Shown one piece after another: positions 1 through 64,000 of a DNA stretch of 64,000 bases; positions within the stretch are counted from its first letter, which is position 1, and each line of letters opens with the position of its first letter. The DNA comes from an uncultured Gammaproteobacteria bacterium (lineage in GTDB: Bacteria; Patescibacteriota; Microgenomatia; Levybacterales; UBA12049): NCBI GenBank assembly GCA_964474445.1, contig CAYYSJ010000001.1, positions 345,377 to 409,376 of the forward strand, written 5' to 3'. The translations under genes were made by a program, and so were the position numbers. The notes beneath the pieces are model-generated. The model searched no databases, was not told the DNA's origin, and saw nothing but the letters and a program-made list of their open reading frames with translations.

Positions 1-1161
1 AAGCCCACCGGTTGGCAACTTTAATTTGATTGATTCTTTTGTAGGTAACGATTTTTTCACTACTGCAGTTGATGTTGCAACAGATGTCTGAGGAAGGGTA
101 ATAAAACTTGAACCGGTTGGCAGATTCTCTGTAGGAGGGGGGGCTGCAACAATCACTTCACTATTTTTTGCTATTTTCTTCTGAAGCGTATCAGGGAGTT
201 TTGTTTCGGCAAGACCAACGACTTGACCTTGGTTGGTCGTAACAACATTGACAACACGAACAGTTGCTAAAAATCGTTTTGCTGTTGACCCACTAAATGC
301 AAACAGAAGAAGAATACTAATACCAAGGACAGGAATCAGTATTTTTTTCTGCTTGAGAAAAACAAGCGCGAGAACTGCACCAATAAGATAGGCAGTAAAT
401 GATATTCGTGACGCTGTAAAAATAAGAAGCATCAATCCTGTCACAAAAAGCAACGCAACGCCTACTCTTGCAACAACTTTCTTGACTGCAACAAAAATTC
501 CAAGGAGCAAAGGTAAAACAACAACTAAATATGCTGCTAAATCATAATGGCCTCCAAATGTTGAGGTAATTCGTGCATCTTTTGGTAAGCACAGAGGTAT
601 TCCTTTTGCAAATTCTTCGTTTCCCGTTTGGAAAGATGGAAAACAGAACGCGTGATTTACAAAAAAATTAGGAAAAAAGCTCCATAGATCAAGGTAGAAT
701 TTCTGTCCAAATCCATAGAGAATAACCCCTGTGAGCGTTGCACAAAGCGCAATAATGTAATCCCGAACATCTTTGACACTTCTGATTGTTGAGAACGCGG
801 CAAAGAATAAAATCATGTACTCAATACGTCTGAAGTATTGTAGTGCTGCAACGTGAGGGAAAAAATTCGCTAAATGAGGAGCAATAAAAGCAAGGGAGAA
901 AAGAAGCGAACACAATCCAACAACCCAATACATCCCGATCGGTGCTCCCACAGGCCATGCCAACTTTACCTTTCGTCTCAAAAGTTGCACAATCCAAATG
1001 AGCACAACAGCTGCAATTAGAAAGTCTTCAAGACGGATATAGACCCATGTTCTGATAATATGAACACTCGGAAGCTTCGGATATAAAGCCGTAAAAATAA
1101 GAGTCACGATAACGGACCACTTCAGTAGCGCATTATCGACAAGCATCAAGAGCTTTTTCAT
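1..1161 (-). CDS. O-antigen ligase/polymerase-like (Wzy_C-type) polytopic membrane protein; partial, 3' end runs off the window, so it is absent from the ORF track
   Basis: My own minus-strand translation from ATG at 1161..1159 (MKKLLMLVDNALLKWSVIVTLIF...) stays open to position 1, about 387 codons. It has many hydrophobic helices. A large loop carries SRISFTAYLIG and TFGGHYDLAAYL motifs reminiscent of WaaL/Wzy_C proteins. It overlaps the stop of the GT2 gene on its 5' side by 29 nt; Met at 1146 is an alternative start. Confidence 0.5.
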   Translation of the reverse strand, partial: MKKLLMLVDNALLKWSVIVTLIFTALYPKLPSVHIIRTWVYIRLEDFLIAAVVLIWIVQLLRRKVKLAWPVGAPIGMYWVVGLCSLLFSLAFIAPHLANFFPHVAALQYFRRIEYMILFFAAFSTIRSVKDVRDYIIALCATLTGVILYGFGQKFYLDLWSFFPNFFVNHAFCFPSFQTGNEEFAKGIPLCLPKDARITSTFGGHYDLAAYLVVVLPLLLGIFVAVKKVVARVGVALLFVTGLMLLIFTASRISFTAYLIGAVLALVFLKQKKILIPVLGISILLLFAFSGSTAKRFLATVRVVNVVTTNQGQVVGLAETKLPDTLQKKIAKNSEVIVAAPPPTENLPTGSSFITLPQTSVATSTAVVKKSLPTKESIKLKLPTGGL

Positions 1162-2011
1162 AGGTAACAACAAAATACTCTTTGTTGAAGAGCTTTCCAT
1201 ATAGTATCAAAAGAATGGCCTTTGTTTGAAGTAGCAATTTTACAAGCATGTATTCCCAGAAGGATCGATGCTTTTTATAAAAATACAAGAGGTTCTTATA
1301 AATATTCACGATCGCAAATGTTCGGTTACTACTCCCTTGGTCTTTATGCAGTATACCATCTGTGGGGAAAAAGTATGACGAGTAGCCTGCTTTTTTTGCC
1401 CGGTAGCAAAGCTCCATGTCTTCTGTATACATAAAAATGTTTTCATCAAAACCTCCTAATTTTTCAAATACATTCTTTCGTATCATCAAAAGGGCTCCTT
1501 TTACCCAATCAACTTTTGCAATATCTTTTGGGTTTTTATCAACTCCCCCAAAACGCTGCATTCCCAAAAGTAGCAGAAATAAAGGAAATACCGTATAGAA
1601 CTTTCCTGCTGATGGCTGGGGGGTGCCATCGACATTTTTCAATTCTCCCCCTAAAATGGAAATCTCCTGATGTTCCTGCATATAGGAAACCATATCTTTA
1701 ATTCCCATACCAGTGATTGTTGTATCGTTATTTAGAAACAGAAGGTACTCACCTTTTGCATGCTTTGTACCAAGATTATTTCCTGCTCCAAAGCCATTAT
1801 TCTGTGGATTTTGGATAAATGAAAACCCTTTGTATTGCTTCACTGCTTTTTGCAAGATTTTTGCTGAATCATCTTCCGAATGATTATCAACAATGATATA
1901 CTCCCATGCTTTCTGGTCAAAATATGTTTTATACGTACTATACAAACTCTCCATTGATGCAACAGTTAAGTCAGGCTTTCGGAAATTAAGGGAAATAATG
2001 GAAAGTTTCAT
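1133..2011 (-). CDS. GT2 (GT-A fold) glycosyltransferase
   Basis: The track ORF is 1133..2038 with a TTG start. I prefer the internal ATG at 2011 (MKLSIISLNFRKPDLT...). Motifs seen: IVDNHSEDDS, a DxD-like TED, and the typical GT2 N-terminal beta-alpha-beta pattern. Stop TAA is at 1133-1135. Confidence 0.75.
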   Translation of the reverse strand: MKLSIISLNFRKPDLTVASMESLYSTYKTYFDQKAWEYIIVDNHSEDDSAKILQKAVKQYKGFSFIQNPQNNGFGAGNNLGTKHAKGEYLLFLNNDTTITGMGIKDMVSYMQEHQEISILGGELKNVDGTPQPSAGKFYTVFPLFLLLLGMQRFGGVDKNPKDIAKVDWVKGALLMIRKNVFEKLGGFDENIFMYTEDMELCYRAKKAGYSSYFFPTDGILHKDQGSSNRTFAIVNIYKNLLYFYKKHRSFWEYMLVKLLLQTKAILLILYGKLFNKEYFVVTYEKALDACR

Positions 2012-2012
2012 A

Positions 2013-2606
2013 TTATCTAAACAAGCGGGCACGGCCAAGATGGTAGGAGTAGGTAGTTACTTTCCGTTTGCTGATTTCTTTTGCAGGGACCCCTCCAACA
2101 ATAGAATTTTCTTCAACATCTTTTGTTACGACTGCTCCAGCTGCAACCACAGCACCTTTTTTAATATGGACTCCTGGCAAAATAATTGCCCGTGGACCAA
2201 TAAACACATAGTCATCAATGATAACTTCTCTTTCAATAGGCCTAAAATGTTCATCATTCACATCATGTTCTGCGTTATAGATCATGACTTCTGATGCTAT
2301 ATCCACATGATTGCCAATGTGCAAAAGTGACCTTCCATCAAGCACAGCATTTTCTCCAATAATCGTATCCTCTCCTATGCGAATATTTCGACTATCATAA
2401 AAGACTGCACCAGTATGGATCGTTGACCCTTTCCCAATTTTTACTCCTCCCAAACGATAAAAAAATCTGCGTACATGGTGAGAGGGGATGCATCCAACAT
2501 ACTTAAGCACCATCATTTCAAACTCTTGTTCAATGGCATCAATCCTTCGCACAACTTTTGTGAAAAACTCTGAAAATGTTAACGTCTTTCCTGTTCTATC
2601 TTTCAT
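2013..2606 (-). CDS. Left-handed beta-helix (hexapeptide-repeat) sugar O-/N-acetyltransferase
   Basis: Repeated [LIV]-G-x-x-x-x hexapeptides are present (IGKGSTIHTGAVF, IGEDTIIGENAVL, IGNHVDIASEVMI, IGPRAIILPGVHI). The protein is 197 aa and sits 1 nt from the start of the next gene. Confidence 0.75.
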   Translation of the reverse strand: MKDRTGKTLTFSEFFTKVVRRIDAIEQEFEMMVLKYVGCIPSHHVRRFFYRLGGVKIGKGSTIHTGAVFYDSRNIRIGEDTIIGENAVLDGRSLLHIGNHVDIASEVMIYNAEHDVNDEHFRPIEREVIIDDYVFIGPRAIILPGVHIKKGAVVAAGAVVTKDVEENSIVGGVPAKEISKRKVTTYSYHLGRARLFR

Positions 2607-2618
2607 ATCGAATGTAAA

Positions 2619-3746
2619 CTATTTCTTACTGCTTGCAAGTTCTTGCAAAATACCTAGAGTTTCCCTTGCTGCTTTCTCCCAAGAAAATTTTCTTATATGA
2701 TTGTATCCTTTTTTTACCATTTCTTCACGAAGAGAAGGACTACTCATCACTTTCTCCATTTTTTCAGCAATATCTTCAACACTCATCGGATCAACGTATA
2801 AGGCAGCATCCCCTCCTGCTTCTGGAAGACTACTCACATTACTCGTTATCACAGGACAACCATATTTCATGGCCTCAACAACCGGCAACCCAAATCCTTC
2901 ATATAAACTGGGCAACACATAACAAAGCGCATGCTTGTACAATGATGGTAAATCTTCATCACTGACAAAGTCTAAGAATTTTACAGAAGACTCCACCCCA
3001 AATTTTTTTGGAGCCTCAAGAATTGGTTCATATAACCACCCTTTTTTTCCTACAACAACAAGTTGCAGGTCTTTTTCTTTTCCACCTTTCTCTTTTACTT
3101 TCGAAAAAGCCTCAATAAGTCTTTCAATATTTTTCCTTGGCTGCAGTGTTCCAACAAAAAGAATGTAGTTTTCTTTTATTCCAAATGTTTCTTCCAATTC
3201 CTTTTGACTGAGTAGATGATCCATCATACTTTGCTTTATTCCAGGATACGTTACAACGATTTTTTTATCGGTAACCTGATACTCTTTGATTATATCATCA
3301 GCGGATGCCTTGCTAATAGTAAAAATGACTGAAGCATTTTTTACCGAGTACGCAGACCAATTGGTAAGTTGGTACAAATCTTTTTTGGCAAAAAGTTCTG
3401 GGAAATGAAGGTATGACAAATCCATGATAGAAATTGCCGTTGGTACTGGAGAAAATCTGGGGGCATAATGCGTTGGAGTAAAGAAAACATCCGGCCGTGG
3501 GAAGTGGGTAAAAAGGTAGAAAGGAAGTCCAATTTGCGTCCATAATTTCTTCGGTTTCACTATGACATACTTCCACCCTTCCCGCTCTTTTGGCATTTCA
3601 GGTCTGGGCAGTTCCTTTAAATAGATGTGAAATGTCACATGTGAAAGGTGAAATGCTTCAAACTTTTTTAACAGTTCGAAAGCATATTCTCCAATGCCTA
3701 CTTTTCTTTCAACATTTGCCTCATTTCCATCAATGCCAATAATCAT
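2619..3746 (-). CDS. GT4 (GT-B fold) glycosyltransferase
   Basis: Diagnostic C-terminal E-x7-E region is present (LYEGFGLPVVEAMKYGCPVITS). The N-terminal IGIDGNEA fold is also present. Confidence 0.8.
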   Translation of the reverse strand: MIIGIDGNEANVERKVGIGEYAFELLKKFEAFHLSHVTFHIYLKELPRPEMPKEREGWKYVIVKPKKLWTQIGLPFYLFTHFPRPDVFFTPTHYAPRFSPVPTAISIMDLSYLHFPELFAKKDLYQLTNWSAYSVKNASVIFTISKASADDIIKEYQVTDKKIVVTYPGIKQSMMDHLLSQKELEETFGIKENYILFVGTLQPRKNIERLIEAFSKVKEKGGKEKDLQLVVVGKKGWLYEPILEAPKKFGVESSVKFLDFVSDEDLPSLYKHALCYVLPSLYEGFGLPVVEAMKYGCPVITSNVSSLPEAGGDAALYVDPMSVEDIAEKMEKVMSSPSLREEMVKKGYNHIRKFSWEKAARETLGILQELASSKK

Positions 3747-3751
3747 AATAC

Positions 3752-4291
3752 TTACACTCCTGGATACACGACTTCTAATCTCTTTTCATCAATCCCCAGT
3801 ATTTCTTTTGCATCCTGTCTTGTTGCTTCTGAGATACAGAGGATTTTATCTACTTCTTTTTTCACCCACTGCAGACGTCGTTTGTGCACTGCGACAATTT
3901 TCTTTGCTGTTTCTTCGGGGTATTTGTACACAATCAAATCATAGAGAATGGTTACTTTTTTTGCTTTACTTGGAGGCTGCACCCAATCTGAAGAGACAAA
4001 GACATCGACATCACCTATCAACCACTCTATTGGCAAGACATGCAACTTATTCCAAAGAAAATCCAAAAAGGTCGGAGGGAATCTAAATGTTTTTATTTGA
4101 ATACGTGCATCAGCAGCAGTATGTAAAAATTGAAAATGAGAAATAGGAAGTTTTTTCCTTAGACTTGCATAGAACAAAACATAGGAATTGTCCTTATCTT
4201 CTTTCACTAAGGTTTCCACTAATTTACCCAAAAATGCGGCTACTCCAGTTTTCTCAAAAGCAAGCTGTGAAATATCAATGCCGATTCTCAT
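3752..4291 (-). CDS. Stand-alone GT4 N-terminal domain (179 aa) lacking the catalytic C-terminal domain. Either a gene remnant or a half-glycosyltransferase.
   Basis: MRIGIDISQL...CISEATRQDAKEILGIDEKRLEVVYPGV* aligns with the N-domains of the neighbouring GT4s, for example ISKASADDIIKEYQVTDKKIVVTYPGI in 2619..3746. The ORF ends exactly at the N/C domain boundary. The next GT4 starts 5 nt downstream. Confidence 0.55.
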   Translation of the reverse strand: MRIGIDISQLAFEKTGVAAFLGKLVETLVKEDKDNSYVLFYASLRKKLPISHFQFLHTAADARIQIKTFRFPPTFLDFLWNKLHVLPIEWLIGDVDVFVSSDWVQPPSKAKKVTILYDLIVYKYPEETAKKIVAVHKRRLQWVKKEVDKILCISEATRQDAKEILGIDEKRLEVVYPGV

Positions 4292-4502
4292 TCTTTACCC
4301 TCCACAATAATAATAGCGTACTCATTAGGAAAAATCCTGCTGCATACCAGACTAAGTGCTGGGCAGTAAAAAAGACCCAGAAGGCAAAAAGAGGTATTGA
4401 GAGAAGGATACAAAGAAGCCCTGCAATCGTAAAGTACGTTGGATTGTGCTTGTATAATAATCCGGCAAATACAAGAAGAAAAAGAATGTCTTGAAATTTC
4501 AT
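4275..4502 (-). CDS. Small hydrophobic membrane protein (75 aa, 2-3 TM); possible GtrA-like flippase partner
   Basis: Sequence: MKFQDILFLLVFAGLLY...LLCILLSIPLFAFWVFF...AAGFFLMSTLLLLW. It lies immediately downstream of the GtrB-like gene. It overlaps the next ORF by 17 nt. Confidence 0.45.
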   Translation of the reverse strand: MKFQDILFLLVFAGLLYKHNPTYFTIAGLLCILLSIPLFAFWVFFTAQHLVWYAAGFFLMSTLLLLWRVKNENRH

Positions 4503-4508
4503 AGAAGG

Positions 4509-5477
4509 TTATTGAATTGTTACATTTTCAGGCTGTTTTTTATCACTCCGATACTTTAAATGGAAATGCATCCTTTCCTCAATAGAACGTGGAGTGTGAG
4601 AAATATTGATAATCAAATCAGCCAAAAACCCAGTAATCAGTACCTGAAGCCCTGCTAGTAACAGCAAAATTCCTAAGAAAAAAAGAGGTCTTGTACCGAT
4701 AGAATGACCACTAAAATGTACCCCTGTTAAGTACAGGAGCACCAAAATACCAAGAGAAAAAAGTATTCCTCCTACCATGCCAAAAAAATGCAGTGGCCTC
4801 TTACTATACTTGGTAATAAAAAGCATAGTCATAATATCAGGCAAATCTTTCCACAGTTTAGAGAACCCATACTTTGATGTGCCATAAAGCCTTTTACTAT
4901 GTTCAACAGCAACCTCAGTTACCGTAAAACCTTGACCATAGGTAAGAAGTGGAATAAACCGGTGCATGCCACCATAAAGCCTTAAGCTTTTTGCCGCATC
5001 AGCAGTGTAAACCTTTAAGCCACAATTATAATCATGTAGATCAAGCCCCCAGAAGAATTTTGCTAACAGATTAAAAAGCTTTGAAGAAAGTACCTTTTTC
5101 AACGGATCTTTTCTGTCTTTTCTCCACCCGGAAACCAATTCATATCCTTCTTGTGCTTTTCTATGTAATTTCTCAATTTCCTCTGGCAAATCCTGTAAAT
5201 CAGCATCCAACGTTACAATATAGTCTCCTTTTGCCATCTGAAATCCAAGCGTCAAGCCTTCAGACTTTCCCTGGTTTTTACGGAAAGAGTAAATTTTTAC
5301 ATGCTTATCTTTTTTCTCAAACTGTTGCAAAAGAGAAAGTGTGTGGTCTGTTGACCCATCGTCAATAAAAATAATTTCATAAGCTTCTTTTAACTTTTCT
5401 GCAACTTTGGTGAGACGGGTATAAAAAGTAGGCAAACTCTCTTCTTCATTATAAGCTGGAATAACAAAACTAATCAT
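4509..5477 (-). CDS. GtrB/CsbB/DPM1-type polyprenyl-phosphate sugar synthase (GT2 with two C-terminal TM helices)
   Basis: The GT-A core motifs are present: SFVIPAYNEEESL, IFIDDGSTDHT, LDADLQDLPEE. Two hydrophobic helices follow (FFGMVGGILFSLGILVLLYL, LFFLGILLLLAGLQVLITGFL), as is typical of the Und-P-sugar synthase family. Confidence 0.8.
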   Translation of the reverse strand: MISFVIPAYNEEESLPTFYTRLTKVAEKLKEAYEIIFIDDGSTDHTLSLLQQFEKKDKHVKIYSFRKNQGKSEGLTLGFQMAKGDYIVTLDADLQDLPEEIEKLHRKAQEGYELVSGWRKDRKDPLKKVLSSKLFNLLAKFFWGLDLHDYNCGLKVYTADAAKSLRLYGGMHRFIPLLTYGQGFTVTEVAVEHSKRLYGTSKYGFSKLWKDLPDIMTMLFITKYSKRPLHFFGMVGGILFSLGILVLLYLTGVHFSGHSIGTRPLFFLGILLLLAGLQVLITGFLADLIINISHTPRSIEERMHFHLKYRSDKKQPENVTIQ

Positions 5478-5597
5478 ACGTTTAACTTACACAAGCATTC
5501 TTAATTCTTAAATAAATCTTGAATCGTATATGTTCTCTTCTATTCTACCATTTTTGTACCTTGAAACCAAACACGAGGAGATTTCTTTCGTTACTTG

Positions 5598-7550
5598 CTA
5601 TAAACCGCTAATTGAAGTAATTGTTGCAGATGTGGAGCCACTATTTGTATTTACACCAACCCAAACAGCAACTCTTGTGTTAGCATTAATACCACTTACT
5701 ACACCATTTTTAAGATCTGAAAAACTATGGTTTTTTCCATCAGAAATAAGATAAAACAGAGAGGATCCAGTAACAACGTCTGTTCCGCTCTGAGAAGTTG
5801 GACCTAGACCATAGGTATCGCCATTTAATCCTGTCATAACGCCATTTGAATTCCATGCAAAAAATTCATTATCATTGTTTACGTCAAACCATAAGTTTAG
5901 TCCAAAGGGACTACCGCTACCATTTACTGTAAAGTTAGGCAAGTTGCCCAACGCTCCTTTATATAAGACAAATCCTGAATCAGCATAGCCAATGGCATTG
6001 TTAACACTAACAGTGACACTCCCATTACTATTTTTTGTTTGTGTAGCAACTCCTGATGAAAAAGGGCTGGTAGACCTAATAAAGTTCGTCCCATCATTAA
6101 TTGTGTAGTAGGTAATTTTATTCTGCAAAAGACTTTGAAAAGGGTAATACGCTGCTAATCCTGACTCTGTACCAATTAATTCTTGATTATAATTAGTACT
6201 AATTTGTGTTCCTGTTCTCACAACATTCCATATTCGTATATCATCCATTTTTGCATCAATAAATCTCATTACTTGGTGGTTAAAATAGAGAGCACCAATA
6301 AGCGGATGTTGCACACTTTCATAGGATAAGGTAATTGGAGCGGTAATCATACCATCAGACGAGCCATCACGGTAGAATTTAACGATTGTCCCATCAAAAG
6401 TAACAGCATAGTGATGCCATGAGCCAGTGGTAGGTGATGTGGTAGCTGCTACATTAATACTGGAACTGGAAGTTTGCACATAAAAACGCATCTTTCCATT
6501 ATCTCCATCATAGAAGACCTCCCACCCTAATCCATTCGTATCACCTAAATTACTTACAAGTGCTGGGTAATTACCAGGCCCAGGCAAACTATTAAACTTA
6601 GCCCAAAATTCAACGGTAATATTTGGCGACGGCTTCCATGCAGAATTGTCTGTTGTATTTAAATATTGGGAAGAAGCGCCTGACAAATTTACAGCTTCTG
6701 ATAAGCCAGTAAAAGGAAAGTCCGTTGTCCACTCTGTTGCTCCATGATTTGTAAGATTATTTCCATTAGTTGATTTATCCCCTAAATCCCACTTGGGTTG
6801 AGGTAAATTTTCAAAAGGATAATATGCTGCTAACCCGTCTTCGGTTCCTGTTAATTCTACACTTTTACTATCATTAATTTGTGCTCCTGTTCTCACAACA
6901 TTCCATATTCGCACATCATCAATCTTTGCATCAATAAATCGAGTTACAGTACCTCCAAAATAAATTGCACCAATAAGTGGGTTTTGCCCGCTTTCATAGG
7001 CCATTGTAATTGGAGCATTAACACTCCCATCAGCAGAACCATCTAGATAGAATTTCACGGTTGTTCCATCAAAAGTAACTGCATAATGATGCCAAACTCC
7101 TGTAGTAACTGTGGTATTTGCGGCAACGTTTATACTAGATCCTAATCGCTGCACATAAAAATGAATCTTTCCATCATCCCCACTATAAAAGTAATCCCAA
7201 CCCAAGCCATTCATTCCACTCAAATTGCTTACTAAAACAGGATAATTACCCGATCCTGGAAGACTGTTAAACTTCGCCCAGAGTTCAATAGTAATATTTG
7301 GTGTTGGTTTCCAGGCAGAGTTATCAGAAACACTTATGTACTGAGACGAAACTGCAGATAAATTAACAGCTTCTGATGAAGTGACAAAAGGAGTATCAGT
7401 TGTGACTTCTGTTGCACCATGATTTGTGAGGTTGTTTCCATTAGGCGATTTATCGCCTAAATCAAACGAAGCAAATACATGAGTCGTGGAGATAGATATA
7501 AAAAGGAAGAGAAAAATAAACGAGGAAAAAATCTGAATAAATTTTTTCAT
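5598..7550 (-). CDS. Secreted protein with two tandem ~225-aa LamG/ConA-like (laminin-G_3 type) jelly-roll domains plus an S/T/G/N-rich C-terminal region
   Basis: A signal peptide is visible (MKKFIQIFSSFIFLFLFISISTTHVFA|S). Each repeat contains WAKFNSLPG...HHYAVTFDG...FY.DGS...FIDAK.DD.RIWN. Many N-x-S/T sequons are present. The gene is flanked by the two largest ordinary intergenic gaps. Confidence 0.65.
   Translation of the reverse strand: MKKFIQIFSSFIFLFLFISISTTHVFASFDLGDKSPNGNNLTNHGATEVTTDTPFVTSSEAVNLSAVSSQYISVSDNSAWKPTPNITIELWAKFNSLPGSGNYPVLVSNLSGMNGLGWDYFYSGDDGKIHFYVQRLGSSINVAANTTVTTGVWHHYAVTFDGTTVKFYLDGSADGSVNAPITMAYESGQNPLIGAIYFGGTVTRFIDAKIDDVRIWNVVRTGAQINDSKSVELTGTEDGLAAYYPFENLPQPKWDLGDKSTNGNNLTNHGATEWTTDFPFTGLSEAVNLSGASSQYLNTTDNSAWKPSPNITVEFWAKFNSLPGPGNYPALVSNLGDTNGLGWEVFYDGDNGKMRFYVQTSSSSINVAATTSPTTGSWHHYAVTFDGTIVKFYRDGSSDGMITAPITLSYESVQHPLIGALYFNHQVMRFIDAKMDDIRIWNVVRTGTQISTNYNQELIGTESGLAAYYPFQSLLQNKITYYTINDGTNFIRSTSPFSSGVATQTKNSNGSVTVSVNNAIGYADSGFVLYKGALGNLPNFTVNGSGSPFGLNLWFDVNNDNEFFAWNSNGVMTGLNGDTYGLGPTSQSGTDVVTGSSLFYLISDGKNHSFSDLKNGVVSGINANTRVAVWVGVNTNSGSTSATITSISGL
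6111..7466 (-). repeat. Intragenic tandem duplication, 2 units of about 675 nt, encoding the two LamG domains
   Basis: The nucleotide repeat is visible directly. For example, cctgttctcacaacattccatattcg occurs at 6211 and at 6886 with similar flanking sequence. The two protein repeat units are visibly similar, with scattered substitutions. Confidence 0.8.
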
Positions 7551-7570
7551 GGAAAGCTTATCTTAATTTA

Positions 7571-7598
7571 AGCATAACAGTAAGAATTATCTTGTCAA
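7571..7598 (-). promoter_or_regulatory. Candidate sigma70-like promoter for the LamG gene (TTGACA-N16-TATGCT)
   Basis: The minus strand reads TTGACAagataattcttactgtTATGCT about 20 nt upstream of the ATG at 7550. It is the only good -35/-10 pair in the 151-nt gap. The call rests on sequence match only. Confidence 0.3.
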
Positions 7599-7624
7599 GG
7601 AGTATTTTTACTTCAGACAAGATA
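7588..7624. promoter_or_regulatory. 9-bp inverted repeat (tatcttgtc...gacaagata) with 19-nt spacer; either a hairpin/terminator for the 7702..8532 gene or an operator overlapping the -35 box of the LamG promoter
   Basis: tatcttgtc at 7588-7596 is the exact reverse complement of gacaagata at 7616-7624. One arm contains the TTGACA hexamer. Confidence 0.3.
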
Positions 7625-7701
7625 TAACCAAAGACACATGACAGAAATTAAAGAGCTCTACTAGTCAAAAGACTGAAATAGAAGATGAAGCTAACATCAT
7701 A

Positions 7702-8532
7702 TTATTTTTTCCGCATAAATAGTACTGCTAGTGTAAAAACAAGAATTACTAAACTTATCCCACTCACCCATACCCCTTTATCCACCCACTCTTGTGGCTG
7801 ATAATAGACACGAAGAGTATATGATCCATTTTGGGGTAAAACAAAACTATTTAATGATTTTTCAAAAGGTTGGGAAGTAATGAGTATTTTGCCTAGAGAA
7901 GCTTTCCACCCACTATCAAAACTCTCCGCAAAAACTATTCTATCGCCTTTTTGTACATTTTTTACGCTCACGTTATATCTTGTTGGATTAATAAATTTGT
8001 AAGAAAGAGTTAGTTGGCCTTCCATCCAGAAACGACCTTTTGGATTACTTACTTCAAAAACGTGAATTCTCCCAAACCCTGGAATCTCATGTAGCCAGGA
8101 AATTTGTCTTACTGCATCAAGTGTTTTCTGATATGTAAACTCATCATACTTTCTATCTTTCAGGAAAAGTTCTCCTTCACTATCAAAAGGGATTATGACA
8201 TACTTTACACTTCTCTCTTGAAGTAGCTTTTCAGCGCCATCTTTTTCTAGGTTATCCAAAACTCCTGAAATGCTTGAGACATGATAATAGTCCTGTGCTG
8301 GAATAGCAGGATTGTTACTGGTAAAAAAACTAAACCTCTGGAAATTAGGTATCCAAAGACTTCGAGAAAATGAATCATGAGATGAAAGATATCTTTCTAA
8401 TTTTTTATAATCATTTGGTATAGTATGGGGCTTGAAAGTACCTCCCAATTTTCCCATTAAAGCAAAGCGTACAGGCCACAAAAGTAGTATTACAATGCTA
8501 AAAATAAAAATAAAATTAAGTATTTTTTTCAT
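7702..8532 (-). CDS. Membrane-anchored extracytoplasmic domain protein homologous to the C-terminal domain of YfhO-like GT-C proteins; appears to be a separately encoded half of a split GT-C
   Basis: It has an N-terminal signal anchor (FIFIFSIVILLLWPV) and a C-terminal TM (VWVSGISLVILVFTLAVLF). RIVFAESFDSGWKASLGK...YYQPQEW matches LLFISDQFYPGWKAFMDGQ...SYQPTSF of 54770..57139. Start and stop overlap the next gene as ATGA. Confidence 0.6.
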   Translation of the reverse strand: MKKILNFIFIFSIVILLLWPVRFALMGKLGGTFKPHTIPNDYKKLERYLSSHDSFSRSLWIPNFQRFSFFTSNNPAIPAQDYYHVSSISGVLDNLEKDGAEKLLQERSVKYVIIPFDSEGELFLKDRKYDEFTYQKTLDAVRQISWLHEIPGFGRIHVFEVSNPKGRFWMEGQLTLSYKFINPTRYNVSVKNVQKGDRIVFAESFDSGWKASLGKILITSQPFEKSLNSFVLPQNGSYTLRVYYQPQEWVDKGVWVSGISLVILVFTLAVLFMRKK

Positions 8533-9722
8533 TTACTAACCCTTACTTTTATAATTTCATATATTCTGTTAAGACTATATGGGATAAGGACAATATAGCT
8601 AACTGCAACCAACATGTACCATTTTGTCGGATCCCGAAACATAATAAATCCTGGAACATGATCAAACATCCAAAGGTATAGTCCACCGAATGGATCATTT
8701 GCTCCTTTTGCTAAAAAAACACCCATAAGTCCTACCAACACAAAACACAAGATATATATTCGTTCCTTTTTTTCCCTGAGCAAACGGAGTGAATCGTAGG
8801 GTTTAAGAAATAGCAATGAACCAAAAGCAAGAAGTGGATACACTAGGAATTCGGGTCTCATAAAATTTACCTTCCCAAAGATATTTTCTGGCCAATTCGG
8901 ATGCAATAGTCCTAATGCATTCTCAAAAAATGCAAAACTAAAAAATTTTACAGCTCCTACTCCTGTATAAACTTCTCCAAATTGACTCATGGCAGACCCG
9001 CGACTAAACAGAAGAGGTAATATCCAAAATGCATGCAGGCCAAGAGTGAAAAGGGCAGGAACACCAACGGTGTAAAAAAATCTTTTAATTAACTTATTCC
9101 CTGGAAAGTAATAAAGAAAATAGAAAAATGTTATGATGGCAAGTATTGGGAGACTTACATACACTATTCTAAAATCAAAGAGAATCAAGATACTCAAACT
9201 ATATGTAAATAAAAGTGATAAAAAGAATGAATCAGAATTTTCTAAAAGGTTTAAATATGTTAATACAAGAAATGGAAGACAAGAATAAGCTAAGGCAACA
9301 CCATTTTGCCCTCCTCCAATAAGCATTAATGCATATGTGTTTGTCGTATATAGAAAGCTTCCAATGAGTGCGAAAGAAGAGTTGCCAACTATTTTTTTTG
9401 TTAATAAATATGCTGATGTTAGAGAGAGTACAAGAAAAGGGAAAAACCAAAATATTCTTTCATACATTTTCCAATCTATTCCCTGCGCTAATTTCATCGT
9501 TCCTACAAAATATACCTCAAGAGGTAACTTAATAACTTTATTATTGCCTACTCCAGAATACCTATCGTCCCATGAAGTAAGCAATGTTGTGTTTTTCACC
9601 ATAGTAGACGAGTAGTATGTCCAATCACCACCCGTTAATAACTCTCCTCCCAACCAATTCCTAAAGATAAAAATAACAGCCAATACAAAAATGACAAATG
9701 AAAACGCAAAGATTTTTTTCAT
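8529..9722 (-). CDS. YfhO-like GT-C membrane module (397 aa, multi-TM) lacking the usual C-terminal soluble domain
   Basis: It has about 10 hydrophobic helices and a first-loop GGDWTYY motif like the other YfhO-like paralogs. It ends right after the TM region. Stop TGA is at 8529-8531, overlapping the ATG of 7702..8532. Confidence 0.6.
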   Translation of the reverse strand: MKKIFAFSFVIFVLAVIFIFRNWLGGELLTGGDWTYYSSTMVKNTTLLTSWDDRYSGVGNNKVIKLPLEVYFVGTMKLAQGIDWKMYERIFWFFPFLVLSLTSAYLLTKKIVGNSSFALIGSFLYTTNTYALMLIGGGQNGVALAYSCLPFLVLTYLNLLENSDSFFLSLLFTYSLSILILFDFRIVYVSLPILAIITFFYFLYYFPGNKLIKRFFYTVGVPALFTLGLHAFWILPLLFSRGSAMSQFGEVYTGVGAVKFFSFAFFENALGLLHPNWPENIFGKVNFMRPEFLVYPLLAFGSLLFLKPYDSLRLLREKKERIYILCFVLVGLMGVFLAKGANDPFGGLYLWMFDHVPGFIMFRDPTKWYMLVAVSYIVLIPYSLNRIYEIIKVRVSK

Positions 9723-9725
9723 ATA

Positions 9726-10766
9726 TTATTTGTCAAACCCTCTTACAGCATATACTTGATTGATGATTTTTGAATAGCCCTCTATTTTCCCTCGCCCTTT
9801 GACATTTTCTATGTAGATTTTTCTAACAAAATCAAGGACAAATCTTGGAATAATAAATGCAGACAATAGGAATAACCAATATTTTATAGAAAATGTATAA
9901 GATGAATTCAATTCTCTAATCCTCTTTGCGTATTTTAAAAGGTTTGAATTATTTGAGTTATATTTGATAATTGCTAGAAAACTGACATTAATGGCCAATT
10001 GTCGATTAAGCGTTTTTTTATAATACTCCTCCCCTGCTACGACTCGAATTGCATTATATAACTCTTCCCATGCTATTTTTCCTTTTTTGACGTAATAGCC
10101 TGGATGCTTTTGCTGATGGGACCAGGATGCAATAATAGAATACTTTTGCTGGAAAAATCCTCCATATTTTTGAATATTTGAGTAGCACATGTCAAACCAT
10201 GGGATAAGCTCAGAGTCAAGGATAGTAATTTTTTTAGGGTGTATGTTTTTAAAAATAATTCCAGTTATAAAATACAAATCAATTTTTTCAATATACCCAA
10301 CTATTTCTGCAGGTGTAGCACCTGCTTTTAATTGCAAATCTGCTCTCAGAAATTTATTTCTCACATAATCAAAAACATCCTTTTTATCAAATGTCTGGTA
10401 AACATAATTAAGTCTTATTAAACCATAGTGGTGTTTTGCGATTAAATTATATACACCTTCCAAAACATCATCATAGAGAAGATAATCATCATCCCCATGT
10501 ATAAAAACATATTCACCTTTAGCATAAGACAAAACATTACCAATATTTTTCACTGCACCTAAATTCTTTGGATTTTTATAATACCTAACTCTTTTATCTT
10601 TATATGCTTTTACTCTTTTAGCAGTGTCATCTGTGGAATTATCATCACAAATAATAATTTCAAAATCTTTAAAGGTTTGTGCTAATAAACGTTTTATAGC
10701 AAAATCTACTTCTTCCGATCTATTGTATGTAGCGATTGGAATGGAAAAAAATGGACGTTTCTTCAT
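9726..10766 (-). CDS. GT2 glycosyltransferase
   Basis: Motifs seen: FSIPIATYNRSEEV, IICDDNSTDDT, VFIHGDDDYL. Confidence 0.75.
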   Translation of the reverse strand: MKKRPFFSIPIATYNRSEEVDFAIKRLLAQTFKDFEIIICDDNSTDDTAKRVKAYKDKRVRYYKNPKNLGAVKNIGNVLSYAKGEYVFIHGDDDYLLYDDVLEGVYNLIAKHHYGLIRLNYVYQTFDKKDVFDYVRNKFLRADLQLKAGATPAEIVGYIEKIDLYFITGIIFKNIHPKKITILDSELIPWFDMCYSNIQKYGGFFQQKYSIIASWSHQQKHPGYYVKKGKIAWEELYNAIRVVAGEEYYKKTLNRQLAINVSFLAIIKYNSNNSNLLKYAKRIRELNSSYTFSIKYWLFLLSAFIIPRFVLDFVRKIYIENVKGRGKIEGYSKIINQVYAVRGFDK

Positions 10767-11866
10767 AGTACTTTCTGAAGCATAGCAAGACTTTTTTCTA
10801 CTCTTTTTTTATCAATCTCTCGTCCTATTGTATTATAGTAACCCACCTTAGATCTACTAATAGTTTTTAAAAGTGAAACACGAAGGTAATACATCCAGTA
10901 TTTGGGCAATGCATATAAAGTACTTACCTCTATACCGTACCCCTTACAAAAATAAAGAAATTTTTGACTATCTTCCTCTCTAAAAAGAAATGTATCAATA
11001 AAAGCTATTTCCCATAGTTGATCACCAAAAATACTGTCCTCCCAATCAAATATAGCACTGATAACTCCTCCAAAAGTTTTGATATTCCTTGTTCCTGGAT
11101 CATTATGCAACAAGGATAAATTTTGTGTCGCTAACACTTGTTTAGAATTCTTAAAAACAATTTGTATCAAATCAGCATCTTTTTTATCAATAATTCCTAT
11201 TTCTCTTGTTTGTTGTATATGGGAAAGCAGTTGAGTGGTGAAAAACTCATTCCAGGAATTAAAGGATCCTATAAGAGTATTCCTTTGTACTAATTCAGTG
11301 AAATTAAGCGTACCCGCTTTATCGGCAGTAATAGTATGTATTTTTTTAAAAATTTTCCCTAAATTTTTGTAAATATTCTTGATCTCTTGTCCATTATAGA
11401 AATCTAAATTGTCTCCTTTCTCATATGCCATAATCATGAAGTCGAATGGGTAAATACTTCGTGAAATATCAACAGCATACACTGTAAGAAAAGGTAATTT
11501 TTTTTCTTCTAGCAATTTTTGAATCTTCGCCTCTTGGAAAAAAGAGAAATCTCTGTATCTCTCTATAATGTTCACTTTTAATACATATGTAGATCTATTT
11601 GTTGTTACTGCAAAAAGAACATGAAAGGTCGTTTTTACTTCAATCTTTTTTATCATTATAACAATTTCATCAAGGTTCTCCCTAAAAATTTTCTTAATCG
11701 TATTTTCATCAATATAAGAATATGTTTGTTGGAGATCTCCTAAGTTTTTGGATAGGAATTCTGAATCCGATTTTGGATGGAACATAGATTCCCGTAACAC
11801 TTGATATTGTTCTAGAGATTTCTGAGGATATTGATAATTAAAATTCTTTGTAACCAAAGTATTCAT
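10763..11866 (-). CDS. Aminoglycoside-phosphotransferase/choline-kinase-fold kinase (APH-like)
   Basis: A catalytic-loop HxDxxxxN is present (LLHNDPGTRNI), as is a DFG-equivalent (IFDWEDSIFGD). Length is 367 aa. Confidence 0.6.
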   Translation of the reverse strand: MNTLVTKNFNYQYPQKSLEQYQVLRESMFHPKSDSEFLSKNLGDLQQTYSYIDENTIKKIFRENLDEIVIMIKKIEVKTTFHVLFAVTTNRSTYVLKVNIIERYRDFSFFQEAKIQKLLEEKKLPFLTVYAVDISRSIYPFDFMIMAYEKGDNLDFYNGQEIKNIYKNLGKIFKKIHTITADKAGTLNFTELVQRNTLIGSFNSWNEFFTTQLLSHIQQTREIGIIDKKDADLIQIVFKNSKQVLATQNLSLLHNDPGTRNIKTFGGVISAIFDWEDSIFGDQLWEIAFIDTFLFREEDSQKFLYFCKGYGIEVSTLYALPKYWMYYLRVSLLKTISRSKVGYYNTIGREIDKKRVEKSLAMLQKVL

Positions 11867-12758
11867 TAAAGTGAGCTGTCAACAATTTAATTTTCTCGTA
11901 TTCTTTCTTGGAAAGCTCATTCCTTTTTGCCATATTATATTCAACTGTTGGATACTGAACTGTCCCCCATGGATAGATATTCTCCAATTTTTCCCCATTC
12001 CAGGAAGGATAAAGGAGTGAATTATCAAATGATATCTCTAATTTTTTGCAAAGACCTGTAAAGAATTTCTTTTGATTATCAATCATATCTTCAAATCGCA
12101 TAATAATAACGTTGTCTGGATAAATTTTTGAAAAATTAATTGCTGTTAATTGAATAATATTCCAGGTGTTAATATATCTATCAAGAGTCAGTGGTGCGGG
12201 TCGATGTTTAGTCTCCGCGAAGGAAGAAAATGGGTTTCTAACAACATGAAGTATTTTAGCCTTTGGAAAATCAGCAATAATTTTATCTGCATCCAAAATC
12301 TGTACTGGATTATATCCCACATAAATTTTTTCTTTTCCTGATGCATTAAAATTTTTCCATGCTTTAAAGGTCGAAATATAAAAAGCCTTTACAATATTTG
12401 CTCGTGTCAATTCTTCATTTTTTAAAAGTTCTAGGAAAATTTCCTTTCTCTCTTTATCAACAAGTTGAATATCAGCATCTTTAAATTTACTCATGTGTGG
12501 AGTTTTTACTCGAATTTTTACTTCTTCATCAAAAATATCCTCATATATTTCATCAAGCCCTTGTCCTAGAGCAAATTGTGGCCATCGATATTTATATGGA
12601 ACCAAAGAGGCTAAATAATCTGATACCCGTCTATTACCAACTTGTGATTCAAATGGATAAGTAAAAAGAAGAGGATGCCCATCAAGGTGACGCTGTGTAG
12701 TATTTCCGCCATTCTCATACATTGCGGAAATCATAATAAATCGAAATGCCTTATCCAT
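11838..12758 (-). CDS. Sulfotransferase-like P-loop protein (putative PAPS-dependent)
   Basis: An N-terminal 5'-PSB-like segment is present (ISAMYENGGNTTQRHL). A 3'-PB-like segment is also present (KILHVVRNPFSSF, compare the consensus RDPRD...S). Length is 306 aa. Confidence 0.45.
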   Translation of the reverse strand: MDKAFRFIMISAMYENGGNTTQRHLDGHPLLFTYPFESQVGNRRVSDYLASLVPYKYRWPQFALGQGLDEIYEDIFDEEVKIRVKTPHMSKFKDADIQLVDKERKEIFLELLKNEELTRANIVKAFYISTFKAWKNFNASGKEKIYVGYNPVQILDADKIIADFPKAKILHVVRNPFSSFAETKHRPAPLTLDRYINTWNIIQLTAINFSKIYPDNVIIMRFEDMIDNQKKFFTGLCKKLEISFDNSLLYPSWNGEKLENIYPWGTVQYPTVEYNMAKRNELSKKEYEKIKLLTAHFNEYFGYKEF

Positions 12759-12813
12759 AAAGAGTATTATAGCTGGTAAAAATGCATAATTCTATAGTTA
12801 ATTTCCAAATTTA

Positions 12814-13830
12814 CTATGTATTTTTTGTGAAATTCCACTTTGCACTATTATACTGTACTTCTTTTTGCCACTGGATTGTTGCTCTCAAACCTTGTTCTAG
12901 AGTAAAGAGAGGCTTCCACCTCAGTTTTTTTTTAATGTTTTCGTTATTACCATACCAATCTTCCAAATCCCAATTTCTATTTTTCATCCCTCCAAATGTA
13001 GGAGAAATTTTCATTTTTACTATTTTCTTTACCAGTAAAGCAAGCTGCCGTATAGTCGTTTTTTTGCCAGTTGCAACATTAAATACTTCACCATAAAGCA
13101 GAGGAGACATGCATACTGCCGCATAAATAAATGCAGATACAATATCATCTACATAAATAAAGTCTCTTGAAATTGAAGGATCTACAAAATGAGGAAATTC
13201 TCCATGTCGCGCCTTTTCTAAAAGGGTAGGAATGAGTCTGTCTTGCTCCTCCCAAGGACCAAAAGCTGAATAAAGTCGCAAATGTATAACAGGCATCTTT
13301 TCAACTTTTCCGTAATATTTTAAAGTGAAGTAGTTTGATACTTTTGAAACTGCATAATGACTATTTGGACTTAGCTCCCCATCTTCTTTTGGAGCCGATG
13401 AGTTAAGTCCATATTCTGACTGTGATCCAGCATGGATATATGCTGCAATTTTTTTATCCCTCAGTGTCTCAAGAAGCTGAATTGTTGAAAAGACATTTGT
13501 CTCATAAATCTTTTTAACCTCTTGCTGTTTGGAATAAGCACCATAAGCTGCTAAATTAAATACGGTTTTTGGCTTTATCTTCTTGATTACTTTCTCCAAC
13601 TGTTCATTATTGGTAAGATCGCAGTCTAGAAAATGTTTGCGAGGAATTTTTGCTGCTATAAAGCGCCAGTTATGCATGCTGTCATGAGAAACTCCATAAA
13701 CATCTTTTCTGAAAAGGAGAATTTTTTGAATAAGATTTACTCCAATAAATCCTCCAGCACCAAAAATCAGTATCGGACCTTGTACTTTTTTTATTTGCGT
13801 TTTCAAGTCTTTTTTTATTGCCATCTTCAT
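12814..13830 (-). CDS. NAD-dependent sugar epimerase/dehydratase (extended SDR)
   Basis: Motifs seen: IFGAGGFIG, catalytic YAVSK, and serine AGSQSEYG. Confidence 0.75.
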   Translation of the reverse strand: MKMAIKKDLKTQIKKVQGPILIFGAGGFIGVNLIQKILLFRKDVYGVSHDSMHNWRFIAAKIPRKHFLDCDLTNNEQLEKVIKKIKPKTVFNLAAYGAYSKQQEVKKIYETNVFSTIQLLETLRDKKIAAYIHAGSQSEYGLNSSAPKEDGELSPNSHYAVSKVSNYFTLKYYGKVEKMPVIHLRLYSAFGPWEEQDRLIPTLLEKARHGEFPHFVDPSISRDFIYVDDIVSAFIYAAVCMSPLLYGEVFNVATGKKTTIRQLALLVKKIVKMKISPTFGGMKNRNWDLEDWYGNNENIKKKLRWKPLFTLEQGLRATIQWQKEVQYNSAKWNFTKNT

Positions 13831-14729
13831 AGAAGTCTTTTAATATTTTTCAATATACCCTCTGGATCCAATTCATTTTCTTTCTGATGGAAAGCGTGGT
13901 TTCCGTAAAGGTGAGAAAGATAACCTTTTGCAAAAAGATGCACAAAATTTCCGGAAGACAGATTTCTTTTTCCTAAAATAGAGAATAGCTTTTCTCCAAG
14001 TCCACCTACTCCCGAATGTTCCTCAACAACAAGTAACTTTTGAGTCTTGCGAATAGAAACAAATATTTCATCTGACAACTCGGTTGGTAATTCTGTTATA
14101 ACAAAAAGATCTATAACGTTTTCTTCTTTCAACTGATCAATTGCCTGCAGAACATTGTGAATAAGTGGTCCTAAAACAACAAGAGTTATTTTTTCTCCAT
14201 TTTTAATATGCCGAATTGGTGCATATGGAGGAAGCTGTATAGTTGTTTGAGGAGCTAAATTGAGACGAAGATACGAAGGTGCATTATTTTTATAGATTTT
14301 CTCCACAACAAAAGGCATATCCTCGACAAAAGCAGGAATATAAAGTTGCATATTGGGAAAAGATGAGTAAATTGCCACATCTTCCAACAGATGATGAGAT
14401 TCTCCCATAATGCCATACCCATAGCCACCACCAAACCCAGCTAGTTTTACTGGAAGATTGAGGTGGCATACATCATTCCTTACTTGTTCAACGGTCTTAA
14501 GAGTTAAAAATGTTGAGATACTATATACCCAAGGTTTAAGTCCTACATAGCAAAGGCCTGCAGCTACTGAAATCATATTTTGTTCAGCAACACCAGCATT
14601 GATAAAGCGTTCTCCGATACCATATCTTATCCCTTCAAATGCATTAAACCCTAAATCACCTGTGAGAAAGAAAATTTTTTTATCTTTTTTAGCGATTTTT
14701 TCCAGCTCTGTGATAAATTCTTTTTTCAT
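13827..14729 (-). CDS. Transketolase C-terminal section (Pyr and C-terminal domains of a split transketolase)
   Basis: ERFINAGVAEQNMISVAAGL matches the transketolase pyrimidine-binding motif. Length is 300 aa. It has a 4-nt overlap with the downstream epimerase. Confidence 0.8.
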   Translation of the reverse strand: MKKEFITELEKIAKKDKKIFFLTGDLGFNAFEGIRYGIGERFINAGVAEQNMISVAAGLCYVGLKPWVYSISTFLTLKTVEQVRNDVCHLNLPVKLAGFGGGYGYGIMGESHHLLEDVAIYSSFPNMQLYIPAFVEDMPFVVEKIYKNNAPSYLRLNLAPQTTIQLPPYAPIRHIKNGEKITLVVLGPLIHNVLQAIDQLKEENVIDLFVITELPTELSDEIFVSIRKTQKLLVVEEHSGVGGLGEKLFSILGKRNLSSGNFVHLFAKGYLSHLYGNHAFHQKENELDPEGILKNIKRLL

Positions 14730-14732
14730 ACG

Positions 14733-15548
14733 TCATTGTACCTTCCTATCAATTGATAAAAGTGCTTTTTTGTACAGATCATCTGTAAGAGTATGATAAT
14801 GCCAACCAATTTGGTTTTCCATAAATGTTACGCCATGACCTTTGATAGTATCAAAAATAATTACTTTGGGTTTGTTTCCTTTTAATTTCCCTACTTTCTT
14901 GAATACCTTTTCTATATGAACAGGATTATGACCATCAGCAGTAAAGACTTCAAAACCAAATGCCTCCCATTTTTCAGGAGTTGTTGATTTTCCTAGTACT
15001 TCTGCTGTCTTTCCAAATGCCTGAATCTTATTGTTATCTACTAGTACTACTAAATTTTTTAACTTTTTGGCTGTGGCATATTGGGCTGCTTCCCATACTT
15101 GACCTTCATTACATTCGCCATCAGACATCAAACAATAGACCATTGCTGGCTTTTTTGATTTTCGTAAATAAAGGTACGCTTGTGCCATTCCTGAAGCTAT
15201 TGATAATCCATGTCCTAAACTACCTGATGGGAAAGGAATGAATTCATCTAAGTCAGCAGCAGGATGAGCTGGTAATTTTGTTCCATTAGTATGAAAAGTC
15301 TGTAAATCTTTATCAGATAACCTGCCAATAGCATTCAAAACAACATACAGTGCAGGAACAGCATGACCTTTTGAGAGAATGAACTTATCATTTTTTTTAA
15401 TAACAGAAGAAAATAGCACTCTTAAGATGTCCAAGCAGGACAATGAACTTCCAATATGGCCCGCATGAGCATTATACAAGAGAGTAAGCAGATTTTTATG
15501 CAAAATATTTCTATTGAGTTTTTTTCGGATAGATATAGCTTTGGCCAT
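14733..15548 (-). CDS. Transketolase N-terminal section (TPP-binding domain of a split transketolase)
   Basis: Motifs seen: GHIGSSLSCLDIL, GSLGHGLSIASGMA and the TPP motif MSDGECNEGQVWEAAQYA. The track start is TTG at 15569. I prefer the ATG at 15548 (MAKAISIRKK). Confidence 0.8.
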   Translation of the reverse strand: MAKAISIRKKLNRNILHKNLLTLLYNAHAGHIGSSLSCLDILRVLFSSVIKKNDKFILSKGHAVPALYVVLNAIGRLSDKDLQTFHTNGTKLPAHPAADLDEFIPFPSGSLGHGLSIASGMAQAYLYLRKSKKPAMVYCLMSDGECNEGQVWEAAQYATAKKLKNLVVLVDNNKIQAFGKTAEVLGKSTTPEKWEAFGFEVFTADGHNPVHIEKVFKKVGKLKGNKPKVIIFDTIKGHGVTFMENQIGWHYHTLTDDLYKKALLSIDRKVQ

Positions 15549-15671
15549 TTGTTGCTCAATTATACACAAAAAATTATCCTTGTATACACCTAAGAATTAT
15601 CAGTTCTATCAGATTTCTTCATTATTGCAAAAACTATTGCTAATTGAGAAAATCATTGATGGTAAAATCAT

Positions 15672-16376
15672 ATGAGAAAAACTTTTTCCGTTATACTTCC
15701 CGTATACCATCAGTCCAACCAAATTGCACTTATTATTAAAAACTATACACATGGATTAACAAAATTAAAAAAGCCATTTGAGCTTCTGCTTGTTATCAAT
15801 GGAAATGACACTGCATCCTATAAAGAGGCAGTAAGGCTGGCAAGAAATAATTCCTCTATCCGGGTTATTTTCATAAAAGAATCTGGGTGGGGAAACGCCG
15901 TTTTGGTAGGATTGCAAAAAGCACAAGGCAAACTTATTTGTTATACCAATTCCGCACGTACACAGATTGACGATCTACTTGCAATGCTACGCTTTGCAGA
16001 CAAAAACCCTTCTATTGTTATTAAAGCAACAAGAATGCTTCACGTCAGTCCACTTAGAAAAATTGGCTCAACGCTTTACAATATAGAATGCCGACTTCTT
16101 CTGCATACTCCTGTGTGGGATGTCAATGGAACTCCGAAAGTTATTCCATATATGGTTACAAAAAAAATAAATCTTCAATCAAAGGATGACCTTATTGATG
16201 CAGAGCTTGTCGCAAAATGCATTGCCCTGCATATACCTATATTAGAAGTTCCAATTCTTTTTCCTCCTCGCTTTGGGGGCAAAAGTACAACAAATTATTT
16301 TTCTGCAATAAAGATGTATCTAGGGGTATTACGAATTCGAAAAATGGTGAGAAATATATTTCTTCATCAAGGGTAA
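15672..16376 (+). CDS. GT2 glycosyltransferase (one of three plus-strand genes in the glycan locus)
   Basis: FSVILPVYHQSNQIA is a GT-A N-terminal signature. Length is 234 aa. It is divergent from the transketolase operon. Its 3' end overlaps the convergent 16329..18302 gene by 48 nt. Confidence 0.65.
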   Translation: MRKTFSVILPVYHQSNQIALIIKNYTHGLTKLKKPFELLLVINGNDTASYKEAVRLARNNSSIRVIFIKESGWGNAVLVGLQKAQGKLICYTNSARTQIDDLLAMLRFADKNPSIVIKATRMLHVSPLRKIGSTLYNIECRLLLHTPVWDVNGTPKVIPYMVTKKINLQSKDDLIDAELVAKCIALHIPILEVPILFPPRFGGKSTTNYFSAIKMYLGVLRIRKMVRNIFLHQG

Positions 16377-18302
16377 CAAAAGAAGCATTCCCCATATAAT
16401 AAATGAGATAAAGGAAATAAGAAGCCCAATGCGAAAGGTACGTGAAGCATAAGAGAAGACATATGTATGATTTCCTTCGAGTGTTTGTACCTCTAGAAAA
16501 CGATGAGACAAAAGCTGTTGGTTTTTACCATCTATCCAAACATTCCATCCAGGATAATTCATTTGAGCAAGGGAAAGAATTTGTTTACTTTGTGCATTTG
16601 TCTTAATTCGAAAGGTATTAACACCAACATCCACATGTTGTGCTTGTGTACTTCCCTTTCCATCATATAACACAGCGAAGGGTCTTCCGGTTGATAATTC
16701 ATATACCGATGTGTCATCTTTTTGATACACTTTTTTTGCAGTCTCAGGGATATTATTGATTTGATTATGGGGAGTAATAAAATACCCCGGCTGAATGTCT
16801 TGGTAATTTGCAGCATAATCATATGGAGAGGGTCTTTTAACAAAGGCAAATGCTAAAGCAGGGCTATTTTTTAAAACAAAACCATAATTCGTATTTAACA
16901 ATCTTTGATTATGGTAATAAATAACGTCCTCAGGTACTTCATTAATCCAATTTTCCGCTAACACATAGTAGTTTTGTGTATTGTGTTTTTCAATCCAAGA
17001 AAAAATATCGTTGTATAAAGAATAATTTGCAGGGAACACACTATATGCAACAAGAGACGGATTAATAAGCATAGTTTCAAAGAAAAAAATTGTACAAAAG
17101 AGATTTAAAACAAGCATTGGAAAAACAAAGATACGGTATTTTTTACTTCTTAGAAGATATTCAGAAAAAAGGCCAAAAATCACCAAGATGATAACAACAA
17201 AATATGCATATGCTCTGCTCGGTACTCTAAAATATTGTAGTGAGGGTATAAAGGTTATTAACCAATGATAAGGGTTTACTAATAAAGCTGGCATAAGCAT
17301 AAGAAAGAAAGTGCAAAAAAGAAGTACCAGAAATATTTTTGACGGAATGTTTATCTTTTTATATTCCTTTATCATCCAAACAATTCCGATGAAGGGGAAA
17401 ATACCGATGAACGCTGTTTTCTCAAGATCTCCCCAAGCTGTTGAAATAAAAGAAGACAAATACGTAAGTTGAAATGGTTTATCAAATGGTATAAAAAGAT
17501 ATCGTATCATGCTTATAATTGTTTGACTTCCCTCAAACGGTTCTTTAGACTTCCCCAAGTACGTTTGCAACTCAACTATTGGTAATATTTTAACTGCAGA
17601 AAATAGCCCCATTAAGACAGCGGTGACAAAGAAATAAAAGAATACTTTTTTTTCTTTGAAAAAGAAATAACAGGCTAGTACAGAAAGTGAAAGCATTCCA
17701 TACATAACAAAATAAATACTTCCTGCTGACAAAACATAGAAAAAAGAAAGCGCTGCAATACCGGCCCAAAGAACGTTTTTCTTTCTACCTACTTGCATCA
17801 GAGAAAATATAACAAATGGAAGAATGCCATAAGGGACAACAGACTCAATGTGGCCTGCTGTAATTCGAGCAGCAGGATACCCACATACTGCATACGTGAG
17901 GGCAATAAAGAAAGCGATTGCCTCTGAAGAAACAAAAGACTTTGCCAAAAGGTACATAGTCTCGCATGCAAGAAATAATGAAAGGACATAAATTAGTTTT
18001 ATTGCACCATCATAGGATGGCATAATAATAAGAGGAATACTCATTACTGGGTTATATGCACTATACATAGGATCAGCTATCAAAGGCAACCCTTCTTGTA
18101 TGGTAGGATTCCATTGAGGAAACGTATGACTATGCACTATTGCATCACGAAAGTATAATTCCTGAAGATCCGTACCATTAAGATCGTTGGCATGGACAAC
18201 ATGATTATCTAGAATTACTGGAAGTAAAATTAATAAGCTAAAAATGAGGAATATACCATGAAAAAAAAGTTTATTAGAAAAGAGGATAAGCAATTTATTC
18301 AT
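16329..18302 (-). CDS. YfhO-like GT-C membrane protein with extracytoplasmic C-terminal domain and C-terminal TM anchor
   Basis: Length is 657 aa, with about 12 TM helices. First-loop motifs are GTDLQELYFRD and FPQWNPT...G.P. The C-terminal anchor is FRIGLLISFISFIIWGMLLLL. Confidence 0.6.
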   Translation of the reverse strand: MNKLLILFSNKLFFHGIFLIFSLLILLPVILDNHVVHANDLNGTDLQELYFRDAIVHSHTFPQWNPTIQEGLPLIADPMYSAYNPVMSIPLIIMPSYDGAIKLIYVLSLFLACETMYLLAKSFVSSEAIAFFIALTYAVCGYPAARITAGHIESVVPYGILPFVIFSLMQVGRKKNVLWAGIAALSFFYVLSAGSIYFVMYGMLSLSVLACYFFFKEKKVFFYFFVTAVLMGLFSAVKILPIVELQTYLGKSKEPFEGSQTIISMIRYLFIPFDKPFQLTYLSSFISTAWGDLEKTAFIGIFPFIGIVWMIKEYKKINIPSKIFLVLLFCTFFLMLMPALLVNPYHWLITFIPSLQYFRVPSRAYAYFVVIILVIFGLFSEYLLRSKKYRIFVFPMLVLNLFCTIFFFETMLINPSLVAYSVFPANYSLYNDIFSWIEKHNTQNYYVLAENWINEVPEDVIYYHNQRLLNTNYGFVLKNSPALAFAFVKRPSPYDYAANYQDIQPGYFITPHNQINNIPETAKKVYQKDDTSVYELSTGRPFAVLYDGKGSTQAQHVDVGVNTFRIKTNAQSKQILSLAQMNYPGWNVWIDGKNQQLLSHRFLEVQTLEGNHTYVFSYASRTFRIGLLISFISFIIWGMLLLLPLMKKYISHHFSNS

Positions 18303-19348
18303 ACCATTTTTTGTCTTTTAGCAAAAATAAAATGCAAAAGTATTTGAAAAACAGCTATAACTAAAGTGTAATATCCCCACATTGCTAACTTATTTTCCTG
18401 TGGTAATAGATAAATAATTCCACAAAACTCTGCAAGTAATAAAAAGATAATTGAAAACAGTAATGAGTATGTGTAAGGTAATTTTGAACGTACAATAAAG
18501 ATAATGAGAATTCCAAGAATTCCTAATGTGATTCCATAAAAAATATCATTTAAAAAAACGACATCAGCAATGATTAATAGAAAAGGAGCAATAACTTTTT
18601 TTGACAAAAGGAAAAGGAATATATTTGAAAATGGTAAAGGTGCTATTTCATGAGCTATAGTATTTGAAACAGTGAATACTAACAAAAAATATAAATAAAA
18701 AAACAATGGCAATAAATACAATGATGAAACAAGGAGCATATGAGTACTTGAAAATAACTCAATTACCTTTTCATACAGTAAGGAAAAAAGATATAGTTTT
18801 TTATGGTAAAGTTCTTTAAATGAATATATATATCGTGTAATAAAAGCATTATCTTTTTTTAAAAAAAATACAGCATTTGTCTTATCTCCATCTAGAGAAA
18901 GTACTTCAAACTGATATGTTTTACCAAGGGCTGATGTTATTTTAGGGAAACCAAAAACAAGAAAATTATTTTCTTTTATAGCATCTATCGTATACGTGTG
19001 TTGATAATATGGAACTTGTGCATTTTTCTCTTTGAGAGTAAATTGAATTTTATGTGCTTTATCTGGTTGTACAGAAAGTGTATTACTGACTTGTATTGCA
19101 ATAATACCTAAATTATGTTCTTTCACCCTAAACTCACCTATTAAACTTTCCCCTTGCATTAATAAATTATTTTTAGGCATATGCGTGTATTGATGAAAAC
19201 TATGGAAGTAAAGAAATGTCGTAAAACTTTCATGAGGATTGAATAGAATTGAGGCAATAATCCAGAAAAATAGCAAAAATAATGGAATAATTACCCAAAG
19301 TATTAAAAATTTAAAGCTGATTAAAGTTTGTAATGTTTTTTGTTTCAT
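18299..19348 (-). CDS. Hypothetical membrane protein (N-terminal TM, ~170-aa extracytoplasmic domain, ~6 C-terminal TM)
   Basis: There are no recognisable motifs. It is co-operonic, with 4-nt overlaps, between two YfhO-like genes. Confidence 0.5.
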   Translation of the reverse strand: MKQKTLQTLISFKFLILWVIIPLFLLFFWIIASILFNPHESFTTFLYFHSFHQYTHMPKNNLLMQGESLIGEFRVKEHNLGIIAIQVSNTLSVQPDKAHKIQFTLKEKNAQVPYYQHTYTIDAIKENNFLVFGFPKITSALGKTYQFEVLSLDGDKTNAVFFLKKDNAFITRYIYSFKELYHKKLYLFSLLYEKVIELFSSTHMLLVSSLYLLPLFFYLYFLLVFTVSNTIAHEIAPLPFSNIFLFLLSKKVIAPFLLIIADVVFLNDIFYGITLGILGILIIFIVRSKLPYTYSLLFSIIFLLLAEFCGIIYLLPQENKLAMWGYYTLVIAVFQILLHFIFAKRQKMV

Positions 19349-21651
19349 GTCTTATGTCTCCTTACAATAAACATGCTTATTATGAGTCCTATAAAAGAGA
19401 AAATACTTATCAAAATCCCCAAGTAAAAGTTTAATTGAGGAGTAAAATAAATCGTTAGCAATACATCTATTGATCCATTAGTGTTTACTTTATAAAATGA
19501 TGCATCGTATTGTTTTCGGATAATATTTGGATTAATGATCCATTCATTACTATAGTTTGAATTATGATGATGGATATTATTAAAATTAGCGGTTCTTAAA
19601 AAATAACTTAATTCATCCCCCTCATAAAGAGTGTCTTTGGGTGCGCATTCAATTACATTATCACTCCTCTTTATCCCGTTTTGACATTGTAGTGCTGCAT
19701 TATATTTTTCTATAAAAACTTTCCATCCATTATGATATGATTCTAAAAATTGTAATTTCTCTGGAAATTGAAGGTTTTTTATATAAACTCTATACTTAGT
19801 AGGATTAATTCTTTGAAAAAAACCCTCAGGTATTTGTATCGCTGTATTAGTCTTTTTCATTGTATAGAGTTCAAAATTATCATTTTTACTGACCAAAACC
19901 TTTTGATCTGTAAGGTTATTAATCATAGTCTGATCTTGATTTTGCAATCTAGATCCACCAAAAAAAAGATAAGAGTGTTTTACTTCATTTGGGATGTTTT
20001 TTGTAAATATAATAGCCCCTACATTATATGTGTAAAGCATATTACTTAATTTTTCATAATCACTATTTGCAATATATTGCCACATTTTTCCTGACTCTGA
20101 AGGAGGAAACGATAGTTCACCAGAAAAATCATTTATACCAGTAAAAAATTTGAAAGGAGAAGTTCCCGCGAATATGTTATTACTATTATCTTCTTTTATA
20201 ATCGCATAACCTGCAATATTAAGAGGAACATTCAGGATATTTGTTGTTGGGTCGATCGTTTGTTTTACTTTGGAAATAAAATCAAGATACTCCTGGGAAA
20301 TATTTACATTCTTATGTATTGATTTTGTTGTCCAAAGAGGAGCATTGATAATTTGTTCTATTGGGAGCGTATTTGTTACAATCACTAGAAAGGTAATTCC
20401 TGTAATTAAAAATTTTAGAGGAGAAAATTGTTTATTTACGATAATAAGTGAAAGAGTAAAAAAAACTGCATAAATAAATACATATCCAGGAGCAAATTTG
20501 TCATAAAAATTTCTGAACATAAAAAATCCAGGAAGATGTCCTAACATAAGAAATACTTCCTTAAGAGGACCTATATTTACAGTAAAGAAGAATAGAGATA
20601 AAATAAATGCAACTAAAAAGAATAAATATATACGCTTTTCAGTACTGTTAAGTTTCTTTTCCCAGTAAATAATTCCACCAAAGACAACTGCCACAAATAT
20701 GGTATTAAGGAAAAATGTTTTATCATAAAAACTCAAAAATATATTTCTTAATGGCCACTGATAATCAAATGTTAATTGTCTATGAGGTAGATTTAGAAGT
20801 GGATATAAAATATTACCTGTAGCAGTTTGGATAACAGTTGTGCGAAAAGTACTCGCAATATTAAAAAGATCTCCAAGATTGTTCCCGCCTTTAATAAGGA
20901 ATGTTGTCAAAAAAGGTAAAATCCAAAATGCTTGAGAAACTAAAAGGAAACTAAAAAATAGAATAGCTCGTTTTGCAAAGATAGTTATTATCCTACGTGG
21001 GAAAATAAAGGTCCCAACAAATAAAGTAAGAACTAAAGGAATGAATAATCCTAATATCCACGGGATACTATAAAGGCCTAGAGAAAGAAAAATACTCATT
21101 GTCATTGCATATACAATATATTTCCATTGATTGGTTTTTACGAATTTAATAAATGTCCAAAACAGGAAAGGGATAAGTGGAATAAGCCAAGCAGACATAA
21201 GAAATACAGAGAGTTGATTGACTATCATAATAGGAGAAAAAATATAGAAGAGAGCTCCTACATAGGGTTCTATATAGTTTGGTTTACTAACTAATTCTGA
21301 TATAAGTCTTTTGAAATAAATAAAACCGAGAATAAGAGGTAAAGAGAATGCCAAATAATCTACAACAATCCTTGATTTCAGTAACCAAAAGATAAATGAC
21401 CATATGGCAACAAATGGAAAAGAGTAGTGATTGGGATTAAAATATCCTATTGAAGAGATCGTGGTCCATGAAAAAAAAGACATTGACTTAAAATATTCAA
21501 TTGGATAAGCATATAGTAACCTAGTATCATCACCTCCTACGAATAATTTCCCATTAAATAAGTAGTAAGGAAGTGCAAAAAGCAGGACAATAGTAACCAG
21601 ATCTATAATAAGCTCGTAGTATTTTAGGAAAAGCTGTTTCAATGCAAACAT
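19345..21651 (-). CDS. Large YfhO-like GT-C membrane protein (about 768 aa from the preferred start)
   Basis: The first loop reads FVGGDDTRLLYAYPIEYF. There are many TM helices, then a long soluble domain and a C-terminal TM (FYLGILISIFSFIGLIISMFIV). The track start at 21780 would overlap the divergent gene at 21713. I prefer the internal ATG at 21651 (MFALKQLF...). Confidence 0.6.
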   Translation of the reverse strand: MFALKQLFLKYYELIIDLVTIVLLFALPYYLFNGKLFVGGDDTRLLYAYPIEYFKSMSFFSWTTISSIGYFNPNHYSFPFVAIWSFIFWLLKSRIVVDYLAFSLPLILGFIYFKRLISELVSKPNYIEPYVGALFYIFSPIMIVNQLSVFLMSAWLIPLIPFLFWTFIKFVKTNQWKYIVYAMTMSIFLSLGLYSIPWILGLFIPLVLTLFVGTFIFPRRIITIFAKRAILFFSFLLVSQAFWILPFLTTFLIKGGNNLGDLFNIASTFRTTVIQTATGNILYPLLNLPHRQLTFDYQWPLRNIFLSFYDKTFFLNTIFVAVVFGGIIYWEKKLNSTEKRIYLFFLVAFILSLFFFTVNIGPLKEVFLMLGHLPGFFMFRNFYDKFAPGYVFIYAVFFTLSLIIVNKQFSPLKFLITGITFLVIVTNTLPIEQIINAPLWTTKSIHKNVNISQEYLDFISKVKQTIDPTTNILNVPLNIAGYAIIKEDNSNNIFAGTSPFKFFTGINDFSGELSFPPSESGKMWQYIANSDYEKLSNMLYTYNVGAIIFTKNIPNEVKHSYLFFGGSRLQNQDQTMINNLTDQKVLVSKNDNFELYTMKKTNTAIQIPEGFFQRINPTKYRVYIKNLQFPEKLQFLESYHNGWKVFIEKYNAALQCQNGIKRSDNVIECAPKDTLYEGDELSYFLRTANFNNIHHHNSNYSNEWIINPNIIRKQYDASFYKVNTNGSIDVLLTIYFTPQLNFYLGILISIFSFIGLIISMFIVRRHKT

Positions 21652-21712
21652 ATAAACTTTTCTTATTGTAACAAATATAATTGTATGGTAAAGTGGTAAT
21701 CTATAAGATCGA

Positions 21713-22666
21713 ATGAAAAGAGTACTCGTTACAGGAGGAGCTGGGTTTATCGGAAGCCATATGGTTGAAAGACTCCTCAAGGAAGGTTACAAAGTAACAG
21801 TTTTGGACAACCTCTCAACAGGCCTCATGGAAAATGTCCCTAACGAAGTAACTTTTATCAAAGGAGATACTTCAGTAAAAGAAGATATTGATAAAGCCTT
21901 CGAAGAAAATGTTGACCTTGTTTTTCATATTGCAGGCTGTGCATCTGCTATCAATTCTTTTACCGATCCATATACAGATATTTACGCCAATTTCATCGGT
22001 ACGGTAAATATTATCCAAAAATGTGTCGAGAAAAAGGTTCCACGACTCCTTTACGCAAGCTCAATGACAACCTATGGACTAGTTAACAAGTTACCTGTTG
22101 GTGAGACGCATCCGGCAGTACCAATCTCCTACTATGGTATCAGTAAATATGCAGCAGAGCGTTTTGTGCATGCAACGGGAATGAGAAAAGATTTGTCTTC
22201 TCAATTCAATGTCACTTCTTTCAGAATGTTTAATGTTTATGGACCCCACCAAAGTCTCACCAATCCCTACCAAGGAGTCATGGCAATTTTTATTGGAAAT
22301 GTTCTAAGACATGAGCCCATCAATATTTTTGGGGACGGTGAGCAATCTCGCGATTTTGTGTATATCGATGATGTTGTTGATGCATGGGTTACTACTATAG
22401 ATAAACCACAAACATTTGGAGAAGTATATAATGTTGGTCTTGGGATAGATACATCAATGAATACACTTACTCAAACAATTATTCGTGTACTAAAAGAAGA
22501 TCCTAAATCCTATCCTATTCTTAGAAAAGAAGGAAGGCCAGGAGATCAAAGATATATGAGAGCAGACATTTCAAAAATAGGGCAAGCTATTGGGTGGAAA
22601 CCCAGATACTCATTAGAGAAGGGCCTTCAAAAAACGCTGGAATGGGCAAAGCAATATAGTGTATAA
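21713..22666 (+). CDS. NAD-dependent sugar epimerase/dehydratase (extended SDR)
   Basis: Motifs seen: VLVTGGAGFIGSH, catalytic YYGISKYAAE, and the conserved ASSMTTYG. Confidence 0.8.
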   Translation: MKRVLVTGGAGFIGSHMVERLLKEGYKVTVLDNLSTGLMENVPNEVTFIKGDTSVKEDIDKAFEENVDLVFHIAGCASAINSFTDPYTDIYANFIGTVNIIQKCVEKKVPRLLYASSMTTYGLVNKLPVGETHPAVPISYYGISKYAAERFVHATGMRKDLSSQFNVTSFRMFNVYGPHQSLTNPYQGVMAIFIGNVLRHEPINIFGDGEQSRDFVYIDDVVDAWVTTIDKPQTFGEVYNVGLGIDTSMNTLTQTIIRVLKEDPKSYPILRKEGRPGDQRYMRADISKIGQAIGWKPRYSLEKGLQKTLEWAKQYSV

Positions 22667-22681
22667 TATGTCTTTTGTATT

Positions 22682-23911
22682 ATGAAATCGTTTTCTTCTA
22701 TACTTATTTCAACTTTCTCTCCTTGGAAAAAAGGACTACGGTCCCCTACCAACGGCATGATAGAGCCAATGCTCTCATATTTTCTCCCTCGTTTTAAAAG
22801 AGTTTGGTTACTTGATCAACCATATCCAGGTAGTGATAGTGTTATCCCCTTTGTTGAAGAATATGCCCTTGGAAAATTACAAAAAAAAGAGGTAATAAAA
22901 AATTATATATTCCCACTTATCCCTTTTCTCCATCTTACTAACAAACCAGGAACACAGGCCCCGCACAAATTAAGAGATTTTTTAAGTACTTTAGAGGTAG
23001 GTTGTCAAACCTCAGAGCCATTTGACCTCTTCATAGGAATGGAGGCAATCAATGCTCTTGCTGGAATAATGCTACGAAAAATAGGGAAAGTTAAAAAAGT
23101 AGTTTATTATGTTTCAGATTACTCTCCAAATCGTTTTCCTAATCCTCTCTTCAATATGGTGTATCTCTGGCTGGATCGAACAGCAGCAATGTATAGTGAT
23201 TTTATTTGGGATGTCTCTCTAGCTATGCAACCTGCCAGAATAAAAGCAGGACTCAATCTGACAAAAAGCGCTCCTGTCATTCATGTTCCTAATGCGCTCT
23301 TTAAAGAACAAATTACCTATTTACCGTGGAACAAAAGAAAAAAGCATACCGTCGTATTTGTAGGAACACTAGGACTTGAAAATGGTCCAGATATTGCAAT
23401 AGAAGCCTTTCAAAAAGTTGTTGCAGAAATTCCAGATGCTACTTTACATATTATTGGCGGAGGAGGCCTAGGATTTGAATCTGAGTATCTAAAAAAACTT
23501 TCTGAAAAATATCATCTGGAAAAAAATGTTATTTTTCATGGTTTTATATCAGACCTAAAAAAATTATCGCAGCTTATTAAGCAATACGAAGTGGCCATAG
23601 CTCCTTATAAGAAAATTCCTGGCTCTCATAGACTATATGGAGATGCTACTAAACTACGATTATATATGGCCGTAGGTTTACCAATTATTGTTACCGATGT
23701 TCCACCACTAGGGAAAGAACTTGAAAAAAAAGGTGCTGCACTAACTATAAAATCTTCAAAAGGTGAGCTTGCAAGAGCAATTATTTCTATTCTCAATAAC
23801 CCTCAAAAAAGAAAAATTCTCATCAATAATGCTATTAAAACAGCAAAGGACAATTTGTGGGAAAAAACATATCAAAATGCACTAGATGAAATAGGAAAGA
23901 TTATTGATTGA
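22682..23911 (+). CDS. GT4 glycosyltransferase
   Basis: The C-terminal domain reads HIIGGGGLGFESEYL...LYMAVGLPIIVTDV. Length is 409 aa. Confidence 0.65.
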   Translation: MKSFSSILISTFSPWKKGLRSPTNGMIEPMLSYFLPRFKRVWLLDQPYPGSDSVIPFVEEYALGKLQKKEVIKNYIFPLIPFLHLTNKPGTQAPHKLRDFLSTLEVGCQTSEPFDLFIGMEAINALAGIMLRKIGKVKKVVYYVSDYSPNRFPNPLFNMVYLWLDRTAAMYSDFIWDVSLAMQPARIKAGLNLTKSAPVIHVPNALFKEQITYLPWNKRKKHTVVFVGTLGLENGPDIAIEAFQKVVAEIPDATLHIIGGGGLGFESEYLKKLSEKYHLEKNVIFHGFISDLKKLSQLIKQYEVAIAPYKKIPGSHRLYGDATKLRLYMAVGLPIIVTDVPPLGKELEKKGAALTIKSSKGELARAIISILNNPQKRKILINNAIKTAKDNLWEKTYQNALDEIGKIID

Positions 23912-25592
23912 TCTTCTTTAAGCTAAACTGTACTTCTTTTGTAATATTTTTTAAGGTTTTCGTCTGTGAATCGTACGAAAATGCATGGACATCTGAAGGA
24001 TTAAAATGATATGTTAGCATCTCCTTTTTTAGGTGGTCTAATGATGAATAGTATCCATAATCTAATCCACCAATCTTCTTGTAGCCTTCACTTCCTAAAG
24101 CCCAAAGGTATCCTGAAACAAGAAGCTGTTTTGGAATTTTGTGTGAGGCGTAATAAATTACAGGGACAGAGTACCCAAATCCATGTTGAAAAGGAACAAA
24201 GTTATTTTCGCCATACCATACCTTATCACCTGTAAAATAAAAAATATTGGTGTTATCTTTCAATGATGGTAACTGAATCTGCAATTGTCTCAAGAAACCT
24301 CTTCTTTCATTTGCTATCACTGCTTGCATTTGAATAAACTGTCGTGTTTCATTCACATGTAAAAAGAGAAGCCAAAAGGAAGATAGAACAAAGAGAACCT
24401 TCATGACCTTGCCAATATTTTGCTTCATTGAAAAAATGCGAAGAGCTATAGCACCCAACAATATACTCGAAGCTGCAATTGGTATATAGTAATACCTAGG
24501 TTCCATATATGCAAATGTTTTCCCGACAATAATATAAGGAATAATACTTAAGAAGAAAAAAAGAAGGACAAAATAAATCACCTGCATAGAATATTTGTTT
24601 GCCATTAGTTTTCTTACTATAAAATGTAAAAGTAACAATGAAGCTGCCACAGCAAGCAAATCCAATACAACTGTTTCACTAATTAAGTCCGTTTTTGTAG
24701 TAATAAAAGGATAATAGAGATTCATAAATTCCGAAGCAATTTTCAAGGCTGCATATACTGGTATAAAAACTAATGAAAAACTTGTTAAAGGATACATGAT
24801 AATTCTTGAGAGTATTGTTTCAATAAAAAATATTTTCCCTTGATTTGTACTAGCATATACTGACGAAGCAATAATACTTTGTCCTGCCAACTGACGTACA
24901 ATAGTCATTTCAATAAACCTATAAAGAACAAAAAATGAAGCAAAAATGATAAATGGACTAAATATGGTTATGTATTTTTTAATTTTTATCTTTTCTTTAA
25001 AAACCGCCGGCAATAACGGAAGAAAAATAAAAAGGAAAATTCCACTTTCCTTAAAATAAAGAGATAATAACGCAAAGAAGAGTGATGCATGTGCAAAAAT
25101 ATTCTTCTTTTTTTCTAAAAAATGAAGAAATAAATATATTGAAGAAAATATACAAAATGAAGCTGGCTGTACTCCGAAAGAAGCAGCAAACCATGTTATC
25201 GATTGCTGGGAAACACTGGAAAGGCCAAAATAAGCTGCGCTTATCATTGCTGCAAGATGATTTTTAAGAATCTTTCTAGAGATTAAAAAAATAAGCAAAG
25301 TATTAATTATATGGAATAGCACTCCATAAAGAGCTAATGGTAGTGATGCAAAGCCAAATGACTTAAAAAAAATAACTCCTAAAATCCCTGTTAGTGGCCT
25401 TGAGTCCCCAAAAATAATCTGAAAGGGAGATAGTCCAAATGTTACTGTCTGGAATCCCAAAGCTAATACTCTTCCTGATCCTAACCACTCATCCTGTTGA
25501 TAGAATGTTTTCGGTAAATCCCAATATGTATAAAAAATAGCAACAATAAGCAATAAAAAAAGAAAAAAATTGAATGAAAGAATGTGCTTCAT
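23901..25592 (-). CDS. GT-C membrane glycosyltransferase of PMT/ArnT-like type (GT39/83-like)
   Basis: A first extracytoplasmic-loop DE motif is present ([11 protein letters not shown]). About 11 TM helices precede a soluble C-terminal domain. Length is 563 aa. Confidence 0.6.
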
Positions 25593-26671
25593 TGAAGGAA
25601 ATGGCCACTTTTACATATATCCTCGATAATTCTATTGTTATCATATGTGTACTCCCAATCAGGATAGTGGGACTTAAATTTAGATACATCAGAGATATAC
25701 CAAATATGATCTCCAATTCTATTGTCGTCAACATACTTTACATTTGCTTTTTTGCCTAAAATTTTTTCTGTCTTTGCTATTGCTTCAAGCATAGAAGTAT
25801 TTGAATGACGTGATCCTCCAATATTGTATGCCTCTCCACTTCTTGGGTTTTGATAAACATGATAAAACGCGTTAACTAAGTCAAACGAGTGGATATTATC
25901 TCTCACTTGCTTTCCTTTATATCCAAATATCGTATATTCGGTACCTGTTGCAACACACTTAATAAGGTATGCTAAAAACCCGTGTAATTTTGTGCCACTA
26001 TGAGCAGGGCCTGTGAGACATCCTCCACGGAAAACGGTTGTATGAAGTCCAAAATATTTTCCGTATTCTTGGACCATGACATCAGCAGCAACTTTCGATG
26101 CGCCAAAAATACTATGCTTTGAATTATCAATACTCATTGTTTCGTCAATCCCTATATAGAATGGATGACCTTTTGGTAACTCATATCTTGTCTCAAGCTC
26201 TATTAGAGGAAGTCTATTTGGTGTATCACCGTAAACTTTATTTGTTGAGGTAAAAATAAAAGTAGCCTCTGGCGAATATTTGCGATAATGCTCAAGAAGA
26301 TACATTGTGCCAAGCGCATTTATTGTGAAGTCTGTCAAAGGTTCTTTTGCAGCCCAGTCGTGGGATGGTTGTGCAGCAGTGTGAATAATGAGGTCAAACT
26401 TATGAGTCTTAAATATTGCTTCCAATTTTCCATTATCTCGAATATCTGCAGAATAATGTGTGTACTTATCACCTAATGTTTCCTCAAGTCTATTTCTATT
26501 CCATTTTGTACTTGCCTCTTTCCCAAAAAAGTATTGGCGCATATCATTATCCACGCCAATAATATGAAATCCTTTTTCAGCAAAAAATTTTGCAGCTTCT
26601 GATCCAATAAGCCCTGCAGAACCAGTAATTAAGACATTCTTTGTCATTATTTTACACTTTATAATAGGCAA
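25589..26671 (-). CDS. Extended-SDR protein of the CDP-paratose 2-epimerase (Tyv)-like family, with Phe in place of the catalytic Tyr
   Basis: Motifs seen: [11 protein letters not shown] and [11 protein letters not shown]. The Y-x-x-x-K position reads FGASKVAAD; this is ttt at the nucleotide level, which I checked. The flanking [11 protein letters not shown] resembles the Tyv motif FGLNTVVFRHS. Confidence 0.65.
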
Positions 26672-26696
26672 TAATCACACAAAAAGCAATCAGCAT

Positions 26697-27803
26697 TTAC
26701 CTTTCTTCCTGTTTCTCGAATTCGTTTACATTCTTACAAATATATTGTACTTCTTTATCAGTCAGTTCTGCATATATGGGAAGAGAAAGAATTGTGTTTG
26801 CAAGCCTTTCAGCTATTAGAAAATCTCCTTTTTTATAACCCAAGAAAGAAAAGCATGGTTGCATGTGTATGGGAATTGGATAATGAATAAGTGTATGAAT
26901 TCCCTTTTTATTTAAAAACTGCTGCAGTGCATCTCGTCTTCGACTCTCAATAACAAACAGATGATAACAAGAATGGTATGTATCCATTATTTTTTGATAG
27001 CTTGAGAATAATAAACCTTTTTTGTACAGGGAAGCTATCCTATTTCGTTGTTTATTCCAACGATTGAGATATTGTAGCTTTACAGAAAGAAGAGAAGCCT
27101 GTATCTCATCAAGCCTACTATTATAGCCTATTTCTTCATGATAGTATTTCTTTGTTTGTCCATAATTTCTTAATTTAAGCAGTTTTTCGTAGATCTTTTT
27201 GCTATTTGTCGCAAGGGCACCCGCATCACCATAAGCTCCCAAATTTTTACCAGGATAAAAGCTAAAGACAGATATATCTCCAAAGGTGCCAACTTTCTTT
27301 TCACCTATTGTAGCCCCATGAGCTTGAGCAGCATCTTCAACTAAATAAATGTTATGTCTATCTGCTATTTTTCTGAGAGTAGCAACATCACATGGTGCCC
27401 CATAAAGATGTACGGGCAGAATAGCTTTCGTCTTTTTTGTTATTTTTTTCTCAACTTCTGTTATATCAATTTGATACGAATCGGGATCACAATCAACAAG
27501 GACCGGAGTGGCTCCAACAGTCACAATAGCAAGGGTTGTTGCAATAAAGCTATTAGCAGGTGTAATGACTTCATCTCCCACACCAATTTCTAGAGCTCGA
27601 AGAGCGAGTATAAGCCCATCTGTCCCAGAATTTACTCCAACAACATATCTAATCCCTAAATACTCTCCGAATTTTTCCTCAAAAGCTTTCAACTCACCTC
27701 CCAAAAGAAACATTTGACTATCTACAACTCTTTGTATTGCAACATCAACTTTTTCTTTTATAGTTTTGTATTGTCTTTGTAAATCTAAAAAGGGTATTTT
27801 CAT
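26697..27803 (-). CDS. DegT/DnrJ/EryC1/StrS-family PLP-dependent nucleotide-sugar aminotransferase
   Basis: A lysine motif is present (SVFSFYPGKNLGAYGDAGA). The N-terminal region reads VVGVNSGTDGL. Length is 368 aa. Confidence 0.85.
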   Translation of the reverse strand: MKIPFLDLQRQYKTIKEKVDVAIQRVVDSQMFLLGGELKAFEEKFGEYLGIRYVVGVNSGTDGLILALRALEIGVGDEVITPANSFIATTLAIVTVGATPVLVDCDPDSYQIDITEVEKKITKKTKAILPVHLYGAPCDVATLRKIADRHNIYLVEDAAQAHGATIGEKKVGTFGDISVFSFYPGKNLGAYGDAGALATNSKKIYEKLLKLRNYGQTKKYYHEEIGYNSRLDEIQASLLSVKLQYLNRWNKQRNRIASLYKKGLLFSSYQKIMDTYHSCYHLFVIESRRRDALQQFLNKKGIHTLIHYPIPIHMQPCFSFLGYKKGDFLIAERLANTILSLPIYAELTDKEVQYICKNVNEFEKQEER

Positions 27804-27810
27804 AGATACA

Positions 27811-28704
27811 TTATAAATAAAAATAGCCTCCCTTGCTTACTTTTTGCCCACTTTCTGCAATACAAATAGTTATGGAACCATTCTTTACCGCTACTTCAAT
27901 ACCATTCTTTTTTATTGAAATAATCTTACCTGGAAATGCTTTTCTTTTTTTCTTCGTTATTTTTATGACACCTACCACAGTCATTTCTTGTGCAGCATAT
28001 CGTGTTTTTGGAAATTGGAAAGGTGGAAAAATGAATGTCTGTATATACTTTGCAATTTTTTTTCCGTCTTGATTCCAGTCAATAAAAAGATTAGAAAAAT
28101 CAAGAGAATATCGCGAGTAATAATTAGAAAAAGTGTCACTTTGTTTAACGGCCTTGTAGGATTTCTCGACAAGATTCGTTAGGTTTCTTTTGAGAAGTGG
28201 CAATACTTGCTCACAGCACCATTCATAGACTGATCTACCTGTATCAGCTAGAGTGATTTTCTTTTTGATTTTATCAATGATTGGACCATCATCAATTCCC
28301 TCTGTTAATTTATGCAATGTTACACCAATATACTCATCATTAAGTAAATGCCAAAGTCCTGGGTAGCATCCTCTATTTTTAGGTAAATCTGCAAAATGAA
28401 AATTAAATATTTCTCCTTTTACCATATCGATAATTTCTTTTTTAATAATCTTTCGACATTGTATAGAGAATATAATGGAAGGCATAAATGCTGAGAGCTT
28501 CTCTAAAAAATCATTGTTTCGAAAGGATGAAGGAGATAGAAATGAAATTTTATTTTTAGAGCAATAGGATTTTAATGAGGGCTGCCAACTATCTTCTCCA
28601 TTATCATCAGGATCGACAATAACAAGTATGTCATATTGTTTATCTCGCAAAAAATTAATACTTGGTATTGCTGCCTTTCCGTTAGCAAAAATAGCTATTT
28701 TCAT
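27811..28704 (-). CDS. Sugar N-formyltransferase (FMT-fold N-terminal domain; WlaRD/QdtF/FdtF/ArnA-Nterm-like)
   Basis: Catalytic motif is present (FNFHFADLPKNRG, N..H...LP..RG). The conserved Asp loop is present (DDGPIIDK). Length is 297 aa, with a C-terminal extension. Confidence 0.7.
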   Translation of the reverse strand: MKIAIFANGKAAIPSINFLRDKQYDILVIVDPDDNGEDSWQPSLKSYCSKNKISFLSPSSFRNNDFLEKLSAFMPSIIFSIQCRKIIKKEIIDMVKGEIFNFHFADLPKNRGCYPGLWHLLNDEYIGVTLHKLTEGIDDGPIIDKIKKKITLADTGRSVYEWCCEQVLPLLKRNLTNLVEKSYKAVKQSDTFSNYYSRYSLDFSNLFIDWNQDGKKIAKYIQTFIFPPFQFPKTRYAAQEMTVVGVIKITKKKRKAFPGKIISIKKNGIEVAVKNGSITICIAESGQKVSKGGYFYL

Positions 28705-28707
28705 AGG

Positions 28708-29112
28708 TTACTTTATTATTTCATAAGGAAACGTGTCTTCTGCAGACCACTCTTTATCTGTATAGTTGAGAAGTGATGCTTGAGTAGATAGACTTTTGAA
28801 AGCATGAACAATATTAGGCCCTATTTCAAGACGAATATATTTGTTTGAATCCCCATTCAATGTCAGTCTTTTTTTCTCTTTTGTTTTAATATCCATAAGT
28901 TTTACTTGCAATTTACCAGATACTACACCAAACCATTCTCTCCATTTTTTGTGATAATGATTGCCACGAATAATACTTTTTTTATCAAATGTAACGAAGT
29001 AAATCTGACCAAATTCCTTTAGTTTTTTATTTAAGTCACTGTTACGCAGAAAAACAACAAGTTGCCCTCTCTTATCATTAAATTTTTCAAAATATTCTAT
29101 TTTGTAATCCAT
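28708..29112 (-). CDS. Cupin nucleotide-sugar 3,4-ketoisomerase (FdtA/QdtA/WxcM-C-like)
   Basis: It is a 134-aa cupin with IIRGNHYHKK (RG.H.H metal/acid-base motif). It lies immediately upstream of the formyltransferase and aminotransferase genes. Confidence 0.55.
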   Translation of the reverse strand: MDYKIEYFEKFNDKRGQLVVFLRNSDLNKKLKEFGQIYFVTFDKKSIIRGNHYHKKWREWFGVVSGKLQVKLMDIKTKEKKRLTLNGDSNKYIRLEIGPNIVHAFKSLSTQASLLNYTDKEWSAEDTFPYEIIK

Positions 29113-29117
29113 ATCTT

Positions 29118-30116
29118 CTAAAGACGTGAAGGATCTTTCCCAAGACCTAGTAGTATTCGCGCTAACTCATACTGGATAGCACATGCCGAAATAAAGGATA
29201 TTACTGGATGAAAAAACCACATAGGCTCTCCATCTTCTACAAAACCATATATGCTTCTGATGATGGGAAAAATAATACTCCATGCATAGAAAGGAAATAT
29301 AAAAAATTTAAACCATTGAAAGAGAGTAAAATATTTTACTCGTTTTACAATCCCTATACGTTTATCTTTAATTGCCATCATAGTAAACCAACGTTGTTTA
29401 CGAAAGTAATGTTCAGTGCTTCTAATTGTATGATGATATAGTGACAATGAGTAAATATAAGCAATTTTATAATTTAGATAAATATCTCTAACTGGAGTAA
29501 TATCATCATACATATTTTTTCGTATTTTACAAAATTCTTTTCTTACAGTAAAACCTTGAGCCAAACCCAATATGGGAACAGTCTTTGAAGAAGCATAATC
29601 ATATATTTCAAATGAGTTATTCGTATTTGTCGTCTTGTATATCTTTTTAAACGTTCTTGCATTGGCAGCATGCCCATAGATAAAATGATTTATCGGATCT
29701 GTAAAGGTATTAATATATTTAGTAAATAGTGTGTCTGAAGGAAGGCTGTCATGTTTGGGAAATGCAGCAAACACATCTTGCTTTGAAAATGTCTTAACAA
29801 TTTTTAAAAAAGCATTTTTATCATGAAAAATATTATCTGATGCTAAAATCATTAGTAAATCACCCTTACTTTTTTTCATACCTAAATATATTCCAGGTTC
29901 TGCAAATACATACTTGTTATGTACAATCGTTAACTTATTTTTTTTCGCAATTTCCAATGTCTTATCTGTAGATCCTCCATCAGCAATAACCATTTCAATC
30001 CTTGACGATGGATAATTTTGTCTTCTCACAGATTGTATTAAACTAGGTAAATCGTTTGCTGAATTAAGTGTAGGGGTAATAATAGATATAAGTGGAAATG
30101 TGTGTTTTTTTTGCAT
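29118..30116 (-). CDS. GT2 glycosyltransferase
   Basis: Motifs seen: LISIITPTLNSANDL, VIADGGSTDKT. Confidence 0.75.
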   Translation of the reverse strand: MQKKHTFPLISIITPTLNSANDLPSLIQSVRRQNYPSSRIEMVIADGGSTDKTLEIAKKNKLTIVHNKYVFAEPGIYLGMKKSKGDLLMILASDNIFHDKNAFLKIVKTFSKQDVFAAFPKHDSLPSDTLFTKYINTFTDPINHFIYGHAANARTFKKIYKTTNTNNSFEIYDYASSKTVPILGLAQGFTVRKEFCKIRKNMYDDITPVRDIYLNYKIAYIYSLSLYHHTIRSTEHYFRKQRWFTMMAIKDKRIGIVKRVKYFTLFQWFKFFIFPFYAWSIIFPIIRSIYGFVEDGEPMWFFHPVISFISACAIQYELARILLGLGKDPSRL

Positions 30117-30160
30117 TGCTATACAGTATTATGATTTACTCTAAATTTACTCTGCGTCCA

Positions 30161-31261
30161 TTATGACATATAAACATTTTTTATTAAAAATAAACTTTTC
30201 TTTGCTGCACTATCCCATGTTAATGTTCTTGCCCAATTTTGAGCATTTTTACTAATTGAGCCTAGTAATTTATTTTTTGATATAACTTTAACTACTGTAT
30301 CAACAAACTCATCTTCGTTTTTACACAGAAACCCGGTCTTATTTTCTATAACCGCATCTGATAATCCTGGAACTTTAAAAGCAACAGCAGGAGTACCATA
30401 GTGATTTGCTTCAATAACTGATATTCCCCACCCCTCATGCAACGAAGGGTTTACCATTAGCCATGACCTTTGTAACAGTGTCTTTTTTTCGTTTTCTGAC
30501 ACAGGGCCAAGAAGAAGAATATTCTTCCTATAGCCATTTTTCATAACAATATCACTTATTTGTGGAGCTTCAGTACCCCATCCTGCAATAATAAGCCTTA
30601 CTTTAGGAACTTTTTGAAGGACCTTTGGGAAAATTTCCATTAATAAATCCAACCGCTTATATCTCTTGATTCGACCAAGGTATATCAGAGTTGGACGTTT
30701 ATATTTCTCTTTTTTCATATATGGCTTGTAGCTTACTCCAGGATTAACAATATGGATATGCGAATGGATAAAGCCTAACTTCATTAGTTCTGACTTAGTA
30801 CTTTTTGATATTGATATGACCGGAACATTTCTGTAAAGGAAAGAGAAAATGTACCTTTCTATAACATATCCAATAACATTTAGCGGAAAACCAAATTCAT
30901 AAAAGAATTGTTTTCCGTGGACATGATACACAAGAACAACTTTTTTCTTTATGCTAAAAAGAGGTGTAAAGAAGGGAATACCATTCTCAACATCAACAAT
31001 AAAGTCAGTGTGTTTTCTTAATTTGGTCAAATAGGTAAGAAAGGCCCAGAAATAAACGGTGAACCTATTACCCTTTCTATAGATAGTTATTCCATCTATT
31101 GTTTCTTGTTTGGGTAATTTTCTTGTTGGATCTTGAGAAGTAACTATTGATACGTTATTCCCTTTTTCTTTCCACCTTTTTGCCAATTCATGAATATACA
31201 ATTCTCCTCCTCCTGCCCAACTATTTTTCATATCTCTCCAATTGAAAATAAGTATGTTCAT
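30161..31261 (-). CDS. GT4 glycosyltransferase
   Basis: I prefer the start MNILIFNWRDMKN at 31261; the track start at 31342 overlaps the MTase gene by 74 nt. EGWGISVIEANHYGTPAVAF is present. It is a paralog of 33873..34979. Confidence 0.75.
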   Translation of the reverse strand: MNILIFNWRDMKNSWAGGGELYIHELAKRWKEKGNNVSIVTSQDPTRKLPKQETIDGITIYRKGNRFTVYFWAFLTYLTKLRKHTDFIVDVENGIPFFTPLFSIKKKVVLVYHVHGKQFFYEFGFPLNVIGYVIERYIFSFLYRNVPVISISKSTKSELMKLGFIHSHIHIVNPGVSYKPYMKKEKYKRPTLIYLGRIKRYKRLDLLMEIFPKVLQKVPKVRLIIAGWGTEAPQISDIVMKNGYRKNILLLGPVSENEKKTLLQRSWLMVNPSLHEGWGISVIEANHYGTPAVAFKVPGLSDAVIENKTGFLCKNEDEFVDTVVKVISKNKLLGSISKNAQNWARTLTWDSAAKKSLFLIKNVYMS

Positions 31262-31268
31262 ATTGAAG

Positions 31269-32147
31269 TTATTTTTTTGTCTTTGAGAGGACAACCAGTT
31301 TCCAAGCACTGACAGAGGTATTTTTAAATACGTCCAACTCAAATAAAGATAAATTCCTTATAATATTAATAAAGAACATCCACATATGTCGCCATGACAT
31401 AATTACATCAAATTTTCTCTTTTTTTGAGACATTGCTTTAATAACACCTCTATCAGAATATTTCACTGCCTTTTTCCCTAAAAATAAATCCATTAATTCT
31501 AAAGGTACAAAATATGTCAAAACACTAATGAGTTGATAGAGAAAGTGCTCACTATACATAGTTTTTTGTATTTTAAACCCTTTCTCTTTTAAAAGATTCT
31601 TTACATATAAGTGAGTAAATTCTGGGTGAATATGTCCATATCTTTTAAAAGTCATGTTTTGACCTATTCCTAACTTTTGCCACAGCCATGTGTGAGTTAG
31701 TACTTGCCCTTCACAAGGTACTATGAGGAAAAACTCTCCTCCCTTTTTAAGAATCCTTTTTACTTCTTTCAGAAAAAAATCAACATCAGGGATATGTTCC
31801 ATTACATCCAAACAAATACAAACATCAAAAGTGTTATCTTTATATGGAAGTTTTTTTCCACGTATAACTCCATAGGTAACCTTTCCACTACCAAATTTTC
31901 TTGCATAGTCTATTGCCTTCTTGCTAACATCACAACCATAAACTTTTGCTTGAGGATAATAGTATGGTAAACTTTCTGTTGTAATACCTCCACCACATCC
32001 AATATCAAGTAATTTTCCTTTTACCGTTTTTAGAGATTCTGTAAGTCGTTTTAATCTGTAATCATCCTTGAAGGTGCGATAGTAGGTTTTTTGTTTACCT
32101 TCCATAACACCCATGAATACATCTTCATAATTAAATTCGTTTTCCAT
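31269..32147 (-). CDS. Class I SAM-dependent methyltransferase
   Basis: Motif I is LLDIGCGGG. An acidic motif II is present (VYGCDVS). Length is 292 aa. Confidence 0.75.
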   Translation of the reverse strand: MENEFNYEDVFMGVMEGKQKTYYRTFKDDYRLKRLTESLKTVKGKLLDIGCGGGITTESLPYYYPQAKVYGCDVSKKAIDYARKFGSGKVTYGVIRGKKLPYKDNTFDVCICLDVMEHIPDVDFFLKEVKRILKKGGEFFLIVPCEGQVLTHTWLWQKLGIGQNMTFKRYGHIHPEFTHLYVKNLLKEKGFKIQKTMYSEHFLYQLISVLTYFVPLELMDLFLGKKAVKYSDRGVIKAMSQKKRKFDVIMSWRHMWMFFINIIRNLSLFELDVFKNTSVSAWKLVVLSKTKK

Positions 32148-32157
32148 ACTTTAAGAA

Positions 32158-33018
32158 TTATACTATTATAGAACGCAAAATGTCAGTAAGCTCCCCAACA
32201 GAAACAAGAGGAACGTCTCCCACATAGTTTTCATGAGATTTCTCTCCTTCTCTTTTACCTTGAATTTTTAATTTGATTTTTTGCTCTGGAAAAAGACTGA
32301 TAAATGCTTTTGCCAAATCTCCAAGCTTAAACTTCTTCGTATAAGAAAAAGGGTAAAACATTTCGTCTGCATTTATCCTCGTTTTTAGACTGGTAGATAC
32401 AATAAATCGAGCTGCATCGGGCAAAGTCACGAAAAAGCGTGTCATCTCAGGATCTGTAACTGTAATTTCGTTTCTGGTTTTTACCTGATGTTTCCATACA
32501 TCAATAACACTTCCTCTTGATCCTAAAAAGTTAGGACAGCGAACGTTAATGAACAAACCAGTACTAAACTTATTCGTTTCTTCAACTAAATATTCAGCAA
32601 ATAATTTACTCGCTCCATAGCAATTCACAACACCTATTGCTTTATCAGATGAAAGGTTAATAAAACGTTTGACGTTTTCCGCATGATCGAGTAAGTTCAA
32701 TACTCCTAAAATATTTGATTTTAGCACTTCTCGGGGATGCCTCTCTGCAAAAATAACATCCTTCATTGCTGCAGTATGATAAATAAAGTCTGCATTTTTA
32801 AACATTCTTTTAATCGTTACAGAATCGTTAATGTCTCCTACTTGAAAGGTAACCTTTGAGGAATGGATAAATTCTTTTGCTTCTTTTATGAGTCCTTCAT
32901 CACGACTAAGTGAGGTTATATCTGTAGCACCACTTTTTAAAAGTTCTTTTATAATATGTCTTCCAAGACTGCCGCTACCACCTGTAACGATTATTTTCTT
33001 ATTTTTTAGAGAGATCAT
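32158..33018 (-). CDS. UDP-GlcNAc 4,6-dehydratase-like (PseB/CapD/FlaA1, Polysacc_synt_2 family)
   Basis: Motifs seen: IIVTGGSGSLG, YGASKLFAE, DPEMTRFFVT. Confidence 0.7.
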   Translation of the reverse strand: MISLKNKKIIVTGGSGSLGRHIIKELLKSGATDITSLSRDEGLIKEAKEFIHSSKVTFQVGDINDSVTIKRMFKNADFIYHTAAMKDVIFAERHPREVLKSNILGVLNLLDHAENVKRFINLSSDKAIGVVNCYGASKLFAEYLVEETNKFSTGLFINVRCPNFLGSRGSVIDVWKHQVKTRNEITVTDPEMTRFFVTLPDAARFIVSTSLKTRINADEMFYPFSYTKKFKLGDLAKAFISLFPEQKIKLKIQGKREGEKSHENYVGDVPLVSVGELTDILRSIIV

Positions 33019-33883
33019 TGTTTTTATAGGTTAGAATTCCTTTTGTAAATCCTACCATACCCCCTGTATATTTTACAACTAGCATTATCATAAACCCCAT
33101 GGCTAAAGATGGATTTTTTAGGAATTTCTTCCAATGTCCAAAATATGATGTTCTTATAGGATTTACCTGTTGAAATCCTCTCTTAGTAGAATTATGTTTT
33201 AAGAAAGAAACCATTTCCTGACCATAGAAGATACTTTTTCTAAATAACTCTGTTATCGTTTTTGGCTCCCCTAAATGATATTCTCTGGATCGAATTCTTC
33301 CCCATTTAAAACCAGCATTAATAAATCTATTATGTAAATCATAGTCATCCCAAACAACTTCTTCATTGTATCCTCCGATTTTTTTCCATGCAGATTTTTT
33401 GTAAAAACGCAGCCCTACAATAAGATCATCGTTCACATACATATCTCTTTCAAACTGTCTGACTTTTGCCCAAAAACTTATGCTTGGTACGGAAACATTA
33501 TGAACAGCAACACCATCCAAGTGCTCTTTTTCACATTTTTCTACTGCTTCCTTAACAATATCTTTATCAAGAACAAAATCTCCATCAATTCTATAACAGT
33601 ATTTCCCTTTCGCTTTACGTATACCATAATTTGTTTGCGCACCTCTTTCGTTACCTTTGAAATAAATATTCTTAGTATACTTTTTCGCTATTTTCACTGT
33701 ATTGTCAGTTGAGTAATTATCTACAAGAATAACTTCTAAATGTTTATACGTCTGAGCTTTCACACTTGTTAAGGTCTTTTCCAAAAATTCAGCAGCATTT
33801 TTTGTGGGTATAATTATTGAAACAAGCGGGTTTTTCATATGAGAAATATTATATATAGTAAAAGGTCTATTTTCAAATACCAT
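32999..33883 (-). CDS. GT2 glycosyltransferase
   Basis: Motifs seen: LVSIIIPTKNAAEFL, VILVDNYSTDNT. An alternative start is Met at 33838. Confidence 0.75.
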   Translation of the reverse strand: MVFENRPFTIYNISHMKNPLVSIIIPTKNAAEFLEKTLTSVKAQTYKHLEVILVDNYSTDNTVKIAKKYTKNIYFKGNERGAQTNYGIRKAKGKYCYRIDGDFVLDKDIVKEAVEKCEKEHLDGVAVHNVSVPSISFWAKVRQFERDMYVNDDLIVGLRFYKKSAWKKIGGYNEEVVWDDYDLHNRFINAGFKWGRIRSREYHLGEPKTITELFRKSIFYGQEMVSFLKHNSTKRGFQQVNPIRTSYFGHWKKFLKNPSLAMGFMIMLVVKYTGGMVGFTKGILTYKNNDLSKK

Positions 33884-34979
33884 TTAAAGCTTTGCTTAGT
33901 ATTGATAAACTTTCTTTAATATTTGTACTCCAAGAAAAAGATTTTGCCCATGCAAAACAATTTTTTTGAAATATTTTGTACCTTTTTGTATCATTAACGA
34001 GATTCAATGCGGCTTGAGCCATGTCTTTAGGTGAATTTTCTGCTAAAATTATCCCTGTTTTATTGTTGATAACACTATCTCGTAATCCTGCAACATTATA
34101 TACAATAGCTGGAGTACCCTGACTTGCTGCTTCAATAACAACCAACCCCCACCCTTCCTTTACTGATGCATGTAAGAGTATGTGAGATTTTGCCATGAGT
34201 GAAAGTTTTTCTTTTTGACTAATAAATCCTTTAAAAGTAACGTTGCTTGCAACACCGAGATCTTGTGCGAGCCTTCGCAGGTAAGCAACATAGCGTTTTT
34301 CACCTGATCCTACAATAATAAGCTGCGAATTCGGATCTTGTTGATAGATAGATGAGTAGGATCTTAATATATCTTCTATTCCCTTCATTTTAACAAGTCT
34401 GCTCACAAAAAGAAACGTATGATTGTCATTCTTTTTGAGAGGTAAGGGGGCAGATTGATTAGATAATCCATTATGCAAAATATGAATACGTTTTTCGTTT
34501 ACCCCCATCTTTATAAGGTCGTCTTTTGTAGATTTGGAAACGGTAATAAATGATATGTTTGCATAAGGAAAGAAAAAAAATCTTTCAAGAATTTTTCCTA
34601 TCATTGATATTGGGAATGCGTACATTGAATCCCAAATCTCCCCAGCAATTTCATGGATAAATCCAATAATAGGTTTTTTGACATATAAAGGAGTCAAAAA
34701 AGGAAGTCCATGAATCTCATCAACAACAATATCAAAATGATTTCCAGAGAAAAAATAAAAAAGAGGAAAGAGGAAAAAAGATGTTAATACTGTACCCAAT
34801 CTCTGAATTACTATGCCATCAAGAATCTCTTGTCGCGGTGCACCTTGAAATGCTGTTGCAAGCCAAACTACTTTATGTCCTGCTTTTCTCCATCCTCTTG
34901 CATATTCTAGTGTAACAATTTCTGCTCCCCCTGATTTAGGATTTTTTGGATCTCTCCAATTGAGTATCAAAATATTCAT
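33873..34979 (-). CDS. GT4 glycosyltransferase
   Basis: Motifs seen: MNILILNWRDPKNPKSGGAE...EGWGLVVIEAASQGTPAIVY. Confidence 0.8.
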   Translation of the reverse strand: MNILILNWRDPKNPKSGGAEIVTLEYARGWRKAGHKVVWLATAFQGAPRQEILDGIVIQRLGTVLTSFFLFPLFYFFSGNHFDIVVDEIHGLPFLTPLYVKKPIIGFIHEIAGEIWDSMYAFPISMIGKILERFFFFPYANISFITVSKSTKDDLIKMGVNEKRIHILHNGLSNQSAPLPLKKNDNHTFLFVSRLVKMKGIEDILRSYSSIYQQDPNSQLIIVGSGEKRYVAYLRRLAQDLGVASNVTFKGFISQKEKLSLMAKSHILLHASVKEGWGLVVIEAASQGTPAIVYNVAGLRDSVINNKTGIILAENSPKDMAQAALNLVNDTKRYKIFQKNCFAWAKSFSWSTNIKESLSILSKALNGI

Positions 34980-34984
34980 GACAA

Positions 34985-35791
34985 TTAGGAAACATTAATA
35001 CGAAAATTGAGTTCTGGATCATATCTCCATTTCCGTTTACTACCTTTTGCATAGTACTTAACTATTTTTAAACGATAGAAAACAGCAAATGTGTCCCACA
35101 ACATCGAGAGCACTGTTTTCCAGAAATTTTTTGATGTAATTGATGACCAATTATTAAATGTAAGCTCTATTGGGGCCTCATAAATGCGCAGATATCCTAA
35201 TGAATAAGCTACTGCAAGCATTTCTATGTCAAAGGCGTATTTTTTAACTAATAACCGTGGCAATACTTTTTCTAAAACGTTTCTTTTAAATAACTTAAGA
35301 CCAACTTGTGTATCACTAATAGAAAGTCCAAAAAGTGTATGAATTATACTTCTATATCCCCAAGAAAGTATCTTCCTTTGCCAGGGATACACAACTTTTG
35401 AATGAGGGTGTAGTTTAGAACCAATAATGATGTCTGCTTTTTTTTGTTTCATATCTTCGAGAAGCGTTCTTATTCCTTCTGGATTTAAATCCATACCTGC
35501 ATCAATAAATGCGATAAGATTCCCTTTTGCTCTTGCCATACCAAACCGTACGGCATATCCTTTACCATGATTATGAGAATATCCAACAGTCTTTACCTTT
35601 GCAATTTGTGCTGAATCCAGAATCTCTCTCGTTTTTTCTAGTTCCCCATCCACCACAACAATAATCTCAAAGGGATATCTCACATTATCCATTATTTTTT
35701 TAACTGATTGAATATCTCGAACGATAGTTGCTTCTTGTCGATAAGCTGGCACAATGAGAGAAATAAAGTTAGAAGGTTTCTTTTTGACCAT
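34985..35791 (-). CDS. DPM1/GtrB-like GT2 (soluble form), a candidate polyprenyl-phosphate sugar synthase
   Basis: Motifs seen: ISLIVPAYRQE, IIVVVDGELEKT, HNHGKGYAVRFG, IAFIDAGMDLNP. Confidence 0.7.
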   Translation of the reverse strand: MVKKKPSNFISLIVPAYRQEATIVRDIQSVKKIMDNVRYPFEIIVVVDGELEKTREILDSAQIAKVKTVGYSHNHGKGYAVRFGMARAKGNLIAFIDAGMDLNPEGIRTLLEDMKQKKADIIIGSKLHPHSKVVYPWQRKILSWGYRSIIHTLFGLSISDTQVGLKLFKRNVLEKVLPRLLVKKYAFDIEMLAVAYSLGYLRIYEAPIELTFNNWSSITSKNFWKTVLSMLWDTFAVFYRLKIVKYYAKGSKRKWRYDPELNFRINVS

Positions 35792-37052
35792 AGTGTTTGC
35801 TGTAATATAACAAAAGTAAAATTAAGAGTACAAGAGTTACCATTGTTGAAATGCTAATAACTTGAAAAAAGGTTGCGTGAAATAAGCTTATTAGCACACC
35901 TTGTAAAAAGGCACCTAGTACAACAAGATAGACAACTTCTGTTTTCTTTAAAGATAGGAAAAAGTTGACTAAAACATTTAGCAGACTAAATAGTGTTAAA
36001 AATACACCAAAATAACCTAAAAATCCCGCTACACTTTGATACTGTTTGCCTCCTAAAAAGATCATGACAACAAGATGAGGGAAAAGAAAGTATATGAGAG
36101 TCAATATCAAGGAAGGCAATGATACTAAACATAATGCAGCAAAAAAAAGGTTATGATAATTTTTCCCTTCTTCAAATCGTTTTATGACAAGAGGAAACAT
36201 AACAGTTGTTATGGGAGCAGTAAAATAAAAAATAATTTTCCCAACAAGAGACATCCCTGAATACAGTCCAGCGTCATGAGCACTAAAGAAATGTTTCACA
36301 AGCAATATATCTGTGGAGGTAAAAGATGAAAGAGCAAAAAGAGAAAGCGCAGTGGGAAGCCCATATGTAAAAACATTCTTAAACTCAAATAGAATAGCTG
36401 TTTGCTTCTTAAATCTTAAAATATCTTTAAGAGGGATATAAGTAAAAAGTATTGGAAGAAAAGATGCAATAAAAATTGCTCCTAATGCTCCATTTATTTG
36501 CCAACCAAGCAAAACAAAGAGAACTCCAAACACAACTTTCAGCACCCCTGTTAGCATATAGTAGCAAGCTAGGTAGTCAAATCTCATTAATGCTTGGAGA
36601 AAGGCAACATTTGGGATTCCAAAATACATTACCATTGCAGAAAAGCCTGCAATAATAACGGGAAGGGTAGTTTCAATATGGAAAAATCCTTTAATAGAGG
36701 GCTGAAACATAATAAATAAAAACAAAATAATTATTGAAGTAATCGTAAAGAAACGGAATGTCTGAAAATAAAACTCATGCACCCGGCTTAAATCTTTTTT
36801 TGTAAAATATCGTGAAACAAATTGCACAATTATTTGTGTAAATGATTGGCCTGGTATACTAATGAGTGTTATTAAAGAGAGCAGAACAGTATATTCTCCG
36901 TAGTTTGCATATGACAATTTTCTTACTAAAAAAAGATTAAAAATAAAAGCAAAAATATTTGCAAAAGTAGATCCTAAAAAAATAAAAGTACTACCAGCAA
37001 CTAACTCATGTGTCATAACTCTTTTCCCTAGTGCAAAAGCCTTGTCTTTCAT
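35769..37052 (-). CDS. Wzx-like oligosaccharide flippase (MOP superfamily)
   Basis: Length is 427 aa with about 12 TM helices and a typical polysaccharide-biosynthesis-protein topology. Confidence 0.6.
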   Translation of the reverse strand: MKDKAFALGKRVMTHELVAGSTFIFLGSTFANIFAFIFNLFLVRKLSYANYGEYTVLLSLITLISIPGQSFTQIIVQFVSRYFTKKDLSRVHEFYFQTFRFFTITSIIILFLFIMFQPSIKGFFHIETTLPVIIAGFSAMVMYFGIPNVAFLQALMRFDYLACYYMLTGVLKVVFGVLFVLLGWQINGALGAIFIASFLPILFTYIPLKDILRFKKQTAILFEFKNVFTYGLPTALSLFALSSFTSTDILLVKHFFSAHDAGLYSGMSLVGKIIFYFTAPITTVMFPLVIKRFEEGKNYHNLFFAALCLVSLPSLILTLIYFLFPHLVVMIFLGGKQYQSVAGFLGYFGVFLTLFSLLNVLVNFFLSLKKTEVVYLVVLGAFLQGVLISLFHATFFQVISISTMVTLVLLILLLLYYSKHYGQKETF

Positions 37053-38098
37053 ATATTTGAAACTTTCTTATATACCTCAACTGTCTCCTCTGCCGTTTTT
37101 TTCCAGGAAAATTTTTTCGCCTGCAAAAGACCCTTTGCTTTCATTTTCTTTGTAAGCTGTGCATCTCCCATGACTTTTTGTATTCCTTGTTCTATAGACT
37201 CGACTGAATATGCATCAATAAAATAAGCAGAATCTCCAGCTACTTCAGAAAGTGAGCCTTCTTTACTTGTAATAACAGGACACCCACATGCCATTGCTTC
37301 AAGTACTGGTAGTCCGAATCCTTCATAAAGGCTTGGCATCACAAAAGCACTTGCAAGATTATATATTCCAACCAAATCTTCATCATCGACAAATCCTAAT
37401 CGAATACATTGTTCTTTATCTTTTACCATATCCAATACTTCTTTTAAATCGCTATTCCATGGATTTTCGAAATCTGCAGTTTCATTAACAAGCGCTTTCC
37501 CAACCATCACTAAAGGGATTTTTGTTCGAAGAACCGCCTTGACTAACCGAGGGACATTTTTATTGGGAGTAATATCACCAACATATAAAAGAAATTTTTC
37601 AGGTAAATGAAACTTTTCTTTTACTTTTTGTAGAGTTTGTTTATCGCTAATAACACGAAAATGTTCAGCAGCTGCCAAGTAAGCAACATGTATTTTTTCT
37701 TTTGGATAGTTAAGGAGATTTGCAATATCTTTTTGAGAAGAAAAGGAGTCAGTAATAATTGCATCCACTTTTTTTAACGCTCTTTTTTGTAACCACCACT
37801 TTATTTCCCCTTTTATTCCAACAGGAAAGCTTTCCGGAAAAAGCAGTGGAGTCATGTCGTGGACAGTAACAATTGTTTTTTTCCCTTTCAACACTGGTAA
37901 TGTTAAAAAAAATGGCTCAAAATATGGATAATGAACTATTTTCACCTCTTTGGGTATATTTTTTGTTTGAGTAAAAAAAGTGAATGAAATATATGGAAAA
38001 TATTCCTCTAGTGAGCTTTTCAGATTTTTTAAATAGAAGCCGACACCTCGTACTTTGTGTCCAGAAGAAAGGGGTGAAATATCAATTGCAACATTCAT
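37049..38098 (-). CDS. GT4 glycosyltransferase
   Basis: LYEGFGLPVLEAMACGCPVITS is present, with an N-terminal IDISPL fold. Confidence 0.8.
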   Translation of the reverse strand: MNVAIDISPLSSGHKVRGVGFYLKNLKSSLEEYFPYISFTFFTQTKNIPKEVKIVHYPYFEPFFLTLPVLKGKKTIVTVHDMTPLLFPESFPVGIKGEIKWWLQKRALKKVDAIITDSFSSQKDIANLLNYPKEKIHVAYLAAAEHFRVISDKQTLQKVKEKFHLPEKFLLYVGDITPNKNVPRLVKAVLRTKIPLVMVGKALVNETADFENPWNSDLKEVLDMVKDKEQCIRLGFVDDEDLVGIYNLASAFVMPSLYEGFGLPVLEAMACGCPVITSKEGSLSEVAGDSAYFIDAYSVESIEQGIQKVMGDAQLTKKMKAKGLLQAKKFSWKKTAEETVEVYKKVSNI

Positions 38099-38107
38099 GA
38101 GTAGATT

Positions 38108-39070
38108 TTATTTCTTTTGCTTCTGCCATTCCCACGCAGTTTTTACTATTGTTTCCAAATCTGAATATTTTGGAGAGAACCCTAATACTTCCTGAGACCT
38201 TTTGTTATCAGCAAGCAAAACTGACGGATCGCCAGGACGGCGGGGTTGTATTGTTACAGGGAAATCACTACCTGTTACTTTCTTGACCATATCAATAACT
38301 TCTTTGTTTGAATACCCTTTTCCAACCCCCAAATTAAATGCATTACTCTTTTTTTCTCTTTCCAAATAGTTAAGAGCCAGAATATGAGCCTGCGCTAAAT
38401 CTTCTACGTGGATATAATCTCTCACACAGCTTCCATCTGGAGTATCATAATCATCACCAAAAAGAGAAAAGCTTTCACCCTTCAATGCCTTTTGTATAGC
38501 AACAGGGATAATATGCGTTTCAGGATTATGATTTTCCCCTAATGTTCCATCTAATGCCGCACCTGCTGCATTAAAATAGCGAAGGGCAACTGACTTTATG
38601 TCAAAGATTCTGTCATACCAAGACAAAACCTTTTCAAACAGTAACTTTGATTCTCCATACACACTTGTTGGATTTTTGGGGGCATCTTCTTCAATAGGCG
38701 TGTGTTCTGGAGTTCCGAAAATAGCAGCAGTTGAAGAAAAAACAATAAAGGGGATATGCTTTTCTCTCATATATTCCAGAAGATTAACTCCCCCTTGGAT
38801 ATTATTTTCAAAGTATTTTGCAGGCTCCGTCATTGACTCTGCAACTTGTAAATATGCAGCAAAATGGATAACCGCATCAAAAGGATACTCATCAAGCTGA
38901 TGAAGACTTTCTTTATCAAGTAAATTTCCAGTAACCAGTGGTGCTGAGACTGCTTCTTTATGTCCGTATTCAAGACTATCAAATACCACAACCTCATGCC
39001 CTGCATTTTGCAAAGCACGCACTGTAACGCTGCCAATAAAACCTGCTCCCCCAGTTACTAAAATTTTCAT
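38108..39070 (-). CDS. galE: UDP-glucose 4-epimerase
   Basis: Motifs seen: ILVTGGAGFIGS, SSTAAIFG, VYGESK, YFNAAGA, VRDYIHVEDL. Confidence 0.85.
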   Translation of the reverse strand: MKILVTGGAGFIGSVTVRALQNAGHEVVVFDSLEYGHKEAVSAPLVTGNLLDKESLHQLDEYPFDAVIHFAAYLQVAESMTEPAKYFENNIQGGVNLLEYMREKHIPFIVFSSTAAIFGTPEHTPIEEDAPKNPTSVYGESKLLFEKVLSWYDRIFDIKSVALRYFNAAGAALDGTLGENHNPETHIIPVAIQKALKGESFSLFGDDYDTPDGSCVRDYIHVEDLAQAHILALNYLEREKKSNAFNLGVGKGYSNKEVIDMVKKVTGSDFPVTIQPRRPGDPSVLLADNKRSQEVLGFSPKYSDLETIVKTAWEWQKQKK

Positions 39071-39074
39071 AGCA

Positions 39075-39842
39075 TTATTTCTTTTTTAAATATTTTGTAT
39101 AGCCAACAGCAAACCGAATGGATGAGAAAAATGCCCATACAAACCCTTGCCATCCATCCATGAAGCCCTTGTGGCGTAGATAAATTTTCCCAAACCACCA
39201 CAAAGGTAAAAGTACTTCATATTGTAGCATAACTAATACATTTCTAGGTGTTTTTTTCTCTGCCAGTCCTGTTGCTATTAAATCAGTATAGCGATTAAAC
39301 CTGAGTAAGTATCGTCCAAATTCTGGATCTGCAATATGAATAAGAGGCTCTTTTAAGAAACCCACCTCACCCTCAACTACCGCCTGTTCATGAACATCCT
39401 TTTGAGGAAGTCTCCCTTTACCACGTTTGTATAATCTCAGCGTATAATCAGGGTATACTCCTCCTTTCATTAAAAACCTTCCTAAAAACCAATTTTTCCG
39501 TGGTATCCAATATCCATCTTTACTTGCGGATTGATTATTGATCGCAGCATTGATTTCTTCTGCCAATTGAAGAGTGACCCGCTCGTCTGCATCCAGTTGT
39601 AACACCCAATCTTTTGTTACCATATCAATGGCTTTTTGTTTATTGATATGAAACATTGGATTGTTTTCTCTTACCACTACTTTTGCACCGTATGATTTTG
39701 CTATTTCTACTGTTCTGTCTTGAGAAGTACCATCAACAATAATGATTTCGTCAGCAAAACCTTTTACTGATTCCAAACAACCAGGTAAATTTTTTTCTTC
39801 GTTATATGTTGCAAGAACAACTGAAATTGTTTGTTGTTTCAT
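39075..39842 (-). CDS. WaaE/KdtX-like GT2 glycosyltransferase
   Basis: Motifs seen: ISVVLATYNEEKNL, IIVDGTSQDRT, LDADERV, GVYPDYTLRLY. There is a 4-nt overlap with the upstream GT-C gene. Confidence 0.7.
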   Translation of the reverse strand: MKQQTISVVLATYNEEKNLPGCLESVKGFADEIIIVDGTSQDRTVEIAKSYGAKVVVRENNPMFHINKQKAIDMVTKDWVLQLDADERVTLQLAEEINAAINNQSASKDGYWIPRKNWFLGRFLMKGGVYPDYTLRLYKRGKGRLPQKDVHEQAVVEGEVGFLKEPLIHIADPEFGRYLLRFNRYTDLIATGLAEKKTPRNVLVMLQYEVLLPLWWFGKIYLRHKGFMDGWQGFVWAFFSSIRFAVGYTKYLKKK

Positions 39843-41479
39843 ATATTCATTCTGAGCTTCTTGGGTAAAGGTAATAAAAGAACTCCAACAATTACTACTG
39901 TAAGGAGACTAAGATAATCTGCTACTTGTCGTAATTTTGTATCCTTGAAAATAACAGTGATATCATGTCTTCCGGGTGGCGCAAAAAATGTCATAATACC
40001 ACGATGCATCCCATCCTGAAATTCTACCTGCGTCTCTTTTCCATCAACAAGTACATGCCAACCAGGAAAGTATAACGTATTTTCCATCAGTCTTACTTGA
40101 GTATCTGCATTCACTTGGTAAAGATGTCTCGTTGATGTCCTTTGTAGTACTTTGACAACTGCTTTCCCGTTCAGAATTTCTAAAGGATTTGTATACCCTT
40201 TTTCCATAAATCGTACACCCCAGATAGGCGAACTTTCACCTGTGTCAGAGGGTCCTTTATAAATGCCTGCAAAGGTGGTGTCAGGACGCAGAACATATCC
40301 TTTGGCATGCCAATAGGAGTTCTCTACTATTATACAAATTGCAACAAGACTAAGAATGCTGATAAGACGAAGTTTTCTTGGGAGGACGTCAACAAGCAGT
40401 GCACCTAAAACGCTTGAAGTAAATATGGTAATAAGAAGGAATCTCCAAGGGAATTGAAAATTTTGGAGTAGCAATATTTTTGACCAGACAAATCCAGAGA
40501 TCGGTAACATCAAAAAAATTGCAATGAGGGTATAGAGAAGGAGTGAGGCAATAAGTATTTTTTGTTTGGCATATGTTGTAACAAAGAGGAAAATACTTCC
40601 TACAATGACTAGCCATTCTACAATGCCAACTTGAATCGTAAAATCTCCTGTCCCTCCATAACTCCATGGTCCATAGAAAAGTGCGGCAAATGAGGCAAAT
40701 CTTCTACTATATTCACCCTTTGTGACAATGTCTTTTAATGTATATTTTGCTTCAAAAAGTCCTGGAAGCCAGAAGAAAGCGGATAACAGAAACCCGAGTG
40801 CTATAGCAAAAAGTAAGTTTACCCCGTCTTGTCTATTTCTTCCATTTTTCACCCATATGTATGCTCCATAAAAAAGAATAAATGGTAACATCATGAGACT
40901 CACAATATTGTGACAAAGAATAAGAAGAGCAAGGGAAACCCCACTGAAAAGTAATGGGTATTTCCTTTTGCTTTTTACTGTTAGCGTCAGAAAATAAAGA
41001 ACAAGCGGTACAAAGACAAGCGCAAGACTCTCGCCAACATCACCCCTCACATACAGGTCAACAAACCGATATGGCGCAAACATATACAAAAATGCACCAA
41101 AGAATGCTGCCCATCGAGAAGAAAACTCCCTAAGCCAAAGATACATGGTAAATCCTGAAAGAAGCATCGATAAACCCAACAAAAGTTTTAAACTATTGGC
41201 AAAGGATAAACCTGCCGCATGTAACAATGACGCTAAGTATGAAGGCAATGGATAGAAAAATTCAAAGACAGGTTGTCCATATCCAAAGTTGACATTTGCT
41301 GCCCACCGAGGAACCCATATCCCCTCAGAAAGGCTTTGGTAAAAATTTGTAAGGCGAAGCAAATGCACATCTCCATCATGAGTCAAAGGAAACCTGATAT
41401 GCAGTAAATCAGTGGTACTCAAAAAACCTGCCGCGAGCAAACAGCATAAAGGAAGAAACGATGCAATACGTTTTATCAT
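39839..41479 (-). CDS. GT-C-like membrane protein of the HD...YVRGD[VI]GE family (possibly PTPS-related type) with C-terminal beta-rich domain and TM anchor
   Basis: Motifs seen: THDGDVHLLRL, FAPYRFVDLYVRGDVGESLALVFVPLV, C-terminal YFPGWHVLVDGKE, and anchor LSLLTVVIVGVLLL. Length is 546 aa. Confidence 0.55.
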   Translation of the reverse strand: MIKRIASFLPLCCLLAAGFLSTTDLLHIRFPLTHDGDVHLLRLTNFYQSLSEGIWVPRWAANVNFGYGQPVFEFFYPLPSYLASLLHAAGLSFANSLKLLLGLSMLLSGFTMYLWLREFSSRWAAFFGAFLYMFAPYRFVDLYVRGDVGESLALVFVPLVLYFLTLTVKSKRKYPLLFSGVSLALLILCHNIVSLMMLPFILFYGAYIWVKNGRNRQDGVNLLFAIALGFLLSAFFWLPGLFEAKYTLKDIVTKGEYSRRFASFAALFYGPWSYGGTGDFTIQVGIVEWLVIVGSIFLFVTTYAKQKILIASLLLYTLIAIFLMLPISGFVWSKILLLQNFQFPWRFLLITIFTSSVLGALLVDVLPRKLRLISILSLVAICIIVENSYWHAKGYVLRPDTTFAGIYKGPSDTGESSPIWGVRFMEKGYTNPLEILNGKAVVKVLQRTSTRHLYQVNADTQVRLMENTLYFPGWHVLVDGKETQVEFQDGMHRGIMTFFAPPGRHDITVIFKDTKLRQVADYLSLLTVVIVGVLLLPLPKKLRMNI

Positions 41480-43152
41480 TTGGCTACAAAAGCAACAAGT
41501 CGCACAACATGTCCAAGTCCTGTAAATTGTTGGACGATAGTTATATTATCTGGCAAAACATTTATCTTTCCATCTGTTACATTCCCTATATAGAGCGTAT
41601 TTTGTTCAAGTTTTATATCTTTCGCGACAGGAATAAAATCTATATTATCAATATGATGGAATTCTCTAAATCCTCCTGATTTTGTCCCTCCAGCATTCTG
41701 ATATTTTTTAGGATCGTATTTACTCTCAAAAAGGTAAAACATATAGGATTGGGTAGCATTTGCTTGATTGGAAACCACAATATGGGAATATTCTTTTTGA
41801 TGTAAAATAACATACTTCATTGCTCGATGCAGAGCACACTGATATGGTGCTGATCCTTGTTTAACAAAGGTGACAAAATATGCTTGGGAAAACTGCACGA
41901 TACTTACTACTACACAAGCCCCAATAAGTCCAACAAAAAGTATTTGAGATTGCTTCCCATAGTTTTTTATATTTCCTAGTAATGCAACAACGCCAAGACA
42001 TCCAATTCCTTCCAAAAGTTGTGGTATAGGAAGAATATTAAAAGATCGCATCGCATGGGGAGTTTCAGTAGTTATTCCCGGGGCTACAAATGCAATGAGA
42101 ATCCATACAATTGGCAATATTTTGAGTGGTAGTGAAACAGGCAAACGCCATAGGAAGAAAAGTCCAAGCAAAAAGAGTGGCAACTCCCATTGATAGGAAA
42201 GTCCAAATCCAGGAGCCTTAAATCTTTCAAGCCCGCTGTTTCCTAGCCACCATTCTGGACTAAAATGAGGAAGGTAATTCCACAAAAAGACACTGACAGG
42301 GACAAAGCGTCGATTATAAGTAATTTCTCCCACCAAATCATGATGTTTCGTTGCTTCTGCTAACCGAAGAGAGGTCTCTATAAAAGGGCGTTGATCAGTA
42401 AAGACTGATGTCCCCTTCAATCGTAAGAGTGCACCGGGTTGCAATGATGCAAAAACGATTGGCAACGATAAAACAAGCGCTAACAAGAGGCTGGCTATCA
42501 CAACTTTTTTATTCTGAAATACTTGCTTATAAAATAAACCTAAAAGAGTAACAACAATAAGCGGCACAAACACCTTTTCACTTTGATAGGTATATAGAGA
42601 TCCTGCCCAGAAAATACCAGAGAGGATCACAAGCCATTTTCTTTCAGAAAGTAATCCCCAGAGGAAAAAGAGTACTCCGAGAAAGGCAAACGTAAGTCCT
42701 GGATTTACCTCATGTCCCAAACGGGATATGTAAATATGAAAAGGAGAAATAGCAAATAAACCCATGACCGTAAGTGACACCCATTTTTCATATTTATATC
42801 CTCTTACAACGATTTTTGCTAAGAAAAAGCTGGCAATAACAGTAACAAGAGAAAGGATCGCTGATGGCAAGCGAACAGCAAGAACCGTAAGTCCAAGAAG
42901 CTTCACAAAAGGAATAACCAAATATAAATACCCTGCAGGTCTAAAGTCATCATAGGCTTGCATAATAATCGGGAATGACCTTCCGTACTCTCCTTTTCCG
43001 GTAAGGAGAATTGCATATGCATTCCACCCAATACTTACTTCATCTAATGACCCTGAAGGCGGTACTGAATTAAGTAACATAAATCGGAACAAAATTGCGA
43101 CAAGAACTATGACGATAAAAAGAATCGTATAGAGGTTGAAAAGTTTTTTCAT
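41476..43152 (-). CDS. GT39/PMT_2-like (ArnT/PMT-type) GT-C glycosyltransferase, tandem paralog A
   Basis: The first-loop DE motif reads LDEVSIGWNAY. Also present are AVRLPSAILSL and about 11 TM helices. Length is 558 aa. Confidence 0.7.
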   Translation of the reverse strand: MKKLFNLYTILFIVIVLVAILFRFMLLNSVPPSGSLDEVSIGWNAYAILLTGKGEYGRSFPIIMQAYDDFRPAGYLYLVIPFVKLLGLTVLAVRLPSAILSLVTVIASFFLAKIVVRGYKYEKWVSLTVMGLFAISPFHIYISRLGHEVNPGLTFAFLGVLFFLWGLLSERKWLVILSGIFWAGSLYTYQSEKVFVPLIVVTLLGLFYKQVFQNKKVVIASLLLALVLSLPIVFASLQPGALLRLKGTSVFTDQRPFIETSLRLAEATKHHDLVGEITYNRRFVPVSVFLWNYLPHFSPEWWLGNSGLERFKAPGFGLSYQWELPLFLLGLFFLWRLPVSLPLKILPIVWILIAFVAPGITTETPHAMRSFNILPIPQLLEGIGCLGVVALLGNIKNYGKQSQILFVGLIGACVVVSIVQFSQAYFVTFVKQGSAPYQCALHRAMKYVILHQKEYSHIVVSNQANATQSYMFYLFESKYDPKKYQNAGGTKSGGFREFHHIDNIDFIPVAKDIKLEQNTLYIGNVTDGKINVLPDNITIVQQFTGLGHVVRLVAFVAK

Positions 43153-43155
43153 ATC

Positions 43156-44814
43156 TTATTTTTGGCCGACAATACTCATTGCTTCTTGGCCATTTGGATA
43201 ATAAATTGTTTGCAGTTTATTGACTTTCTGTGGAAAATCAGATGGTCTTCCAACATAGAGGATATCAGAGCTTTTAACTTCTTTTTCCCAGACAATAGGT
43301 CTAAATTCATACTTTCCAAATATATGGTTCTCTCTGAAACCACCCGATGCGAGAGCACTTTCCTTTTGATACGCAGATGGCGAATATCTCAAATAGAAAA
43401 GAAAGAACATATATGATTGGTCAAGAGAAGGTTGATTGCTCACAATAATTTTTTTGTATTCTGCTTCGTGCGATTTCACAAAAGACACAGCTTGAGCATA
43501 TCCATATTGCCAATCGTTGGCCGTGTAATAGGATTGCTGTACAAAATACTGATCCAGATAATAGGAAAAGTTAAAGACCGCAATACCTATCAAACAAGCA
43601 CTAACAACCCAAAGAATTTTTTCCTTTTTCCCTAGCCACCCCAATACTCCTACTACCCCCAATGCTGTCATTACCTGAAATAATGGAAGAAAGTTAAGCG
43701 CTCTGACCGCATGCGGAACTCCCGTTGTTACTGAGGCAGGGATAGGTGTTATCAAAAGCCAGGCAAAAAGTAGTATCTTTGTTTGTTTGGGGAAACTGCC
43801 AAATAACAGCATATAGATACCAACAAGCATGAATGGTAATTCCCAAAGGTATAAGAGTCCCATATTCGGAGCATGATGTCTTGCCAAATCTCCTGTTATA
43901 AAAAGCCAGTTGAAGTCAAAATGGGACAAATAATTTGCTACGACTTCCCTGCCATAAATAACCCGTCTGTTATCCAACAAGAGGCCAAGATAATCTTTTT
44001 TTGTCTTGTCATCCTGCACCCTTTGCACGCTTCTCTGGATAATCGTTTGGTCAGATAGTACACTGACCCCTTTTGCACGCGCCAACGCATTCTTATTTGT
44101 TAATAAGTACGTCGCAAGTGGTAAGGTAAGAATTGCCCCAAAAATAACAACGGCAAAAAGATACTTTTTGGGAATAGAAAGTACTTGCTTTTGAAAGATA
44201 TACAACAAGGCAAGGACAAGAAGCGGGACAAATACTTTTTCACTTTGATACACATACATGCTTGCAACAAAAAAGAGTGCAGAAAGGAAAAGCAGCCACG
44301 GTTTTCGTAAGCCTTTCAGAAAAAATAACGCTCCAAAAATATTGCATGAAAGGCCAACATTTGACTCAAAAGCAATTCGTGAGAATTGTAAATGCCATGG
44401 AGAAATTGCCAAAAGAGAAGAGGCAAGCAGAGCAACAGACTCTTTCTTAAATAACTCTTTCATGAGGAAATAGACAGCAACAACAGTCAAAATACCAAAA
44501 ATGGCTGAAGGAAGACGTACAGCAAAAACATTGAGTCCAAAAACTTCTGTTGTTGGAATAGTAAGATAACTATACAAAGCAGGTTTGTAGTCATCATAGG
44601 AGCGCATCACAACAGGCATAAATGCACCATATTCATCTCTCCCGGTTTGTGACACAGAGTACCCATTATACCCAAGCGCTACTTCATCCCAATCAGGTGA
44701 TGAAGGAACTGCTCCCAATTGCCATAATCGCAAGACGGCGGCAATTAACACAATCGCTCCCAGAATAACCCATTGCACACGTTTCATCGATAATTTTGCA
44801 TTTGGAATAATCAT
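43156..44814 (-). CDS. GT39/PMT_2-like GT-C glycosyltransferase, tandem paralog B
   Basis: Motifs seen: WDEVALGYNGY and AVRLPSAIFGIL. There is a 3-nt gap to paralog A. Confidence 0.7.
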   Translation of the reverse strand: MIIPNAKLSMKRVQWVILGAIVLIAAVLRLWQLGAVPSSPDWDEVALGYNGYSVSQTGRDEYGAFMPVVMRSYDDYKPALYSYLTIPTTEVFGLNVFAVRLPSAIFGILTVVAVYFLMKELFKKESVALLASSLLAISPWHLQFSRIAFESNVGLSCNIFGALFFLKGLRKPWLLFLSALFFVASMYVYQSEKVFVPLLVLALLYIFQKQVLSIPKKYLFAVVIFGAILTLPLATYLLTNKNALARAKGVSVLSDQTIIQRSVQRVQDDKTKKDYLGLLLDNRRVIYGREVVANYLSHFDFNWLFITGDLARHHAPNMGLLYLWELPFMLVGIYMLLFGSFPKQTKILLFAWLLITPIPASVTTGVPHAVRALNFLPLFQVMTALGVVGVLGWLGKKEKILWVVSACLIGIAVFNFSYYLDQYFVQQSYYTANDWQYGYAQAVSFVKSHEAEYKKIIVSNQPSLDQSYMFFLFYLRYSPSAYQKESALASGGFRENHIFGKYEFRPIVWEKEVKSSDILYVGRPSDFPQKVNKLQTIYYPNGQEAMSIVGQK

Positions 44815-46454
44815 AGTGTATATGCTACCAAGACAGGGCTACCATTTGGTAAAGTAATTGTTTGTTGTATATGCGCAGCAGCAGGAATTTGGTTTGGTGT
44901 ATTAATATAGAGAGCTCCTTTTTCCTCTGGTAAGTCTTTTGCAAAATAATACATGCCAATAGAATTTACGTGAACAAATCCAAACGCATCTCGAGTAATT
45001 TGTGCTTGTTTTCTAAATGTTGTGGGTGAGACATGATTGTAAAAGAGATAATATATGTACGGTCTTCCCAATCCTTCAGTCATATATATTTTCTTCACAT
45101 GATTTTGTTGGCCTCTGGCATAGGAAAGAGCACTAACATACCCATATTGCCATTCCCCAGCGAACTCTTTTGTGTAATGAGCATAGTAACCATGTTGAAA
45201 GTAGAGAACACTGAGAAAAAGCAAGGCTAAACTAAGAGGAACAAAGCCCTTGAGGTATTTTCTTAGGAAAAAAGCTGTCTGGACAAAGCCATATGCTATA
45301 AGTATGTGAAATGTCGGAAGTGTGCCTTCAATTCTGAGGGCATGAGGAGTCTCACGAGCTGTTGCTGCAGGGATAATGCCGATAAGAAGCCATAGCGGAA
45401 TAATCCACCACATTCCTTCCTTTCTTCTAAAAAGAAGAAGTATTCCTCCTACCAAAAATGGTATATCCCACAAATACATTTCGCCAACATCTTGTGTCGA
45501 GAATTTCGGATTACCATCGCCTTTGATAAATAAGAAAGATGGATTGAGGTTATCAAAGTAATGATGCAGATATTCAGCTGTATAGACAAGACGTCTGTTG
45601 TGAAGTATTTTCGACCACCAAGAATTGTGATCGTTTTGTACTTCCTGATTGGATTCTTTTACCAAAGAAACATCTGAAAAAATATTTACCTCCTTAAACC
45701 GTAAACTTGCTTGGGGAGACACTAAAAATGGAGCAGTTGGCAATATCAGTACAACTCCCACAATGAGTGCAACAAACAGTTGTTTTTTGTATTGCAATAA
45801 CCGTTTTATAAAAAGAACACCTAAAACAAGAAGAAGTAATGGTGCAACAATTCGTGCACTATTAAACGTGTACACTGAGGCAACAAAAGAGGCAACAGAG
45901 AAAGGAAGATACCAGGGCCTGTCTTCAACGGCTCCCAAGAATAACCATACTCCAGTAACAATAAAAAATGTGGCAACATTTGCCTCAAACGCTGCTCGAG
46001 ATAGCATGGTGTGCCAGGGAGAAACAGCTAAGAAGCAGGCTGCAGCAAGAGCATACCACTGTGCTTTCTCTGATTTCCAAAATAGTCTTTTTACTAAAAG
46101 GTACGTAACAATAACAGTCAACACACCAAATAATGCAGAAGGAAACCTGGTTGCAAACTCAGTTAACCCAAATACTTTTACCGGCACTACCCCAAGATAG
46201 GCATACATTGGTGGTTTAAAGTCTCCAAATGATTCTAAGTAGTCATGTGGTAACAATCTCCCAAATTCATCTTTCCCGTCAATACCAAGACTATACGAGT
46301 TATATCCCCATGCTACCTCATCCCATGTCAACGATGCAGGAATTGCTCCTAACTGCCAAAAACGGAAAAAAGCTGCAAGAAGAACAATTGCAATAAGGAG
46401 CAAATACTTTTTCATAGGTCTATTATATAGTGTTTGTATCAAAACGAAAAGCAA
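44811..46454 (-). CDS. GT39/PMT_2-like GT-C glycosyltransferase, tandem paralog C
   Basis: Motifs seen: WDEVAWGYNSY and ATRFPSALFGVL. There is an ATGA overlap with paralog B. Confidence 0.7.
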   Translation of the reverse strand: MLFVLIQTLYNRPMKKYLLLIAIVLLAAFFRFWQLGAIPASLTWDEVAWGYNSYSLGIDGKDEFGRLLPHDYLESFGDFKPPMYAYLGVVPVKVFGLTEFATRFPSALFGVLTVIVTYLLVKRLFWKSEKAQWYALAAACFLAVSPWHTMLSRAAFEANVATFFIVTGVWLFLGAVEDRPWYLPFSVASFVASVYTFNSARIVAPLLLLVLGVLFIKRLLQYKKQLFVALIVGVVLILPTAPFLVSPQASLRFKEVNIFSDVSLVKESNQEVQNDHNSWWSKILHNRRLVYTAEYLHHYFDNLNPSFLFIKGDGNPKFSTQDVGEMYLWDIPFLVGGILLLFRRKEGMWWIIPLWLLIGIIPAATARETPHALRIEGTLPTFHILIAYGFVQTAFFLRKYLKGFVPLSLALLFLSVLYFQHGYYAHYTKEFAGEWQYGYVSALSYARGQQNHVKKIYMTEGLGRPYIYYLFYNHVSPTTFRKQAQITRDAFGFVHVNSIGMYYFAKDLPEEKGALYINTPNQIPAAAHIQQTITLPNGSPVLVAYTL

Positions 46455-46486
46455 ATAGTATAAAACAAGGAGGAAAATATATAGGA

Positions 46487-47740
46487 TTATGCTTTCGTTT
46501 CTTGAGGCCAGAAATATGCAGTTAAAAAGACCATTGAGAGGTATCCCAAGTGGCTATTATTAAAATATCTTGAAAAATACCAAAAGACAAAAAGAAAGAT
46601 GCCATAACTAAAAATAAGCATTGGTATTGTTGGTCGTTTCCACAAAAGATATCCTAATGCAAAAAGGGTTGGTATTCCTAATCCAATTTCCCAAAGAGTA
46701 AAGGGATAATAGGCATGGACATTTTTTATCCAGCCAAATTGATATGCCACCATTCCAAACCCATATCCAGATATTGGATAACTATGAATGTCATTGCCTG
46801 CCAGATAAAAGACCGTACTATCCAAAAATGCTTTACTATTCCACAGAAGGAATGGCGACATAAAACTCAAACACACTCCAATAAATCCACTGATATTTTT
46901 TACGAGATAAAGCGTGACAGTTCGAACATCCCTTTTCTCCTGCAAAGCAAGGATAACTATATAGAAAAGATACAGCGGAAGAAATGGCCAAATGGACTGC
47001 TTAATCATAAAAGCCAAACCAATGGCTATCCCTGCCCAAAATACCCTTTTTTTATACAGTAAGAACAATCCTGCAAACATAAATGCAAACATATAGATAT
47101 CAGACCTTCCTTCGAGGGTATAGCCAAGCATTGCCGGATTAAATGCTAAAAGGCTAACAAATGTACGTTTTTTCTCCTCATCCTTTACGAGGGTAAATGC
47201 AAGTATTAATAAACTCAAAAAAAGAGCGAGTAAAGGAATTCTCCCGTCAAAATACCCTATCGCGTGATTACTCACAAAGTAAAAAGGCACTGCAAAAAGA
47301 AGATAAAACGGCTCCATCACAAAATGATACAGTGCCGGATTAACGTCTGTATCAGAGTAATGCCAATCTTGAAGTGGGGTACCAAAATACGTCTCTTGAT
47401 ACGGATTTTTGCCATGAATGAAATAACGGATAGCAGCTTCCTGTTGCAAAACAACGTCATGGACACCATAAATAGGCGCAACTTGATGTCGTACGATAAT
47501 GGTAGAACCAAACGCAGACCCTAACACTGTCAAAATGGTAATCCATAGGACAATATTTTTATATCTGTTATAGAGTAATTCCTTCAGTGGTAGTAGATCC
47601 AACACGATATATCCCAATAGAGCGACAAAAATAAAACCAAACAGCCAAAAAGGAGTGTCTCCTGGACCTATGCGGTATTGCATAATAAAGTAGATAACCA
47701 GCGGGAAAAGTAAAACTGATGAGAATGAAAGATTCTTCAT
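46487..47740 (-). CDS. Polytopic membrane protein (about 12 TM), unknown; possibly GT-C-like (DUF2029/GT87-like) or polymerase-like
   Basis: The protein is strongly hydrophobic throughout. I prefer the start MKNLSFSSV at 47740, since the track start overlaps the upstream gene by 74 nt. Confidence 0.45.
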   Translation of the reverse strand: MKNLSFSSVLLFPLVIYFIMQYRIGPGDTPFWLFGFIFVALLGYIVLDLLPLKELLYNRYKNIVLWITILTVLGSAFGSTIIVRHQVAPIYGVHDVVLQQEAAIRYFIHGKNPYQETYFGTPLQDWHYSDTDVNPALYHFVMEPFYLLFAVPFYFVSNHAIGYFDGRIPLLALFLSLLILAFTLVKDEEKKRTFVSLLAFNPAMLGYTLEGRSDIYMFAFMFAGLFLLYKKRVFWAGIAIGLAFMIKQSIWPFLPLYLFYIVILALQEKRDVRTVTLYLVKNISGFIGVCLSFMSPFLLWNSKAFLDSTVFYLAGNDIHSYPISGYGFGMVAYQFGWIKNVHAYYPFTLWEIGLGIPTLFALGYLLWKRPTIPMLIFSYGIFLFVFWYFSRYFNNSHLGYLSMVFLTAYFWPQETKA

Positions 47741-47741
47741 A

Positions 47742-49253
47742 TTAGTGTTTATTGTTATACCAATCTTCTGTTGTATCGTAGACTTTCTGAGGAGTAATAA
47801 AAACCCACTGTGCACGCTGTAACTCTGCTGAAGAACTCCCTTGCAAATCTACTAAGGTAAACCCAGTAGTATTTTCTGAAATAATCAAATCCATATAGAA
47901 ATTATGTCCTCTTGCATCTTGAATTGCAGGCAATCCAAAACCAATTCTGTGACCAGTATTACTAATATGATTAGTATACTGAAGATACATTAAAAAAGGA
48001 AACGTATACCCTGTAGATTGGTATTTATAGTCATACAGTGCAACAGATTGGCTTTTGTATTTTTCTCTTAACATATTGTTCCATGAAGATGCCCGATATG
48101 CCATATAATTAGTCCCTGCTTTTATTTGCGTAATATCTGATTGCAGAGAATAAAAACAGGTAACACAAACAAGAATAGCACCGAGGAACCAGTATTTTTT
48201 CAAAAGATAATAACAAAGAGCTCCTGTAAAAAGAAAGATAAACGGATGCAAAAACATAACATAGTTATCAAAAATAGGAGTTCTCGTATAACGAATGAGT
48301 GTAAATGCAAAAAGAAAAACTCCTACCAGCAATATCCATTGTTTTGTGACAACTCTCTTATAGATTGCACCGAGTAAAAGAAGCAGACTTCCTCCCATGA
48401 GGGTAAAACCCACCCAATTATTTCCCCCAATTGCTCCATTCCATAGATGTGGCCATAACGTACTTATATACGTTTGCCATCTTCTCCCTAGTACATTGAG
48501 TGAAATTTTATATTGATCATGAAAGTAATATTGAATCATGTGTCCAACATTGAAGAAATGATTGGTTACATCGACGTAGATAAGAGGAATCAAAGGAAGT
48601 AAGCCTCCTAATGCTAAAAAGAACAGACCTTTCTTGTTTCGTAATCTGTCAAGGATAACCACGCCTATTGCAAGTCCTACAAGAGGAACTCCTTGCAGGT
48701 GGATAGTTGCACCGAGTGTGGAAAAGAAACCTAACCAAAAAAGATACTTTGTCTTCGGATATTTTATAGAGAGCACTGCGAAGAGTATTGCTATTGCGGC
48801 AATGATGTTCAGAAGAGATTGGTTTGTTAAATTAATTGATTGAGAAATACCAATTGGAGAAATAGCACTGAAAAGTCCTACAAGCATCCCATACCATTTC
48901 CCTATCATTTTATAGCCAACATACATCATAAGTCCCGTAAAGCACACTTGAAGAAAAGTCAGAAAAATCCACGGTCCTAAAATAGAAAATGGAAGGACGA
49001 GAGCTCCTGCCATGATAAACCAATACCATTCTCCTCCTGTTTGAAAAGGACCAGCTGATGAAAAAGGTCCAAGAAGTGGTAATTTATGAGCCGCTAGCGC
49101 ATATCGTGCAATAATAACATCGTGCGCTTGATCAAAGGCAAGACCCCATCTGTTGAAATAATTATAAAACCGAAGGACTGCTGCTAGTCCAATAACTGCA
49201 ATGACAAGAATTGTGTATCCATGTGTTTTATAAAAAGAAAGGATATGCTTCAT
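47742..49253 (-). CDS. GT-C-like membrane glycosyltransferase (ArnT/PMT-like candidate)
   Basis: Length is 503 aa, with TM1 followed by a loop reading AFDQAHDVIIARYALA, then about 11 TM helices and a soluble C-terminal domain. Confidence 0.5.
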   Translation of the reverse strand: MKHILSFYKTHGYTILVIAVIGLAAVLRFYNYFNRWGLAFDQAHDVIIARYALAAHKLPLLGPFSSAGPFQTGGEWYWFIMAGALVLPFSILGPWIFLTFLQVCFTGLMMYVGYKMIGKWYGMLVGLFSAISPIGISQSINLTNQSLLNIIAAIAILFAVLSIKYPKTKYLFWLGFFSTLGATIHLQGVPLVGLAIGVVILDRLRNKKGLFFLALGGLLPLIPLIYVDVTNHFFNVGHMIQYYFHDQYKISLNVLGRRWQTYISTLWPHLWNGAIGGNNWVGFTLMGGSLLLLLGAIYKRVVTKQWILLVGVFLFAFTLIRYTRTPIFDNYVMFLHPFIFLFTGALCYYLLKKYWFLGAILVCVTCFYSLQSDITQIKAGTNYMAYRASSWNNMLREKYKSQSVALYDYKYQSTGYTFPFLMYLQYTNHISNTGHRIGFGLPAIQDARGHNFYMDLIISENTTGFTLVDLQGSSSAELQRAQWVFITPQKVYDTTEDWYNNKH

Positions 49254-49518
49254 GGTATTTGAGTGCTCTTAGTATACGATATTTTGAGAGAGAGAAATAG
49301 TGAATACCGCATAATTCACCTATGCTATACTTATACCACATTTTACTATAACTACTTCCCTGCGCTTGATTTTCTCCCGTTCCTTTTTGTCTTTCTTCTT
49401 CCCACGCTTCCTCCAAAATTATCAACAGAAGTACTTGTATTAATAACCGTGGGAGTTTTTTAATGCAATTTATATACCAAGTCTTTGGGGGGTGTATCCA
49501 GTCATAGGGATCTATCAC
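49228..49518 (-). CDS. Questionable small ORF (96 codons, GTG start) filling the only large gap of the array; may instead be non-coding
   Basis: The ORF starts 1 nt inside the stop of 49518..50279 and ends 26 nt into 47742..49253. It includes a short hydrophobic segment, LLIQVLLLIIL, and a purine-rich stretch that translates as EEAWEEERQKGTGEN. Confidence 0.25.
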   Translation of the reverse strand: MIDPYDWIHPPKTWYINCIKKLPRLLIQVLLLIILEEAWEEERQKGTGENQAQGSSYSKMWYKYSIGELCGIHYFSLSKYRILRALKYHEAYPFFL

Positions 49519-50237
49519 TAATTAACAAATCTATATTTTAGCAATGTCCACAATGCTTTTCTTCCATCCCTAAAGGTATTAAGTTTTTTCCCTTCAGCAT
49601 ATCCACGGGGTATTACCATAATAGGAATTTCATGAATAGAAAATCCTTTTTTAATAAGACGAGCAGTTATTTCTGGCTCAAATTCAAATCCTTTTGCTTT
49701 CAATTTCATCTGCAAGACAGCTTTTCTTGGAAAAAGTTTATAACATGTTTCCATATCCGTTAACCACTGACCATACAGGATACTTGTTACTAAACTTAAA
49801 AATTTATTTCCAAGGTAATGCATCACAAACCGTATTGTTCGCTCTTCTTTTAAAAAATGAGGAAGCCGATTTAACCGTGTTCCATAGACAACAGAAGATC
49901 CTTTTTTTACTGCTTCCAACATTCGAACAATATCTTTCGGATTGTATTCTAAGTCAGCATCTTGAATGACAATGTAGTCTCCTGTTGCTTTTTCAATACC
50001 CGTCCGAACTGCAGCTCCCTTTCCTTGATTTTTCGTATGTTGATAAAAGAAAAAATTTCCCTTTTTATTGGACGCAAGAAACTTTTTAATAGTTGTCGCA
50101 CTACTATCTCTTGACCCATCATCCACAATAACGACTTCTTTTTCAACATCTCCCAATGATAGCTTGAGTAAACGCTCTAGAACAGCAATAATTGTTTTTT
50201 GTTCATTAAATACTGGGATAATGATTGATAATTTCAT
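49518..50237 (-). CDS. DPM1/GtrB-like GT2 polyprenyl-phosphate sugar synthase (soluble form)
   Basis: I prefer the start MKLSIIIPVFNEQ at 50237. Motifs seen: VVIVDDGSRDSS, KNQGKGAAVRTG, VIQDADLEYNP. Confidence 0.7.
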   Translation of the reverse strand: MKLSIIIPVFNEQKTIIAVLERLLKLSLGDVEKEVVIVDDGSRDSSATTIKKFLASNKKGNFFFYQHTKNQGKGAAVRTGIEKATGDYIVIQDADLEYNPKDIVRMLEAVKKGSSVVYGTRLNRLPHFLKEERTIRFVMHYLGNKFLSLVTSILYGQWLTDMETCYKLFPRKAVLQMKLKAKGFEFEPEITARLIKKGFSIHEIPIMVIPRGYAEGKKLNTFRDGRKALWTLLKYRFVN

Positions 50238-51196
50238 TGGTAGCAAAGTTGTATTACTTGCGCATCTGTCCTTTTCCATAGCTTCCTCATGGTACTTCTA
50301 TAGAAAAGAACACGAGGAATACGCCATAATGCCATTCCTAACCCATAAAAAAATGCCACATCCTGATGCTGAACCGCTTTGGCAATGTGATATGGCAACC
50401 AAAAGACATGTTTTGCAATAAGCATTGTATCAGTAAGATTTAGCCATGTAAACAAGAATTGGTTACGATACACAATCTTCCTTACACGCAGTGGCTTATA
50501 AAATGTTTTGATAGCCCCTTTACTATGTTCATGTCTCACAACACTTTTTTGCTCAAAAAGTACGGTAAATCCTGCTTTTTGTGCCCTATATGACAAATCA
50601 ATATCTTCCCAATAGAATGGGTTATACAATTCATTTAACCCTCCCAACTTTTCCCATATACTTTTTCTAAAAGCACCGCTTCCTCCACTCACCCATAGAG
50701 TGTGAGGACTATTCAACGATCCGGCGCTATGTGCCAAAAATCCTCTCTCCCATTTTCCGACACCACGACCCCGTAAAACAATTTTCCCCTCTTCAACACT
50801 TTCATCCATGCACCCCACGGCAAACACATTAGGATCTTTAAAATGTGACAATAACGGTGTTAAAAATCCTTTTTTAGGAACAACATCACTATTAAGAAGG
50901 ATAAGGATATCTCCCTTTGCTGCTCTTACTCCTACATTGACGTTTCCTGAAAACCCTCGATTTTTCCCAAGAGGATTTTCCAAAACAACAGAGGAAAGTT
51001 TTTTACTATTTTTAGGAACAAGATCTTCTAAGAGGTGCTTTACTGCACCAACAGACCCATCTTGGGACGCATCGTCTGTGATGATAATTTCTACAAAACC
51101 TGCTCCATACTCTTCAACAGCTTTCACAACAAGAGGAATATTGTGTAAAAGTAAATCTCGTCCGTTGAAATTTGGAATAACAATACTAATATTCAT
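50234..51196 (-). CDS. GT2 glycosyltransferase
   Basis: Motifs seen: ISIVIPNFNGRDLL, IIITDDASQDGS, FYWEDIDLSYR. Confidence 0.75.
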   Translation of the reverse strand: MNISIVIPNFNGRDLLLHNIPLVVKAVEEYGAGFVEIIITDDASQDGSVGAVKHLLEDLVPKNSKKLSSVVLENPLGKNRGFSGNVNVGVRAAKGDILILLNSDVVPKKGFLTPLLSHFKDPNVFAVGCMDESVEEGKIVLRGRGVGKWERGFLAHSAGSLNSPHTLWVSGGSGAFRKSIWEKLGGLNELYNPFYWEDIDLSYRAQKAGFTVLFEQKSVVRHEHSKGAIKTFYKPLRVRKIVYRNQFLFTWLNLTDTMLIAKHVFWLPYHIAKAVQHQDVAFFYGLGMALWRIPRVLFYRSTMRKLWKRTDAQVIQLCYQ

Positions 51197-51207
51197 ATCT
51201 ATTAAGA

Positions 51208-53454
51208 TTAAAACAGTACGACGTTAAATGCAATTGTGTGCTTCCCTTTTGGCACAAATACCCCTCGCAAAACATAATCTGTCATATATACTCTTGTTTC
51301 CCTTCCGTCGATAAAGACATGCCATGTTGGATAATAGGCATCTGTTACTACCAAAAAACCATCACCACTACTGTCTGTCTGTATGGATACTTTCGAAGGA
51401 GTATAGAGAGTAATCCATGCTTTTCCTTGCATCAAAGTAATTCTTTGTTGTACTCCTTCAACGACTGCTTTGGTATTCAATGAATCTTTTTCTGCAAAGA
51501 GTTTTTCTATTGCTTGTTGTTTGGAGAAAGCGGGGATGATTTCTTTAATAAAAAATGCTCTCGGCAGTACCTGGCTGTTTTCATATACTTTTGTTTGTCC
51601 TTCTTCAAAAACTTTTTTCAATGAAAGATCATTAAGATCATCCAGACTCAGTATAAACTTTACTCCTAAAAGATTCATAAAGGGATTGTTTATGGTATGT
51701 GGAGTAATAATTCTATTAAACCCAAAAGGAGGAGTAACATCTGGCTTTCCTCTTCCAAGAGCAGCAATAAATTCACCATATCTTTGCAGATATAATGGAT
51801 CATAGACATCAAGACTCTGCAGTTGGTAGTATGCATTTACATTTGGAGGAAGTAACCTATCATCTGTTGTCATATACCGATATCCATTAAGATGCTGTTG
51901 TAAAAAAGAGATAGTTTTTGTGGAAGAATATAAAAGTTGTTGCTGCGTAAAAGGAGTAAATTTCTCTCCGAATCGTATGCCATCATAAACAGAAAGCAGC
52001 AATATAAAGGAAAACATAATCAAAAATGTTTTTCGATACCTTAAAAAAGAACCAGTAACGAGAATAAAAGAAGCAATCAGAAATAATCCAGTTGGCAACA
52101 TACTATTTCTTTTTGCTGTCAATAAATTTTCAACTGGAAAAGCAGGAATCATTTTTGTACCAAATAACAAAAATACCCATACTCCGACAAATACGAATCC
52201 AAAGATACTAATAATGAAAAGCAATTGTTTTTTTGACATGTTCCTCGCATAATCGACTCCAAAGGCTGCAAGAATAATGAGAGCAAAATCAATCAGCGAT
52301 AACAGTCTTGTCGGTTGTGATGTTGAGAGAAAAGGAATATGAAACAGAAATGGCAATGTAGCAATTGGATTTGCAGTTGCAAAAAGCAGTGATAGAAGAA
52401 GTATTCCTAAGAAGAAATAGACAACTTTTCTTCTGACAAAAAATCCTCCAATACAGGCAAAAATCAGTGGAATGATGCCAATATAGCCAACTAATTCTCC
52501 ATAATTCCATACTCCCCAATAGTTCATTGTTGTTGGGTTACCAAAAAAATCAGGAATAATAAATTGAAGAAGATGTTGATAAGGGATAAACCAACCTGTT
52601 GCATGCCAATCAAGATCAACTGTTCGTGCGGAGAGCGAAATAAGTTGCAGTGTTGGAATAAGCTGGACTAAAGAGATAAACAGCGTAAGTAGGAAGAATG
52701 TTACGAACAACATCACAAACTGTTTTCGACCACTTCTCTCCTGCCACAGTTTTAGCAAAAAGTAGAGAGTACTTACTACAGAAACATAAAAAAACGTCTG
52801 CAAATGTCCTGCTAAGAGGGACAATACTAATCCCAAGGAAACAATCACTATATAGAGAAGTCTTTTTTTTAGTACCGTTGATATAAACAACTTCTCTATA
52901 CTCCACAACAGAAACGGTAGCCACAAGAAACTTTGGACAATGGTGTTCCATTCAAGCCATGCAATGACAAATCCAGAAAACGAAAAGGAAATTCCTGCAA
53001 ATACACTTCCAAAAAAAGACACCTTTACTTGTCTTAGATAAAGAAAGAGAAATAATGCTCCTAGTACAGGGGAGAGAAAGACCTGGAATGACCATGCAGT
53101 TGCAAAAGGAAGAATAAAGAAAAGAAGGTTGAAGGGATACAAAACAGCAGATTGTTGATTCCCAAGAAGGGGCATACCTAAGCCGTTATACGGATTCCAT
53201 AATGGAAGTATTCCTTTTGTTTCTAGCTGGTATGCTAAAAATCTCCAAACATACTGTTGTCTGACAGGATCTGTAATCAGAAAATTTTTAAAAGGCAATC
53301 CTCGTGGATATTGCGCAGCAAAAGCATCTCGAAAAGGATGGTATAAGCCGACAAGACTATCTGATGGAATAGGGAGTTTATGTTGGAAAAAGAACGATCC
53401 AAAAAACATACTAATGATACTACCTATGACAAGAACACTGAGGATGTTTTTCAT
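51208..53454 (-). CDS. YfhO-like GT-C membrane glycosyltransferase (748 aa)
   Basis: First-loop motifs are LPLWNPYNGLGMPLLGNQQSAVLYPFNLLFF and D...QY. There are many TM helices and a large extracytoplasmic C-terminal domain. Confidence 0.65.
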   Translation of the reverse strand: MKNILSVLVIGSIISMFFGSFFFQHKLPIPSDSLVGLYHPFRDAFAAQYPRGLPFKNFLITDPVRQQYVWRFLAYQLETKGILPLWNPYNGLGMPLLGNQQSAVLYPFNLLFFILPFATAWSFQVFLSPVLGALFLFLYLRQVKVSFFGSVFAGISFSFSGFVIAWLEWNTIVQSFLWLPFLLWSIEKLFISTVLKKRLLYIVIVSLGLVLSLLAGHLQTFFYVSVVSTLYFLLKLWQERSGRKQFVMLFVTFFLLTLFISLVQLIPTLQLISLSARTVDLDWHATGWFIPYQHLLQFIIPDFFGNPTTMNYWGVWNYGELVGYIGIIPLIFACIGGFFVRRKVVYFFLGILLLSLLFATANPIATLPFLFHIPFLSTSQPTRLLSLIDFALIILAAFGVDYARNMSKKQLLFIISIFGFVFVGVWVFLLFGTKMIPAFPVENLLTAKRNSMLPTGLFLIASFILVTGSFLRYRKTFLIMFSFILLLSVYDGIRFGEKFTPFTQQQLLYSSTKTISFLQQHLNGYRYMTTDDRLLPPNVNAYYQLQSLDVYDPLYLQRYGEFIAALGRGKPDVTPPFGFNRIITPHTINNPFMNLLGVKFILSLDDLNDLSLKKVFEEGQTKVYENSQVLPRAFFIKEIIPAFSKQQAIEKLFAEKDSLNTKAVVEGVQQRITLMQGKAWITLYTPSKVSIQTDSSGDGFLVVTDAYYPTWHVFIDGRETRVYMTDYVLRGVFVPKGKHTIAFNVVLF

Positions 53455-54515
53455 AATAATTTTTGTAATGCTTCAACAAACCGTTCAGTAGTAAACTGTT
53501 TTGCAGTTTCCTTTGCTTTTTTCTGAAAGTCGTCATATAACGTAGTACTGCGAATAAGAGACTGTGTTTTCTCAATGAGTTCATCCTCTGTTTGCCAGAG
53601 AAATCCGTTGATTCCATCGGTAACAATCTCGGGTTGTCCTCCACTACCGATGACAACAGGTACTGCTCCTTGTTGCATTGCTTCAACCGTTGAAATACCA
53701 AAATGTTCAGTTCTATCAGGGTATTCAGTTATGTTTTCTTTAAATCCAGTTGCATGCCAGTAAATTTTTGCTTCACAATACAATTTGTGTAACTCCCCAA
53801 GTGAAATATTTTCCATAATACGAATGGAATAGTTTTTTATCATATCGTTTAACTCTTGCATATATTTCTTATCTTCCGGGAGAAAACTCCCAGCTAATAC
53901 AAGTTCCCAACCTTTCAACCCACCGTCAATCATTTTTTTAAATGTTTCAATCAATACGTCTTGTTTTTTTACCCATCGTCCATCACTATTTTTTTGGAAT
54001 CTCCCAACAGAAAGAATGATATTTTTCTTCGTAACAATATTTGGTGAAAACGTATCAACAGGAGGATAAATAACAAGACTATGAACTCCAAAGGTTTTAT
54101 CTATATATGACTTGGTAAAAGCTGAGTTACAAATAAATTTTGTGACTCGTTTGATTTTAAATCTATTAAGAAGACCTGTTGTACTTACCCATTCTACAGG
54201 GAATTGAAAATGAACATATAATTTTTTACACCCTAAAAGAGGAATACTTCCGTCGCTTAAATAAAAGATCACATCATAATCTTGCGTTAAGAAGATACGT
54301 TGTAGAACAGAATATGAAGAAGAAAAAATATTTCTTGTTACATGTATTTTTTCTGTATCAAACCCAAATTTTTCTTGCGCTTTTTTCACTATATCAGCAT
54401 CATCCCAAAAGATAGATACGTGGTGTTTTTTGGAGAAAAATGAAGCTGCTGTCAACATATATTTCTCTCCACCTCCAAGAGTATTCAGGTAAGGATCAAA
54501 AAAACCTATCTTCAC
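53451..54515 (-). CDS. GT4 glycosyltransferase
   Basis: HFGISTVEAMQQGAVPVVIGSGG is present, with an N-terminal MKIGFFDPYLNTLGGGE. Confidence 0.8.
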   Translation of the reverse strand: MKIGFFDPYLNTLGGGEKYMLTAASFFSKKHHVSIFWDDADIVKKAQEKFGFDTEKIHVTRNIFSSSYSVLQRIFLTQDYDVIFYLSDGSIPLLGCKKLYVHFQFPVEWVSTTGLLNRFKIKRVTKFICNSAFTKSYIDKTFGVHSLVIYPPVDTFSPNIVTKKNIILSVGRFQKNSDGRWVKKQDVLIETFKKMIDGGLKGWELVLAGSFLPEDKKYMQELNDMIKNYSIRIMENISLGELHKLYCEAKIYWHATGFKENITEYPDRTEHFGISTVEAMQQGAVPVVIGSGGQPEIVTDGINGFLWQTEDELIEKTQSLIRSTTLYDDFQKKAKETAKQFTTERFVEALQKLL

Positions 54516-54534
54516 AAAGCAATTGTAGCAATTT

Positions 54535-54562
54535 TTGACAATCTCTGAAAGTATGCTATCAT
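54535..54562 (+). promoter_or_regulatory. Near-consensus sigma70-type promoter TTGACA-N16-TATCAT ending 6 nt before the ATG of the small ORF, implying a leaderless transcript
   Basis: TTGACA is at 54535-54540. The spacer is atctctgaaagtatgc. TATCAT is at 54557-54562. The ATG is at 54569. Confidence 0.4.
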
Positions 54563-54568
54563 TGATGT

Positions 54569-54790
54569 ATGAACCTTCCTAATATCCCTGCGTGGGGACT
54601 TTTTGTTCTTTTCGTATGGTCTTTGCTCTGGAAAGGATTGGCTCTGTGGACCTCTGCAAGACAAGATCAGCGAAATTGGTTTGTTGTTATGCTTATTCTC
54701 AATACCGTTGGACTTTTAGAAATTGCCTATCTTTTCTTTTTCGCAAAAGAAAAATTAAGAATTCGCAGCTTACAATTTTGGAGAAAATAG
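54569..54790 (+). CDS. Small 2-TM membrane protein (73 aa) on the opposite strand inside the array
   Basis: Sequence: MNLPNIPAWGLFVLFVWSLLWKGLALW...WFVVMLILNTVGLLEIAYLFFF. It has two clear hydrophobic helices, lies in the only ~250-nt non-minus-coding pocket, and follows a near-consensus promoter. Confidence 0.5.
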   Translation: MNLPNIPAWGLFVLFVWSLLWKGLALWTSARQDQRNWFVVMLILNTVGLLEIAYLFFFAKEKLRIRSLQFWRK

Positions 54791-57139
54791 TTTCTTTTTA
54801 AGCATCACACTCGCTAGTAGTGCCACGAGTCCTATACATGCCCCCCATAATCCCATATAAAAGCTTGTGGGCTGGTATGAAAAAACAATGGTATGAACTC
54901 CGGCTGGTACCTCAACAGCTCTGAAAGCAAAATCTGCACGATACAAATGGGTATCTTGTCCATCCATAAAGGCTTTCCACCCAGGATAAAATTGGTCAGA
55001 AATAAAAAGTAACATTGCCGTTTTGGCTGATGTTTGAATCTTCACGTTATTTGCTTTATAGAAAACAATCTTAGTATGAGCTTGTGTATCTTCTGAGATT
55101 GCCTGGTTTGGTTTTTCTTCCAAAACAACTGTCCTTCTCAGATCAGTGTCCTTTGCAAACATGGTATCAAGAATCGACTGTTTTTTTTGCTTCAACACAT
55201 AGTTTCCAACAAGAAAAGCTCTTGGATAGACAGACGTATTTTCTAATATTCTATATGAAGCATCCGTATACAAAGGTGAAAACTGGTTTGATGGATAATT
55301 CCAATATGGCAATGTCCATCCCATATTATCGTCAGAAACCTTATGGACAAGGTATTTTACATTCAAAAGATTCAGAACTTGTGAAGTATAGAGACCTTGT
55401 CGAGGAAACGTTACAACTGATCGATCAGCCTCATGGAATTCCCCGTCATTTAACGATGCAATAAACTCACCATATCGTCTTGGATATAACGCATCATATC
55501 CTTCAAGTCCTGGGAGTTTATAGTAGTCTGATACTTGCGCTCCAAAATTTCCCAAAACTCTTTCATATCCTGCAATCCGACTGAACGCTTGTGTCACTGG
55601 TACGTTCTCGTACACAAAATTTTTGGGATCAAACGATTGCCATTTTGTGACAAATCGATACATATCAAAAGCAACAAAACAGAGAAGGAGTACGAAACAA
55701 ATATATTTCACTCTTTTCTGAGGAACCATTCCTATAAACAGACAAAGAATAAAACCCAAAGCGATACTCGTTGGAAGAATAAGATTTTGCTTGGCAATAG
55801 GTATTTTCTCGAGTGGAAGAAAAAGCTTTTTTGCAATCACGATCCACAACAACCCGAATGCAATAATAACAAAACCCATCAATAATCCTGGTATTTTCTT
55901 TTTATTGTCTGAGAGGAAATGATAGAGACTATCCAACCCAAATCCCGCAAGAAGTGCAAAAAAGAAACTATATACACCCACAATACGGCTTAATGCGCTT
56001 GTTGATAAAACAGGAATATGAAGTCTTACAAACACATCGGTAATGGGAGTATCAAGAGCAAGAAGAACGCAAAGGATTCCTGTTACAAAGGCGAATCGTA
56101 CAATAGATTTTTTCCAAAGCGTAAGTGAGAACAATGCAAGGAAAAAAGGAATAATACCAATATACATATTCCATTCAGCATAATGCCCAAACCAGTCATT
56201 TCGCGTAACAGGATTTCCAAGAAAATCAGGAGCAAGAAGCGTTGGTAGATAAGCAAGAGGAATGGCTTCTCCTTTTTGGAATAGTCCACTTCTCAGAGAT
56301 TGCGTATAAAATTCAAGGGACGGGAGGATTTGTGGTAAGCATAACAATATTCCACTGAAAAGAGCTATCCCTGAGAACAAAGAGAGAAATAATGATTTTT
56401 TTTGAAACGATTTATAAAGATAGTAGGCAAGTGTTGCTAACAAGACATAGAGGCTAATCTGAAAATGACCGCTAAAAAACGACAAAGGAAGAGAAAATGA
56501 AAGAAGGAAAAGATACTTTGTTTGTTTGGTTGAAAAAAATCCTTCAAGTCCAGTGAGTGCATACGGTAAAAAAAGCAATGCATATCCTAATGTTGCGTAT
56601 CCCATCCAGACTACCAAAAATCCACAAAACATAAAGGATATGCTTGATAAAAGTCCTCCCCATTTGCTCACTCCTACCTGTCTGGCAAAAAGATACATAC
56701 CAATTCCGGCAAGAAGCGGTTGGAAGAGGACAAGCAAACTCCATCCTTCTACAAAAGGCGTAAAAAAGAAAAGAACGTTAAGAGGTGATAAGACAGCAGA
56801 TTGATAATTAGCAAGAAGGGGTGTCCCTCCAAAACTGGACATATTCCACAAGGGAAGTTGTCGGTGCTTCCAAAGCGATATTGCTTCATACCTCCACGGA
56901 TAGATTTGTGTAATAACATCAGGCATTGCTCCATTTTTTACAGGAATTCCATTTTGAGGGTATGCACTCCATGGAGCAAACGTGGTGACTTGGTAGGTTG
57001 AGGAAAAAGGAACTTTATTATGAAAAAAATACGGTATACAAAAAATGAACCAGAGAGCGATAATACAGATAACAGGATGAAATAATTTTTGCAGTAAATA
57101 AGTCTTCATAGTCAATTCTTTTTTTGTTGCATCTCCCAC
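54770..57139 (-). CDS. YfhO-like GT-C membrane glycosyltransferase (789 aa; alternative start Met at 57109)
   Basis: First-loop motifs are LPLWNMSSFGGTPLLANYQSAVLSPLNVLFF and D...IYPW. The C-terminal domain ends with the anchor MGLWGACIGLVALLASVML. Confidence 0.65.
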   Translation of the reverse strand: MGDATKKELTMKTYLLQKLFHPVICIIALWFIFCIPYFFHNKVPFSSTYQVTTFAPWSAYPQNGIPVKNGAMPDVITQIYPWRYEAISLWKHRQLPLWNMSSFGGTPLLANYQSAVLSPLNVLFFFTPFVEGWSLLVLFQPLLAGIGMYLFARQVGVSKWGGLLSSISFMFCGFLVVWMGYATLGYALLFLPYALTGLEGFFSTKQTKYLFLLSFSLPLSFFSGHFQISLYVLLATLAYYLYKSFQKKSLFLSLFSGIALFSGILLCLPQILPSLEFYTQSLRSGLFQKGEAIPLAYLPTLLAPDFLGNPVTRNDWFGHYAEWNMYIGIIPFFLALFSLTLWKKSIVRFAFVTGILCVLLALDTPITDVFVRLHIPVLSTSALSRIVGVYSFFFALLAGFGLDSLYHFLSDNKKKIPGLLMGFVIIAFGLLWIVIAKKLFLPLEKIPIAKQNLILPTSIALGFILCLFIGMVPQKRVKYICFVLLLCFVAFDMYRFVTKWQSFDPKNFVYENVPVTQAFSRIAGYERVLGNFGAQVSDYYKLPGLEGYDALYPRRYGEFIASLNDGEFHEADRSVVTFPRQGLYTSQVLNLLNVKYLVHKVSDDNMGWTLPYWNYPSNQFSPLYTDASYRILENTSVYPRAFLVGNYVLKQKKQSILDTMFAKDTDLRRTVVLEEKPNQAISEDTQAHTKIVFYKANNVKIQTSAKTAMLLFISDQFYPGWKAFMDGQDTHLYRADFAFRAVEVPAGVHTIVFSYQPTSFYMGLWGACIGLVALLASVMLKKKLFSPKL

Positions 57140-57852
57140 AGTCTTGCATAGGTAATAAACATACTGTAGGACTGATACATACTCTCAATTAACCCCATTG
57201 TTCCTGCTTTCCATCCTCCCTGCTTTATATACGAGTCGAAAAAGCCTGTAAGCATAACACGTATGAGTCTCCATGTAACAATACGCGGATGGTTGGTATC
57301 AAGACGAAGTTGCGCTTCTGTTTGTGACCACTGAATTGTCTTCTCAAGCATTGAGGTTAAATTACGATGTGTGTAGTGAAAAAGGAAACCATGCAAGTCC
57401 CCAATTCTTCCATGTACTTTTGCTGTTTCATGCAATTTCCCAAACCATCCTTCTAAGTGACTCTTTTTAAAAAGTCTTTCTAATTGTTCTATCTTTGGCC
57501 ATGGGTAATTGCCTAAATAAAAGTTTTTCCTTTTGACTCGAAAAGCATCGTAGGAATCTTTTTGAATAGCTGCAAGAATTTGTTCCTTAAGCTGAGGACT
57601 TACCCTCTCGTCGGTATCAATATAGAGTAACCATTCTCCTTTTGCCTCCTGCATTCCGATATTTCGCTGTTTTGCAAAATCAACATCTGTTCCCCGAACT
57701 ACTCGAGCTCCTAATTGTTTGGCTAGTGTCACGGTATTATCAGTAGACCCAGCATCTACTAAAACAACCTCATCACAAAAATGCAGTGACTCAATACAAT
57801 CTTTTAGAAGGTATGCTCCATTTTTTGCAATAATAATTCCTGAAAGTTTCAT
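57112..57852 (-). CDS. WaaE/KdtX-like GT2 glycosyltransferase
   Basis: Motifs seen: LSGIIIAKNGAYLL, VVLVDAGSTDNT, IDTDERV. Its C-terminal half is similar to 39075..39842 and 58763..59674. Confidence 0.65.
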   Translation of the reverse strand: MKLSGIIIAKNGAYLLKDCIESLHFCDEVVLVDAGSTDNTVTLAKQLGARVVRGTDVDFAKQRNIGMQEAKGEWLLYIDTDERVSPQLKEQILAAIQKDSYDAFRVKRKNFYLGNYPWPKIEQLERLFKKSHLEGWFGKLHETAKVHGRIGDLHGFLFHYTHRNLTSMLEKTIQWSQTEAQLRLDTNHPRIVTWRLIRVMLTGFFDSYIKQGGWKAGTMGLIESMYQSYSMFITYARLWEMQQKKN

Positions 57853-58766
57853 CAGCGGCCAAAACTTCCCTTCCCCATATTCCCTCTGTAAAAATCAATA
57901 ATGCCCTTTTTCTGCCATTCTCTGCCACGTACTAACAAACGCATACTTTCCCTGATAAGAGCTACTTTTGAACGAAGAGGCGCATATCGCATACCAAAAA
58001 GCATTCTATTGCGCGTGAGATAGTAATCATGCAAAATTGATCCAGAACCACCACCTGATGCAGCGGTGATATGCCACAAAACAGCTTGAGGGTGGTAAAC
58101 AATGCGAAAACCTGCTTTCAGAAGTCTCTGACTTAAATCACCATCTTCAAAGTAAAGAAAATACTTATTATCAAACATCCCAACCTTTTGCAGTGCTTGT
58201 CTTGATAACAGCATGCAACAGCCTGTTGCAAAACTGATGTCTTCTTCCCTGTCATATTGTCCCTTATCTACTTCATCTACTCCGCGATGTCTCGTAAATA
58301 CGTTAGCCCAATCAACATAGCCACCAGCAAACCAAAAGACTCTTCCTAACTCGTCCTTTTTATATTTTTCTAAATGATATTCATGGCCTTTTGCAAAATA
58401 AATCTTTGGCACAACAAGCCCTACATTTGCATCATGCTCAAATGGTTTGAGAAGCTCCTGGAGAAGCTCAGGATCTACAATCGTGTCATTATTGATAAGC
58501 ATGACGTAGTCTGCTTCATTCCCAAGGCCATATTCTATGCCAACATTACTTCCCCCTGTAAATCCTAAATTTTTCCCTGTGCTTAATAGCGCTATCCCTT
58601 TTTCCTTTTCTTCAGGAGTTAACGTAAAGGGTATTTTTGATCCATTATCGATAACAACTATTTCTACAATAAGACCTTTTGTATTCAACTTTTCTAAAGA
58701 CTGCAGACACGCATGTGTCTCCTTCTCACTATTGAAATTTATTGTTGCTATAACGACTTTCTTCAT
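57852..58766 (-). CDS. GT2 glycosyltransferase (rhamnosyltransferase-like WbbL-type layout)
   Basis: Motifs seen: VVIATINFNSEKETHACL, IVVIDNGSK, LINNDTIVDP, FYFEDGDLSQR. Confidence 0.75.
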   Translation of the reverse strand: MKKVVIATINFNSEKETHACLQSLEKLNTKGLIVEIVVIDNGSKIPFTLTPEEKEKGIALLSTGKNLGFTGGSNVGIEYGLGNEADYVMLINNDTIVDPELLQELLKPFEHDANVGLVVPKIYFAKGHEYHLEKYKKDELGRVFWFAGGYVDWANVFTRHRGVDEVDKGQYDREEDISFATGCCMLLSRQALQKVGMFDNKYFLYFEDGDLSQRLLKAGFRIVYHPQAVLWHITAASGGGSGSILHDYYLTRNRMLFGMRYAPLRSKVALIRESMRLLVRGREWQKKGIIDFYRGNMGKGSFGR

Positions 58767-59674
58767 ACGGTCAGTTTCCTCACAATTTTATATGCAACTT
58801 TCTTCAAAGGATTTTTTGTCGTCTCTATCGTTTTTGTATGTTCCCAATATCGTAATTCTTTTTGCAATACACGTGTTTCCCGACTCAGATGGGGTAAAAG
58901 CGTATGAGAGTCTACTTCAACAAACTTATGTTTCTCCCATAGGTATCCAAAAACAATGAGGTGGTAAAAGGCCATCAATAAGGAAAGCACCAGTCCATGC
59001 AGACCATCCTTATACCCTTGTCGTGCAAAATAACGACTGAAGAATTCTTTTGCAGGGAAACGGATACTATCTAAAAAATCAAATTTGTATCCTTTTTGCA
59101 GGAGTACTTCTGCCTCATTGGGAGCATAGGTCATTACCATTTTGTATAAAAATTCATGAATTGATTCGTAATTTGTGTGCTCCATTGGAGAAGAAAGATA
59201 TTCTAGAGAACCTTCAACCGCAACCATTTCATGGACGTGTACCTCTGGAAATTTTCCTTTTTCCCTTCTGAAGAGTCGAAGTTGATAATCTGGATACCAA
59301 CCCGTATGCTCTATCCACTTTCCAAAAATACTATTTTTTCGAGGAATCCAGTATCCATTTGCCACCGCTGATGTATTCGTAATAACTTCAGTAATTTCCT
59401 TTCCTAATTCTGATGTAATGCTTTCATCATCGTCTAAATATAAAATCCATTCTTTGCTTGCCTTAGTAAAACCAAAATTTTTATTTACATTCAGCATTGG
59501 ATTATTTTTTCGAATAAAGACATGCGGAGTAAATGTTTTTGCGACCTTCACACTATCATCAGAGGAGGTGTTATCAACGACAATAATTTCATCAGCAATG
59601 TCTTTTATAGACAGTAGACAGCGCTGTAGTTTTTCTTGACGATTAAAGGTCGAAATAACAACAGAGAGTGACAT
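58763..59674 (-). CDS. WaaE/KdtX-like GT2 glycosyltransferase
   Basis: Motifs seen: LSVVISTFNRQEKL, IIVVDNTSSDDS, LDDDE, YWIPRKNSIFGKWIEHTGWYPDYQLRLF. Compare the WaaE motif GWYPDRVTRLY. Confidence 0.7.
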   Translation of the reverse strand: MSLSVVISTFNRQEKLQRCLLSIKDIADEIIVVDNTSSDDSVKVAKTFTPHVFIRKNNPMLNVNKNFGFTKASKEWILYLDDDESITSELGKEITEVITNTSAVANGYWIPRKNSIFGKWIEHTGWYPDYQLRLFRREKGKFPEVHVHEMVAVEGSLEYLSSPMEHTNYESIHEFLYKMVMTYAPNEAEVLLQKGYKFDFLDSIRFPAKEFFSRYFARQGYKDGLHGLVLSLLMAFYHLIVFGYLWEKHKFVEVDSHTLLPHLSRETRVLQKELRYWEHTKTIETTKNPLKKVAYKIVRKLTV

Positions 59675-59676
59675 AG

Positions 59677-61128
59677 TTACTTAATAAAATGTGCCTTTAG
59701 TATTAGTATATCCTTTTTTACTTCTTCTTTTGCAAGAAGGTATGTGCAGGTAAGGTAGAACGCTGAAGCTACAATAATTTCTCCAAGAATAGCAGGGAGC
59801 GATACAGGCATCATTTTTATAAGAACCAGCAATACAACACCCATCATGAATGCTGACAATGCAGGAACAAATACGCCCTTTAATGAAAAAGAAACATACC
59901 GCTTGGTAAGTATAACAACAAGTACTACAGAAAAGGCAATAAAGGCAGAGGCAATAGCAACACCATTAAATCCAAAAAGATAGATACAAAGGGGGGTAAA
60001 TACCCACGTGGTAACTACCCAAAAGACCATGAGGGAAAGTGATACTTTTATTTTCCCTATCGCATTTAACGCATTTGTGAGCGGTGTAGAGATCGACGAC
60101 AATCCTGCATTAAGTGCAAAAAATGCTAAAGAAACAAGAGCAGGCTCCCACTTTTTATATTTTGGAATAATATCAATGAATTGAGGGGCAAGCAGAACAA
60201 GGCCGATAAGGGATGGAAAAATAAGCAGTGATAAAACAAAAAGAGACTTTTCTATTGCTTTTCCTAAAGAATTCTTTTCATGCTGAAGTCGTGAAAAAGA
60301 AGGAAAGGTAATGCGGATGATGTTATCCATAATAAGGCGAAGAGGAGTAAAAGCCCATTTCTGAGCAAAACCAATATAGCCAACTTGTGTTAACGGTAAT
60401 ACTTTTCCAATATAGGCAATCAGCAAATCATCTTTTATCAAGGCTAAGAGGCTATTTGTTTGGAATGGAATGCCAAATGATAACAATTTTTTAGCAACTT
60501 CTTTTGAGAAACCAACCTGGATTCTCCATGGTGAAATGATATAAATGGCAATAACCCCTGAGAGACCTCGAGCAAGCACTGCATAGGTAAAACTTGCAAC
60601 TCCCCACCCTTTTATTGCTAATACTACAACAACAATATTAAAAAAGAGCGTTTCAATAATTTGTGGAATAACAAGCTTCTCAAAGTGAAGGTCTCGTTCC
60701 AAAAGTACAGAAGGGATGGTCTTTAGAGAGGAAAGGAAAAATGACACAATTAACGCTTGGAAAAGAAATATCCCATTACTGTCTAAGTGGTAAAACTTTC
60801 CAATAAGAGGAGATAGCAGCAACGCTATAAGAACAACTGTTACCACAAGTCCTTCTTGAATCGTAAAGGTGGTTTTTAAATCCTCTTTTGTAATAGGCTC
60901 TTTTTTTTGAATTAAAGCAGCTGCAAGCCCGATATCTGAGAAATATTGTAAAAAAGCGATCACTGCACTGACGACAAAGTAAATTCCAAAAACTGCAGGA
61001 GAAAGGAAAATGGTCAGAAGTAAATTGACAACAAAACTGACTATTTGGATAAAAAATGTACGGGTTACTAAAGCAAATACTCCATGAATCGACCGCTTTG
61101 TAACCGCAGCGATATCAAGATCTTCCAT
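59677..61128 (-). CDS. Wzx-like oligosaccharide flippase (MOP superfamily)
   Basis: It has about 12 to 14 TM helices. I prefer the start MEDLDIAAVTKRSIHG at 61128, since the track start at 61245 overlaps the upstream GT2 gene by 130 nt. Confidence 0.6.
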   Translation of the reverse strand: MEDLDIAAVTKRSIHGVFALVTRTFFIQIVSFVVNLLLTIFLSPAVFGIYFVVSAVIAFLQYFSDIGLAAALIQKKEPITKEDLKTTFTIQEGLVVTVVLIALLLSPLIGKFYHLDSNGIFLFQALIVSFFLSSLKTIPSVLLERDLHFEKLVIPQIIETLFFNIVVVVLAIKGWGVASFTYAVLARGLSGVIAIYIISPWRIQVGFSKEVAKKLLSFGIPFQTNSLLALIKDDLLIAYIGKVLPLTQVGYIGFAQKWAFTPLRLIMDNIIRITFPSFSRLQHEKNSLGKAIEKSLFVLSLLIFPSLIGLVLLAPQFIDIIPKYKKWEPALVSLAFFALNAGLSSISTPLTNALNAIGKIKVSLSLMVFWVVTTWVFTPLCIYLFGFNGVAIASAFIAFSVVLVVILTKRYVSFSLKGVFVPALSAFMMGVVLLVLIKMMPVSLPAILGEIIVASAFYLTCTYLLAKEEVKKDILILKAHFIK

Positions 61129-61843
61129 AATGCAAGTTCTTCCATAATTGAAAACTCTCGACAATAGCACGAACAATGACACGAAGATTCCCACCACTTT
61201 GGTCTCCATACTTTCTTGGATAGTGATGAACTTCAACTTGGACAATTTTTAAATGGGCTTTCTTTGCTTTGGCTAAAATTTCCGTTGTAATCATCGCTCC
61301 TTCTGAATTGAGTGGAAGAATTTTCTTTATGGCAGAACGCTTAAACATTTTAAAACCACAATCGATATCCTTGAAATAAAATCCAAAGAAAATAAAATCC
61401 CAAATTTTCAGAAGATTCATCAATAAATGTCTAAAGGGATGATCAAGTCGCTTCATCCTACTTCCTATAACCATATCTGCTTGGTCAATCTTTTCCAAAA
61501 AACGCGTCACTTCAGAAAAATCAAATTGACCATCCCCATCTGTAAAAACAACCAAGTTATACTTTGCAGTTTCAAGACCGCTTTTTAGGGCAGCTCCATA
61601 ACCTCTATTTGGTTTATGTGTGATAACGCGAAGATGCTGAGGATCTGTTTTTGCTAATGTCTCCGCTTTTTCAAGTGTATGATCCGAGGATCCATCATCT
61701 ACCATGATAATTTCCCACTTGCTGGCTACTTGTTTTGCAACAGAGATTGCTTCTTTCACAACTTTTTCTATATTTTTTTCTTCGTTCCAGAAGGGAAAGA
61801 ATACGGAGAGCTCAGGTACTTTTGCGGTCATATATTTTGCCAA
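61115..61843 (-). CDS. DPM1/GtrB-like GT2 polyprenyl-phosphate sugar synthase (soluble form)
   Basis: Motifs seen: LSVFFPFWNEEKNI, IIMVDDGSSDHT, NRGYGAALKSG, VVFTDGDGQFD. Confidence 0.7.
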   Translation of the reverse strand: MAKYMTAKVPELSVFFPFWNEEKNIEKVVKEAISVAKQVASKWEIIMVDDGSSDHTLEKAETLAKTDPQHLRVITHKPNRGYGAALKSGLETAKYNLVVFTDGDGQFDFSEVTRFLEKIDQADMVIGSRMKRLDHPFRHLLMNLLKIWDFIFFGFYFKDIDCGFKMFKRSAIKKILPLNSEGAMITTEILAKAKKAHLKIVQVEVHHYPRKYGDQSGGNLRVIVRAIVESFQLWKNLHYGRS

Positions 61844-63542
61844 TCTCCCAAATTATAGCAAGAATAAGTATGATTACGCTAGTCAGAGAGATAGCATTAC
61901 TCAGATTTTCAACAAATGTTCCACGGTACGCAAAGGTGAGTTTATGCATTCCTGAAGAAAGGTACACCTTCATCCCTTGTGGAGCTCTTTGTATCTGGAT
62001 GGCTCTCCCATTATCAAATGCCTTCCACCCTGGAAAATACGCTTGATTCACAAAAACATAATGAGGAACACTCACCGTTAATACATCGTTTTTTTCTTGT
62101 GTTTTGAGCATTTCTTTTTGCACCATATGATCACGTGAAGGGACAATAAAAGAGTGAGGCAATTCTTCAGAACGTTTTGGCTTGGTAAAACGCTTTGGCA
62201 TGTATTCATCCGAAATCTTTGACGTTGTCCATTCAAGAAAACGTATTGCAGTTAAAGAATCAGTATTTACTGGTATATACAATTGTGGTTTAAAGTATTT
62301 ACCATACAGAAAAAGACCACTCATGACCACGATCAAGCATAGTCCTACACCAAGCATTTTTTGCTTTGAAAAAGCAAAAGAAACAACCATACCTCCTAAA
62401 AGAGAAGAAAAAAGTGACGCAAGGAGTAAATACCTCCAAGGATATTGTAGAAATGCCATTTGATGAATAACATTCCATATCACTGTTGAGATAGATAACA
62501 TGAAGAAAACACTTACGAGAAGTCCTGCAATACAAAGGATAGTTGCAACAAAAAGTTTTTTTTGTTTTATCACAAACGGGAGTAGCATAACTGCTAGAAC
62601 ACTCAGGAGTATATGCACTTTCCCTATCATAAATGAGAAACCGTCAATACATCCTGGAACCGATCCTCCAAAACCCCACGGACTTTGCCACAGTTGTTCT
62701 AAACACACGAAGTGATCATGAAAATCAGCAGTACCCCCCACTTGGGAAAGAACGTTGGTATATTGCATCTCTGTAAAAACAGGCAACCAATAAAACGTAC
62801 TCAGAAAAAGACCAAAAAGAACGGTAAGTAACAAATAAAACGCAGTCTGCAGTTTATATCGTGAACTAAGGATAAGGGCAACGCAGGTAGTAAGCAAAAA
62901 CGGAGTTATCATAAATGCTGAAAGATTATGGGAAAGTATAATCCCAGCAAACCCAATAGCTCCAACTATTGCCCACTTAACAATCGAAAATTGTACAATT
63001 AATATTTTATTTGGGACCTGTGGTAAAGAATGTATCGCAAGAAAAAGTTTATAAAATCCCCAAAATACGAGTGGGAAAAACACATATGCCCATAATTCTC
63101 CTATATCACCTCGCACATACATATCAACAGCATGGTACGGAGCAAAAAGGTAGAGTATAGAAGCAGCAAGTCCTCCCCATTTTCCCCACAACGAAGAAGC
63201 AAGAGCATACATCGTGACACCACTCCCAACCATTGCTATTCCAATCATTATTTTTGTTCCCAAAAGACTATTTGAAAAAAGAAAGACGAAAAAAGCACCT
63301 ATGTAATAGGCAAGTGGACCGTAAAAATTAAAGAGCGGATATCCATACCCATACCCCAAATCTTGAACCCATCGTACTGGAGCCATTCCATCCTTCAATG
63401 CCTTATACATTTCATAGACACGTTGTACCTGCACGTTGTCATGCACGGGGTAAAACCCATTATGAAAAAGTGGAACTATTGTGATAAGAGATAACCCAAG
63501 AACGATAATCAGTGGTATAAAAGAGAAAAGTTTACTTTTCAT
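61812..63542 (-). CDS. GT-C-like membrane protein of the HD...YVRGD[VI]GE family
   Basis: Motifs seen: PVHDNVQVQRV, FAPYHAVDMYVRGDIGELWAYVFFPLV, C-terminal YFPGWKAFDNGRAIQ and anchor LTSVIILILAIIW. Length is 576 aa. Confidence 0.55.
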   Translation of the reverse strand: MKSKLFSFIPLIIVLGLSLITIVPLFHNGFYPVHDNVQVQRVYEMYKALKDGMAPVRWVQDLGYGYGYPLFNFYGPLAYYIGAFFVFLFSNSLLGTKIMIGIAMVGSGVTMYALASSLWGKWGGLAASILYLFAPYHAVDMYVRGDIGELWAYVFFPLVFWGFYKLFLAIHSLPQVPNKILIVQFSIVKWAIVGAIGFAGIILSHNLSAFMITPFLLTTCVALILSSRYKLQTAFYLLLTVLFGLFLSTFYWLPVFTEMQYTNVLSQVGGTADFHDHFVCLEQLWQSPWGFGGSVPGCIDGFSFMIGKVHILLSVLAVMLLPFVIKQKKLFVATILCIAGLLVSVFFMLSISTVIWNVIHQMAFLQYPWRYLLLASLFSSLLGGMVVSFAFSKQKMLGVGLCLIVVMSGLFLYGKYFKPQLYIPVNTDSLTAIRFLEWTTSKISDEYMPKRFTKPKRSEELPHSFIVPSRDHMVQKEMLKTQEKNDVLTVSVPHYVFVNQAYFPGWKAFDNGRAIQIQRAPQGMKVYLSSGMHKLTFAYRGTFVENLSNAISLTSVIILILAIIWEIGKIYDRKST

Positions 63543-64000
63543 ATTGTTTTCGCATGATGAGTACTATGAGAACAAGCAAGCTACAAAGAGAAAGTACATC
63601 TGCAAAAAGTCTTACTGGCGTTTCTCGAAAACGCGCGATAACCGTATGATCTCCAGCAGAGAGAGGAAACTGCATCAATCCAAATGCATTTGCATAAGAT
63701 ACACTTACTCGTTTTCCATCAACCAAGACTTCCCAACCGGGGAAATAAATAAGATTGATTTGAACAACAGCATTTGTGCGAGATATGACATGTGCAGCCA
63801 GGTAACTCCCTTTAAATTGGACATTTGAGACAACACCATTACCTTGGCGTATTTCTATTTTTTTGTCAGTATACACAGTTGGCTGATTTTTCACCCAGCT
63901 TGGCATATATTCATTTTTTACTGTTGTTGAATCTTGGTTTGTACTGTAAAACGTATCAGGGAAGTTTTGATAGTTCGTTGGGAAAAGAAGACTCCAGGAG
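63532..64000 (-). CDS. C-terminal part of a further GT-C-like protein of the same family; N-terminus lies beyond the right edge
   Basis: The track shows only MPSW... from 63906. In my own translation the frame stays open from 63907 to 64000 with no stop (...SWSLLFPTNYQNFPDTFYSTNQDSTTVKNEY-MPSW). The C-terminal YFPGWEVLVDGKRVSV and anchor LSLCSLLVLIVLIM match 39839 and 61812. Confidence 0.6.
   Translation of the reverse strand, partial: SWSLLFPTNYQNFPDTFYSTNQDSTTVKNEYMPSWVKNQPTVYTDKKIEIRQGNGVVSNVQFKGSYLAAHVISRTNAVVQINLIYFPGWEVLVDGKRVSVSYANAFGLMQFPLSAGDHTVIARFRETPVRLFADVLSLCSLLVLIVLIMRKQYEK

Follow-up and report, generated by a model that had tools for sequence, protein, structure and literature searches.

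Adjacent, overlapping genes that probably encode the two halves of an AftD-like GT-C glycosyltransferase in CPR bacteria

Introduction

Glycosyltransferases of the GT-C superfamily include OST, PMT, ArnT, Emb/Aft and YfhO. To our knowledge, each GT-C enzyme described so far is one polypeptide, its membrane core covalently joined to an extracytoplasmic domain, and AftD is not known to be encoded in two pieces, nor did a literature search return any report of this. In OSTs, for example, the transmembrane (TM) core and the C-terminal domain, which bears the WWDYG motif, belong to one polypeptide.

AftD is a single chain, on average about 1,380 amino acids long, in which a periplasmic region separates N- and C-terminal TM regions, with TM helices 13-16 forming an ACP-binding four-helix bundle (bioRxiv 10.1101/2019.12.22.885152). 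In YfhO-type systems, which combine a CsbB/GtrB-type GT2, a GtrA/GtcA or Wzx flippase and a GT-C protein, the GT2 synthesizes a polyprenyl-P-sugar in the cytoplasm, and the GT-C protein transfers the sugar outside the cell (PMC8035078, PMC5836110). YfhO proteins are described as single chains, splits are unmentioned in the GT-C literature that we searched, and a search for split GT-C enzymes, or for the CPR family described below, returned nothing relevant.

Here, we report a computational analysis of two overlapping open reading frames, ORF1 and ORF2, in a 64,000-nucleotide stretch of genomic DNA (hereafter, the window). We consider it quite probable that the two are halves of one AftD-like CPR GT-C membrane glycosyltransferase, encoded by a split gene and reassembling in the membrane.

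Results

Architecture of the two gene products

The two ORFs (Table 1) overlap as ATGA, as the initial annotation had described, and the strings that it quoted are all present: GGDWTYY in ORF1, FAESFDSGWKA and YYQPQEW in ORF2, and SDQFYPGWKAF and SYQPTSF in the product of 54770..57139; so is the T-run at the junction. ORF1 is predicted to encode the N-terminal membrane (catalytic) module of a GT-C enzyme, comprising about TM1-TM10. GGDWTYY spans its residues 31-37, and G32-D33 (codons 9629-9624), located in the first extracytoplasmic loop after TM1, is invariant across 38 aligned family members; LLHPNWPEN and LAKGANDPFG...FRDPTKWY are further conserved outer loops. ORF2 encodes the C-terminal module and, as also stated initially, starts with an anchor of its own, an MKK start followed by a hydrophobic helix at residues 7-25, within a TM segment assigned to residues 2-25. 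About residues 26-244 are predicted to form an extracytoplasmic alpha/beta domain and a beta-sandwich, and a second TM helix at the C-terminal end (residues 245-275) is followed by RKK, with both termini (MKK... and ...RKK) predicted to be cytoplasmic.

Together, ORF1 and ORF2 are colinear with, and complete over, the fused homolog P0002 (683 aa), which is 67% identical to ORF1 and 55-58% identical to ORF2. On the AF2 model of P0002 (pLDDT 95, pTM 0.94), the split point falls in loop 394-404, between helices 364-393 and 405-420, and the counterparts of the two ORF2 TM helices are confidently placed against the core. The break sits at a domain boundary, within a short linker on the cytoplasmic side that joins TM10 to TM11. 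The polytopic membrane core can be superimposed on solved GT-C enzymes, and ORF1 carries a conserved acidic residue in the extracytoplasmic loop that follows TM1, both of them marks of the GT-C superfamily; ORF1 and ORF2 belong to this superfamily of glycosyltransferases.

Table 1. Features of the ORF1/ORF2 locus and related genes in the window
Feature	Coordinates	Strand	Size	Remarks
ORF1	8529..9722	minus	397 aa	
ORF2	7702..8532	minus	276 aa	
ATGA stop/start overlap	8529..8532	minus	4 nt	ORF2 ATG 8532-8530, ORF1 TGA 8531-8529
SD-like AAGGG	8540..8544	minus		within ORF1 3' end, 7 nt upstream of ORF2 ATG
A7 run (7-nt T-run on plus strand)	8523..8529	minus	7 nt	Lys-Lys codons 2-3 of ORF2, plus the first base of codon 4
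AAA, last sense codon of ORF1 (Lys397)	8532..8534	minus		from frame analysis
Upstream GT2 glycosyltransferase	9726..10766	minus		stop codon 3 nt before ORF1 ATG
ArnC/GtrB/PgfS-like GT2 (polyprenyl-phosphate sugar synthase type)	4509..5477	minus	322 aa	NF007986, E 1.7e-51, residues 2-294 of 322
Distant fused paralog of the ORF1+ORF2 family	19345..21780	minus	811 aa	single chain

Family assignment

ORF1 and ORF2 belong to an unnamed family, mainly confined to the CPR groups Levybacteria and Gottesmanbacteria, in which a single chain of about 680 aa is typical. The nearest solved structure is mycobacterial AftD (PDB 6W98, 6WBX). Like AftD, the family combines an N-terminal GT-C TM region, an outer (in AftD, periplasmic) domain and a C-terminal TM region; however, AftD has a much longer periplasmic region and a four-helix bundle, whereas the family members, at about 680 aa, have an outer domain of about 225 aa and one C-terminal TM helix. 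Sequence identity between AftD and the family is 11-15%. Neither window ORF matched PF11847 (GT-C_AftD, DUF3367); 2 of the 38 family members match it weakly (best E 3.2e-6), and a few database hits bear a precomputed PF11847 label. STT3, AglB and PglB (GT66) are about 8-12% identical to the family, which differs from them in having an additional C-terminal TM anchor.

Other database searches were little help in naming the family. A Pfam search with ORF1 and ORF2 yielded no match reaching any threshold, the sole result from the NCBIfam collection was a partial match to the MmpA model at 30 bits (cut-off 210 bits), which is unusable for naming, and a profile search of PDB sequences did not find AftD, its sole match being triosephosphate isomerase (E 1), a chance hit.

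The initial annotation had labeled the pair YfhO-like, and this label is not supported. Neither ORF matched PF09586 (YfhO) at E up to 1 or reached its gathering score of 28.5 bits, and just one of the 38 family members matches it, weakly (E 8e-5); the window paralogs 54770..57139 and 51208..53454 do match PF09586, at 72-75 bits. Homology of the family to bona fide YfhO over the full length was not found when the family profile was compared by hhalign with the window YfhO paralog 54770..57139 (probability 10%, 103 columns). The proposed alignment of the ORF2 C-terminal region with 54770..57139, for which BLASTP gave no better than E 0.2, reduces to motif resemblance, namely, a short colinear C-terminal motif common to both (x-GWKA ... 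Y-x-P ... TM). Nor is that protein the appropriate fused paralog for comparison; the supported one is the 811-aa single chain (Table 1), which hhalign matches to the family with a probability of 98.6% and E 7e-16 over 603 aligned columns spanning both modules.

The junction

The ATGA overlap is likely to be the site of translational coupling from ORF1 to ORF2. Overlaps of this 4-nt type are a common operon feature and are unremarkable by themselves. The SD-like site of the window, AAGGG, is weak, and its equivalents in split relatives are GGAAGGG (L002), AAGGAGGG (L003) and AAGGAG (L015 and L086); an SD-like sequence precedes the ORF2 ATG in five of the eight split junctions examined, and among these eight a convincing one was not found in lineages L011, L044 and L082. 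The motif (K/Q)(R/E)(R/K)-x-x forms the C-terminal end of ORF1 in 12 of 19 complete split tails, and in L003, L015 and L086 its residues are encoded by AAGGAG(G).

The initial annotation had named, as a finding that would speak against a split, an indel in the T-run that restores a single 670-aa ORF. Such a restoration is impossible by frame. On the coding strand, the run is an A7 tract, the first A of which doubles as the last base of the ORF1 TGA; since the tract lies downstream of this stop, and since TAG TAA stands just before the ATG in the ORF2 frame, an indel in it cannot fuse the ORFs. Relative to ORF1, ORF2 reads in the -1 frame, and the only indel that gives an in-frame fusion (...VSK-MKKILN..., 673 aa) is one extra base (+1) within the AAA codon at 8532-8534. 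The A7 tract itself is identical in four independent sequences, and the frame logic, together with the independent assemblies described below, rules out that an indel in the T-run caused the split.

Distribution and phylogeny of split and fused forms

Among the 120 best ORF1 homologs, 21 are of ORF1 size (380-411 aa); 2 of these are incomplete gene calls, and the other 19 terminate in that same linker, stopping a few residues past the last helix of the N-terminal module. Homologs of ORF2 are numerous, with 1,515 cluster representatives found at an E-value of 1e-3 or lower. Among the top 150 cluster representatives that match ORF2, roughly 15% are separate proteins that begin with a Met-Lys-TM segment of their own. 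The standalone ORF2 homologs sit on the same contigs as the ORF1-sized homologs and, in all seven split loci examined, ORF2 lies directly downstream of ORF1, either overlapping it or separated by 1 nt. The geometry of the split varies: a 4-nt overlap, with the same ATGA as in the window, occurs in L003, L015 and L086, the overlap is 11 nt in L082 and 17 nt in L044, and L011 has a 1-nt gap (TAGtATG).

Fused forms predominate. They account for 75 of the 80 species-representative loci from GTDB, against 4 split loci and 1 of undetermined state, and for about 80-95% of the family. The suggestion that orthologs might be uniformly fused holds for the closest syntenic one, P0002, which is encoded by a single 683-aa ORF at locus L001, and fails for the family, which has many split members; the split architecture persists among lineages just 40-60% identical to one another.

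Neighbor-joining trees were built from about 380 trimmed columns of the N-terminal module and 256 columns of the C-terminal module; support for the backbone is low. The window ORF1 groups with fused P0002 in the N-module tree (bootstrap 100%); P0002 is likewise the partner of the window ORF2, together with the closely related P0122, in the C-module tree (87%). Elsewhere, split P0010 pairs with fused P0019 (100%), and split P0012, P0031, P0032 and P0042 pair with fused P0011 and P0014 (100%). As these trees have it, the split forms are polyphyletic; we estimate at least five to six independent fission or fusion events and infer the direction of change. Recombination between the ORF1 and ORF2 lineages was considered and is not claimed: both modules place the window with P0002, and the deeper nodes are unsupported. 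The identity of ORF2 to some split ORF2s is 58-60%, close to that for the C-terminal half of P0002.

The pair formed by P0019 and P0010 illustrates a transition. Fused P0019 (L087) reads AGA TTA ATG AAA at the junction, and its split sister P0010 (L086) reads AGATGAAAA; the two differ by a 4-nt indel, with P0019 retaining in-frame Leu-Met-Lys. Split and fused states can therefore interconvert by small indels.

Genomic neighborhood

Given the 3-nt spacing between its stop codon and the ORF1 ATG, the upstream GT2 gene probably belongs to the same operon as ORF1, and it is conserved in the same position at the fused locus L001. At L001, a GT2 gene encoding a protein of the same size as the ArnC/GtrB/PgfS-like GT2 of the window (322 aa) directly follows the GT-C gene; by its family assignment, the window GT2 is a candidate maker of a lipid-linked donor. 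No flippase gene was identified near the ORF1/ORF2 pair. By analogy, and with an ArnC/PgfS-like GT2 at the locus, the general logic is likely to be the same as in YfhO systems.

Alternative explanations of the split

The pair could have parted functionally, with ORF1 serving as a sufficient minimal GT-C enzyme and ORF2 as a separate membrane-anchored glycan-binding or scaffolding protein. The window holds several GT-C-like proteins of about 550 aa that apparently have no large C-terminal domain, so that GT-C cores can exist without such a domain, and ORF2 on its own folds confidently in AF2. Nevertheless, in the seven split loci, ORF2 never occurs away from ORF1 and is always tightly coupled to it, both modules retain residues conserved in the fused enzymes, and the ORF2 TM helices correspond to helices that are confidently set against the core in the fused model. 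We regard such a division of labor as improbable.

Considerably less probable still is recoding, whereby a -1 shift at AAA-TGA, or stop bypass, in some ribosomes would yield a full-length fusion as the active form. The frames permit it: ORF2 is in the -1 frame, the last sense codon AAA is followed by the stop and an A-rich run, and after a -1 slip the ribosome would read ATG next. However, a canonical slippery heptamer is absent at the junction, where a -1 slip would re-pair from AAA to UAA, and the differing geometries of the other split lineages imply that there is no conserved recoding site. Moreover, like the standalone homologs, ORF2 begins at an ATG of its own, behind an SD-like site, and its product starts with Met-Lys-Lys.

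An equally slim chance attaches to a recent frameshift pseudogene, that is, a gene broken by mutation with one or both halves decaying. Such an origin would fit the single-ORF state of the closest syntenic ortholog and the prevalence of fused members, as well as the non-conservative replacement, by N74 of ORF2, of a His (H474 in P0002) conserved in at least 85% of fused homologs. Yet the junction is identical in the window, in assemblies L084 and L085 (different sequencing runs) and in the divergent strain L002, the ORF2 product of which is 81% identical to that of the window, with many substitutions around the shared junction. Over 276 aligned codons, comparison of the two ORF2 genes gives dN/dS of 0.25 and dS of 0.38, with no stops and no indels. 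By these measures, the split predates the divergence of the window lineage from L002, and ORF2 has been under purifying selection since. Of the positions that at least 85% of fused homologs share, ORF1 keeps 83/84 (fused proteins average 95%) and ORF2 keeps 36/40 (average 93%), within the range of the fused proteins, and the split lineages that are 40-60% identical always have both halves intact and adjacent. The pseudogene reading is largely refuted, and the initial preference for a genuine split is borne out.

The notion that a homopolymer miscall created an apparent stop in what is truly one ORF deserves next to no credence: a single extra A in the AAA codon, next to the A7 run, would indeed produce the fusion, but three assemblies from different runs and a strain with many nearby substitutions agree on the junction, the run that matters is just 3 nt long, indels in the A7 run cannot join the frames, and independent lineages show the same ATGA split.

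Both halves are intact, adjacent and conserved in diverged lineages, with purifying selection after the split, as befits a functional split gene. Because several bacterial lineages keep the split under selection, the pair appears to be a working two-piece enzyme, presumably reassembled, and not a damaged gene or the product of faulty sequencing.

Discussion

In the two-piece enzyme that we favor, an ancestral single gene for a protein of about 680 aa would have come apart at the short cytoplasmic linker that joins TM10 to TM11. ORF1 would retain the catalytic membrane core with the invariant Gly-Asp of the first loop, and ORF2 would retain TM11, the extracytoplasmic alpha/beta and beta-sandwich domain and the C-terminal TM helix. 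The two genes would be co-transcribed with the upstream GT2, and translation of ORF2 may be coupled to that of ORF1 through the placement of its ATG on the TGA and the SD-like site in the ORF1 3' end. The two polypeptides would then reassemble in the membrane into the architecture of the fused enzyme, an interface suggested by the pTM of the fused model: TM11 and TM12 would pack against the core, and the outer domain would cap the active-site loops. The assembled enzyme may take its sugar from a polyprenyl-phosphate-sugar donor, of which the nearby ArnC/GtrB-like GT2 is the probable source, and pass it to an acceptor at the cell surface. Split and fused states would interconvert by small (3n+1) indels at the linker, with both states tolerated, which would explain the patchy phylogenetic distribution of the split forms. 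A stronger version, in which the linker between the core and the TM-anchored outer domain is an evolutionary toggle that (3n+1) indels switch between fully active one-chain and two-chain enzymes, is one that we advance tentatively and consider rather doubtful.

The window also contains a two-gene transketolase, encoded as N- and C-terminal halves, which resembles the ORF1/ORF2 pair in its inter-domain break, the adjacency of the halves on the same strand and the existence of both fused and split relatives. In contrast to ordinary fission at a domain boundary, the ORF1/ORF2 break separates two TM helices of a polytopic membrane enzyme, the parts of which must therefore reassemble inside the membrane; another difference is that, within the family, breakage or rejoining at one and the same linker has happened several times. 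The conceptual surprise is moderate, since gene fission at domain boundaries is a well-known evolutionary event.

The conserved split is a natural experiment, which indicates that the outer domain and two TM helices of such an enzyme can come as a separate subunit, presumably assembling with the core. It also marks the exact linker that tolerates cutting, which is useful for expression, engineering and structural dissection of such difficult membrane enzymes. The surface-glycan biology of CPR bacteria is almost unknown, and the analysis defines a sizeable, previously unannotated AftD-like GT-C family in Microgenomates (CPR). In such genomes, 'hypothetical proteins' of about 400 aa and about 280 aa are halves of one enzyme and should be annotated jointly. 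If the linker does act as a toggle, this would be the first documented GT-C enzyme with an extracytoplasmic domain working in trans, and cores and outer (acceptor-recognition) modules could possibly be swapped between paralogs, which would diversify surface glycans.

Results

Structure of the ORF1/ORF2 junction

ORF1, the N-terminal membrane module, and ORF2, the TM-anchored outer-domain module, overlap as ATGA at 8529-8532, the junction reading ...GTT AGT AAA TGA in the ORF1 frame and ATG AAA AAA ATA... in the ORF2 frame. The ORF1 product spans the membrane several times, and GGDWTYY lies in the loop that follows its first helix; that of ORF2 starts with MKK and a hydrophobic helix, and its C-terminus consists of another TM helix followed by RKK. 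All strings quoted in the initial annotation were found, including those in the YfhO paralog encoded by 54770..57139, as was the T-run (+ strand; A7 coding) at 8523-8529. That annotation further proposed, as a refutation test, that an indel in this run might restore a single ORF. Frame logic makes this impossible: the ORF1 TGA (8531-8529) lies upstream of the A7 run, only its last base being common to both, and TAG TAA directly precedes the ATG in the ORF2 frame, so that no indel in the run can yield one ORF and such a test could never succeed. For a single-base change to join the ORFs, one extra nucleotide (+1) must be inserted in the AAA at 8532-8534; the product would be ...VSK-MKKILN... 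(673 aa).

Coordinates of the split gene pair and of neighbouring genes in the window
Feature	Position	Strand	Length	Content
ORF1	9722..8529	-	397 aa	
ORF2	8532..7702	-	276 aa	
GT2 gene preceding ORF1	9726..10766			
ArnC/PgfS-like GT2	4509..5477			
Secreted protein	5598..7550	-	650 aa	two Laminin_G_3 (concanavalin-like) repeats, C-terminal domain
Transketolase, two genes	within 13827..15569	-	278 and 300 aa	N-terminal and C-terminal parts
Fused paralog of the ORF1/ORF2 family	19345..21780	-	811 aa	
Large ORFs	16329..18302, 23901..25592, 47742..49253	-		putative GT-C-like proteins; no Pfam match
Four tandem proteins	39839..46454	-	~550 aa	two scanned
Two YfhO proteins	within 51208..57139	-	748 and 789 aa	PF09586
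Membrane protein	61812..63542	-	576 aa	PTPS_related-like
Short ORF	63532..63906	-	124 aa	YfhO C-terminal match

The split is conserved and under selection

Two more assemblies, L084 and L085, which come from different runs, contain the exact 397-aa ORF1 and the same junction, and L002, a locus from another sample, carries the same AGTAAATGAAAAAAATA despite many substitutions flanking the junction, its ORF2 being only 81% identical to that of the window. This recurrence rules out a sequencing or assembly artefact. Comparison of the two ORF2 sequences gave a dS of 0.38 and a dN/dS of 0.25 over 276 codons, with zero stops or indels. Among positions at least 85% conserved in fused homologs, ORF1 keeps 83 of 84 and ORF2 36 of 40; the fused proteins themselves retain, on average, 95% and 93% of these positions, respectively. 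A fresh frameshift that left a decaying pseudogene is thus very unlikely, and selection on ORF2, the kept residues and the recurrence of the junction back the earlier preference for a functional split. Together the two genes represent a GT-C enzyme in divided form, conserved and under selection, with the cut in a linker between helices that is predicted to be cytoplasmic.

Fused and split forms among homologs

Searching a large protein database with ORF1 yielded 912 homologs; among the best 120, 99 are 592-695 aa long and 21 are 380-411 aa long. In nineteen of these 21, the protein stops a few residues past the last N-module helix, in the same linker; the remaining two are truncated calls. The ORF2 search retrieved mostly 276-308-aa proteins, on contigs that also carry short ORF1 homologs. 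An exhaustive search of representatives with ORF2 gave 1,515 matches at E 1e-3 or better, and standalone ORF2-type proteins with their own Met-Lys-TM start account for about 15% of the best 150. The 80 GTDB species-representative loci comprise 75 fused and 4 split genes, plus 1 interrupted by a contig end. The N-half of the closest homolog, P0002 (683 aa), shares 67% identity with ORF1, and the C-half 55-57% with ORF2. The P0002 locus, L001, shares with the window the order transketolase N, transketolase C, epimerase, sulfotransferase, APH-type kinase, GT2 and GT-C, and is, judging by this synteny, the fused ortholog locus. The comparison of orthologs suggested in the initial annotation accordingly cuts both ways: the split recurs elsewhere, but the syntenic ortholog and most species-representative loci are fused.

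By record titles, the family spans Levybacteria, Gottesmanbacteria and other Patescibacteria. Many family-bearing contigs (L006-L083) are titled 'uncultured Gammaproteobacteria bacterium', and others Eisenbacteria, Sulfotelmatobacter or Limnocylindrales; for a Levybacteria/Gottesmanbacteria-type gene, such titles suggest that CPR bins or contigs have been given the wrong taxonomy in public records.

ORF2 lies directly 3' of ORF1 in all seven split loci in which both genes are readable: ATGA overlaps in the window, L003, L015 and L086, a 1-nt gap (TAGtATG) in L011, a 17-nt overlap in L044 and an 11-nt overlap in L082. On paper, -1 slippage at AAA-TGA could produce a fused protein by recoding, but a canonical slippery site is absent and the junctions of the other split lineages are incompatible with slippage.

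NJ trees with 100 bootstraps were built separately for the N-module and the C-module. Window ORF1 grouped with fused P0002 (100%), and in the C-module tree window ORF2 and its close relative P0122 joined P0002 at 87%. Split P0010 paired with fused P0019, and split P0012, P0031, P0032 and P0042 with fused P0011 and P0014 (both 100%); six split proteins formed one clade (90%). Together with junction geometries that differ between lineages, these groupings suggest several independent split/fused transitions, by our estimate at least 5-6, NJ being a simple method and the backbone poorly supported. The P0010 locus reads AGATGAAAA and that of its fused sister P0019 AGA TTA ATG AAA, a 4-nt difference, the fused gene keeping in-frame Leu-Met-Lys; in this pair, the two states appear to be easily interconverted. 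Aligned by eye, the window ORF2 N-terminus MKKILNF... matches the linker motif ...KSKIFNLQN... of P0002 and many other fused proteins, as might be expected from fission inside an ancestral linker.

Other architectures were also observed. L021 and L026 contain ~1,050-aa ORFs with about 350 extra residues past the C-terminal TM helix, and P0171 (1,052 aa) and P0247 (1,541 aa) have large N-terminal extensions before the ORF2-like module, so the family also fuses with other modules. P0137 (431 aa) begins within the N-module (MFWILPILISRINP...) despite its long, 49.7-kb contig, and in several species-representative loci (L049, L078, L053 and L070, with fused ORFs of 569-603 aa) the C-module ends after about 150 residues; P0137 and the shortened C-modules could reflect other break points, frameshifts or gene-call artefacts.

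Fold and family assignment

No Pfam model was matched by ORF1 or ORF2. Across 38 family members, PF11847 (GT-C_AftD) matched weakly in two, DUF6541 in two and YfhO in one, and the family sequence profile found no solved structure. With the genuine YfhO paralog of the window, this profile gave no match (probability 10%); its match to the 811-aa paralog runs end to end (probability 98.6%, E 7e-16). The label 'YfhO-like' used initially is therefore unsupported, and 'AftD-like GT-C of an unnamed family' is a better description.

The AF2 model of P0002, from a 140-sequence alignment, had a pLDDT of 95 and a pTM of 0.94. The break site maps to loop 394-404, between helices 364-393 and 405-420, which is predicted to be cytoplasmic by helix counting and K/R content. 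Modelled alone, ORF2 (pLDDT 96.4) comprises, in order, a TM helix, an alpha/beta domain, a beta-sandwich and a TM helix. Invariant residues include G32-D33, located in the first outer loop where the GT-C catalytic acid is expected, as well as D183/R185, H274-P275-W277, K339 and R363-D364. ORF1 residues 323-385 and P0002 residues 313-445 weakly match NCBIfam NF053599, 'MmpA family trehalose lipid delivery protein' (30-35 bits versus a cut-off of 210); the matched part covers the conserved outer loop LAKGANDPFG...FRDPTKWY, which hints at a loop motif common to this family and a mycobacterial envelope protein family.

Possibly, the two products function independently. Against this stand their strict adjacency in 7 of 7 loci, the retention of residues conserved in fused enzymes and, in the predicted fused structure, the confident placement of the helices that correspond to those of ORF2.

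Genomic neighbourhood and proposed pathway

The preceding GT2 gene stops 3 nt short of ORF1, so that GT2, ORF1 and ORF2 probably form one operon. ORF2 would be translated through termination-reinitiation coupling at the ATGA, aided by AAGGG 7 nt upstream. In L003, L015 and L086, the SD-type sites at the same place are stronger, AAGGAG(G), and the (K/Q)(R/E)(R/K) tails found repeatedly in split ORF1s seem to be what a site of this type encodes. The ORF2 product would be inserted with both ends cytoplasmic and docked on ORF1 as in the fused model, and the enzyme would use a polyprenyl-phosphate-linked sugar to glycosylate an acceptor outside the cytoplasm. The donor is likely to be made by the ArnC/PgfS-like GT2 (E 1.7e-51 over the full length); no gene for a flippase was found close to the pair. 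The proposed pathway is similar to the multi-component transmembrane glycosylation systems that PMC8035078 reviews.

The secreted protein gene sits between the split GT-C and the ArnC-like GT2. L001 has no counterpart, and a same-sized GT2 gene (322 aa) lies directly 3' of its GT-C gene. L002 has the same ~150-nt spacer followed by a downstream gene and thus probably shares the insertion. Transketolase is encoded by two genes in the window, as in L001, a known form of this enzyme; the pair lies inside the glycan cluster with the epimerase, sulfotransferase and APH-type kinase, a grouping that suggests an unusual modified sugar.

GT-C-like membrane proteins are unusually numerous in the window (16329..21780, 23901..25592, 39839..49253, 51208..57139 and 61812..63542, all on the - strand), all within one long same-strand glycan-biosynthesis cluster. 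Of the two scanned ~550-aa tandem proteins, one matched PTPS_related, YfhO-N and PMT_2, and the other PMT_2. For the 124-aa ORF, the match to Pfam YfhO is confined to the far C-terminal end of the profile (positions 757-824 of 835, E 2.9e-6, under the gathering score). This ORF overlaps by 11 nt the start of the 576-aa membrane protein gene and could be the end of a YfhO-like gene, broken or running beyond the window edge, or a second split GT-C.

Discussion

Prokaryotic genes are commonly split at domain boundaries, as the two-gene transketolase of the same operon illustrates. Our literature search, the coverage of which was incomplete, found neither a natural GT-C enzyme whose core and outer domain are encoded as separate polypeptides nor a report on this CPR GT-C family, which amounts to absence of evidence only. 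The natural split of this polytopic glycosyltransferase is real, and fission or fusion is recurrent at one linker. Conceptually, a split GT-C is not disruptive; its use lies in annotation and protein engineering.

Follow-up and report, generated by a model that had tools for sequence, protein, structure and literature searches.

A widespread gene cassette with a split transketolase and a sulfotransferase-fold protein that may build a C-branched sugar for envelope glycans

For the Streptomyces miharamycin and amipurimycin pathways, it has been proposed that split-gene transketolases attach a hydroxyacetyl unit to a keto-sugar, and ketone acceptors for transketolases are unproven even in these cases; a review counted 13 split-transketolase candidates, all from Streptomyces and none shown in vitro (PMC12247030). 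Branching by another ThDP-dependent enzyme is described for yersiniose A (YerE/YerF; relatives ErwE and MMAR_2332), a sugar of surface glycans in whose pathway YerE branches CDP-3,6-dideoxy-4-keto-glucose (PMC9306805). The locus described here belongs to a cassette that is like the Streptomyces clusters in gene layout and proposed role, as in both a two-subunit transketolase lies beside a sugar-modifying oxidoreductase and the step proposed is the ThDP-dependent transfer of a C2 unit to the carbonyl of a sugar. However, the Streptomyces examples are secondary-metabolite clusters, whereas the cassette lies in cell-envelope glycan loci of more than 20 phyla and is tied to CDP-glucose genes, a sulfotransferase-fold (ST-like) protein, an APH kinase or DUF4915 protein, and a small GT2. 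With yersiniose it would share a destination in surface glycans, but YerE is of the decarboxylase (acetolactate-synthase-like) ThDP family, which uses pyruvate or 2-keto acids, in place of a split transketolase. Unlike in the yersiniose pathway, no E1/E3 (DdhC/DdhD) genes for 3-deoxygenation recur in the cassette loci, and the pairing of an ST-fold protein with a kinase or propeller has no counterpart there.

The window, by which we mean the whole 64 kb stretch analyzed, contains five overlapping or abutting minus-strand ORFs followed by a GT2 gene (Table 1), as an earlier sequence-only reading had reported, and the motifs quoted in that reading (SDGECNEGQVWEA, GVAEQNMISVAAGL, YAVSK, GGNTT, VVRNPFSS, HNDPGTRN and DWED) are all in the translations. 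Its one boundary to be revised is that of TktN, which starts at a TTG; the earlier end, 15548, is the first in-frame ATG (271 aa). TktN and TktC are separated by 3 nt, TktC and the SDR overlap by 4 nt, a gap of 55 nt precedes the ST-like gene, and overlaps of 29 and 4 nt join the ST-like gene to the APH gene and the latter to the GT2. Domain calls were judged against the Pfam gathering cut-offs, which all five ORFs exceeded, bearing out the family assignments made beforehand.

Table 1. Coordinates of the block and its neighbors in the window
Feature	Coordinates	Strand	Length	Match or character
TktN, split transketolase N-terminal (ThDP/PP-domain) subunit	14733..15569	-	278 aa from TTG	PF00456 5.9e-34
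TktC, split transketolase C-terminal (Pyr + C-domain) subunit	13827..14729	-	300 aa	PF02779 1.1e-20, PF02780 6.8e-11
Extended SDR, main cassette class	12814..13830	-	338 aa	PF01370 Epimerase 1.8e-40
ST-like (sulfotransferase-fold) protein	11838..12758	-	306 aa	PF13469 Sulfotransfer_3 3.6e-12
APH-fold (ePK-like) small-molecule kinase	10763..11866	-	367 aa	PF01636 2.8e-13
GT2 glycosyltransferase	9726..10766	-	346 aa	PF00535 5.9e-25
Small GT2 ('X247' family)	15672..16376	+	234 aa	PF00535 8.7e-8
Polytopic membrane protein, candidate GT-C (YfhO-like)	16329..18302	-	657 aa	~11 hydrophobic segments
Two membrane proteins	7702..9722 (ORFs 8529..9722, 7702..8532)	-	397 aa and 276 aa	

The ST-like family was found in 421 species genomes from more than 20 phyla, and the cassette in, for instance, Chthonomonas, Acidobacteriota and Gottesmanbacteria. 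Among the 42 ST-like loci with full flanks, the ST-like gene, whose product is the best-conserved member (52-55% identity across phyla), is accompanied by the small GT2 in 40, by the SDR in 39 and by the split transketolase in 37. An APH kinase is present in 33 of these loci and a DUF4915 β-propeller in nine, such that one is found in 42/42 and both in none; a protein that is not a kinase is an exact substitute for the kinase. Given that this set of genes is met again in phylum after phylum, the grouping of the five is far beyond chance, and the block is no local oddity. The five genes are the core of an uncharacterized sugar-tailoring cassette that is widespread and conserved across bacteria, and with the small GT2 counted in, the core cassette is split transketolase, SDR, sulfotransferase-fold protein, APH kinase and small GT2. 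These data support the earlier suggestion of one functional block within a glycan locus; neither the divergent small GT2 as a core member nor the wide conservation of the block had been part of that suggestion. The transketolase is missing from five of the 42 loci, from which it follows that the step carried out by the ST-like and APH proteins is independent of the C2 unit and that the transketolase, though frequent, is an optional module.

The closest solved chain to TktN is that of the Carboxydothermus split transketolase 6yak (4e-47), and for TktC it is 6yaj (3e-32). The pair retains its ThDP, metal and catalytic His residues, with equivalents of His26, His66, His100, His261, Asp155 and Asn185 in TktN and of Glu411 and His473 in TktC. 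Other positions have changed: GDG has become SDG in 45 of 48 cassette orthologues of TktN, His461 is Gly in all 60 orthologues of TktC, the Asp469 equivalent is Met in the window and Asp in just 4/60 orthologues, and the window has Leu at the position of Arg520. Judged by these residues, the acceptor site of TktC is remodeled, and the substitutions fit a changed, non-phosphosugar acceptor. Since cofactor and catalytic residues are kept while His461 is replaced throughout and Asp469 is mostly lost, the pair is a specialized paralog and not a housekeeping enzyme. In some bacteria and archaea split transketolases do have a housekeeping function, including the one with the closest solved structure, and the halves might have been the organism's ordinary pentose-phosphate transketolase, in a glycan locus by happenstance. 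That objection, foreseen in the sequence-only reading, falls: we consider it extremely improbable and largely refuted by the family-wide active-site substitutions and by the co-occurrence of the pair with the cassette across phyla, including in Chthonomonas and Bradyrhizobium, which have genomes of at least 3.4 Mb. The pair is cassette-specific, and its most likely reaction is the addition of a C2 unit to an NDP-keto-sugar, a chemistry that until now has been no more than proposed, for miharamycin.

A source for such a sugar is encoded in related loci. Nineteen of the 42 full-flank loci carry an NTP_transferase that scores 385 bits (cut-off 300) as a glucose-1-P cytidylyltransferase equivalog. 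A 4,6-dehydratase-like SDR always comes after it; this adjoining SDR1 carries SSDKAYG, which we take for the Asp-Lys signature that marks CDP-glucose 4,6-dehydratases. The transketolase pair is often downstream of these genes for CDP-glucose synthesis and 4,6-dehydration. The 64 kb window has no cytidylyltransferase or CDP-glucose dehydratase gene. The cassette SDR is of a different class (GSxxEYG...YAVSK, in 38 loci), the window copy being 55-62% identical to those of L009, L010, L016 and Bacteroidota loci; it contains neither the SDK nor the TDE dehydratase signature and is probably a ketoreductase or epimerase. Taken with the specificity of the pair and its remodeled acceptor pocket, this context makes ThDP-dependent C2 transfer to give a branched or extended sugar, as proposed from the sequence beforehand, the best reading.

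Two other substrates for the transketolase were weighed. The usual substrates of transketolases are free sugar phosphates, and the APH fold includes choline kinases and anomeric sugar kinases, such that the transketolase might make a free ketose or ketose-phosphate precursor (e.g., of an alditol-phosphate or heptose) that the SDR reduces, the APH protein phosphorylates and a nucleotidyltransferase, such as that of the 19 loci, activates, by the logic of LicA/LicC or TarI/TarJ and not on an NDP-sugar. We find this distinctly unlikely, however, as that nucleotidyltransferase is a glucose-1-P cytidylyltransferase coupled to a dehydratase-like SDR, the substrate-phosphate ligand His461 is lost family-wide together with Arg520 in the window, and a non-kinase takes the place of the kinase in the nine DUF4915 loci. 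The usual acceptors of transketolases are aldehydes, and it is also conceivable, if about as unlikely, that the SDR converts a primary alcohol group on an NDP-sugar into an aldehyde to which the transketolase adds two carbons, forming an octose-type higher sugar with no ketone branch. The non-dehydratase type of the cassette SDR and the lack of a 4,6-dehydratase beside the cassette in the window are consistent with chain extension, but the suppliers, where encoded, include a 4,6-dehydratase-like enzyme, by whose action the C6 hydroxyl is lost. Asp469 reads the C2-OH of the acceptor, and its absence is compatible with branching and chain extension alike.

The ST-like protein matches Sulfotransfer_3 with 47.5 bits (cut-off 27), although just profile positions 56-215 are matched and its N-terminal third lies outside the match. 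The AF2 model (pLDDT 88.7) finds only sulfotransferases as top PDB fold matches, indicating a true sulfotransferase fold; the best fold and profile matches are CurM-ST, OLS-ST and TPST (Sulfotransfer_3; PDB 4gbm, 4gox and 3ap1), with which it has in common the RxLDxHP helix, a Glu aligned with the catalytic one (Glu37) and the 3'-PB Arg (Arg174). However, the canonical loop P-R-S-G-[ST]-T is Y-E-N-G-G-N in this protein, and the invariant YENGGNT loop marks a divergent clade in which Glu15 (PSB loop) and Glu182 (3'-PB) sit where the PAPS ligands Arg and Ser belong. The two replacements, PSB Arg to Glu/Asp and 3'-PB Ser to Asp/Glu, are perfectly correlated, being found in 25/25 clade representatives, whereas 13/13 representatives of the nearest sister sequences have Arg and Ser; Thr183, which adjoins Glu182, and Arg23 are invariant in the clade. 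Moreover, APS-kinase, ATP-sulfurylase and CysQ-type genes were neither found within the 64 kb window nor recurrent among 80 neighborhoods. With both PAPS-phosphate ligands replaced by carboxylates and no such PAPS genes in these regions, the inference of sulfation is weakened: the loss of the canonical ligands makes sulfotransfer less likely though still conceivable, and a sulfated glycan is unlikely. Of the earlier sulfotransferase call, then, the fold is upheld and the sulfation weakened.

The cassette APH family conserves HGDxxxxN and DWED, and the best matches of the window protein are weak ones to hygromycin-B 4-O-kinase. The intact kinase motifs, together with the fold, score and retained Glu37 and Arg174 of the ST-like protein, would accord with a genuine PAPS-dependent sulfotransferase working with a kinase that acts on a glycan or sugar, which would leave the end product, sugar or glycan, sulfated and/or phosphorylated. 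A precedent, likened by description, is the adjacent sulfotransferase and kinase-like pair WpsH/WpsI needed for the sporangium matrix of Actinoplanes (PMC13390465). We think this unlikely in view of the clade-wide ligand replacements, the unmatched N-terminal third, the lack of PAPS genes in the window and of recurrent ones in the 80 neighborhoods, and the occurrence of the ST-like family in lineages with reduced genomes (CPR, Babeliales and a Micrarchaeota-labeled contig). In addition, as the APH protein can be replaced by DUF4915, the end product need not carry a phosphate, contrary to what had been suggested; overall, the earlier interpretation is partly supported.

The small GT2, transcribed divergently from TktN and sharing 61-65% identity with its counterparts in L009, L010 and L016, is a core cassette member. 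Its NCBIfam matches, to ArnC and AglJ, are weak; in kind it resembles the polyprenyl-phosphate glycosyltransferases ArnC, AglJ and DPM1. As in three-component extracytoplasmic glycosylation, where a GtrB/CsbB/ArnC-type GT2 is combined with a YfhO/ArnT-type GT-C, it lies beside polytopic membrane proteins. Unlike the GT2 of those systems it is short (~234-247 aa in the cassette) and its role with a lipid carrier is putative; no DxD is conserved across its family, which leaves its transferase chemistry uncertain. The GT2 downstream of the APH gene is lineage-specific and outside the cassette core; its synteny (68-69% identity) is confined to L009 and L010, and L042 contains a partial match. The large membrane protein beside the small GT2 had no match in a Pfam search, is syntenic in L009 and L010 (46-55% identity) and is weakly similar (3e-9) to the YfhO-family protein of the window at 54770..57139; it is a candidate GT-C that would use a lipid-linked sugar. 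YfhO/PTPS-related GT-C proteins are abundant in the window. The two smaller membrane ORFs come after the GT2 in the same string of overlapping genes, had no Pfam matches and are syntenic in L009, L010 and L015 (34-49% identity).

We propose, with a probability of about 0.5, that the block forms the core of a conserved cassette for nucleotide-sugar tailoring, one that builds a C-branched sugar for an envelope glycan, with a probably non-canonical ST-fold step. From gene content, conservation, co-occurrence, folds and the active-site residues retained or lost, we infer the substrate, branch position, order of steps and ST-like/APH chemistry. An NDP-keto-sugar would be supplied first, CDP-4-keto-6-deoxy-glucose in about half of the related loci, where the cytidylyltransferase and 4,6-dehydratase-like SDR are encoded alongside, and for the window by enzymes presumably encoded elsewhere. 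The split transketolase would then place a ThDP-bound C2 (hydroxyacetyl) unit on the sugar carbonyl, giving a C-branched sugar whose keto group the cassette SDR may reduce. Further tailoring by the ST-fold protein and its obligate partner (APH here, the DUF4915 β-propeller elsewhere) would probably be other than canonical PAPS-dependent sulfation. Finally, the small GT2 would hand the sugar, once complete, to a carrier or acceptor, and the flanking GT-C-like membrane proteins may attach it to the envelope glycan.

The five minus-strand ORFs proposed in the sequence-only reading, which encode the N- and C-terminal halves of a split transketolase (TktN and TktC), an SDR, a sulfotransferase-fold protein (ST-like) and an APH-fold kinase, were all found as described, with the quoted motifs present in their translations, and each of the five proteins scored above the Pfam gathering cut-off of its family. 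NCBIfam offered an equivalog for none of them. The end originally assigned to TktN, 15548, corresponds to the first ATG of the ORF. A small GT2 (the X247 family) had been overlooked and is a core member of the cassette, the sugar-tailoring gene set of split transketolase, SDR, ST-like, APH or DUF4915, and small GT2. Several frames in the block abut or overlap (ST-like/APH by 29 nt, TktC/SDR by 4 nt and APH/GT2 by 4 nt), and the evidence for an operon is limited to these overlaps, since neither promoter-like sites (46 vs. 42.5±7 in shuffled sequence) nor terminator-like sites (5 vs. 4.9) were in excess across 7000..16600.

Genes and modules in the window, with strand and supporting details
Feature	Coordinates	Strand	Details
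TktN	14733..15569	-	TTG start; Transketolase_N (PF00456) 5.9e-34
TktC	13827..14729	-	Transket_pyr (PF02779) 1.1e-20; Transketolase_C (PF02780) 6.8e-11
SDR	12814..13830	-	Epimerase 1.8e-40
ST-like	11838..12758	-	Sulfotransfer_3 (PF13469) 3.6e-12
APH	10763..11866	-	APH (PF01636) 2.8e-13, 50.6 bits
GT2	9726..10766	-	directly after APH
Small GT2	15672..16376	divergent from block	234 aa; PF00535 8.7e-8
GT4	2619..3746	-	375 aa, full
GT4 N-terminal ORF	3752..4291	-	179 aa; GT4 N-terminal domain only
Laminin_G_3 protein	5598..7550	-	650 aa; two Laminin_G_3 (ConA-like lectin) domains
Separate sugar module	25589..29112	-	SDR, DegT aminotransferase, formyltransferase, FdtA-like isomerase, then GT2
PseB/FnlA-like protein	32158..33018	-	286 aa
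Four membrane-protein genes	39839..46454	-	consecutive; polytopic, ~550 aa each
Three of these four	41476..46454	-	mutual paralogues, 29-39% identity
Paralogue of the first of the four	61812..63542

Homologues of ST-like fell into 3,513 clusters, with 50-55% identity between very different phyla. When a single genome per species was scanned, 421 carriers emerged, which belong to CPR groups, Planctomycetota, Bacteroidota, Alpha- and Gammaproteobacteria, Acidobacteriota, Verrucomicrobiota, Babeliales, Melainabacteria and Actinomycetota and include the cultured Bradyrhizobium jicamae and one Micrarchaeota-labelled contig. On that contig (L042; JAOAKI010000013.1, labelled Candidatus Micrarchaeota archaeon) ST-like, APH, GT2 and SDR lie within 10001..13938 with NTP_transferase upstream, which means either that the cassette has crossed between domains or that the contig was misbinned. 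The gene order in both Chthonomonas calidirosea and an Acidobacteriota MAG is NTP_transferase–SDR–ST-like–APH–SDR–TktN–TktC–GT2, and a Gottesmanbacteria MAG has the identical gene set, dispersed. ST-like is much better conserved across phyla (52-55% identity) than APH (26-29%), TktN (35-38%) or TktC (31-34%).

Across 80 neighbourhoods in all, the neighbouring ORFs were first clustered label-free and then screened with HMMs of the families, and co-occurrence was counted in the 42 loci with 8 kb or more on each side. The small GT2 (~247 aa) was present in 40 of these loci, an SDR in 39, the split transketolase in 37, APH in 33, NTP_transferase in 19 and DUF4915 in nine. Each of the 42 carries exactly one of APH and DUF4915, an exclusivity that also holds in all 80 loci, and in every locus the ST-like gene adjoins one or the other. 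A minimal variant without transketolase occurs at three loci (L026 and the Babeliales loci L046 and L064), where the small GT2, a CDP-glucose-4,6-dehydratase-like SDR (SDR1) and a cytidylyltransferase are divergent from ST-like and APH; this variant could be the simplest system for resolving the role of the ST-like/APH pair. Our literature search found no paper describing the cassette, DUF4915 or TIGR03032, and none linking transketolase with O-antigen clusters in a relevant way; the transketolase named in a paper on the sulfated capsule of Cobetia is the housekeeping enzyme only.

The assignment of ST-like to a sulfotransferase family, made originally from motifs, is borne out by its Sulfotransfer_3 score (47.5 bits vs. 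a cut-off of 27) and by its fold matches. The profile match covers positions 56-215 only, and the N-terminal donor-binding part of the protein is consequently unaligned. In the AF2 model (pLDDT 88.7) the best 50 Foldseek matches in the PDB were all to sulfotransferases, led by CurM-ST, OLS-ST and TPST (E from 8e-9 for CurM-ST to 1e-6, TM ~0.5-0.6), and the predicted sulfotransferase α/β fold is thus not in doubt.

The ligands for the donor are another matter. In PAPS-dependent sulfotransferases the 5'-PSB loop (P-K/R-S-G-T-T) supplies a basic residue for catalysis. This residue is missing in the window protein, whose N-terminal loop, S-A-M-Y-E-N-G-G-N-T-T, is non-canonical and invariant in the family. 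Searching 1.84 billion representatives with a profile returned 3,683 matches (642 at E≤1e-10), and the full-length representatives, aligned without gaps, split into tiers: those at or below ~130 bits carry ISQIQRSGGTLLSQLLDGHP and RNPxSWYAS, with the canonical 5'-PSB Arg and 3'-PB Ser, and those at or above ~133 bits carry SAWNDSGGG… or SAMYENGGN… and RxPxSxxxD. As counted by regular expression and by eye, with residue equivalences taken from the sequence register, the PSB Arg position is acidic and the 3'-PB Ser position is Asp or Glu in all 25 representatives of the cassette clade, and the two positions hold Arg and Ser in all 13 sister sequences. The window protein has Glu15 at the PSB Arg position, aligned without a gap to the Arg of the QRSGGT sisters. 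Of the 3'-phosphate-binding motif of PAPS-dependent sulfotransferases, R-x-P-x(5)-S, it keeps the Arg as the invariant Arg174 and has Glu182 in place of the Ser (+8), next to an invariant Thr183. Glu37 is kept and lines up with the Glu of "HP…E" that the sister sequences and CurM-ST carry. Canonical PAPS binding appears unlikely, because two carboxylates occupy the sites that normally hold two PAPS phosphates; Glu15 and Glu182 might instead accommodate a metal-nucleotide or the hydroxyls of a ribose. The 64 kb window contains no gene for an APS-kinase, an ATP-sulfurylase or a CysQ-type protein, no PAPS-supply family recurs near ST-like across the 80 neighbourhoods, and the family is also present in lineages with reduced genomes.

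The window APH contains HNDPGTRN and DWED (family consensus LLHGDxxxxN and DWED), and its Lys97 aligns with a conserved Arg of the family, so that the catalytic loop, metal-binding Asp and β3 Lys/Arg of APH/ePK-like kinases are all present. The only resemblances of the APH family, all of them weak, are to hygromycin-B kinase, homoserine kinase and thiamine kinase; LicA/LicC-like headgroup activation was considered and ranked low. DUF4915 was modeled as a six-bladed β-propeller (pLDDT 90.1) that matches propellers of the YWTD/NHL type, among them peptidyl-α-hydroxyglycine lyase, and its profile gave only insignificant β-lactamase matches against PDB sequences. The propeller model leads us to conclude that DUF4915 would not be a kinase. 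As APH is exactly replaceable by this predicted non-kinase, what the kinase does probably belongs to the tailoring chemistry and is not a lasting decoration of the product. Five of the 42 loci have ST-like and APH without a transketolase, which indicates that the step performed by ST-like and its partner is independent of the C2 unit. One ST relative from the middle tier is directly followed by DUF4915, the middle and canonical tiers having been sampled once each. Five metagenomic ORFs (P0348, P0288, P0265, P0270, and P0315) are apparent fusions of ST-like to DUF4915 or to an SDR domain; several are cut by contig ends and they may be gene-calling artefacts.

The closest solved relative of the transketolase halves is the split transketolase of Carboxydothermus (TktN, 6yak, 4e-47; TktC, 6yaj, 3e-32), to which we aligned 48-60 cassette orthologues; residue numbers are those we take to be equivalent in E. 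coli TktA. The window enzyme has the PP, Pyr and C domains, metal motif, cofactor Glu and catalytic His of the ThDP-dependent transketolase family, and the equivalents of His26, His66, His100, His261, His473, Asp155, Asn185, and Glu411 are kept in it and in 44-60 orthologues (Asp155 and Asn185 being metal ligands and Glu411 the cofactor Glu). GDG has become SDG in the window and in 45 of 48 orthologues. We take the canonical phosphate/acceptor ligands to be Arg358, Ser385, His461, Arg520, and Asp469, with His461 and Arg520 binding the substrate phosphate and Asp469 reading the acceptor C2-OH. His461 is replaced by Gly in 60 of 60 orthologues; the Asp469 equivalent is Asp in just four of 60 and otherwise Gln, Ala, or Met (Met in the window); and, for the window only, Arg520 is Leu and Ser385 is Asn. 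The window transketolase therefore departs from the ligand set of the canonical pentose-phosphate enzyme. Retention of the catalytic and cofactor residues with loss of phosphate and acceptor ligands suggests intact catalytic machinery and a remodelled acceptor pocket, one that would fit an acceptor that is bulky and not a phosphosugar, for instance an NDP-keto-sugar. A housekeeping transketolase, the alternative raised in the sequence-only reading, was ranked low, and we consider it ruled out by these active-site changes together with the cassette synteny.

The window is syntenic with loci L009 and L010 across 7702..22666, and in no other locus does synteny with the window extend further. The transketolase halves of L009/L010 (7779..8998) are just 30-37% identical to those of the window (13827..15569), TktC aligning over 156 aa only, whereas the flanking cassette genes are 61-69% identical and the halves of the Levyibacteriota locus L016 are 53-58% identical to the window, a pattern that points to a mosaic cassette in which the transketolase pair has been replaced.

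The NTP_transferase of the cassette is a glucose-1-phosphate cytidylyltransferase equivalog (TIGR02623, 385 bits vs. a cut-off of 300), and the SDR that always follows it, SDR1, has CDP-glucose 4,6-dehydratase as its best match and carries SSDKAYG, whose Asp-Lys pair we take to be the CDP-glucose dehydratase signature. NDP-sugar 4,6-dehydratases have a TDE (dTDP) or SDK (CDP) acid/base pair ahead of YxxxK. The window SDR has the motifs GAGGFIG, GSQSEYG and YAVSK and is missing this pair; it belongs to a class distinct from SDR1, GSxxEYG…YAVSK (consensus GSSSEYG), found in 38 loci, and the SDR after APH in Chthonomonas has the same motif type. From these motifs we read both proteins as the reductase or epimerase of the cassette. 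Although 19 of the 42 related loci encode the cytidylyltransferase, the window has no cytidylyltransferase, CDP-glucose dehydratase or SDR1-class gene, and its substrate nucleotide-sugar must therefore come from elsewhere.

The small GT2 of the window is 61-65% identical to the copies at L009, L010 and L016 and resembles polyprenyl-phosphate transferases of the ArnC, AglJ, and DPM1 type (the NCBIfam matches to ArnC and AglJ are weak). It has one hydrophobic segment, lies beside a polytopic protein of 657 aa that is weakly similar to YfhO, and sits in a locus rich in GT-C-like proteins; an alignment of 63 family members showed no conserved DxD. Transfer of the sugar via a lipid carrier to an envelope glycan would be a reasonable reading of these features.

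The entire 64 kb is a single glycan locus, with numerous GT2 and GT4 genes, two Wzx-like flippases, the DegT/formyltransferase/FdtA module, many polytopic YfhO/PTPS-related membrane proteins and a true GalE (408 bits), whose closest named relatives are from Patescibacteria (81%) and Levybacteria (64%). These relatives make a CPR bacterium the most likely source of the window. Rfam and tRNA scans detected no RNA genes in the window, and no nucleotidyltransferase was found in it. The four consecutive membrane-protein genes, of which the first encodes a PTPS_related/YfhO-like protein, look like a tandem expansion of GT-C-type transferases. The gene content of the separate sugar module, whose SDR is weakly dTDP-glucose-dehydratase-like, is typical of a 3-formamido-3,6-dideoxyhexose pathway; no thymidylyltransferase for it was found in the window. 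The GT4 N-terminal ORF, immediately upstream of the full GT4, is perhaps a remnant, or one piece of a split gene. Also within the locus are the Laminin_G_3 protein and a PseB/FnlA-like UDP-GlcNAc 4,6-dehydratase homologue that is below cut-offs and shorter than the ~324-337 aa of the family models.

Split-gene transketolases have been proposed to move a hydroxyacetyl unit onto a keto-sugar in miharamycin and amipurimycin biosynthesis, and 13 further candidates were listed, from Streptomyces only and none characterised in vitro (PMC12247030, a 2025 review). The established analogue is YerE, a ThDP enzyme that introduces a branch into CDP-3,6-dideoxy-4-keto-glucose, with the reductase YerF next (PMC9306805). 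However, YerE is a decarboxylase-family carboligase whereas the window ThDP enzyme is of the transketolase family, and the YerE-type pathway needs CDP-glucose synthesis and dehydration genes, both lacking in the window. In Actinoplanes missouriensis (wps-1/wps-2) the adjacent sulfotransferase WpsH and kinase-like WpsI, a pair like ST-like and APH by description only, are both needed for normal sporangia, and another EPS cluster has a split transketolase and two DegT aminotransferases (PMC13390465).

Our verdict is that the cassette is probably a variant of ThDP-dependent C-C tailoring of NDP-keto-sugars with a very wide phyletic spread. Judging from their residues, two of its enzymes would be unusual: the split transketolase, which is remodelled, and the sulfotransferase-fold clade, whose donor ligands are inverted in charge and which has an obligate kinase or β-propeller partner. 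The original proposal of a chain-extended keto-sugar that is then sulfated and/or phosphorylated is accordingly altered: a branched or extended sugar gains support, sulfation loses it through the clade-wide replacement of the PSB Arg and 3'-PB Ser and the lack of nearby PAPS-supply genes, and phosphorylation loses it through the exchangeability of APH for a β-propeller. We tentatively propose, at a probability of roughly 0.3, that ST-like founds a PAPS-independent clade and with its partner tailors a CDP-keto-sugar that the transketolase branches, giving a new branched sugar found widely in the envelopes of uncultured bacteria, CPR included. Glu15 and Glu182, standing in for the phosphate ligands, would bind either a metal-nucleotide or an NDP-sugar ribose; ST-like and its obligate partner (APH or DUF4915) would carry out a new reaction on the CDP-keto-sugar, for example activation-elimination deoxygenation or cyclisation; and the remodelled split transketolase would then attach a hydroxyacetyl branch.

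If the reading given here is right, the cassette would define a large clade of sulfotransferase fold with charge-inverted donor-binding residues, "sulfotransferase" auto-annotation and the inference of sulfated glycans would be unreliable for thousands of sequences, and the cassette would be a natural, widespread test case for transketolase C-C bond formation on keto-sugars, a chemistry so far proposed for Streptomyces antibiotics only. It would also mean that the envelopes of many uncultured lineages contain an undescribed sugar, which the cultured hosts Chthonomonas calidirosea and Bradyrhizobium jicamae would open to experiment.

What the first reader, a model, noticed from the sequence alone, without database searches (positions are those of the whole stretch)
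23901..64000. About 40-kb gapless co-directional array packed with GT-C membrane glycosyltransferases and paired polyprenyl-phosphate sugar synthases; candidate multi-branch extracytoplasmic glycosylation system
Seen in sequence: about 37 consecutive minus-strand ORFs run from 63906 down to 23901 with 1-4 nt overlaps and essentially no intergenic DNA. The exceptions are 49254-49517 and the 54516-54790 pocket.

Over the whole window at least 14 ORFs have GT-C-like architecture, meaning 10-12 TM helices, an extracytoplasmic beta-rich domain and often a C-terminal TM anchor. They fall into three motif families:
1. PMT/ArnT-like, with the D-E first-loop motif: 23901, 41476, 43156, 44811, and possibly 47742.
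2. YfhO-like, with PLWN...G.PLLAN.QSAV: 8529, 16329, 19345, 51208, 54770.
3. A third family with HD...YVRGD[VI]GE: 39839, 61812, 63532.

Interspersed are four DPM1/GtrB-like GT2s (4509, 34985, 49518, 61115), three WaaE-like GT2s, two Wzx-like flippases, an O-antigen-ligase-like gene and eight GT4s.

Established knowledge: three-component systems use a GT-A enzyme to make a polyprenyl-P-monosaccharide in the cytoplasm, which a GT-C enzyme then consumes outside the membrane. Examples are GtrB/GtrA/Gtr-type, ArnC/ArnEF/ArnT, CsbB/GtcA/YfhO and Ppm1/Pmt.

Inference: this locus encodes many such donor/transferase branches acting on a common surface polymer or glycoprotein. It would be a combinatorial envelope-decoration machine, of a kind reported mainly for Patescibacteria and actinobacterial cell walls. 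Substrates and products are unknown.
Basis: partly seen in the sequence, partly recalled or inferred. Interest (0 to 1): 0.7.

Follow-up and report, generated by a model that had tools for sequence, protein, structure and literature searches.

The report
Levybacteria surface-glycan gene array
A tiny-genome, uncultured bacterium (Candidatus Levybacteria, Patescibacteria) fills this whole 64-kb stretch with genes for making and attaching surface sugars, including 14 membrane enzymes predicted to add sugars outside the cell. The layout is shared by its relatives but is built from known kinds of parts.

Summary
From 23901 to 64000 there are 34 tightly packed minus-strand ORFs, broken only by a 264-nt gap and by one small plus-strand gene (DUF5652).

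Pfam supports seven of the 14 above its cut-offs. The other seven rest on profile comparisons, orthologues, or AlphaFold models of 19345 and 23901 whose top solved-structure matches are all GT-C enzymes. Each full-length family keeps an acidic residue after TM1.

The four DPM1/GtrB-like GT2s best match ArnC, GtrB and DPMS, unlike ten other GT2s. 15672 is a fifth candidate.

Corrections:
- 8529 and 19345 are AftD-like, not YfhO-motif proteins.
- 8529 and 7702 are two halves of one GT-C.
- 63532 is a C-terminal fragment.

The window comes from a Candidatus Levybacteria genome. In 43 related 21.6-kb loci the median is 9 GT-C genes, on a conserved backbone. Two MOP flippases sit beside donor synthases.

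Best reading: a lineage-wide envelope-glycan super-locus that combines cytoplasmic assembly with several lipid-phosphate-sugar/GT-C branches. Acceptors, sugars and a "common target" are untested. It is a new variant of a known kind.

The parts
1..1161 (-). N-terminal part of a polytopic membrane protein that runs off the window start. O-antigen ligase/polymerase-like (Wzy_C).
   Evidence: translation. No Pfam hit for the fragment itself. Its 803-aa orthologue L045:19246-21654 (181.8 bits) has Wzy_C at 35 bits, cut-off 31.7.
1133..2038 (-). GT2 glycosyltransferase
   Evidence: Pfam Glycos_transf_2 E 3e-21. Not ArnC-like.
2013..2606 (-). Hexapeptide-repeat sugar O-acetyltransferase (WcaF-like)
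2619..3746 (-). GT4 glycosyltransferase
   Evidence: Glycos_transf_1 E 5e-42.
3752..4291 (-). Stand-alone N-terminal half of a GT4 (179 aa)
   Evidence: Glyco_transf_4 E 6e-8. The same half-plus-full GT4 pair is in L045, L037 and L086.
4509..5477 (-). ArnC/GtrB-type polyprenyl-phosphate sugar synthase with two C-terminal TM helices
   Evidence: NCBIfam ArnC E 2e-51. PDB ArnC E 5e-46 full length, GtrB E 1e-29. TM helices.
5598..7550 (-). Secreted or anchored protein with two LamG (concanavalin-like lectin) repeats
   Evidence: Laminin_G_3 E 2e-46, two stretches. N-terminal hydrophobic segment.
7702..8532 (-). Outer-face domain half of a split AftD-like GT-C
   Evidence: 40% identical to residues 390-650 of the 670-aa homologue P0301, E 5e-67. 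In-house profile 329 bits.
8529..9722 (-). Membrane (catalytic) half of the split AftD-like GT-C. GGD motif with invariant D33.
   Evidence: Aligns to the N-terminal ~390 aa of 650-700-aa homologues. P0301 hits GT-C_AftD at 25.8 bits, cut-off 26. hhalign to the 19345 family gives 99.8%.
9726..15569 (-). GT2, APH-like kinase, sulfotransferase, SDR epimerase/dehydratase and split transketolase: a modified-sugar pathway block
   Evidence: Pfam. The same block is in L085 and L056.
15672..16376 (+). GT2, a fifth and weaker candidate polyprenyl-phosphate sugar synthase, convergent with 16329
   Evidence: Its only PDB hits are ArnC and GtrB, E 8e-6 to 1.5e-3. BLAST hits to 61115 and 34985.
16329..18302 (-). 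Divergent YfhO-like GT-C
   Evidence: No Pfam hit. In-house YfhO profile 86.7 bits over the TM region and C-terminus. About 12 TM helices.
18299..19348 (-). Membrane protein of unknown family (349 aa, about 6 TM helices)
   Evidence: No Pfam or NCBIfam hit. A 360-aa gene sits in the same place in L085.
19345..21651 (-). AftD-like GT-C of a family with no Pfam model (likely start M44 of the listed ORF). GGDD motif with invariant D41.
21713..23911 (+). SDR epimerase and GT4, the only plus-strand pair
   Evidence: Pfam. The same inverted pair is in L083-L085.
23901..25592 (-). Divergent PMT_2-like GT-C with invariant Q33-D34-E35-W36
   Evidence: No Pfam hit. AF2 pLDDT 92, pTM 0.92. Foldseek top 22 hits are all GT-C. 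hhalign to the PMT profile gives 97.8%. Alignment A3.
25589..29112 (-). Nucleotide-sugar pathway: 4,6-dehydratase-like SDR, DegT aminotransferase, formyltransferase and FdtA-like ketoisomerase (a formamido-dideoxyhexose is inferred)
29118..34979 (-). Cytoplasmic assembly genes: GT2, GT4, methyltransferase, PseB/FnlA-like dehydratase, GT2, GT4
34985..35791 (-). Soluble DPM1/PpgS-like polyprenyl-phosphate sugar synthase candidate
   Evidence: NCBIfam top hit PpgS. PDB top hits GtrB, DPMS and ArnC.
35769..37052 (-). MOP (Wzx-type) flippase next to the synthase 34985
   Evidence: Polysacc_synt_3 and Polysacc_synt, E about 1e-14. Adjacency conserved in 7 of 8 loci.
37049..39842 (-). GT4, UDP-glucose 4-epimerase GalE and GT2
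   Evidence: GalE scores 407.8 bits against a cut-off of 262.3.
39839..41479 (-). PTPS_related/YfhO-clan GT-C with HD...YVRGDVGE
   Evidence: PTPS_related E 2e-15, YfhO E 4e-11. D35 is 99% conserved.
41476..43152 (-). GT39/PMT_2-like GT-C
   Evidence: PMT_2 30.9 bits, cut-off 26.1. 39% identical to 43156.
43156..44814 (-). GT39/PMT-like GT-C with invariant D41-W-D43-E44
   Evidence: PMT_2 51 bits, PMT 40.4 bits. Alignment A1. Orthologues named 'glycosyltransferase family 39'.
44811..46454 (-). GT39/PMT-like GT-C, always next to the 43156 orthologue
   Evidence: Adjacent in 77 of 77 loci.
46487..47740 (-). GT87/MptA-like GT-C
   Evidence: GT87 19.4 bits, below the cut-off of 25. The orthologue in L001 has GT87 and a weak MptA_B hit on record. 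hhalign to PMT gives 88.8%.
47742..49253 (-). Divergent PMT_2-like GT-C
   Evidence: PMT_2 E 0.009. hhalign to the PMT profile gives 98.4% over 368 columns.
49254..49517 (.). 264-nt non-coding gap, a possible operon boundary
   Evidence: No Rfam or tRNA hit.
49518..50237 (-). Soluble DPMS/AglJ-like polyprenyl-phosphate sugar synthase candidate
   Evidence: NCBIfam AglJ E 5e-33. PDB DPMS E 2e-16, ArnC, GtrB.
50234..51196 (-). GT2 glycosyltransferase (not ArnC-like)
51208..53454 (-). YfhO-family GT-C
   Evidence: YfhO 75.3 bits, cut-off 28.5. D62 is 100% conserved.
53451..54515 (-). GT4 glycosyltransferase
54569..54790 (+). DUF5652 small 2-TM protein on the opposite strand
   Evidence: Pfam E 8e-23. 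Promoter-like site at 54535-54562. Same position in 11 relatives.
54770..57109 (-). YfhO-family GT-C
   Evidence: YfhO 72.5 bits. 31% identical to 51208 over the full length. D74 is 100% conserved.
57112..59674 (-). Three GT2 glycosyltransferases
   Evidence: 57112 and 58763 are paralogues of 39075.
59677..61209 (-). MOP flippase directly downstream of synthase 61115
   Evidence: Polysacc_synt_3 E 6e-52. NCBIfam MOP flippase E 6e-37, O-glycosylation flippase E 7e-31.
61115..61831 (-). Soluble ArnC-like polyprenyl-phosphate sugar synthase candidate
   Evidence: NCBIfam ArnC E 6e-23. PDB ArnC E 6e-20 over residues 6-223.
61812..63542 (-). PTPS_related-type GT-C with HD...YVRGDIGE
   Evidence: 28% identical to 39839 over the full length, E 2e-62. 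In-house profile 487 bits. Pfam PTPS_related is below cut-off at 20.1 bits.
63532..64000 (-). C-terminal part of a further PTPS/YfhO-type GT-C that runs off the window end
   Evidence: YfhO C-terminus E 3e-6. PTPS profile 92 bits.

Best explanation
The finding is the larger part of an envelope-glycan biosynthesis super-locus that fills the whole 64-kb window of a Candidatus Levybacteria (Patescibacteria) genome. A backbone of it is conserved across that lineage.

It most likely works in two layers.

(1) Cytoplasmic layer. Nucleotide-sugar enzymes (GalE, a formamido-dideoxyhexose pathway, and a kinase/sulfotransferase/transketolase block) together with about 9 GT2 and 6-7 GT4 enzymes build lipid-linked glycans. 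These are exported by MOP/Wzx-type flippases and handled by a Wzy_C-like protein.

(2) Extracytoplasmic layer. Five GT2 enzymes of the DPM1/ArnC/GtrB type load single sugars onto polyprenyl phosphate. The lipid-phosphate sugars are flipped, probably by the two MOP proteins, which each sit beside one of these synthases. No GtrA is present. Fourteen GT-C transferases of four kinds (GT39/PMT_2-like, YfhO/PTPS-related, AftD-like and GT87-like) then use them on the outer face to extend or decorate surface glycopolymers and/or secreted proteins. Catalysis would use the conserved acidic residue after TM1.

Shown here: the family and fold assignments, the conserved residues, the gene linkage and the conservation in relatives.
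Inferred: enzyme activities, donors, which protein flips what, and the acceptors.
For: Origin: the 43156 protein is 100% identical to an NCBI protein on a 420,821-bp contig. Its 56-76% identical orthologues are named GT39 proteins of Candidatus Levybacteria.

GT-C status:
- Pfam above cut-off for six full-length genes.
- In-house profiles and hhalign link 16329, 23901, 47742, 46487 and 8529+7702.
- An acidic residue after TM1 is 91-100% conserved in each full-length family.

Donor synthases: 4509, 34985, 49518 and 61115 have ArnC, PgfS, AglJ or PpgS as best NCBIfam hits. Their best PDB hits are DPMS, ArnC and GtrB. Ten other GT2s do not. The only PDB hits of 15672 are ArnC and GtrB.

Linkage:
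- 61812 (GT-C), 61115 (synthase) and 59677 (MOP) are consecutive genes.
- 35769 (MOP) and 34985 (synthase) are adjacent, and this is conserved in 7 of 8 loci.
- 51208-50234-49518 is a conserved order.
- 16329 and 15672 are convergent neighbours.
- Wzx- or MATE-type flippases are accepted parts of such systems (PMC8035078; PMC11127046).

Conservation:
- 80 related loci share the order 54770-53451-51208-50234-49518-...-44811-43156-...-39839-39075-38108-37049-35769-34985.
- The median is 9 GT-C genes per 21.6 kb, range 4-12.
- 44811 and 43156 orthologues are adjacent in 77 of 77 loci.
Against: - No enzyme activity, sugar or acceptor is known.
- All donor-synthase hits are far below NCBIfam equivalog cut-offs.
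- 34985, 49518 and 61115 lack the TM helices of ArnC and GtrB.
- There is no GtrA-type flippase and no initiating phosphoglycosyltransferase in the window.
- The MOP proteins may be ordinary Wzx flippases for lipid-diphosphate oligosaccharides.
- Five donors for 14 GT-Cs means most GT-Cs have no dedicated partner.
- A profile of the 43156 family found no solved structure by sequence.
- Three GT-C calls rest on sub-threshold Pfam scores plus profile or orthologue evidence (46487, 47742, 61812).
Confidence: 0.7

Rival explanations
1. The GT-C array mainly polymerises a lipoglycan or wall heteropolysaccharide outside the membrane, as mycobacteria do for lipomannan, lipoarabinomannan and arabinogalactan. 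There, a few lipid-phosphate donors feed many GT-Cs. On this view the array builds a backbone rather than decorating a pre-made polymer.
For: - Several family kinds match the mycobacterial set: AftD-like 19345 and 8529+7702, GT87/MptA_B-like 46487, and PMT-like genes.
- The ratio of 5 donor synthases to 14 GT-Cs resembles PPM and DPA feeding many enzymes.
- GT-C number varies from 4 to 12 in relatives.
Against: - Fold similarity does not give acceptor or linkage.
- AftD's carbohydrate-binding modules and ACP partner are absent, because 19345 is 768 aa against AftD's ~1,300-residue chain (1,250-1,312 in the PDB entries).
- No decaprenyl-phosphoribose pathway genes (DprE1/E2, UbiA-type) were seen in the window.
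- Many cytoplasmic GT2/GT4 genes plus Wzx and Wzy_C argue that at least part of the glycan is built inside.
Confidence: 0.3
2. The conserved GT39-like core (44811, 43156, 41476 and relatives) is a protein O-glycosylation machine. It would act on Sec-exported S-layer, pilin or other surface proteins, as actinobacterial Pmt and eukaryotic PMTs do. The always-adjacent 44811/43156 pair would act as a heterodimer like yeast Pmt1-Pmt2.
For: - 43156 and 44811 pass both the PMT_2 and PMT Pfam cut-offs.
- They keep the loop-1 D-E motif.
- Their orthologues are adjacent in 77 of 77 loci.
- A DPMS-like synthase (49518) is in the same conserved block.
- A secreted LamG protein is encoded in the window.
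Against: - PMT_2 also covers ArnT and teichoic-acid or polysaccharide glycosyltransferases (table in PMC8035078).
- No MIR domain was detected.
- NCBIfam gives only weak Agl23 and ArnT hits.
- The family profile matched no solved Pmt by sequence.
- The heterodimer idea rests on adjacency alone.
Confidence: 0.3
3. It is just an ordinary Wzx/Wzy-type polysaccharide (O-antigen or capsule-like) locus. On this view the GT-C genes are unrelated housekeeping genes that happen to lie nearby in a dense, one-strand genome.
For: - Two Wzx-like proteins, a Wzy_C-like protein, nucleotide-sugar genes and many GT2/GT4 genes are present.
- GC is lower at 8-38 kb, as in variable O-antigen cassettes.
- Co-directional dense packing is normal for such genomes.
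Against: - The GT-Cs are interleaved with, and translationally coupled to, the GT2, GT4, flippase and GalE genes. That interleaved order is conserved in 80 loci.
- Donor synthases lie next to GT-Cs.
- No initiating phosphoglycosyltransferase is in the window.
Confidence: 0.1
4. The polytopic proteins are not glycosyltransferases but transporters or other membrane proteins.
For: Several have no Pfam hit at all: 16329, 19345, 23901 and 8529.
Against: - The top 19 and top 22 Foldseek hits of the two modelled proteins are all GT-C enzymes. Transporters appear only at E above 0.08 with TM-scores around 0.1.
- Profile links join the remaining genes to the YfhO and PMT families.
Confidence: 0.02

Closest known systems
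Multi-component transmembrane glycosylation systems of Gram-positive bacteria (CsbB/GtcA/YfhO, GtlA/GtlB, L. lactis CsdAB/CD/EF with CflA; review PMC8035078)
   Same: - A GT-A enzyme makes a C55-P-sugar.
- A flippase and a YfhO- or PMT_2-type GT-C then glycosylate a wall polymer outside a single membrane.
- One flippase or donor can serve several GT-Cs.
- Some GT-Cs have no Pfam domain.
   Different: - Those organisms have about 1-3 GT-A/GT-C pairs scattered in multi-megabase genomes. Here 14 GT-Cs and 5 candidate synthases are packed into 64 kb. A complete genome of a related Levybacteria is only 762,565 bp.
- No GtrA/GtcA-type flippase is present. MOP flippases sit beside the synthases instead.
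- Three of the synthases lack membrane helices.
Three-component O-antigen modification (GtrA/GtrB/Gtr*), including the MATE-flippase/GT136 pentofuranose variant (PMC11127046)
   Same: - Lipid-phosphate monosaccharide donor, flippase and GT-C encoded as neighbours.
- 61812-61115-59677 has exactly this three-gene composition, with a MOP-superfamily flippase.
   Different: - Those are single add-on modules, often phage-borne, that act on a known O-antigen. Here many branches are embedded in a conserved chromosomal backbone.
- The synthases here are GT2, not phosphoribosyl-transferase type.
- The acceptor is unknown.
Mycobacterial and corynebacterial envelope GT-C machinery (Ppm1, Pmt, PimE, MptA-D, AftA-D, EmbA-C)
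   Same: - Many GT-C paralogues of several families (PMT-, GT87- and AftD-like).
- They are fed by a few polyprenyl-phosphate sugars.
- Extracytoplasmic assembly takes place in a bacterium without a classical outer membrane.
   Different: - Sequence identity is only about 10-14% in the structural alignments.
- AftD's extra carbohydrate-binding domains are missing.
- No arabinose-donor pathway is present.
- The genes form one contiguous array rather than several clusters.
- The phylum is different and the genome is about five times smaller.
ArnC/ArnT lipid A aminoarabinose pathway
   Same: - 4509 is full-length similar to ArnC (E 5e-46).
- A formyltransferase and a DegT aminotransferase are present.
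- PMT_2-type GT-Cs are related to ArnT.
   Different: - ArnA's decarboxylase domain, ArnD and ArnE/F were not found in the window.
- Scores are far below the equivalog cut-offs (175 against 529 bits).
Eukaryotic Pmt1-Pmt2 protein O-mannosyltransferase heterodimer
   Same: - Two paralogous PMT-family GT-Cs with the loop-1 D-E motif.
- Here the two are always encoded side by side (77 of 77 loci).
   Different: - No MIR domain is present.
- Heterodimer formation and protein acceptors are untested.
- The lipid carrier would be a bacterial polyprenol.

Membership tests
GT-C fold glycosyltransferases (class as a whole) | Polytopic membrane domain with the GT-C fold | tested here: met
   Pfam PMT_2, PMT, YfhO or PTPS_related above cut-off for six full-length genes. 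AF2 models of 19345 and 23901 match only GT-C structures at the top. Profile links cover the rest. About 7-13 hydrophobic segments per protein.
GT-C fold glycosyltransferases (class as a whole) | Conserved acidic residue(s) in the first extracytoplasmic loop after TM1 | tested here: met
   43156 D43-E44 (98-100%), 23901 D34-E35 (100%), 19345 D41 (100%), 8529 D33 (100%), YfhO pair D62/D74 (100%), PTPS D35 (99%), 47742 D45 (91%), 46487 D120/E126 (100%). Position after the first helix confirmed in the two models and assumed elsewhere (for 46487 it follows several predicted helices).
GT-C fold glycosyltransferases (class as a whole) | Use of a lipid-phosphate-linked sugar donor on the outer face | not testable with these tools
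   Needs biochemistry.
Three-component / multi-component transmembrane glycosylation system | GT-A (GT2) polyprenyl-phosphate sugar synthase | tested here: met
   By similarity only. 4509, 34985, 49518 and 61115 best match ArnC, PgfS, AglJ or PpgS, and DPMS, ArnC or GtrB structures. Ten control GT2s do not. 15672 is weak. All are below equivalog cut-offs.
Three-component / multi-component transmembrane glycosylation system | Dedicated flippase for the lipid-phosphate sugar (GtrA/SMR type, or Wzx/MATE type) | tested here: inconclusive
   No GtrA or SMR family hit in any ORF. Two MOP flippases each lie next to a synthase, but they could be ordinary Wzx.
Three-component / multi-component transmembrane glycosylation system | Genetic linkage of synthase and GT-C | tested here: met
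   61812-61115-59677 are consecutive. 51208-50234-49518 is conserved. 16329 and 15672 are convergent neighbours. 8529/7702 and 4509 are one gene apart.
YfhO family (PF09586) | Pfam score at or above the gathering cut-off | tested here: met
51208 scores 75.3, 54770 scores 72.5 and 39839 scores 42.6 bits against 28.5.
YfhO family (PF09586) | CsbB-type synthase and GtcA flippase partners | tested here: not met
   A synthase candidate (49518) is linked, but no GtcA/GtrA homologue is in the window. The rest of the genome could not be read.
GT39 / protein O-mannosyltransferase | PMT (PF02366) domain and loop-1 D-E motif | tested here: met
   43156 scores 40.4 and 44811 scores 40.7 bits against 22.7. 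D-E is invariant. 41476 passes PMT_2 only.
GT39 / protein O-mannosyltransferase | MIR domain (eukaryotic PMTs) and protein Ser/Thr acceptor | tested here: not met
   No MIR hit in Pfam. The acceptor is not testable here.
AftD-type arabinofuranosyltransferase (PF11847) | Pfam GT-C_AftD at or above cut-off | tested here: not met
   Window proteins give no hit. The full-length homologue P0301 scores 25.8 against 26 bits.
AftD-type arabinofuranosyltransferase (PF11847) | Fold similarity extending beyond the membrane domain | tested here: met
AftD-type arabinofuranosyltransferase (PF11847) | C-terminal carbohydrate-binding modules and bound acyl carrier protein | tested here: not met
   19345 is 768 aa against AftD's ~1,300-residue chain (1,250-1,312 in the PDB entries). 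Only the one soluble domain, aligned to the N-terminal part of AftD, is present.
Wzx/Wzy-dependent polysaccharide locus | Wzx flippase | tested here: met
   35769 and 59677.
Wzx/Wzy-dependent polysaccharide locus | Wzy polymerase or ligase | tested here: inconclusive
   The truncated ORF at 1-1161 has no Pfam hit itself. Its orthologue passes Wzy_C.
Wzx/Wzy-dependent polysaccharide locus | Initiating phosphoglycosyltransferase (WecA or WbaP type) | tested here: not met
   None among the window ORFs. It may lie elsewhere in the genome.

The most novel reading that the evidence does not exclude
Levybacteria, despite genomes of roughly 0.8-1 Mb, assemble a complex surface lipoglycan or glycoprotein coat largely outside the membrane. 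They would use a dozen or so GT-C enzymes, in a way convergent with or anciently related to the mycobacterial system.

The enzyme set would include two families that have no Pfam model (19345-type and 23901-type). It would also include an obligate GT39 pair acting like the eukaryotic Pmt1-Pmt2 heterodimer. Lineage-to-lineage turnover of GT-C paralogues would set host or phage recognition specificity.
Probability: 0.2. Interest if true: 0.75.

Novelty: new variant of a known kind. Interest (0 to 1): 0.55.

Why it matters
Patescibacteria are usually described as stripped of polysaccharide and nucleotide-sugar metabolism (PMC7137472). A 2024 overview of their biology does not mention glycans at all.

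Here one lineage spends about 64 kb on surface glycosylation. That would be roughly 6-8% of the genome if the genome is 0.8-1 Mb; a complete related genome is 762,565 bp. The locus holds far more outer-face GT-C enzymes than model Gram-positives have.

For epibiotic, host-dependent cells, the surface glycan coat is a plausible determinant of host attachment, phage resistance and self-protection.

The locus also offers:
- a compact, conserved test bed of three-gene modules (GT-C, synthase, MOP flippase);
- two GT-C families with no Pfam model;
- a naturally split GT-C.

All of these are useful for studying how GT-C enzymes choose donors and acceptors.

Tried and rejected
- **Locating the window's own contig.** Exact-protein look-up of 43156 and of its 100% match P0001 failed. 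Only two short Logan contigs carrying the 23901 protein were found, so the rest of the genome could not be read. This leaves open whether a GtrA flippase, an initiating transferase or RmlA lie elsewhere.
- **Solved structures by sequence.** A profile of the 43156 family against PDB sequences gave nothing at E 0.01. The MOP flippase 59677 also gave nothing.
- **RNA features.** tRNA and Rfam scans of the window were empty.
- **Families for unknown proteins.** Pfam and NCBIfam found nothing for 18299, so its role stays unknown.
- **AlphaFold database search.** It was not available.
- **Literature.** Searches combining Patescibacteria or CPR with GT-C, YfhO, GT39, ArnT or mannosyltransferase found no relevant paper.
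- **Rejected: 3752-4291 is a pseudogene fragment.** The half-GT4 plus full-GT4 pair recurs in three other loci.
- **Rejected: the long ORF overlaps are real.** Internal ATGs remove most of them.
- **Rejected: 8529 and 19345 belong to the YfhO motif family.** The motif is absent.
- **Promoter and terminator scan.** It gave fewer sites than shuffled sequence, so it is weak evidence only.

Full report
**1. Observation.**
The window has low GC (0.28-0.39) and falling cumulative GC skew. It is almost entirely coding on the minus strand.

From 23901 to the window end I count 34 minus-strand ORFs of at least 100 aa. 33 are complete, and the last one runs off the window.

Seven junctions are 4-nt overlaps and most others are gaps of 2-44 nt. 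The apparent overlaps of up to 131 nt come from taking the longest ORF. Internal ATGs remove most of them.

- 49254-49517 is a 264-nt stretch with no convincing ORF.
- 54516-54769 contains a plus-strand 73-aa gene, 54569-54790. It is a DUF5652 family member (E 8e-23). The best sigma-70-like match of the region lies just upstream.

So the array is not strictly co-directional.

No tRNA or Rfam family is present.

**2. What the genes are.**
Pfam shows that the whole window, not just 23901-64000, is glycan biosynthesis:
- 14 GT2s;
- six full GT4s plus one stand-alone GT4 N-half;
- two MOP/Wzx flippases (35769 and 59677; the latter is a NCBIfam MOP flippase, E 6e-37);
- GalE, above the equivalog cut-off;
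- a dehydratase, FdtA-like isomerase, DegT aminotransferase and formyltransferase set;
- a methyltransferase and an acetyltransferase;
- a block of kinase, sulfotransferase, SDR and split transketolase;
- a secreted protein with two LamG repeats.

The truncated ORF at the window start is Wzy_C-like, judged through its 803-aa orthologue.

**3. The GT-C proteins.**
Six full-length genes pass Pfam cut-offs: 39839 (PTPS_related/YfhO), 41476, 43156 and 44811 (PMT_2, the last two also PMT), and 51208 and 54770 (YfhO).

Paralogy inside the window gives three clear groups:
- 41476/43156/44811, 29-39% identical;
- 51208/54770, 31% identical;
- 39839/61812, 28% identical, plus the 63532 fragment.

For the rest I used three approaches.

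*In-house profiles from 80 related loci.* 16329 scores 86.7 bits on the YfhO profile. 23901 scores 24.5 bits on the PMT profile. hhalign gives 47742 to PMT 98.4%, PTPS to YfhO 99.8% and 46487 to PMT 88.8%. The orthologue of 46487 in L001 carries GT87 and a weak MptA_B hit on record.

*AlphaFold models.*
- The 23901 model has pLDDT 92. Its top 22 hits are all GT-C: STT3, AglB, PglB, ALG12 and ArnT.
- Transporters appear only with TM-scores near 0.1.

*The all-representatives search.* 8529 (397 aa) aligns to the first ~390 residues of 650-700-aa proteins. 7702 aligns to residues 390-650 of one of them (40% identity, E 5e-67). So the two ORFs, joined by an ATGA overlap, are one GT-C split in two. 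The full-length homologue scores 25.8 bits on GT-C_AftD against a cut-off of 26. The family aligns with the 19345 family at 99.8% over 632 columns.

His motif families need correcting.
- PLWN...QSAV is present only in 51208 and 54770, and is degenerate in 16329.
- 8529 and 19345 have GGDW/GGDD instead.
- The third-family motif cannot be seen in the 63532 fragment.

Each full-length family keeps an acidic residue after TM1.

**4. Donor synthases and flippases.**
4509, 34985, 49518 and 61115 have ArnC, PgfS, AglJ or PpgS as best NCBIfam hits. Their best solved relatives are DPMS, ArnC and GtrB. 4509 matches over its full length, including two TM helices (E 5e-46).

Ten other GT2s, used as a control, do not show these hits.

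15672, on the plus strand and convergent with 16329, has only ArnC and GtrB as PDB hits. It is a fifth, weaker candidate.

No GtrA-type flippase was found. Instead each MOP protein lies next to a synthase:
- 61812 (GT-C), 61115 (synthase) and 59677 (MOP) are consecutive;
- 35769 (MOP) and 34985 (synthase) are adjacent, which holds in 7 of 8 loci.

Wzx- or MATE-type flippases are accepted in such systems (PMC8035078; PMC11127046).

**5. Origin and conservation.**
The 43156 protein is identical to an NCBI protein on a 420,821-bp contig. Orthologues are 56-76% identical and are named GT39 proteins of Candidatus Levybacteria/Levyibacteriota. A complete related chromosome is 762,565 bp.

In 80 related loci the order is conserved: 54770-53451-51208-50234-49518-(47742-46487)-...-44811-43156-...-39839-39075-38108-37049-35769-34985-33873. 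The number of extra GT-C paralogues between these anchors varies.

In 43 loci of 21.6 kb the median is 9 GT-C genes, range 4-12. 537 of 611 ORFs of at least 400 aa are GT-C by my profiles.

The 44811 and 43156 orthologues are adjacent in 77 of 77 loci.

The window part at 8.5-26 kb is syntenic with L085. In L045 the core is joined directly to the 3752-2619-2013-1133-Wzy_C genes. Together with the lower GC at 8-38 kb, this suggests a conserved core plus a variable cassette, as in O-antigen loci.

**6. Mechanism.**
The best-supported model has two layers.
- Cytoplasmic assembly on a lipid carrier, with export.
- Several lipid-phosphate-sugar branches consumed by GT-Cs on the outer face.

Family, fold, motif, linkage and conservation are shown. 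Activities, sugars, flippase substrates and acceptors are inferred.

Three rivals differ mainly in the acceptor:
- a mycobacterial-style extracytoplasmic polymer assembly;
- protein O-glycosylation by a GT39 pair;
- a plain Wzx/Wzy locus with bystander GT-Cs, which is disfavoured by the interleaved, conserved order.

**7. Comparison and novelty.**
The parts belong to known kinds: multi-component transmembrane glycosylation, the Gtr/GT136 three-component systems, and the mycobacterial GT-C machinery.

What differs:
- the scale and density (14 GT-Cs and 5 synthases in 64 kb of a very small genome);
- MOP rather than GtrA flippases beside the synthases;
- two GT-C families with no Pfam model;
- a split GT-C;
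- lineage-wide conservation with paralogue turnover.

I found no open-access paper describing this. General accounts state that polysaccharide genes are reduced in Patescibacteria.

I rate it a new variant of a known kind, of moderate interest.

Noticed in passing
window 7702-9722: One AftD-like GT-C is split into a membrane half (8529-9722) and an outer-domain half (7702-8532) at a clean ATGA overlap followed by an A7 run. Unsplit homologues are 650-700 aa, but ~400-aa forms recur among the 50%-identity representatives. It may therefore be a natural gene fission rather than an error.
   Followed up: partly
window 54569-54790 (+): A DUF5652 small 2-TM protein is encoded on the opposite strand inside the array, with the best promoter-like site of the region just upstream. 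It sits at the same place and orientation in 11 related loci. Its function is unknown. A helper role for a soluble GT2 (like GacJ with GacI) is pure speculation.
   Followed up: partly
window 3752-4291 and 2619-3746: A 179-aa protein made only of the N-terminal GT4 domain lies next to a full GT4. The pair recurs in L045, L037 and L086, so it is a conserved two-gene unit and not a pseudogene.
   Followed up: partly
window 9726-16376: A block of GT2, APH-like kinase, sulfotransferase, SDR, split transketolase (N and C halves as separate genes) and the GT2 15672. It is conserved in L085 and partly in L056. It suggests a sulfated or phosphorylated, possibly branched-chain, sugar.
   Followed up: no
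window 5598-7550: A 650-aa protein with an N-terminal hydrophobic segment and two near-duplicate LamG/concanavalin-like repeats. It lies between the ArnC-like synthase and the split GT-C. It could be a glycan-binding protein or a glycosylated surface protein.
   Followed up: no
window 8000-38000 against 38000-64000: GC is 0.28-0.35 in the first stretch and 0.36-0.39 in the conserved core. In L045 the core abuts the genes that lie at 1-4.3 kb here. The middle ~35 kb therefore looks like a variable, possibly exchanged, cassette.
   Followed up: partly
window 18299-19348: A 349-aa protein with one N-terminal and about five C-terminal TM segments and no detectable family. It is wedged between two GT-Cs, and a 360-aa gene sits at the same position in L085.
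   Followed up: no
window 19345-21780: The listed ORF starts at a TTG that overlaps the plus-strand gene at 21713. Homologues are about 770 aa, and an ATG at codon 44 (gene 19345-21651) removes the overlap.
   Followed up: yes
loci L008, L011, L015 and others: Many of the related MAG records are titled 'uncultured Gammaproteobacteria' (others 'Pacearchaeota', 'Limnocylindrales' and similar). Yet they carry the Levybacteria-type array at 50-60% identity, so the record titles look mislabelled.
   Followed up: no
window 43156-46454: 43156 and 44811 give weak NCBIfam hits to Agl23 ('flippase activity-associated protein' of haloarchaeal N-glycosylation; 38.6 and 32.2 bits, cut-off 126).
   Followed up: no
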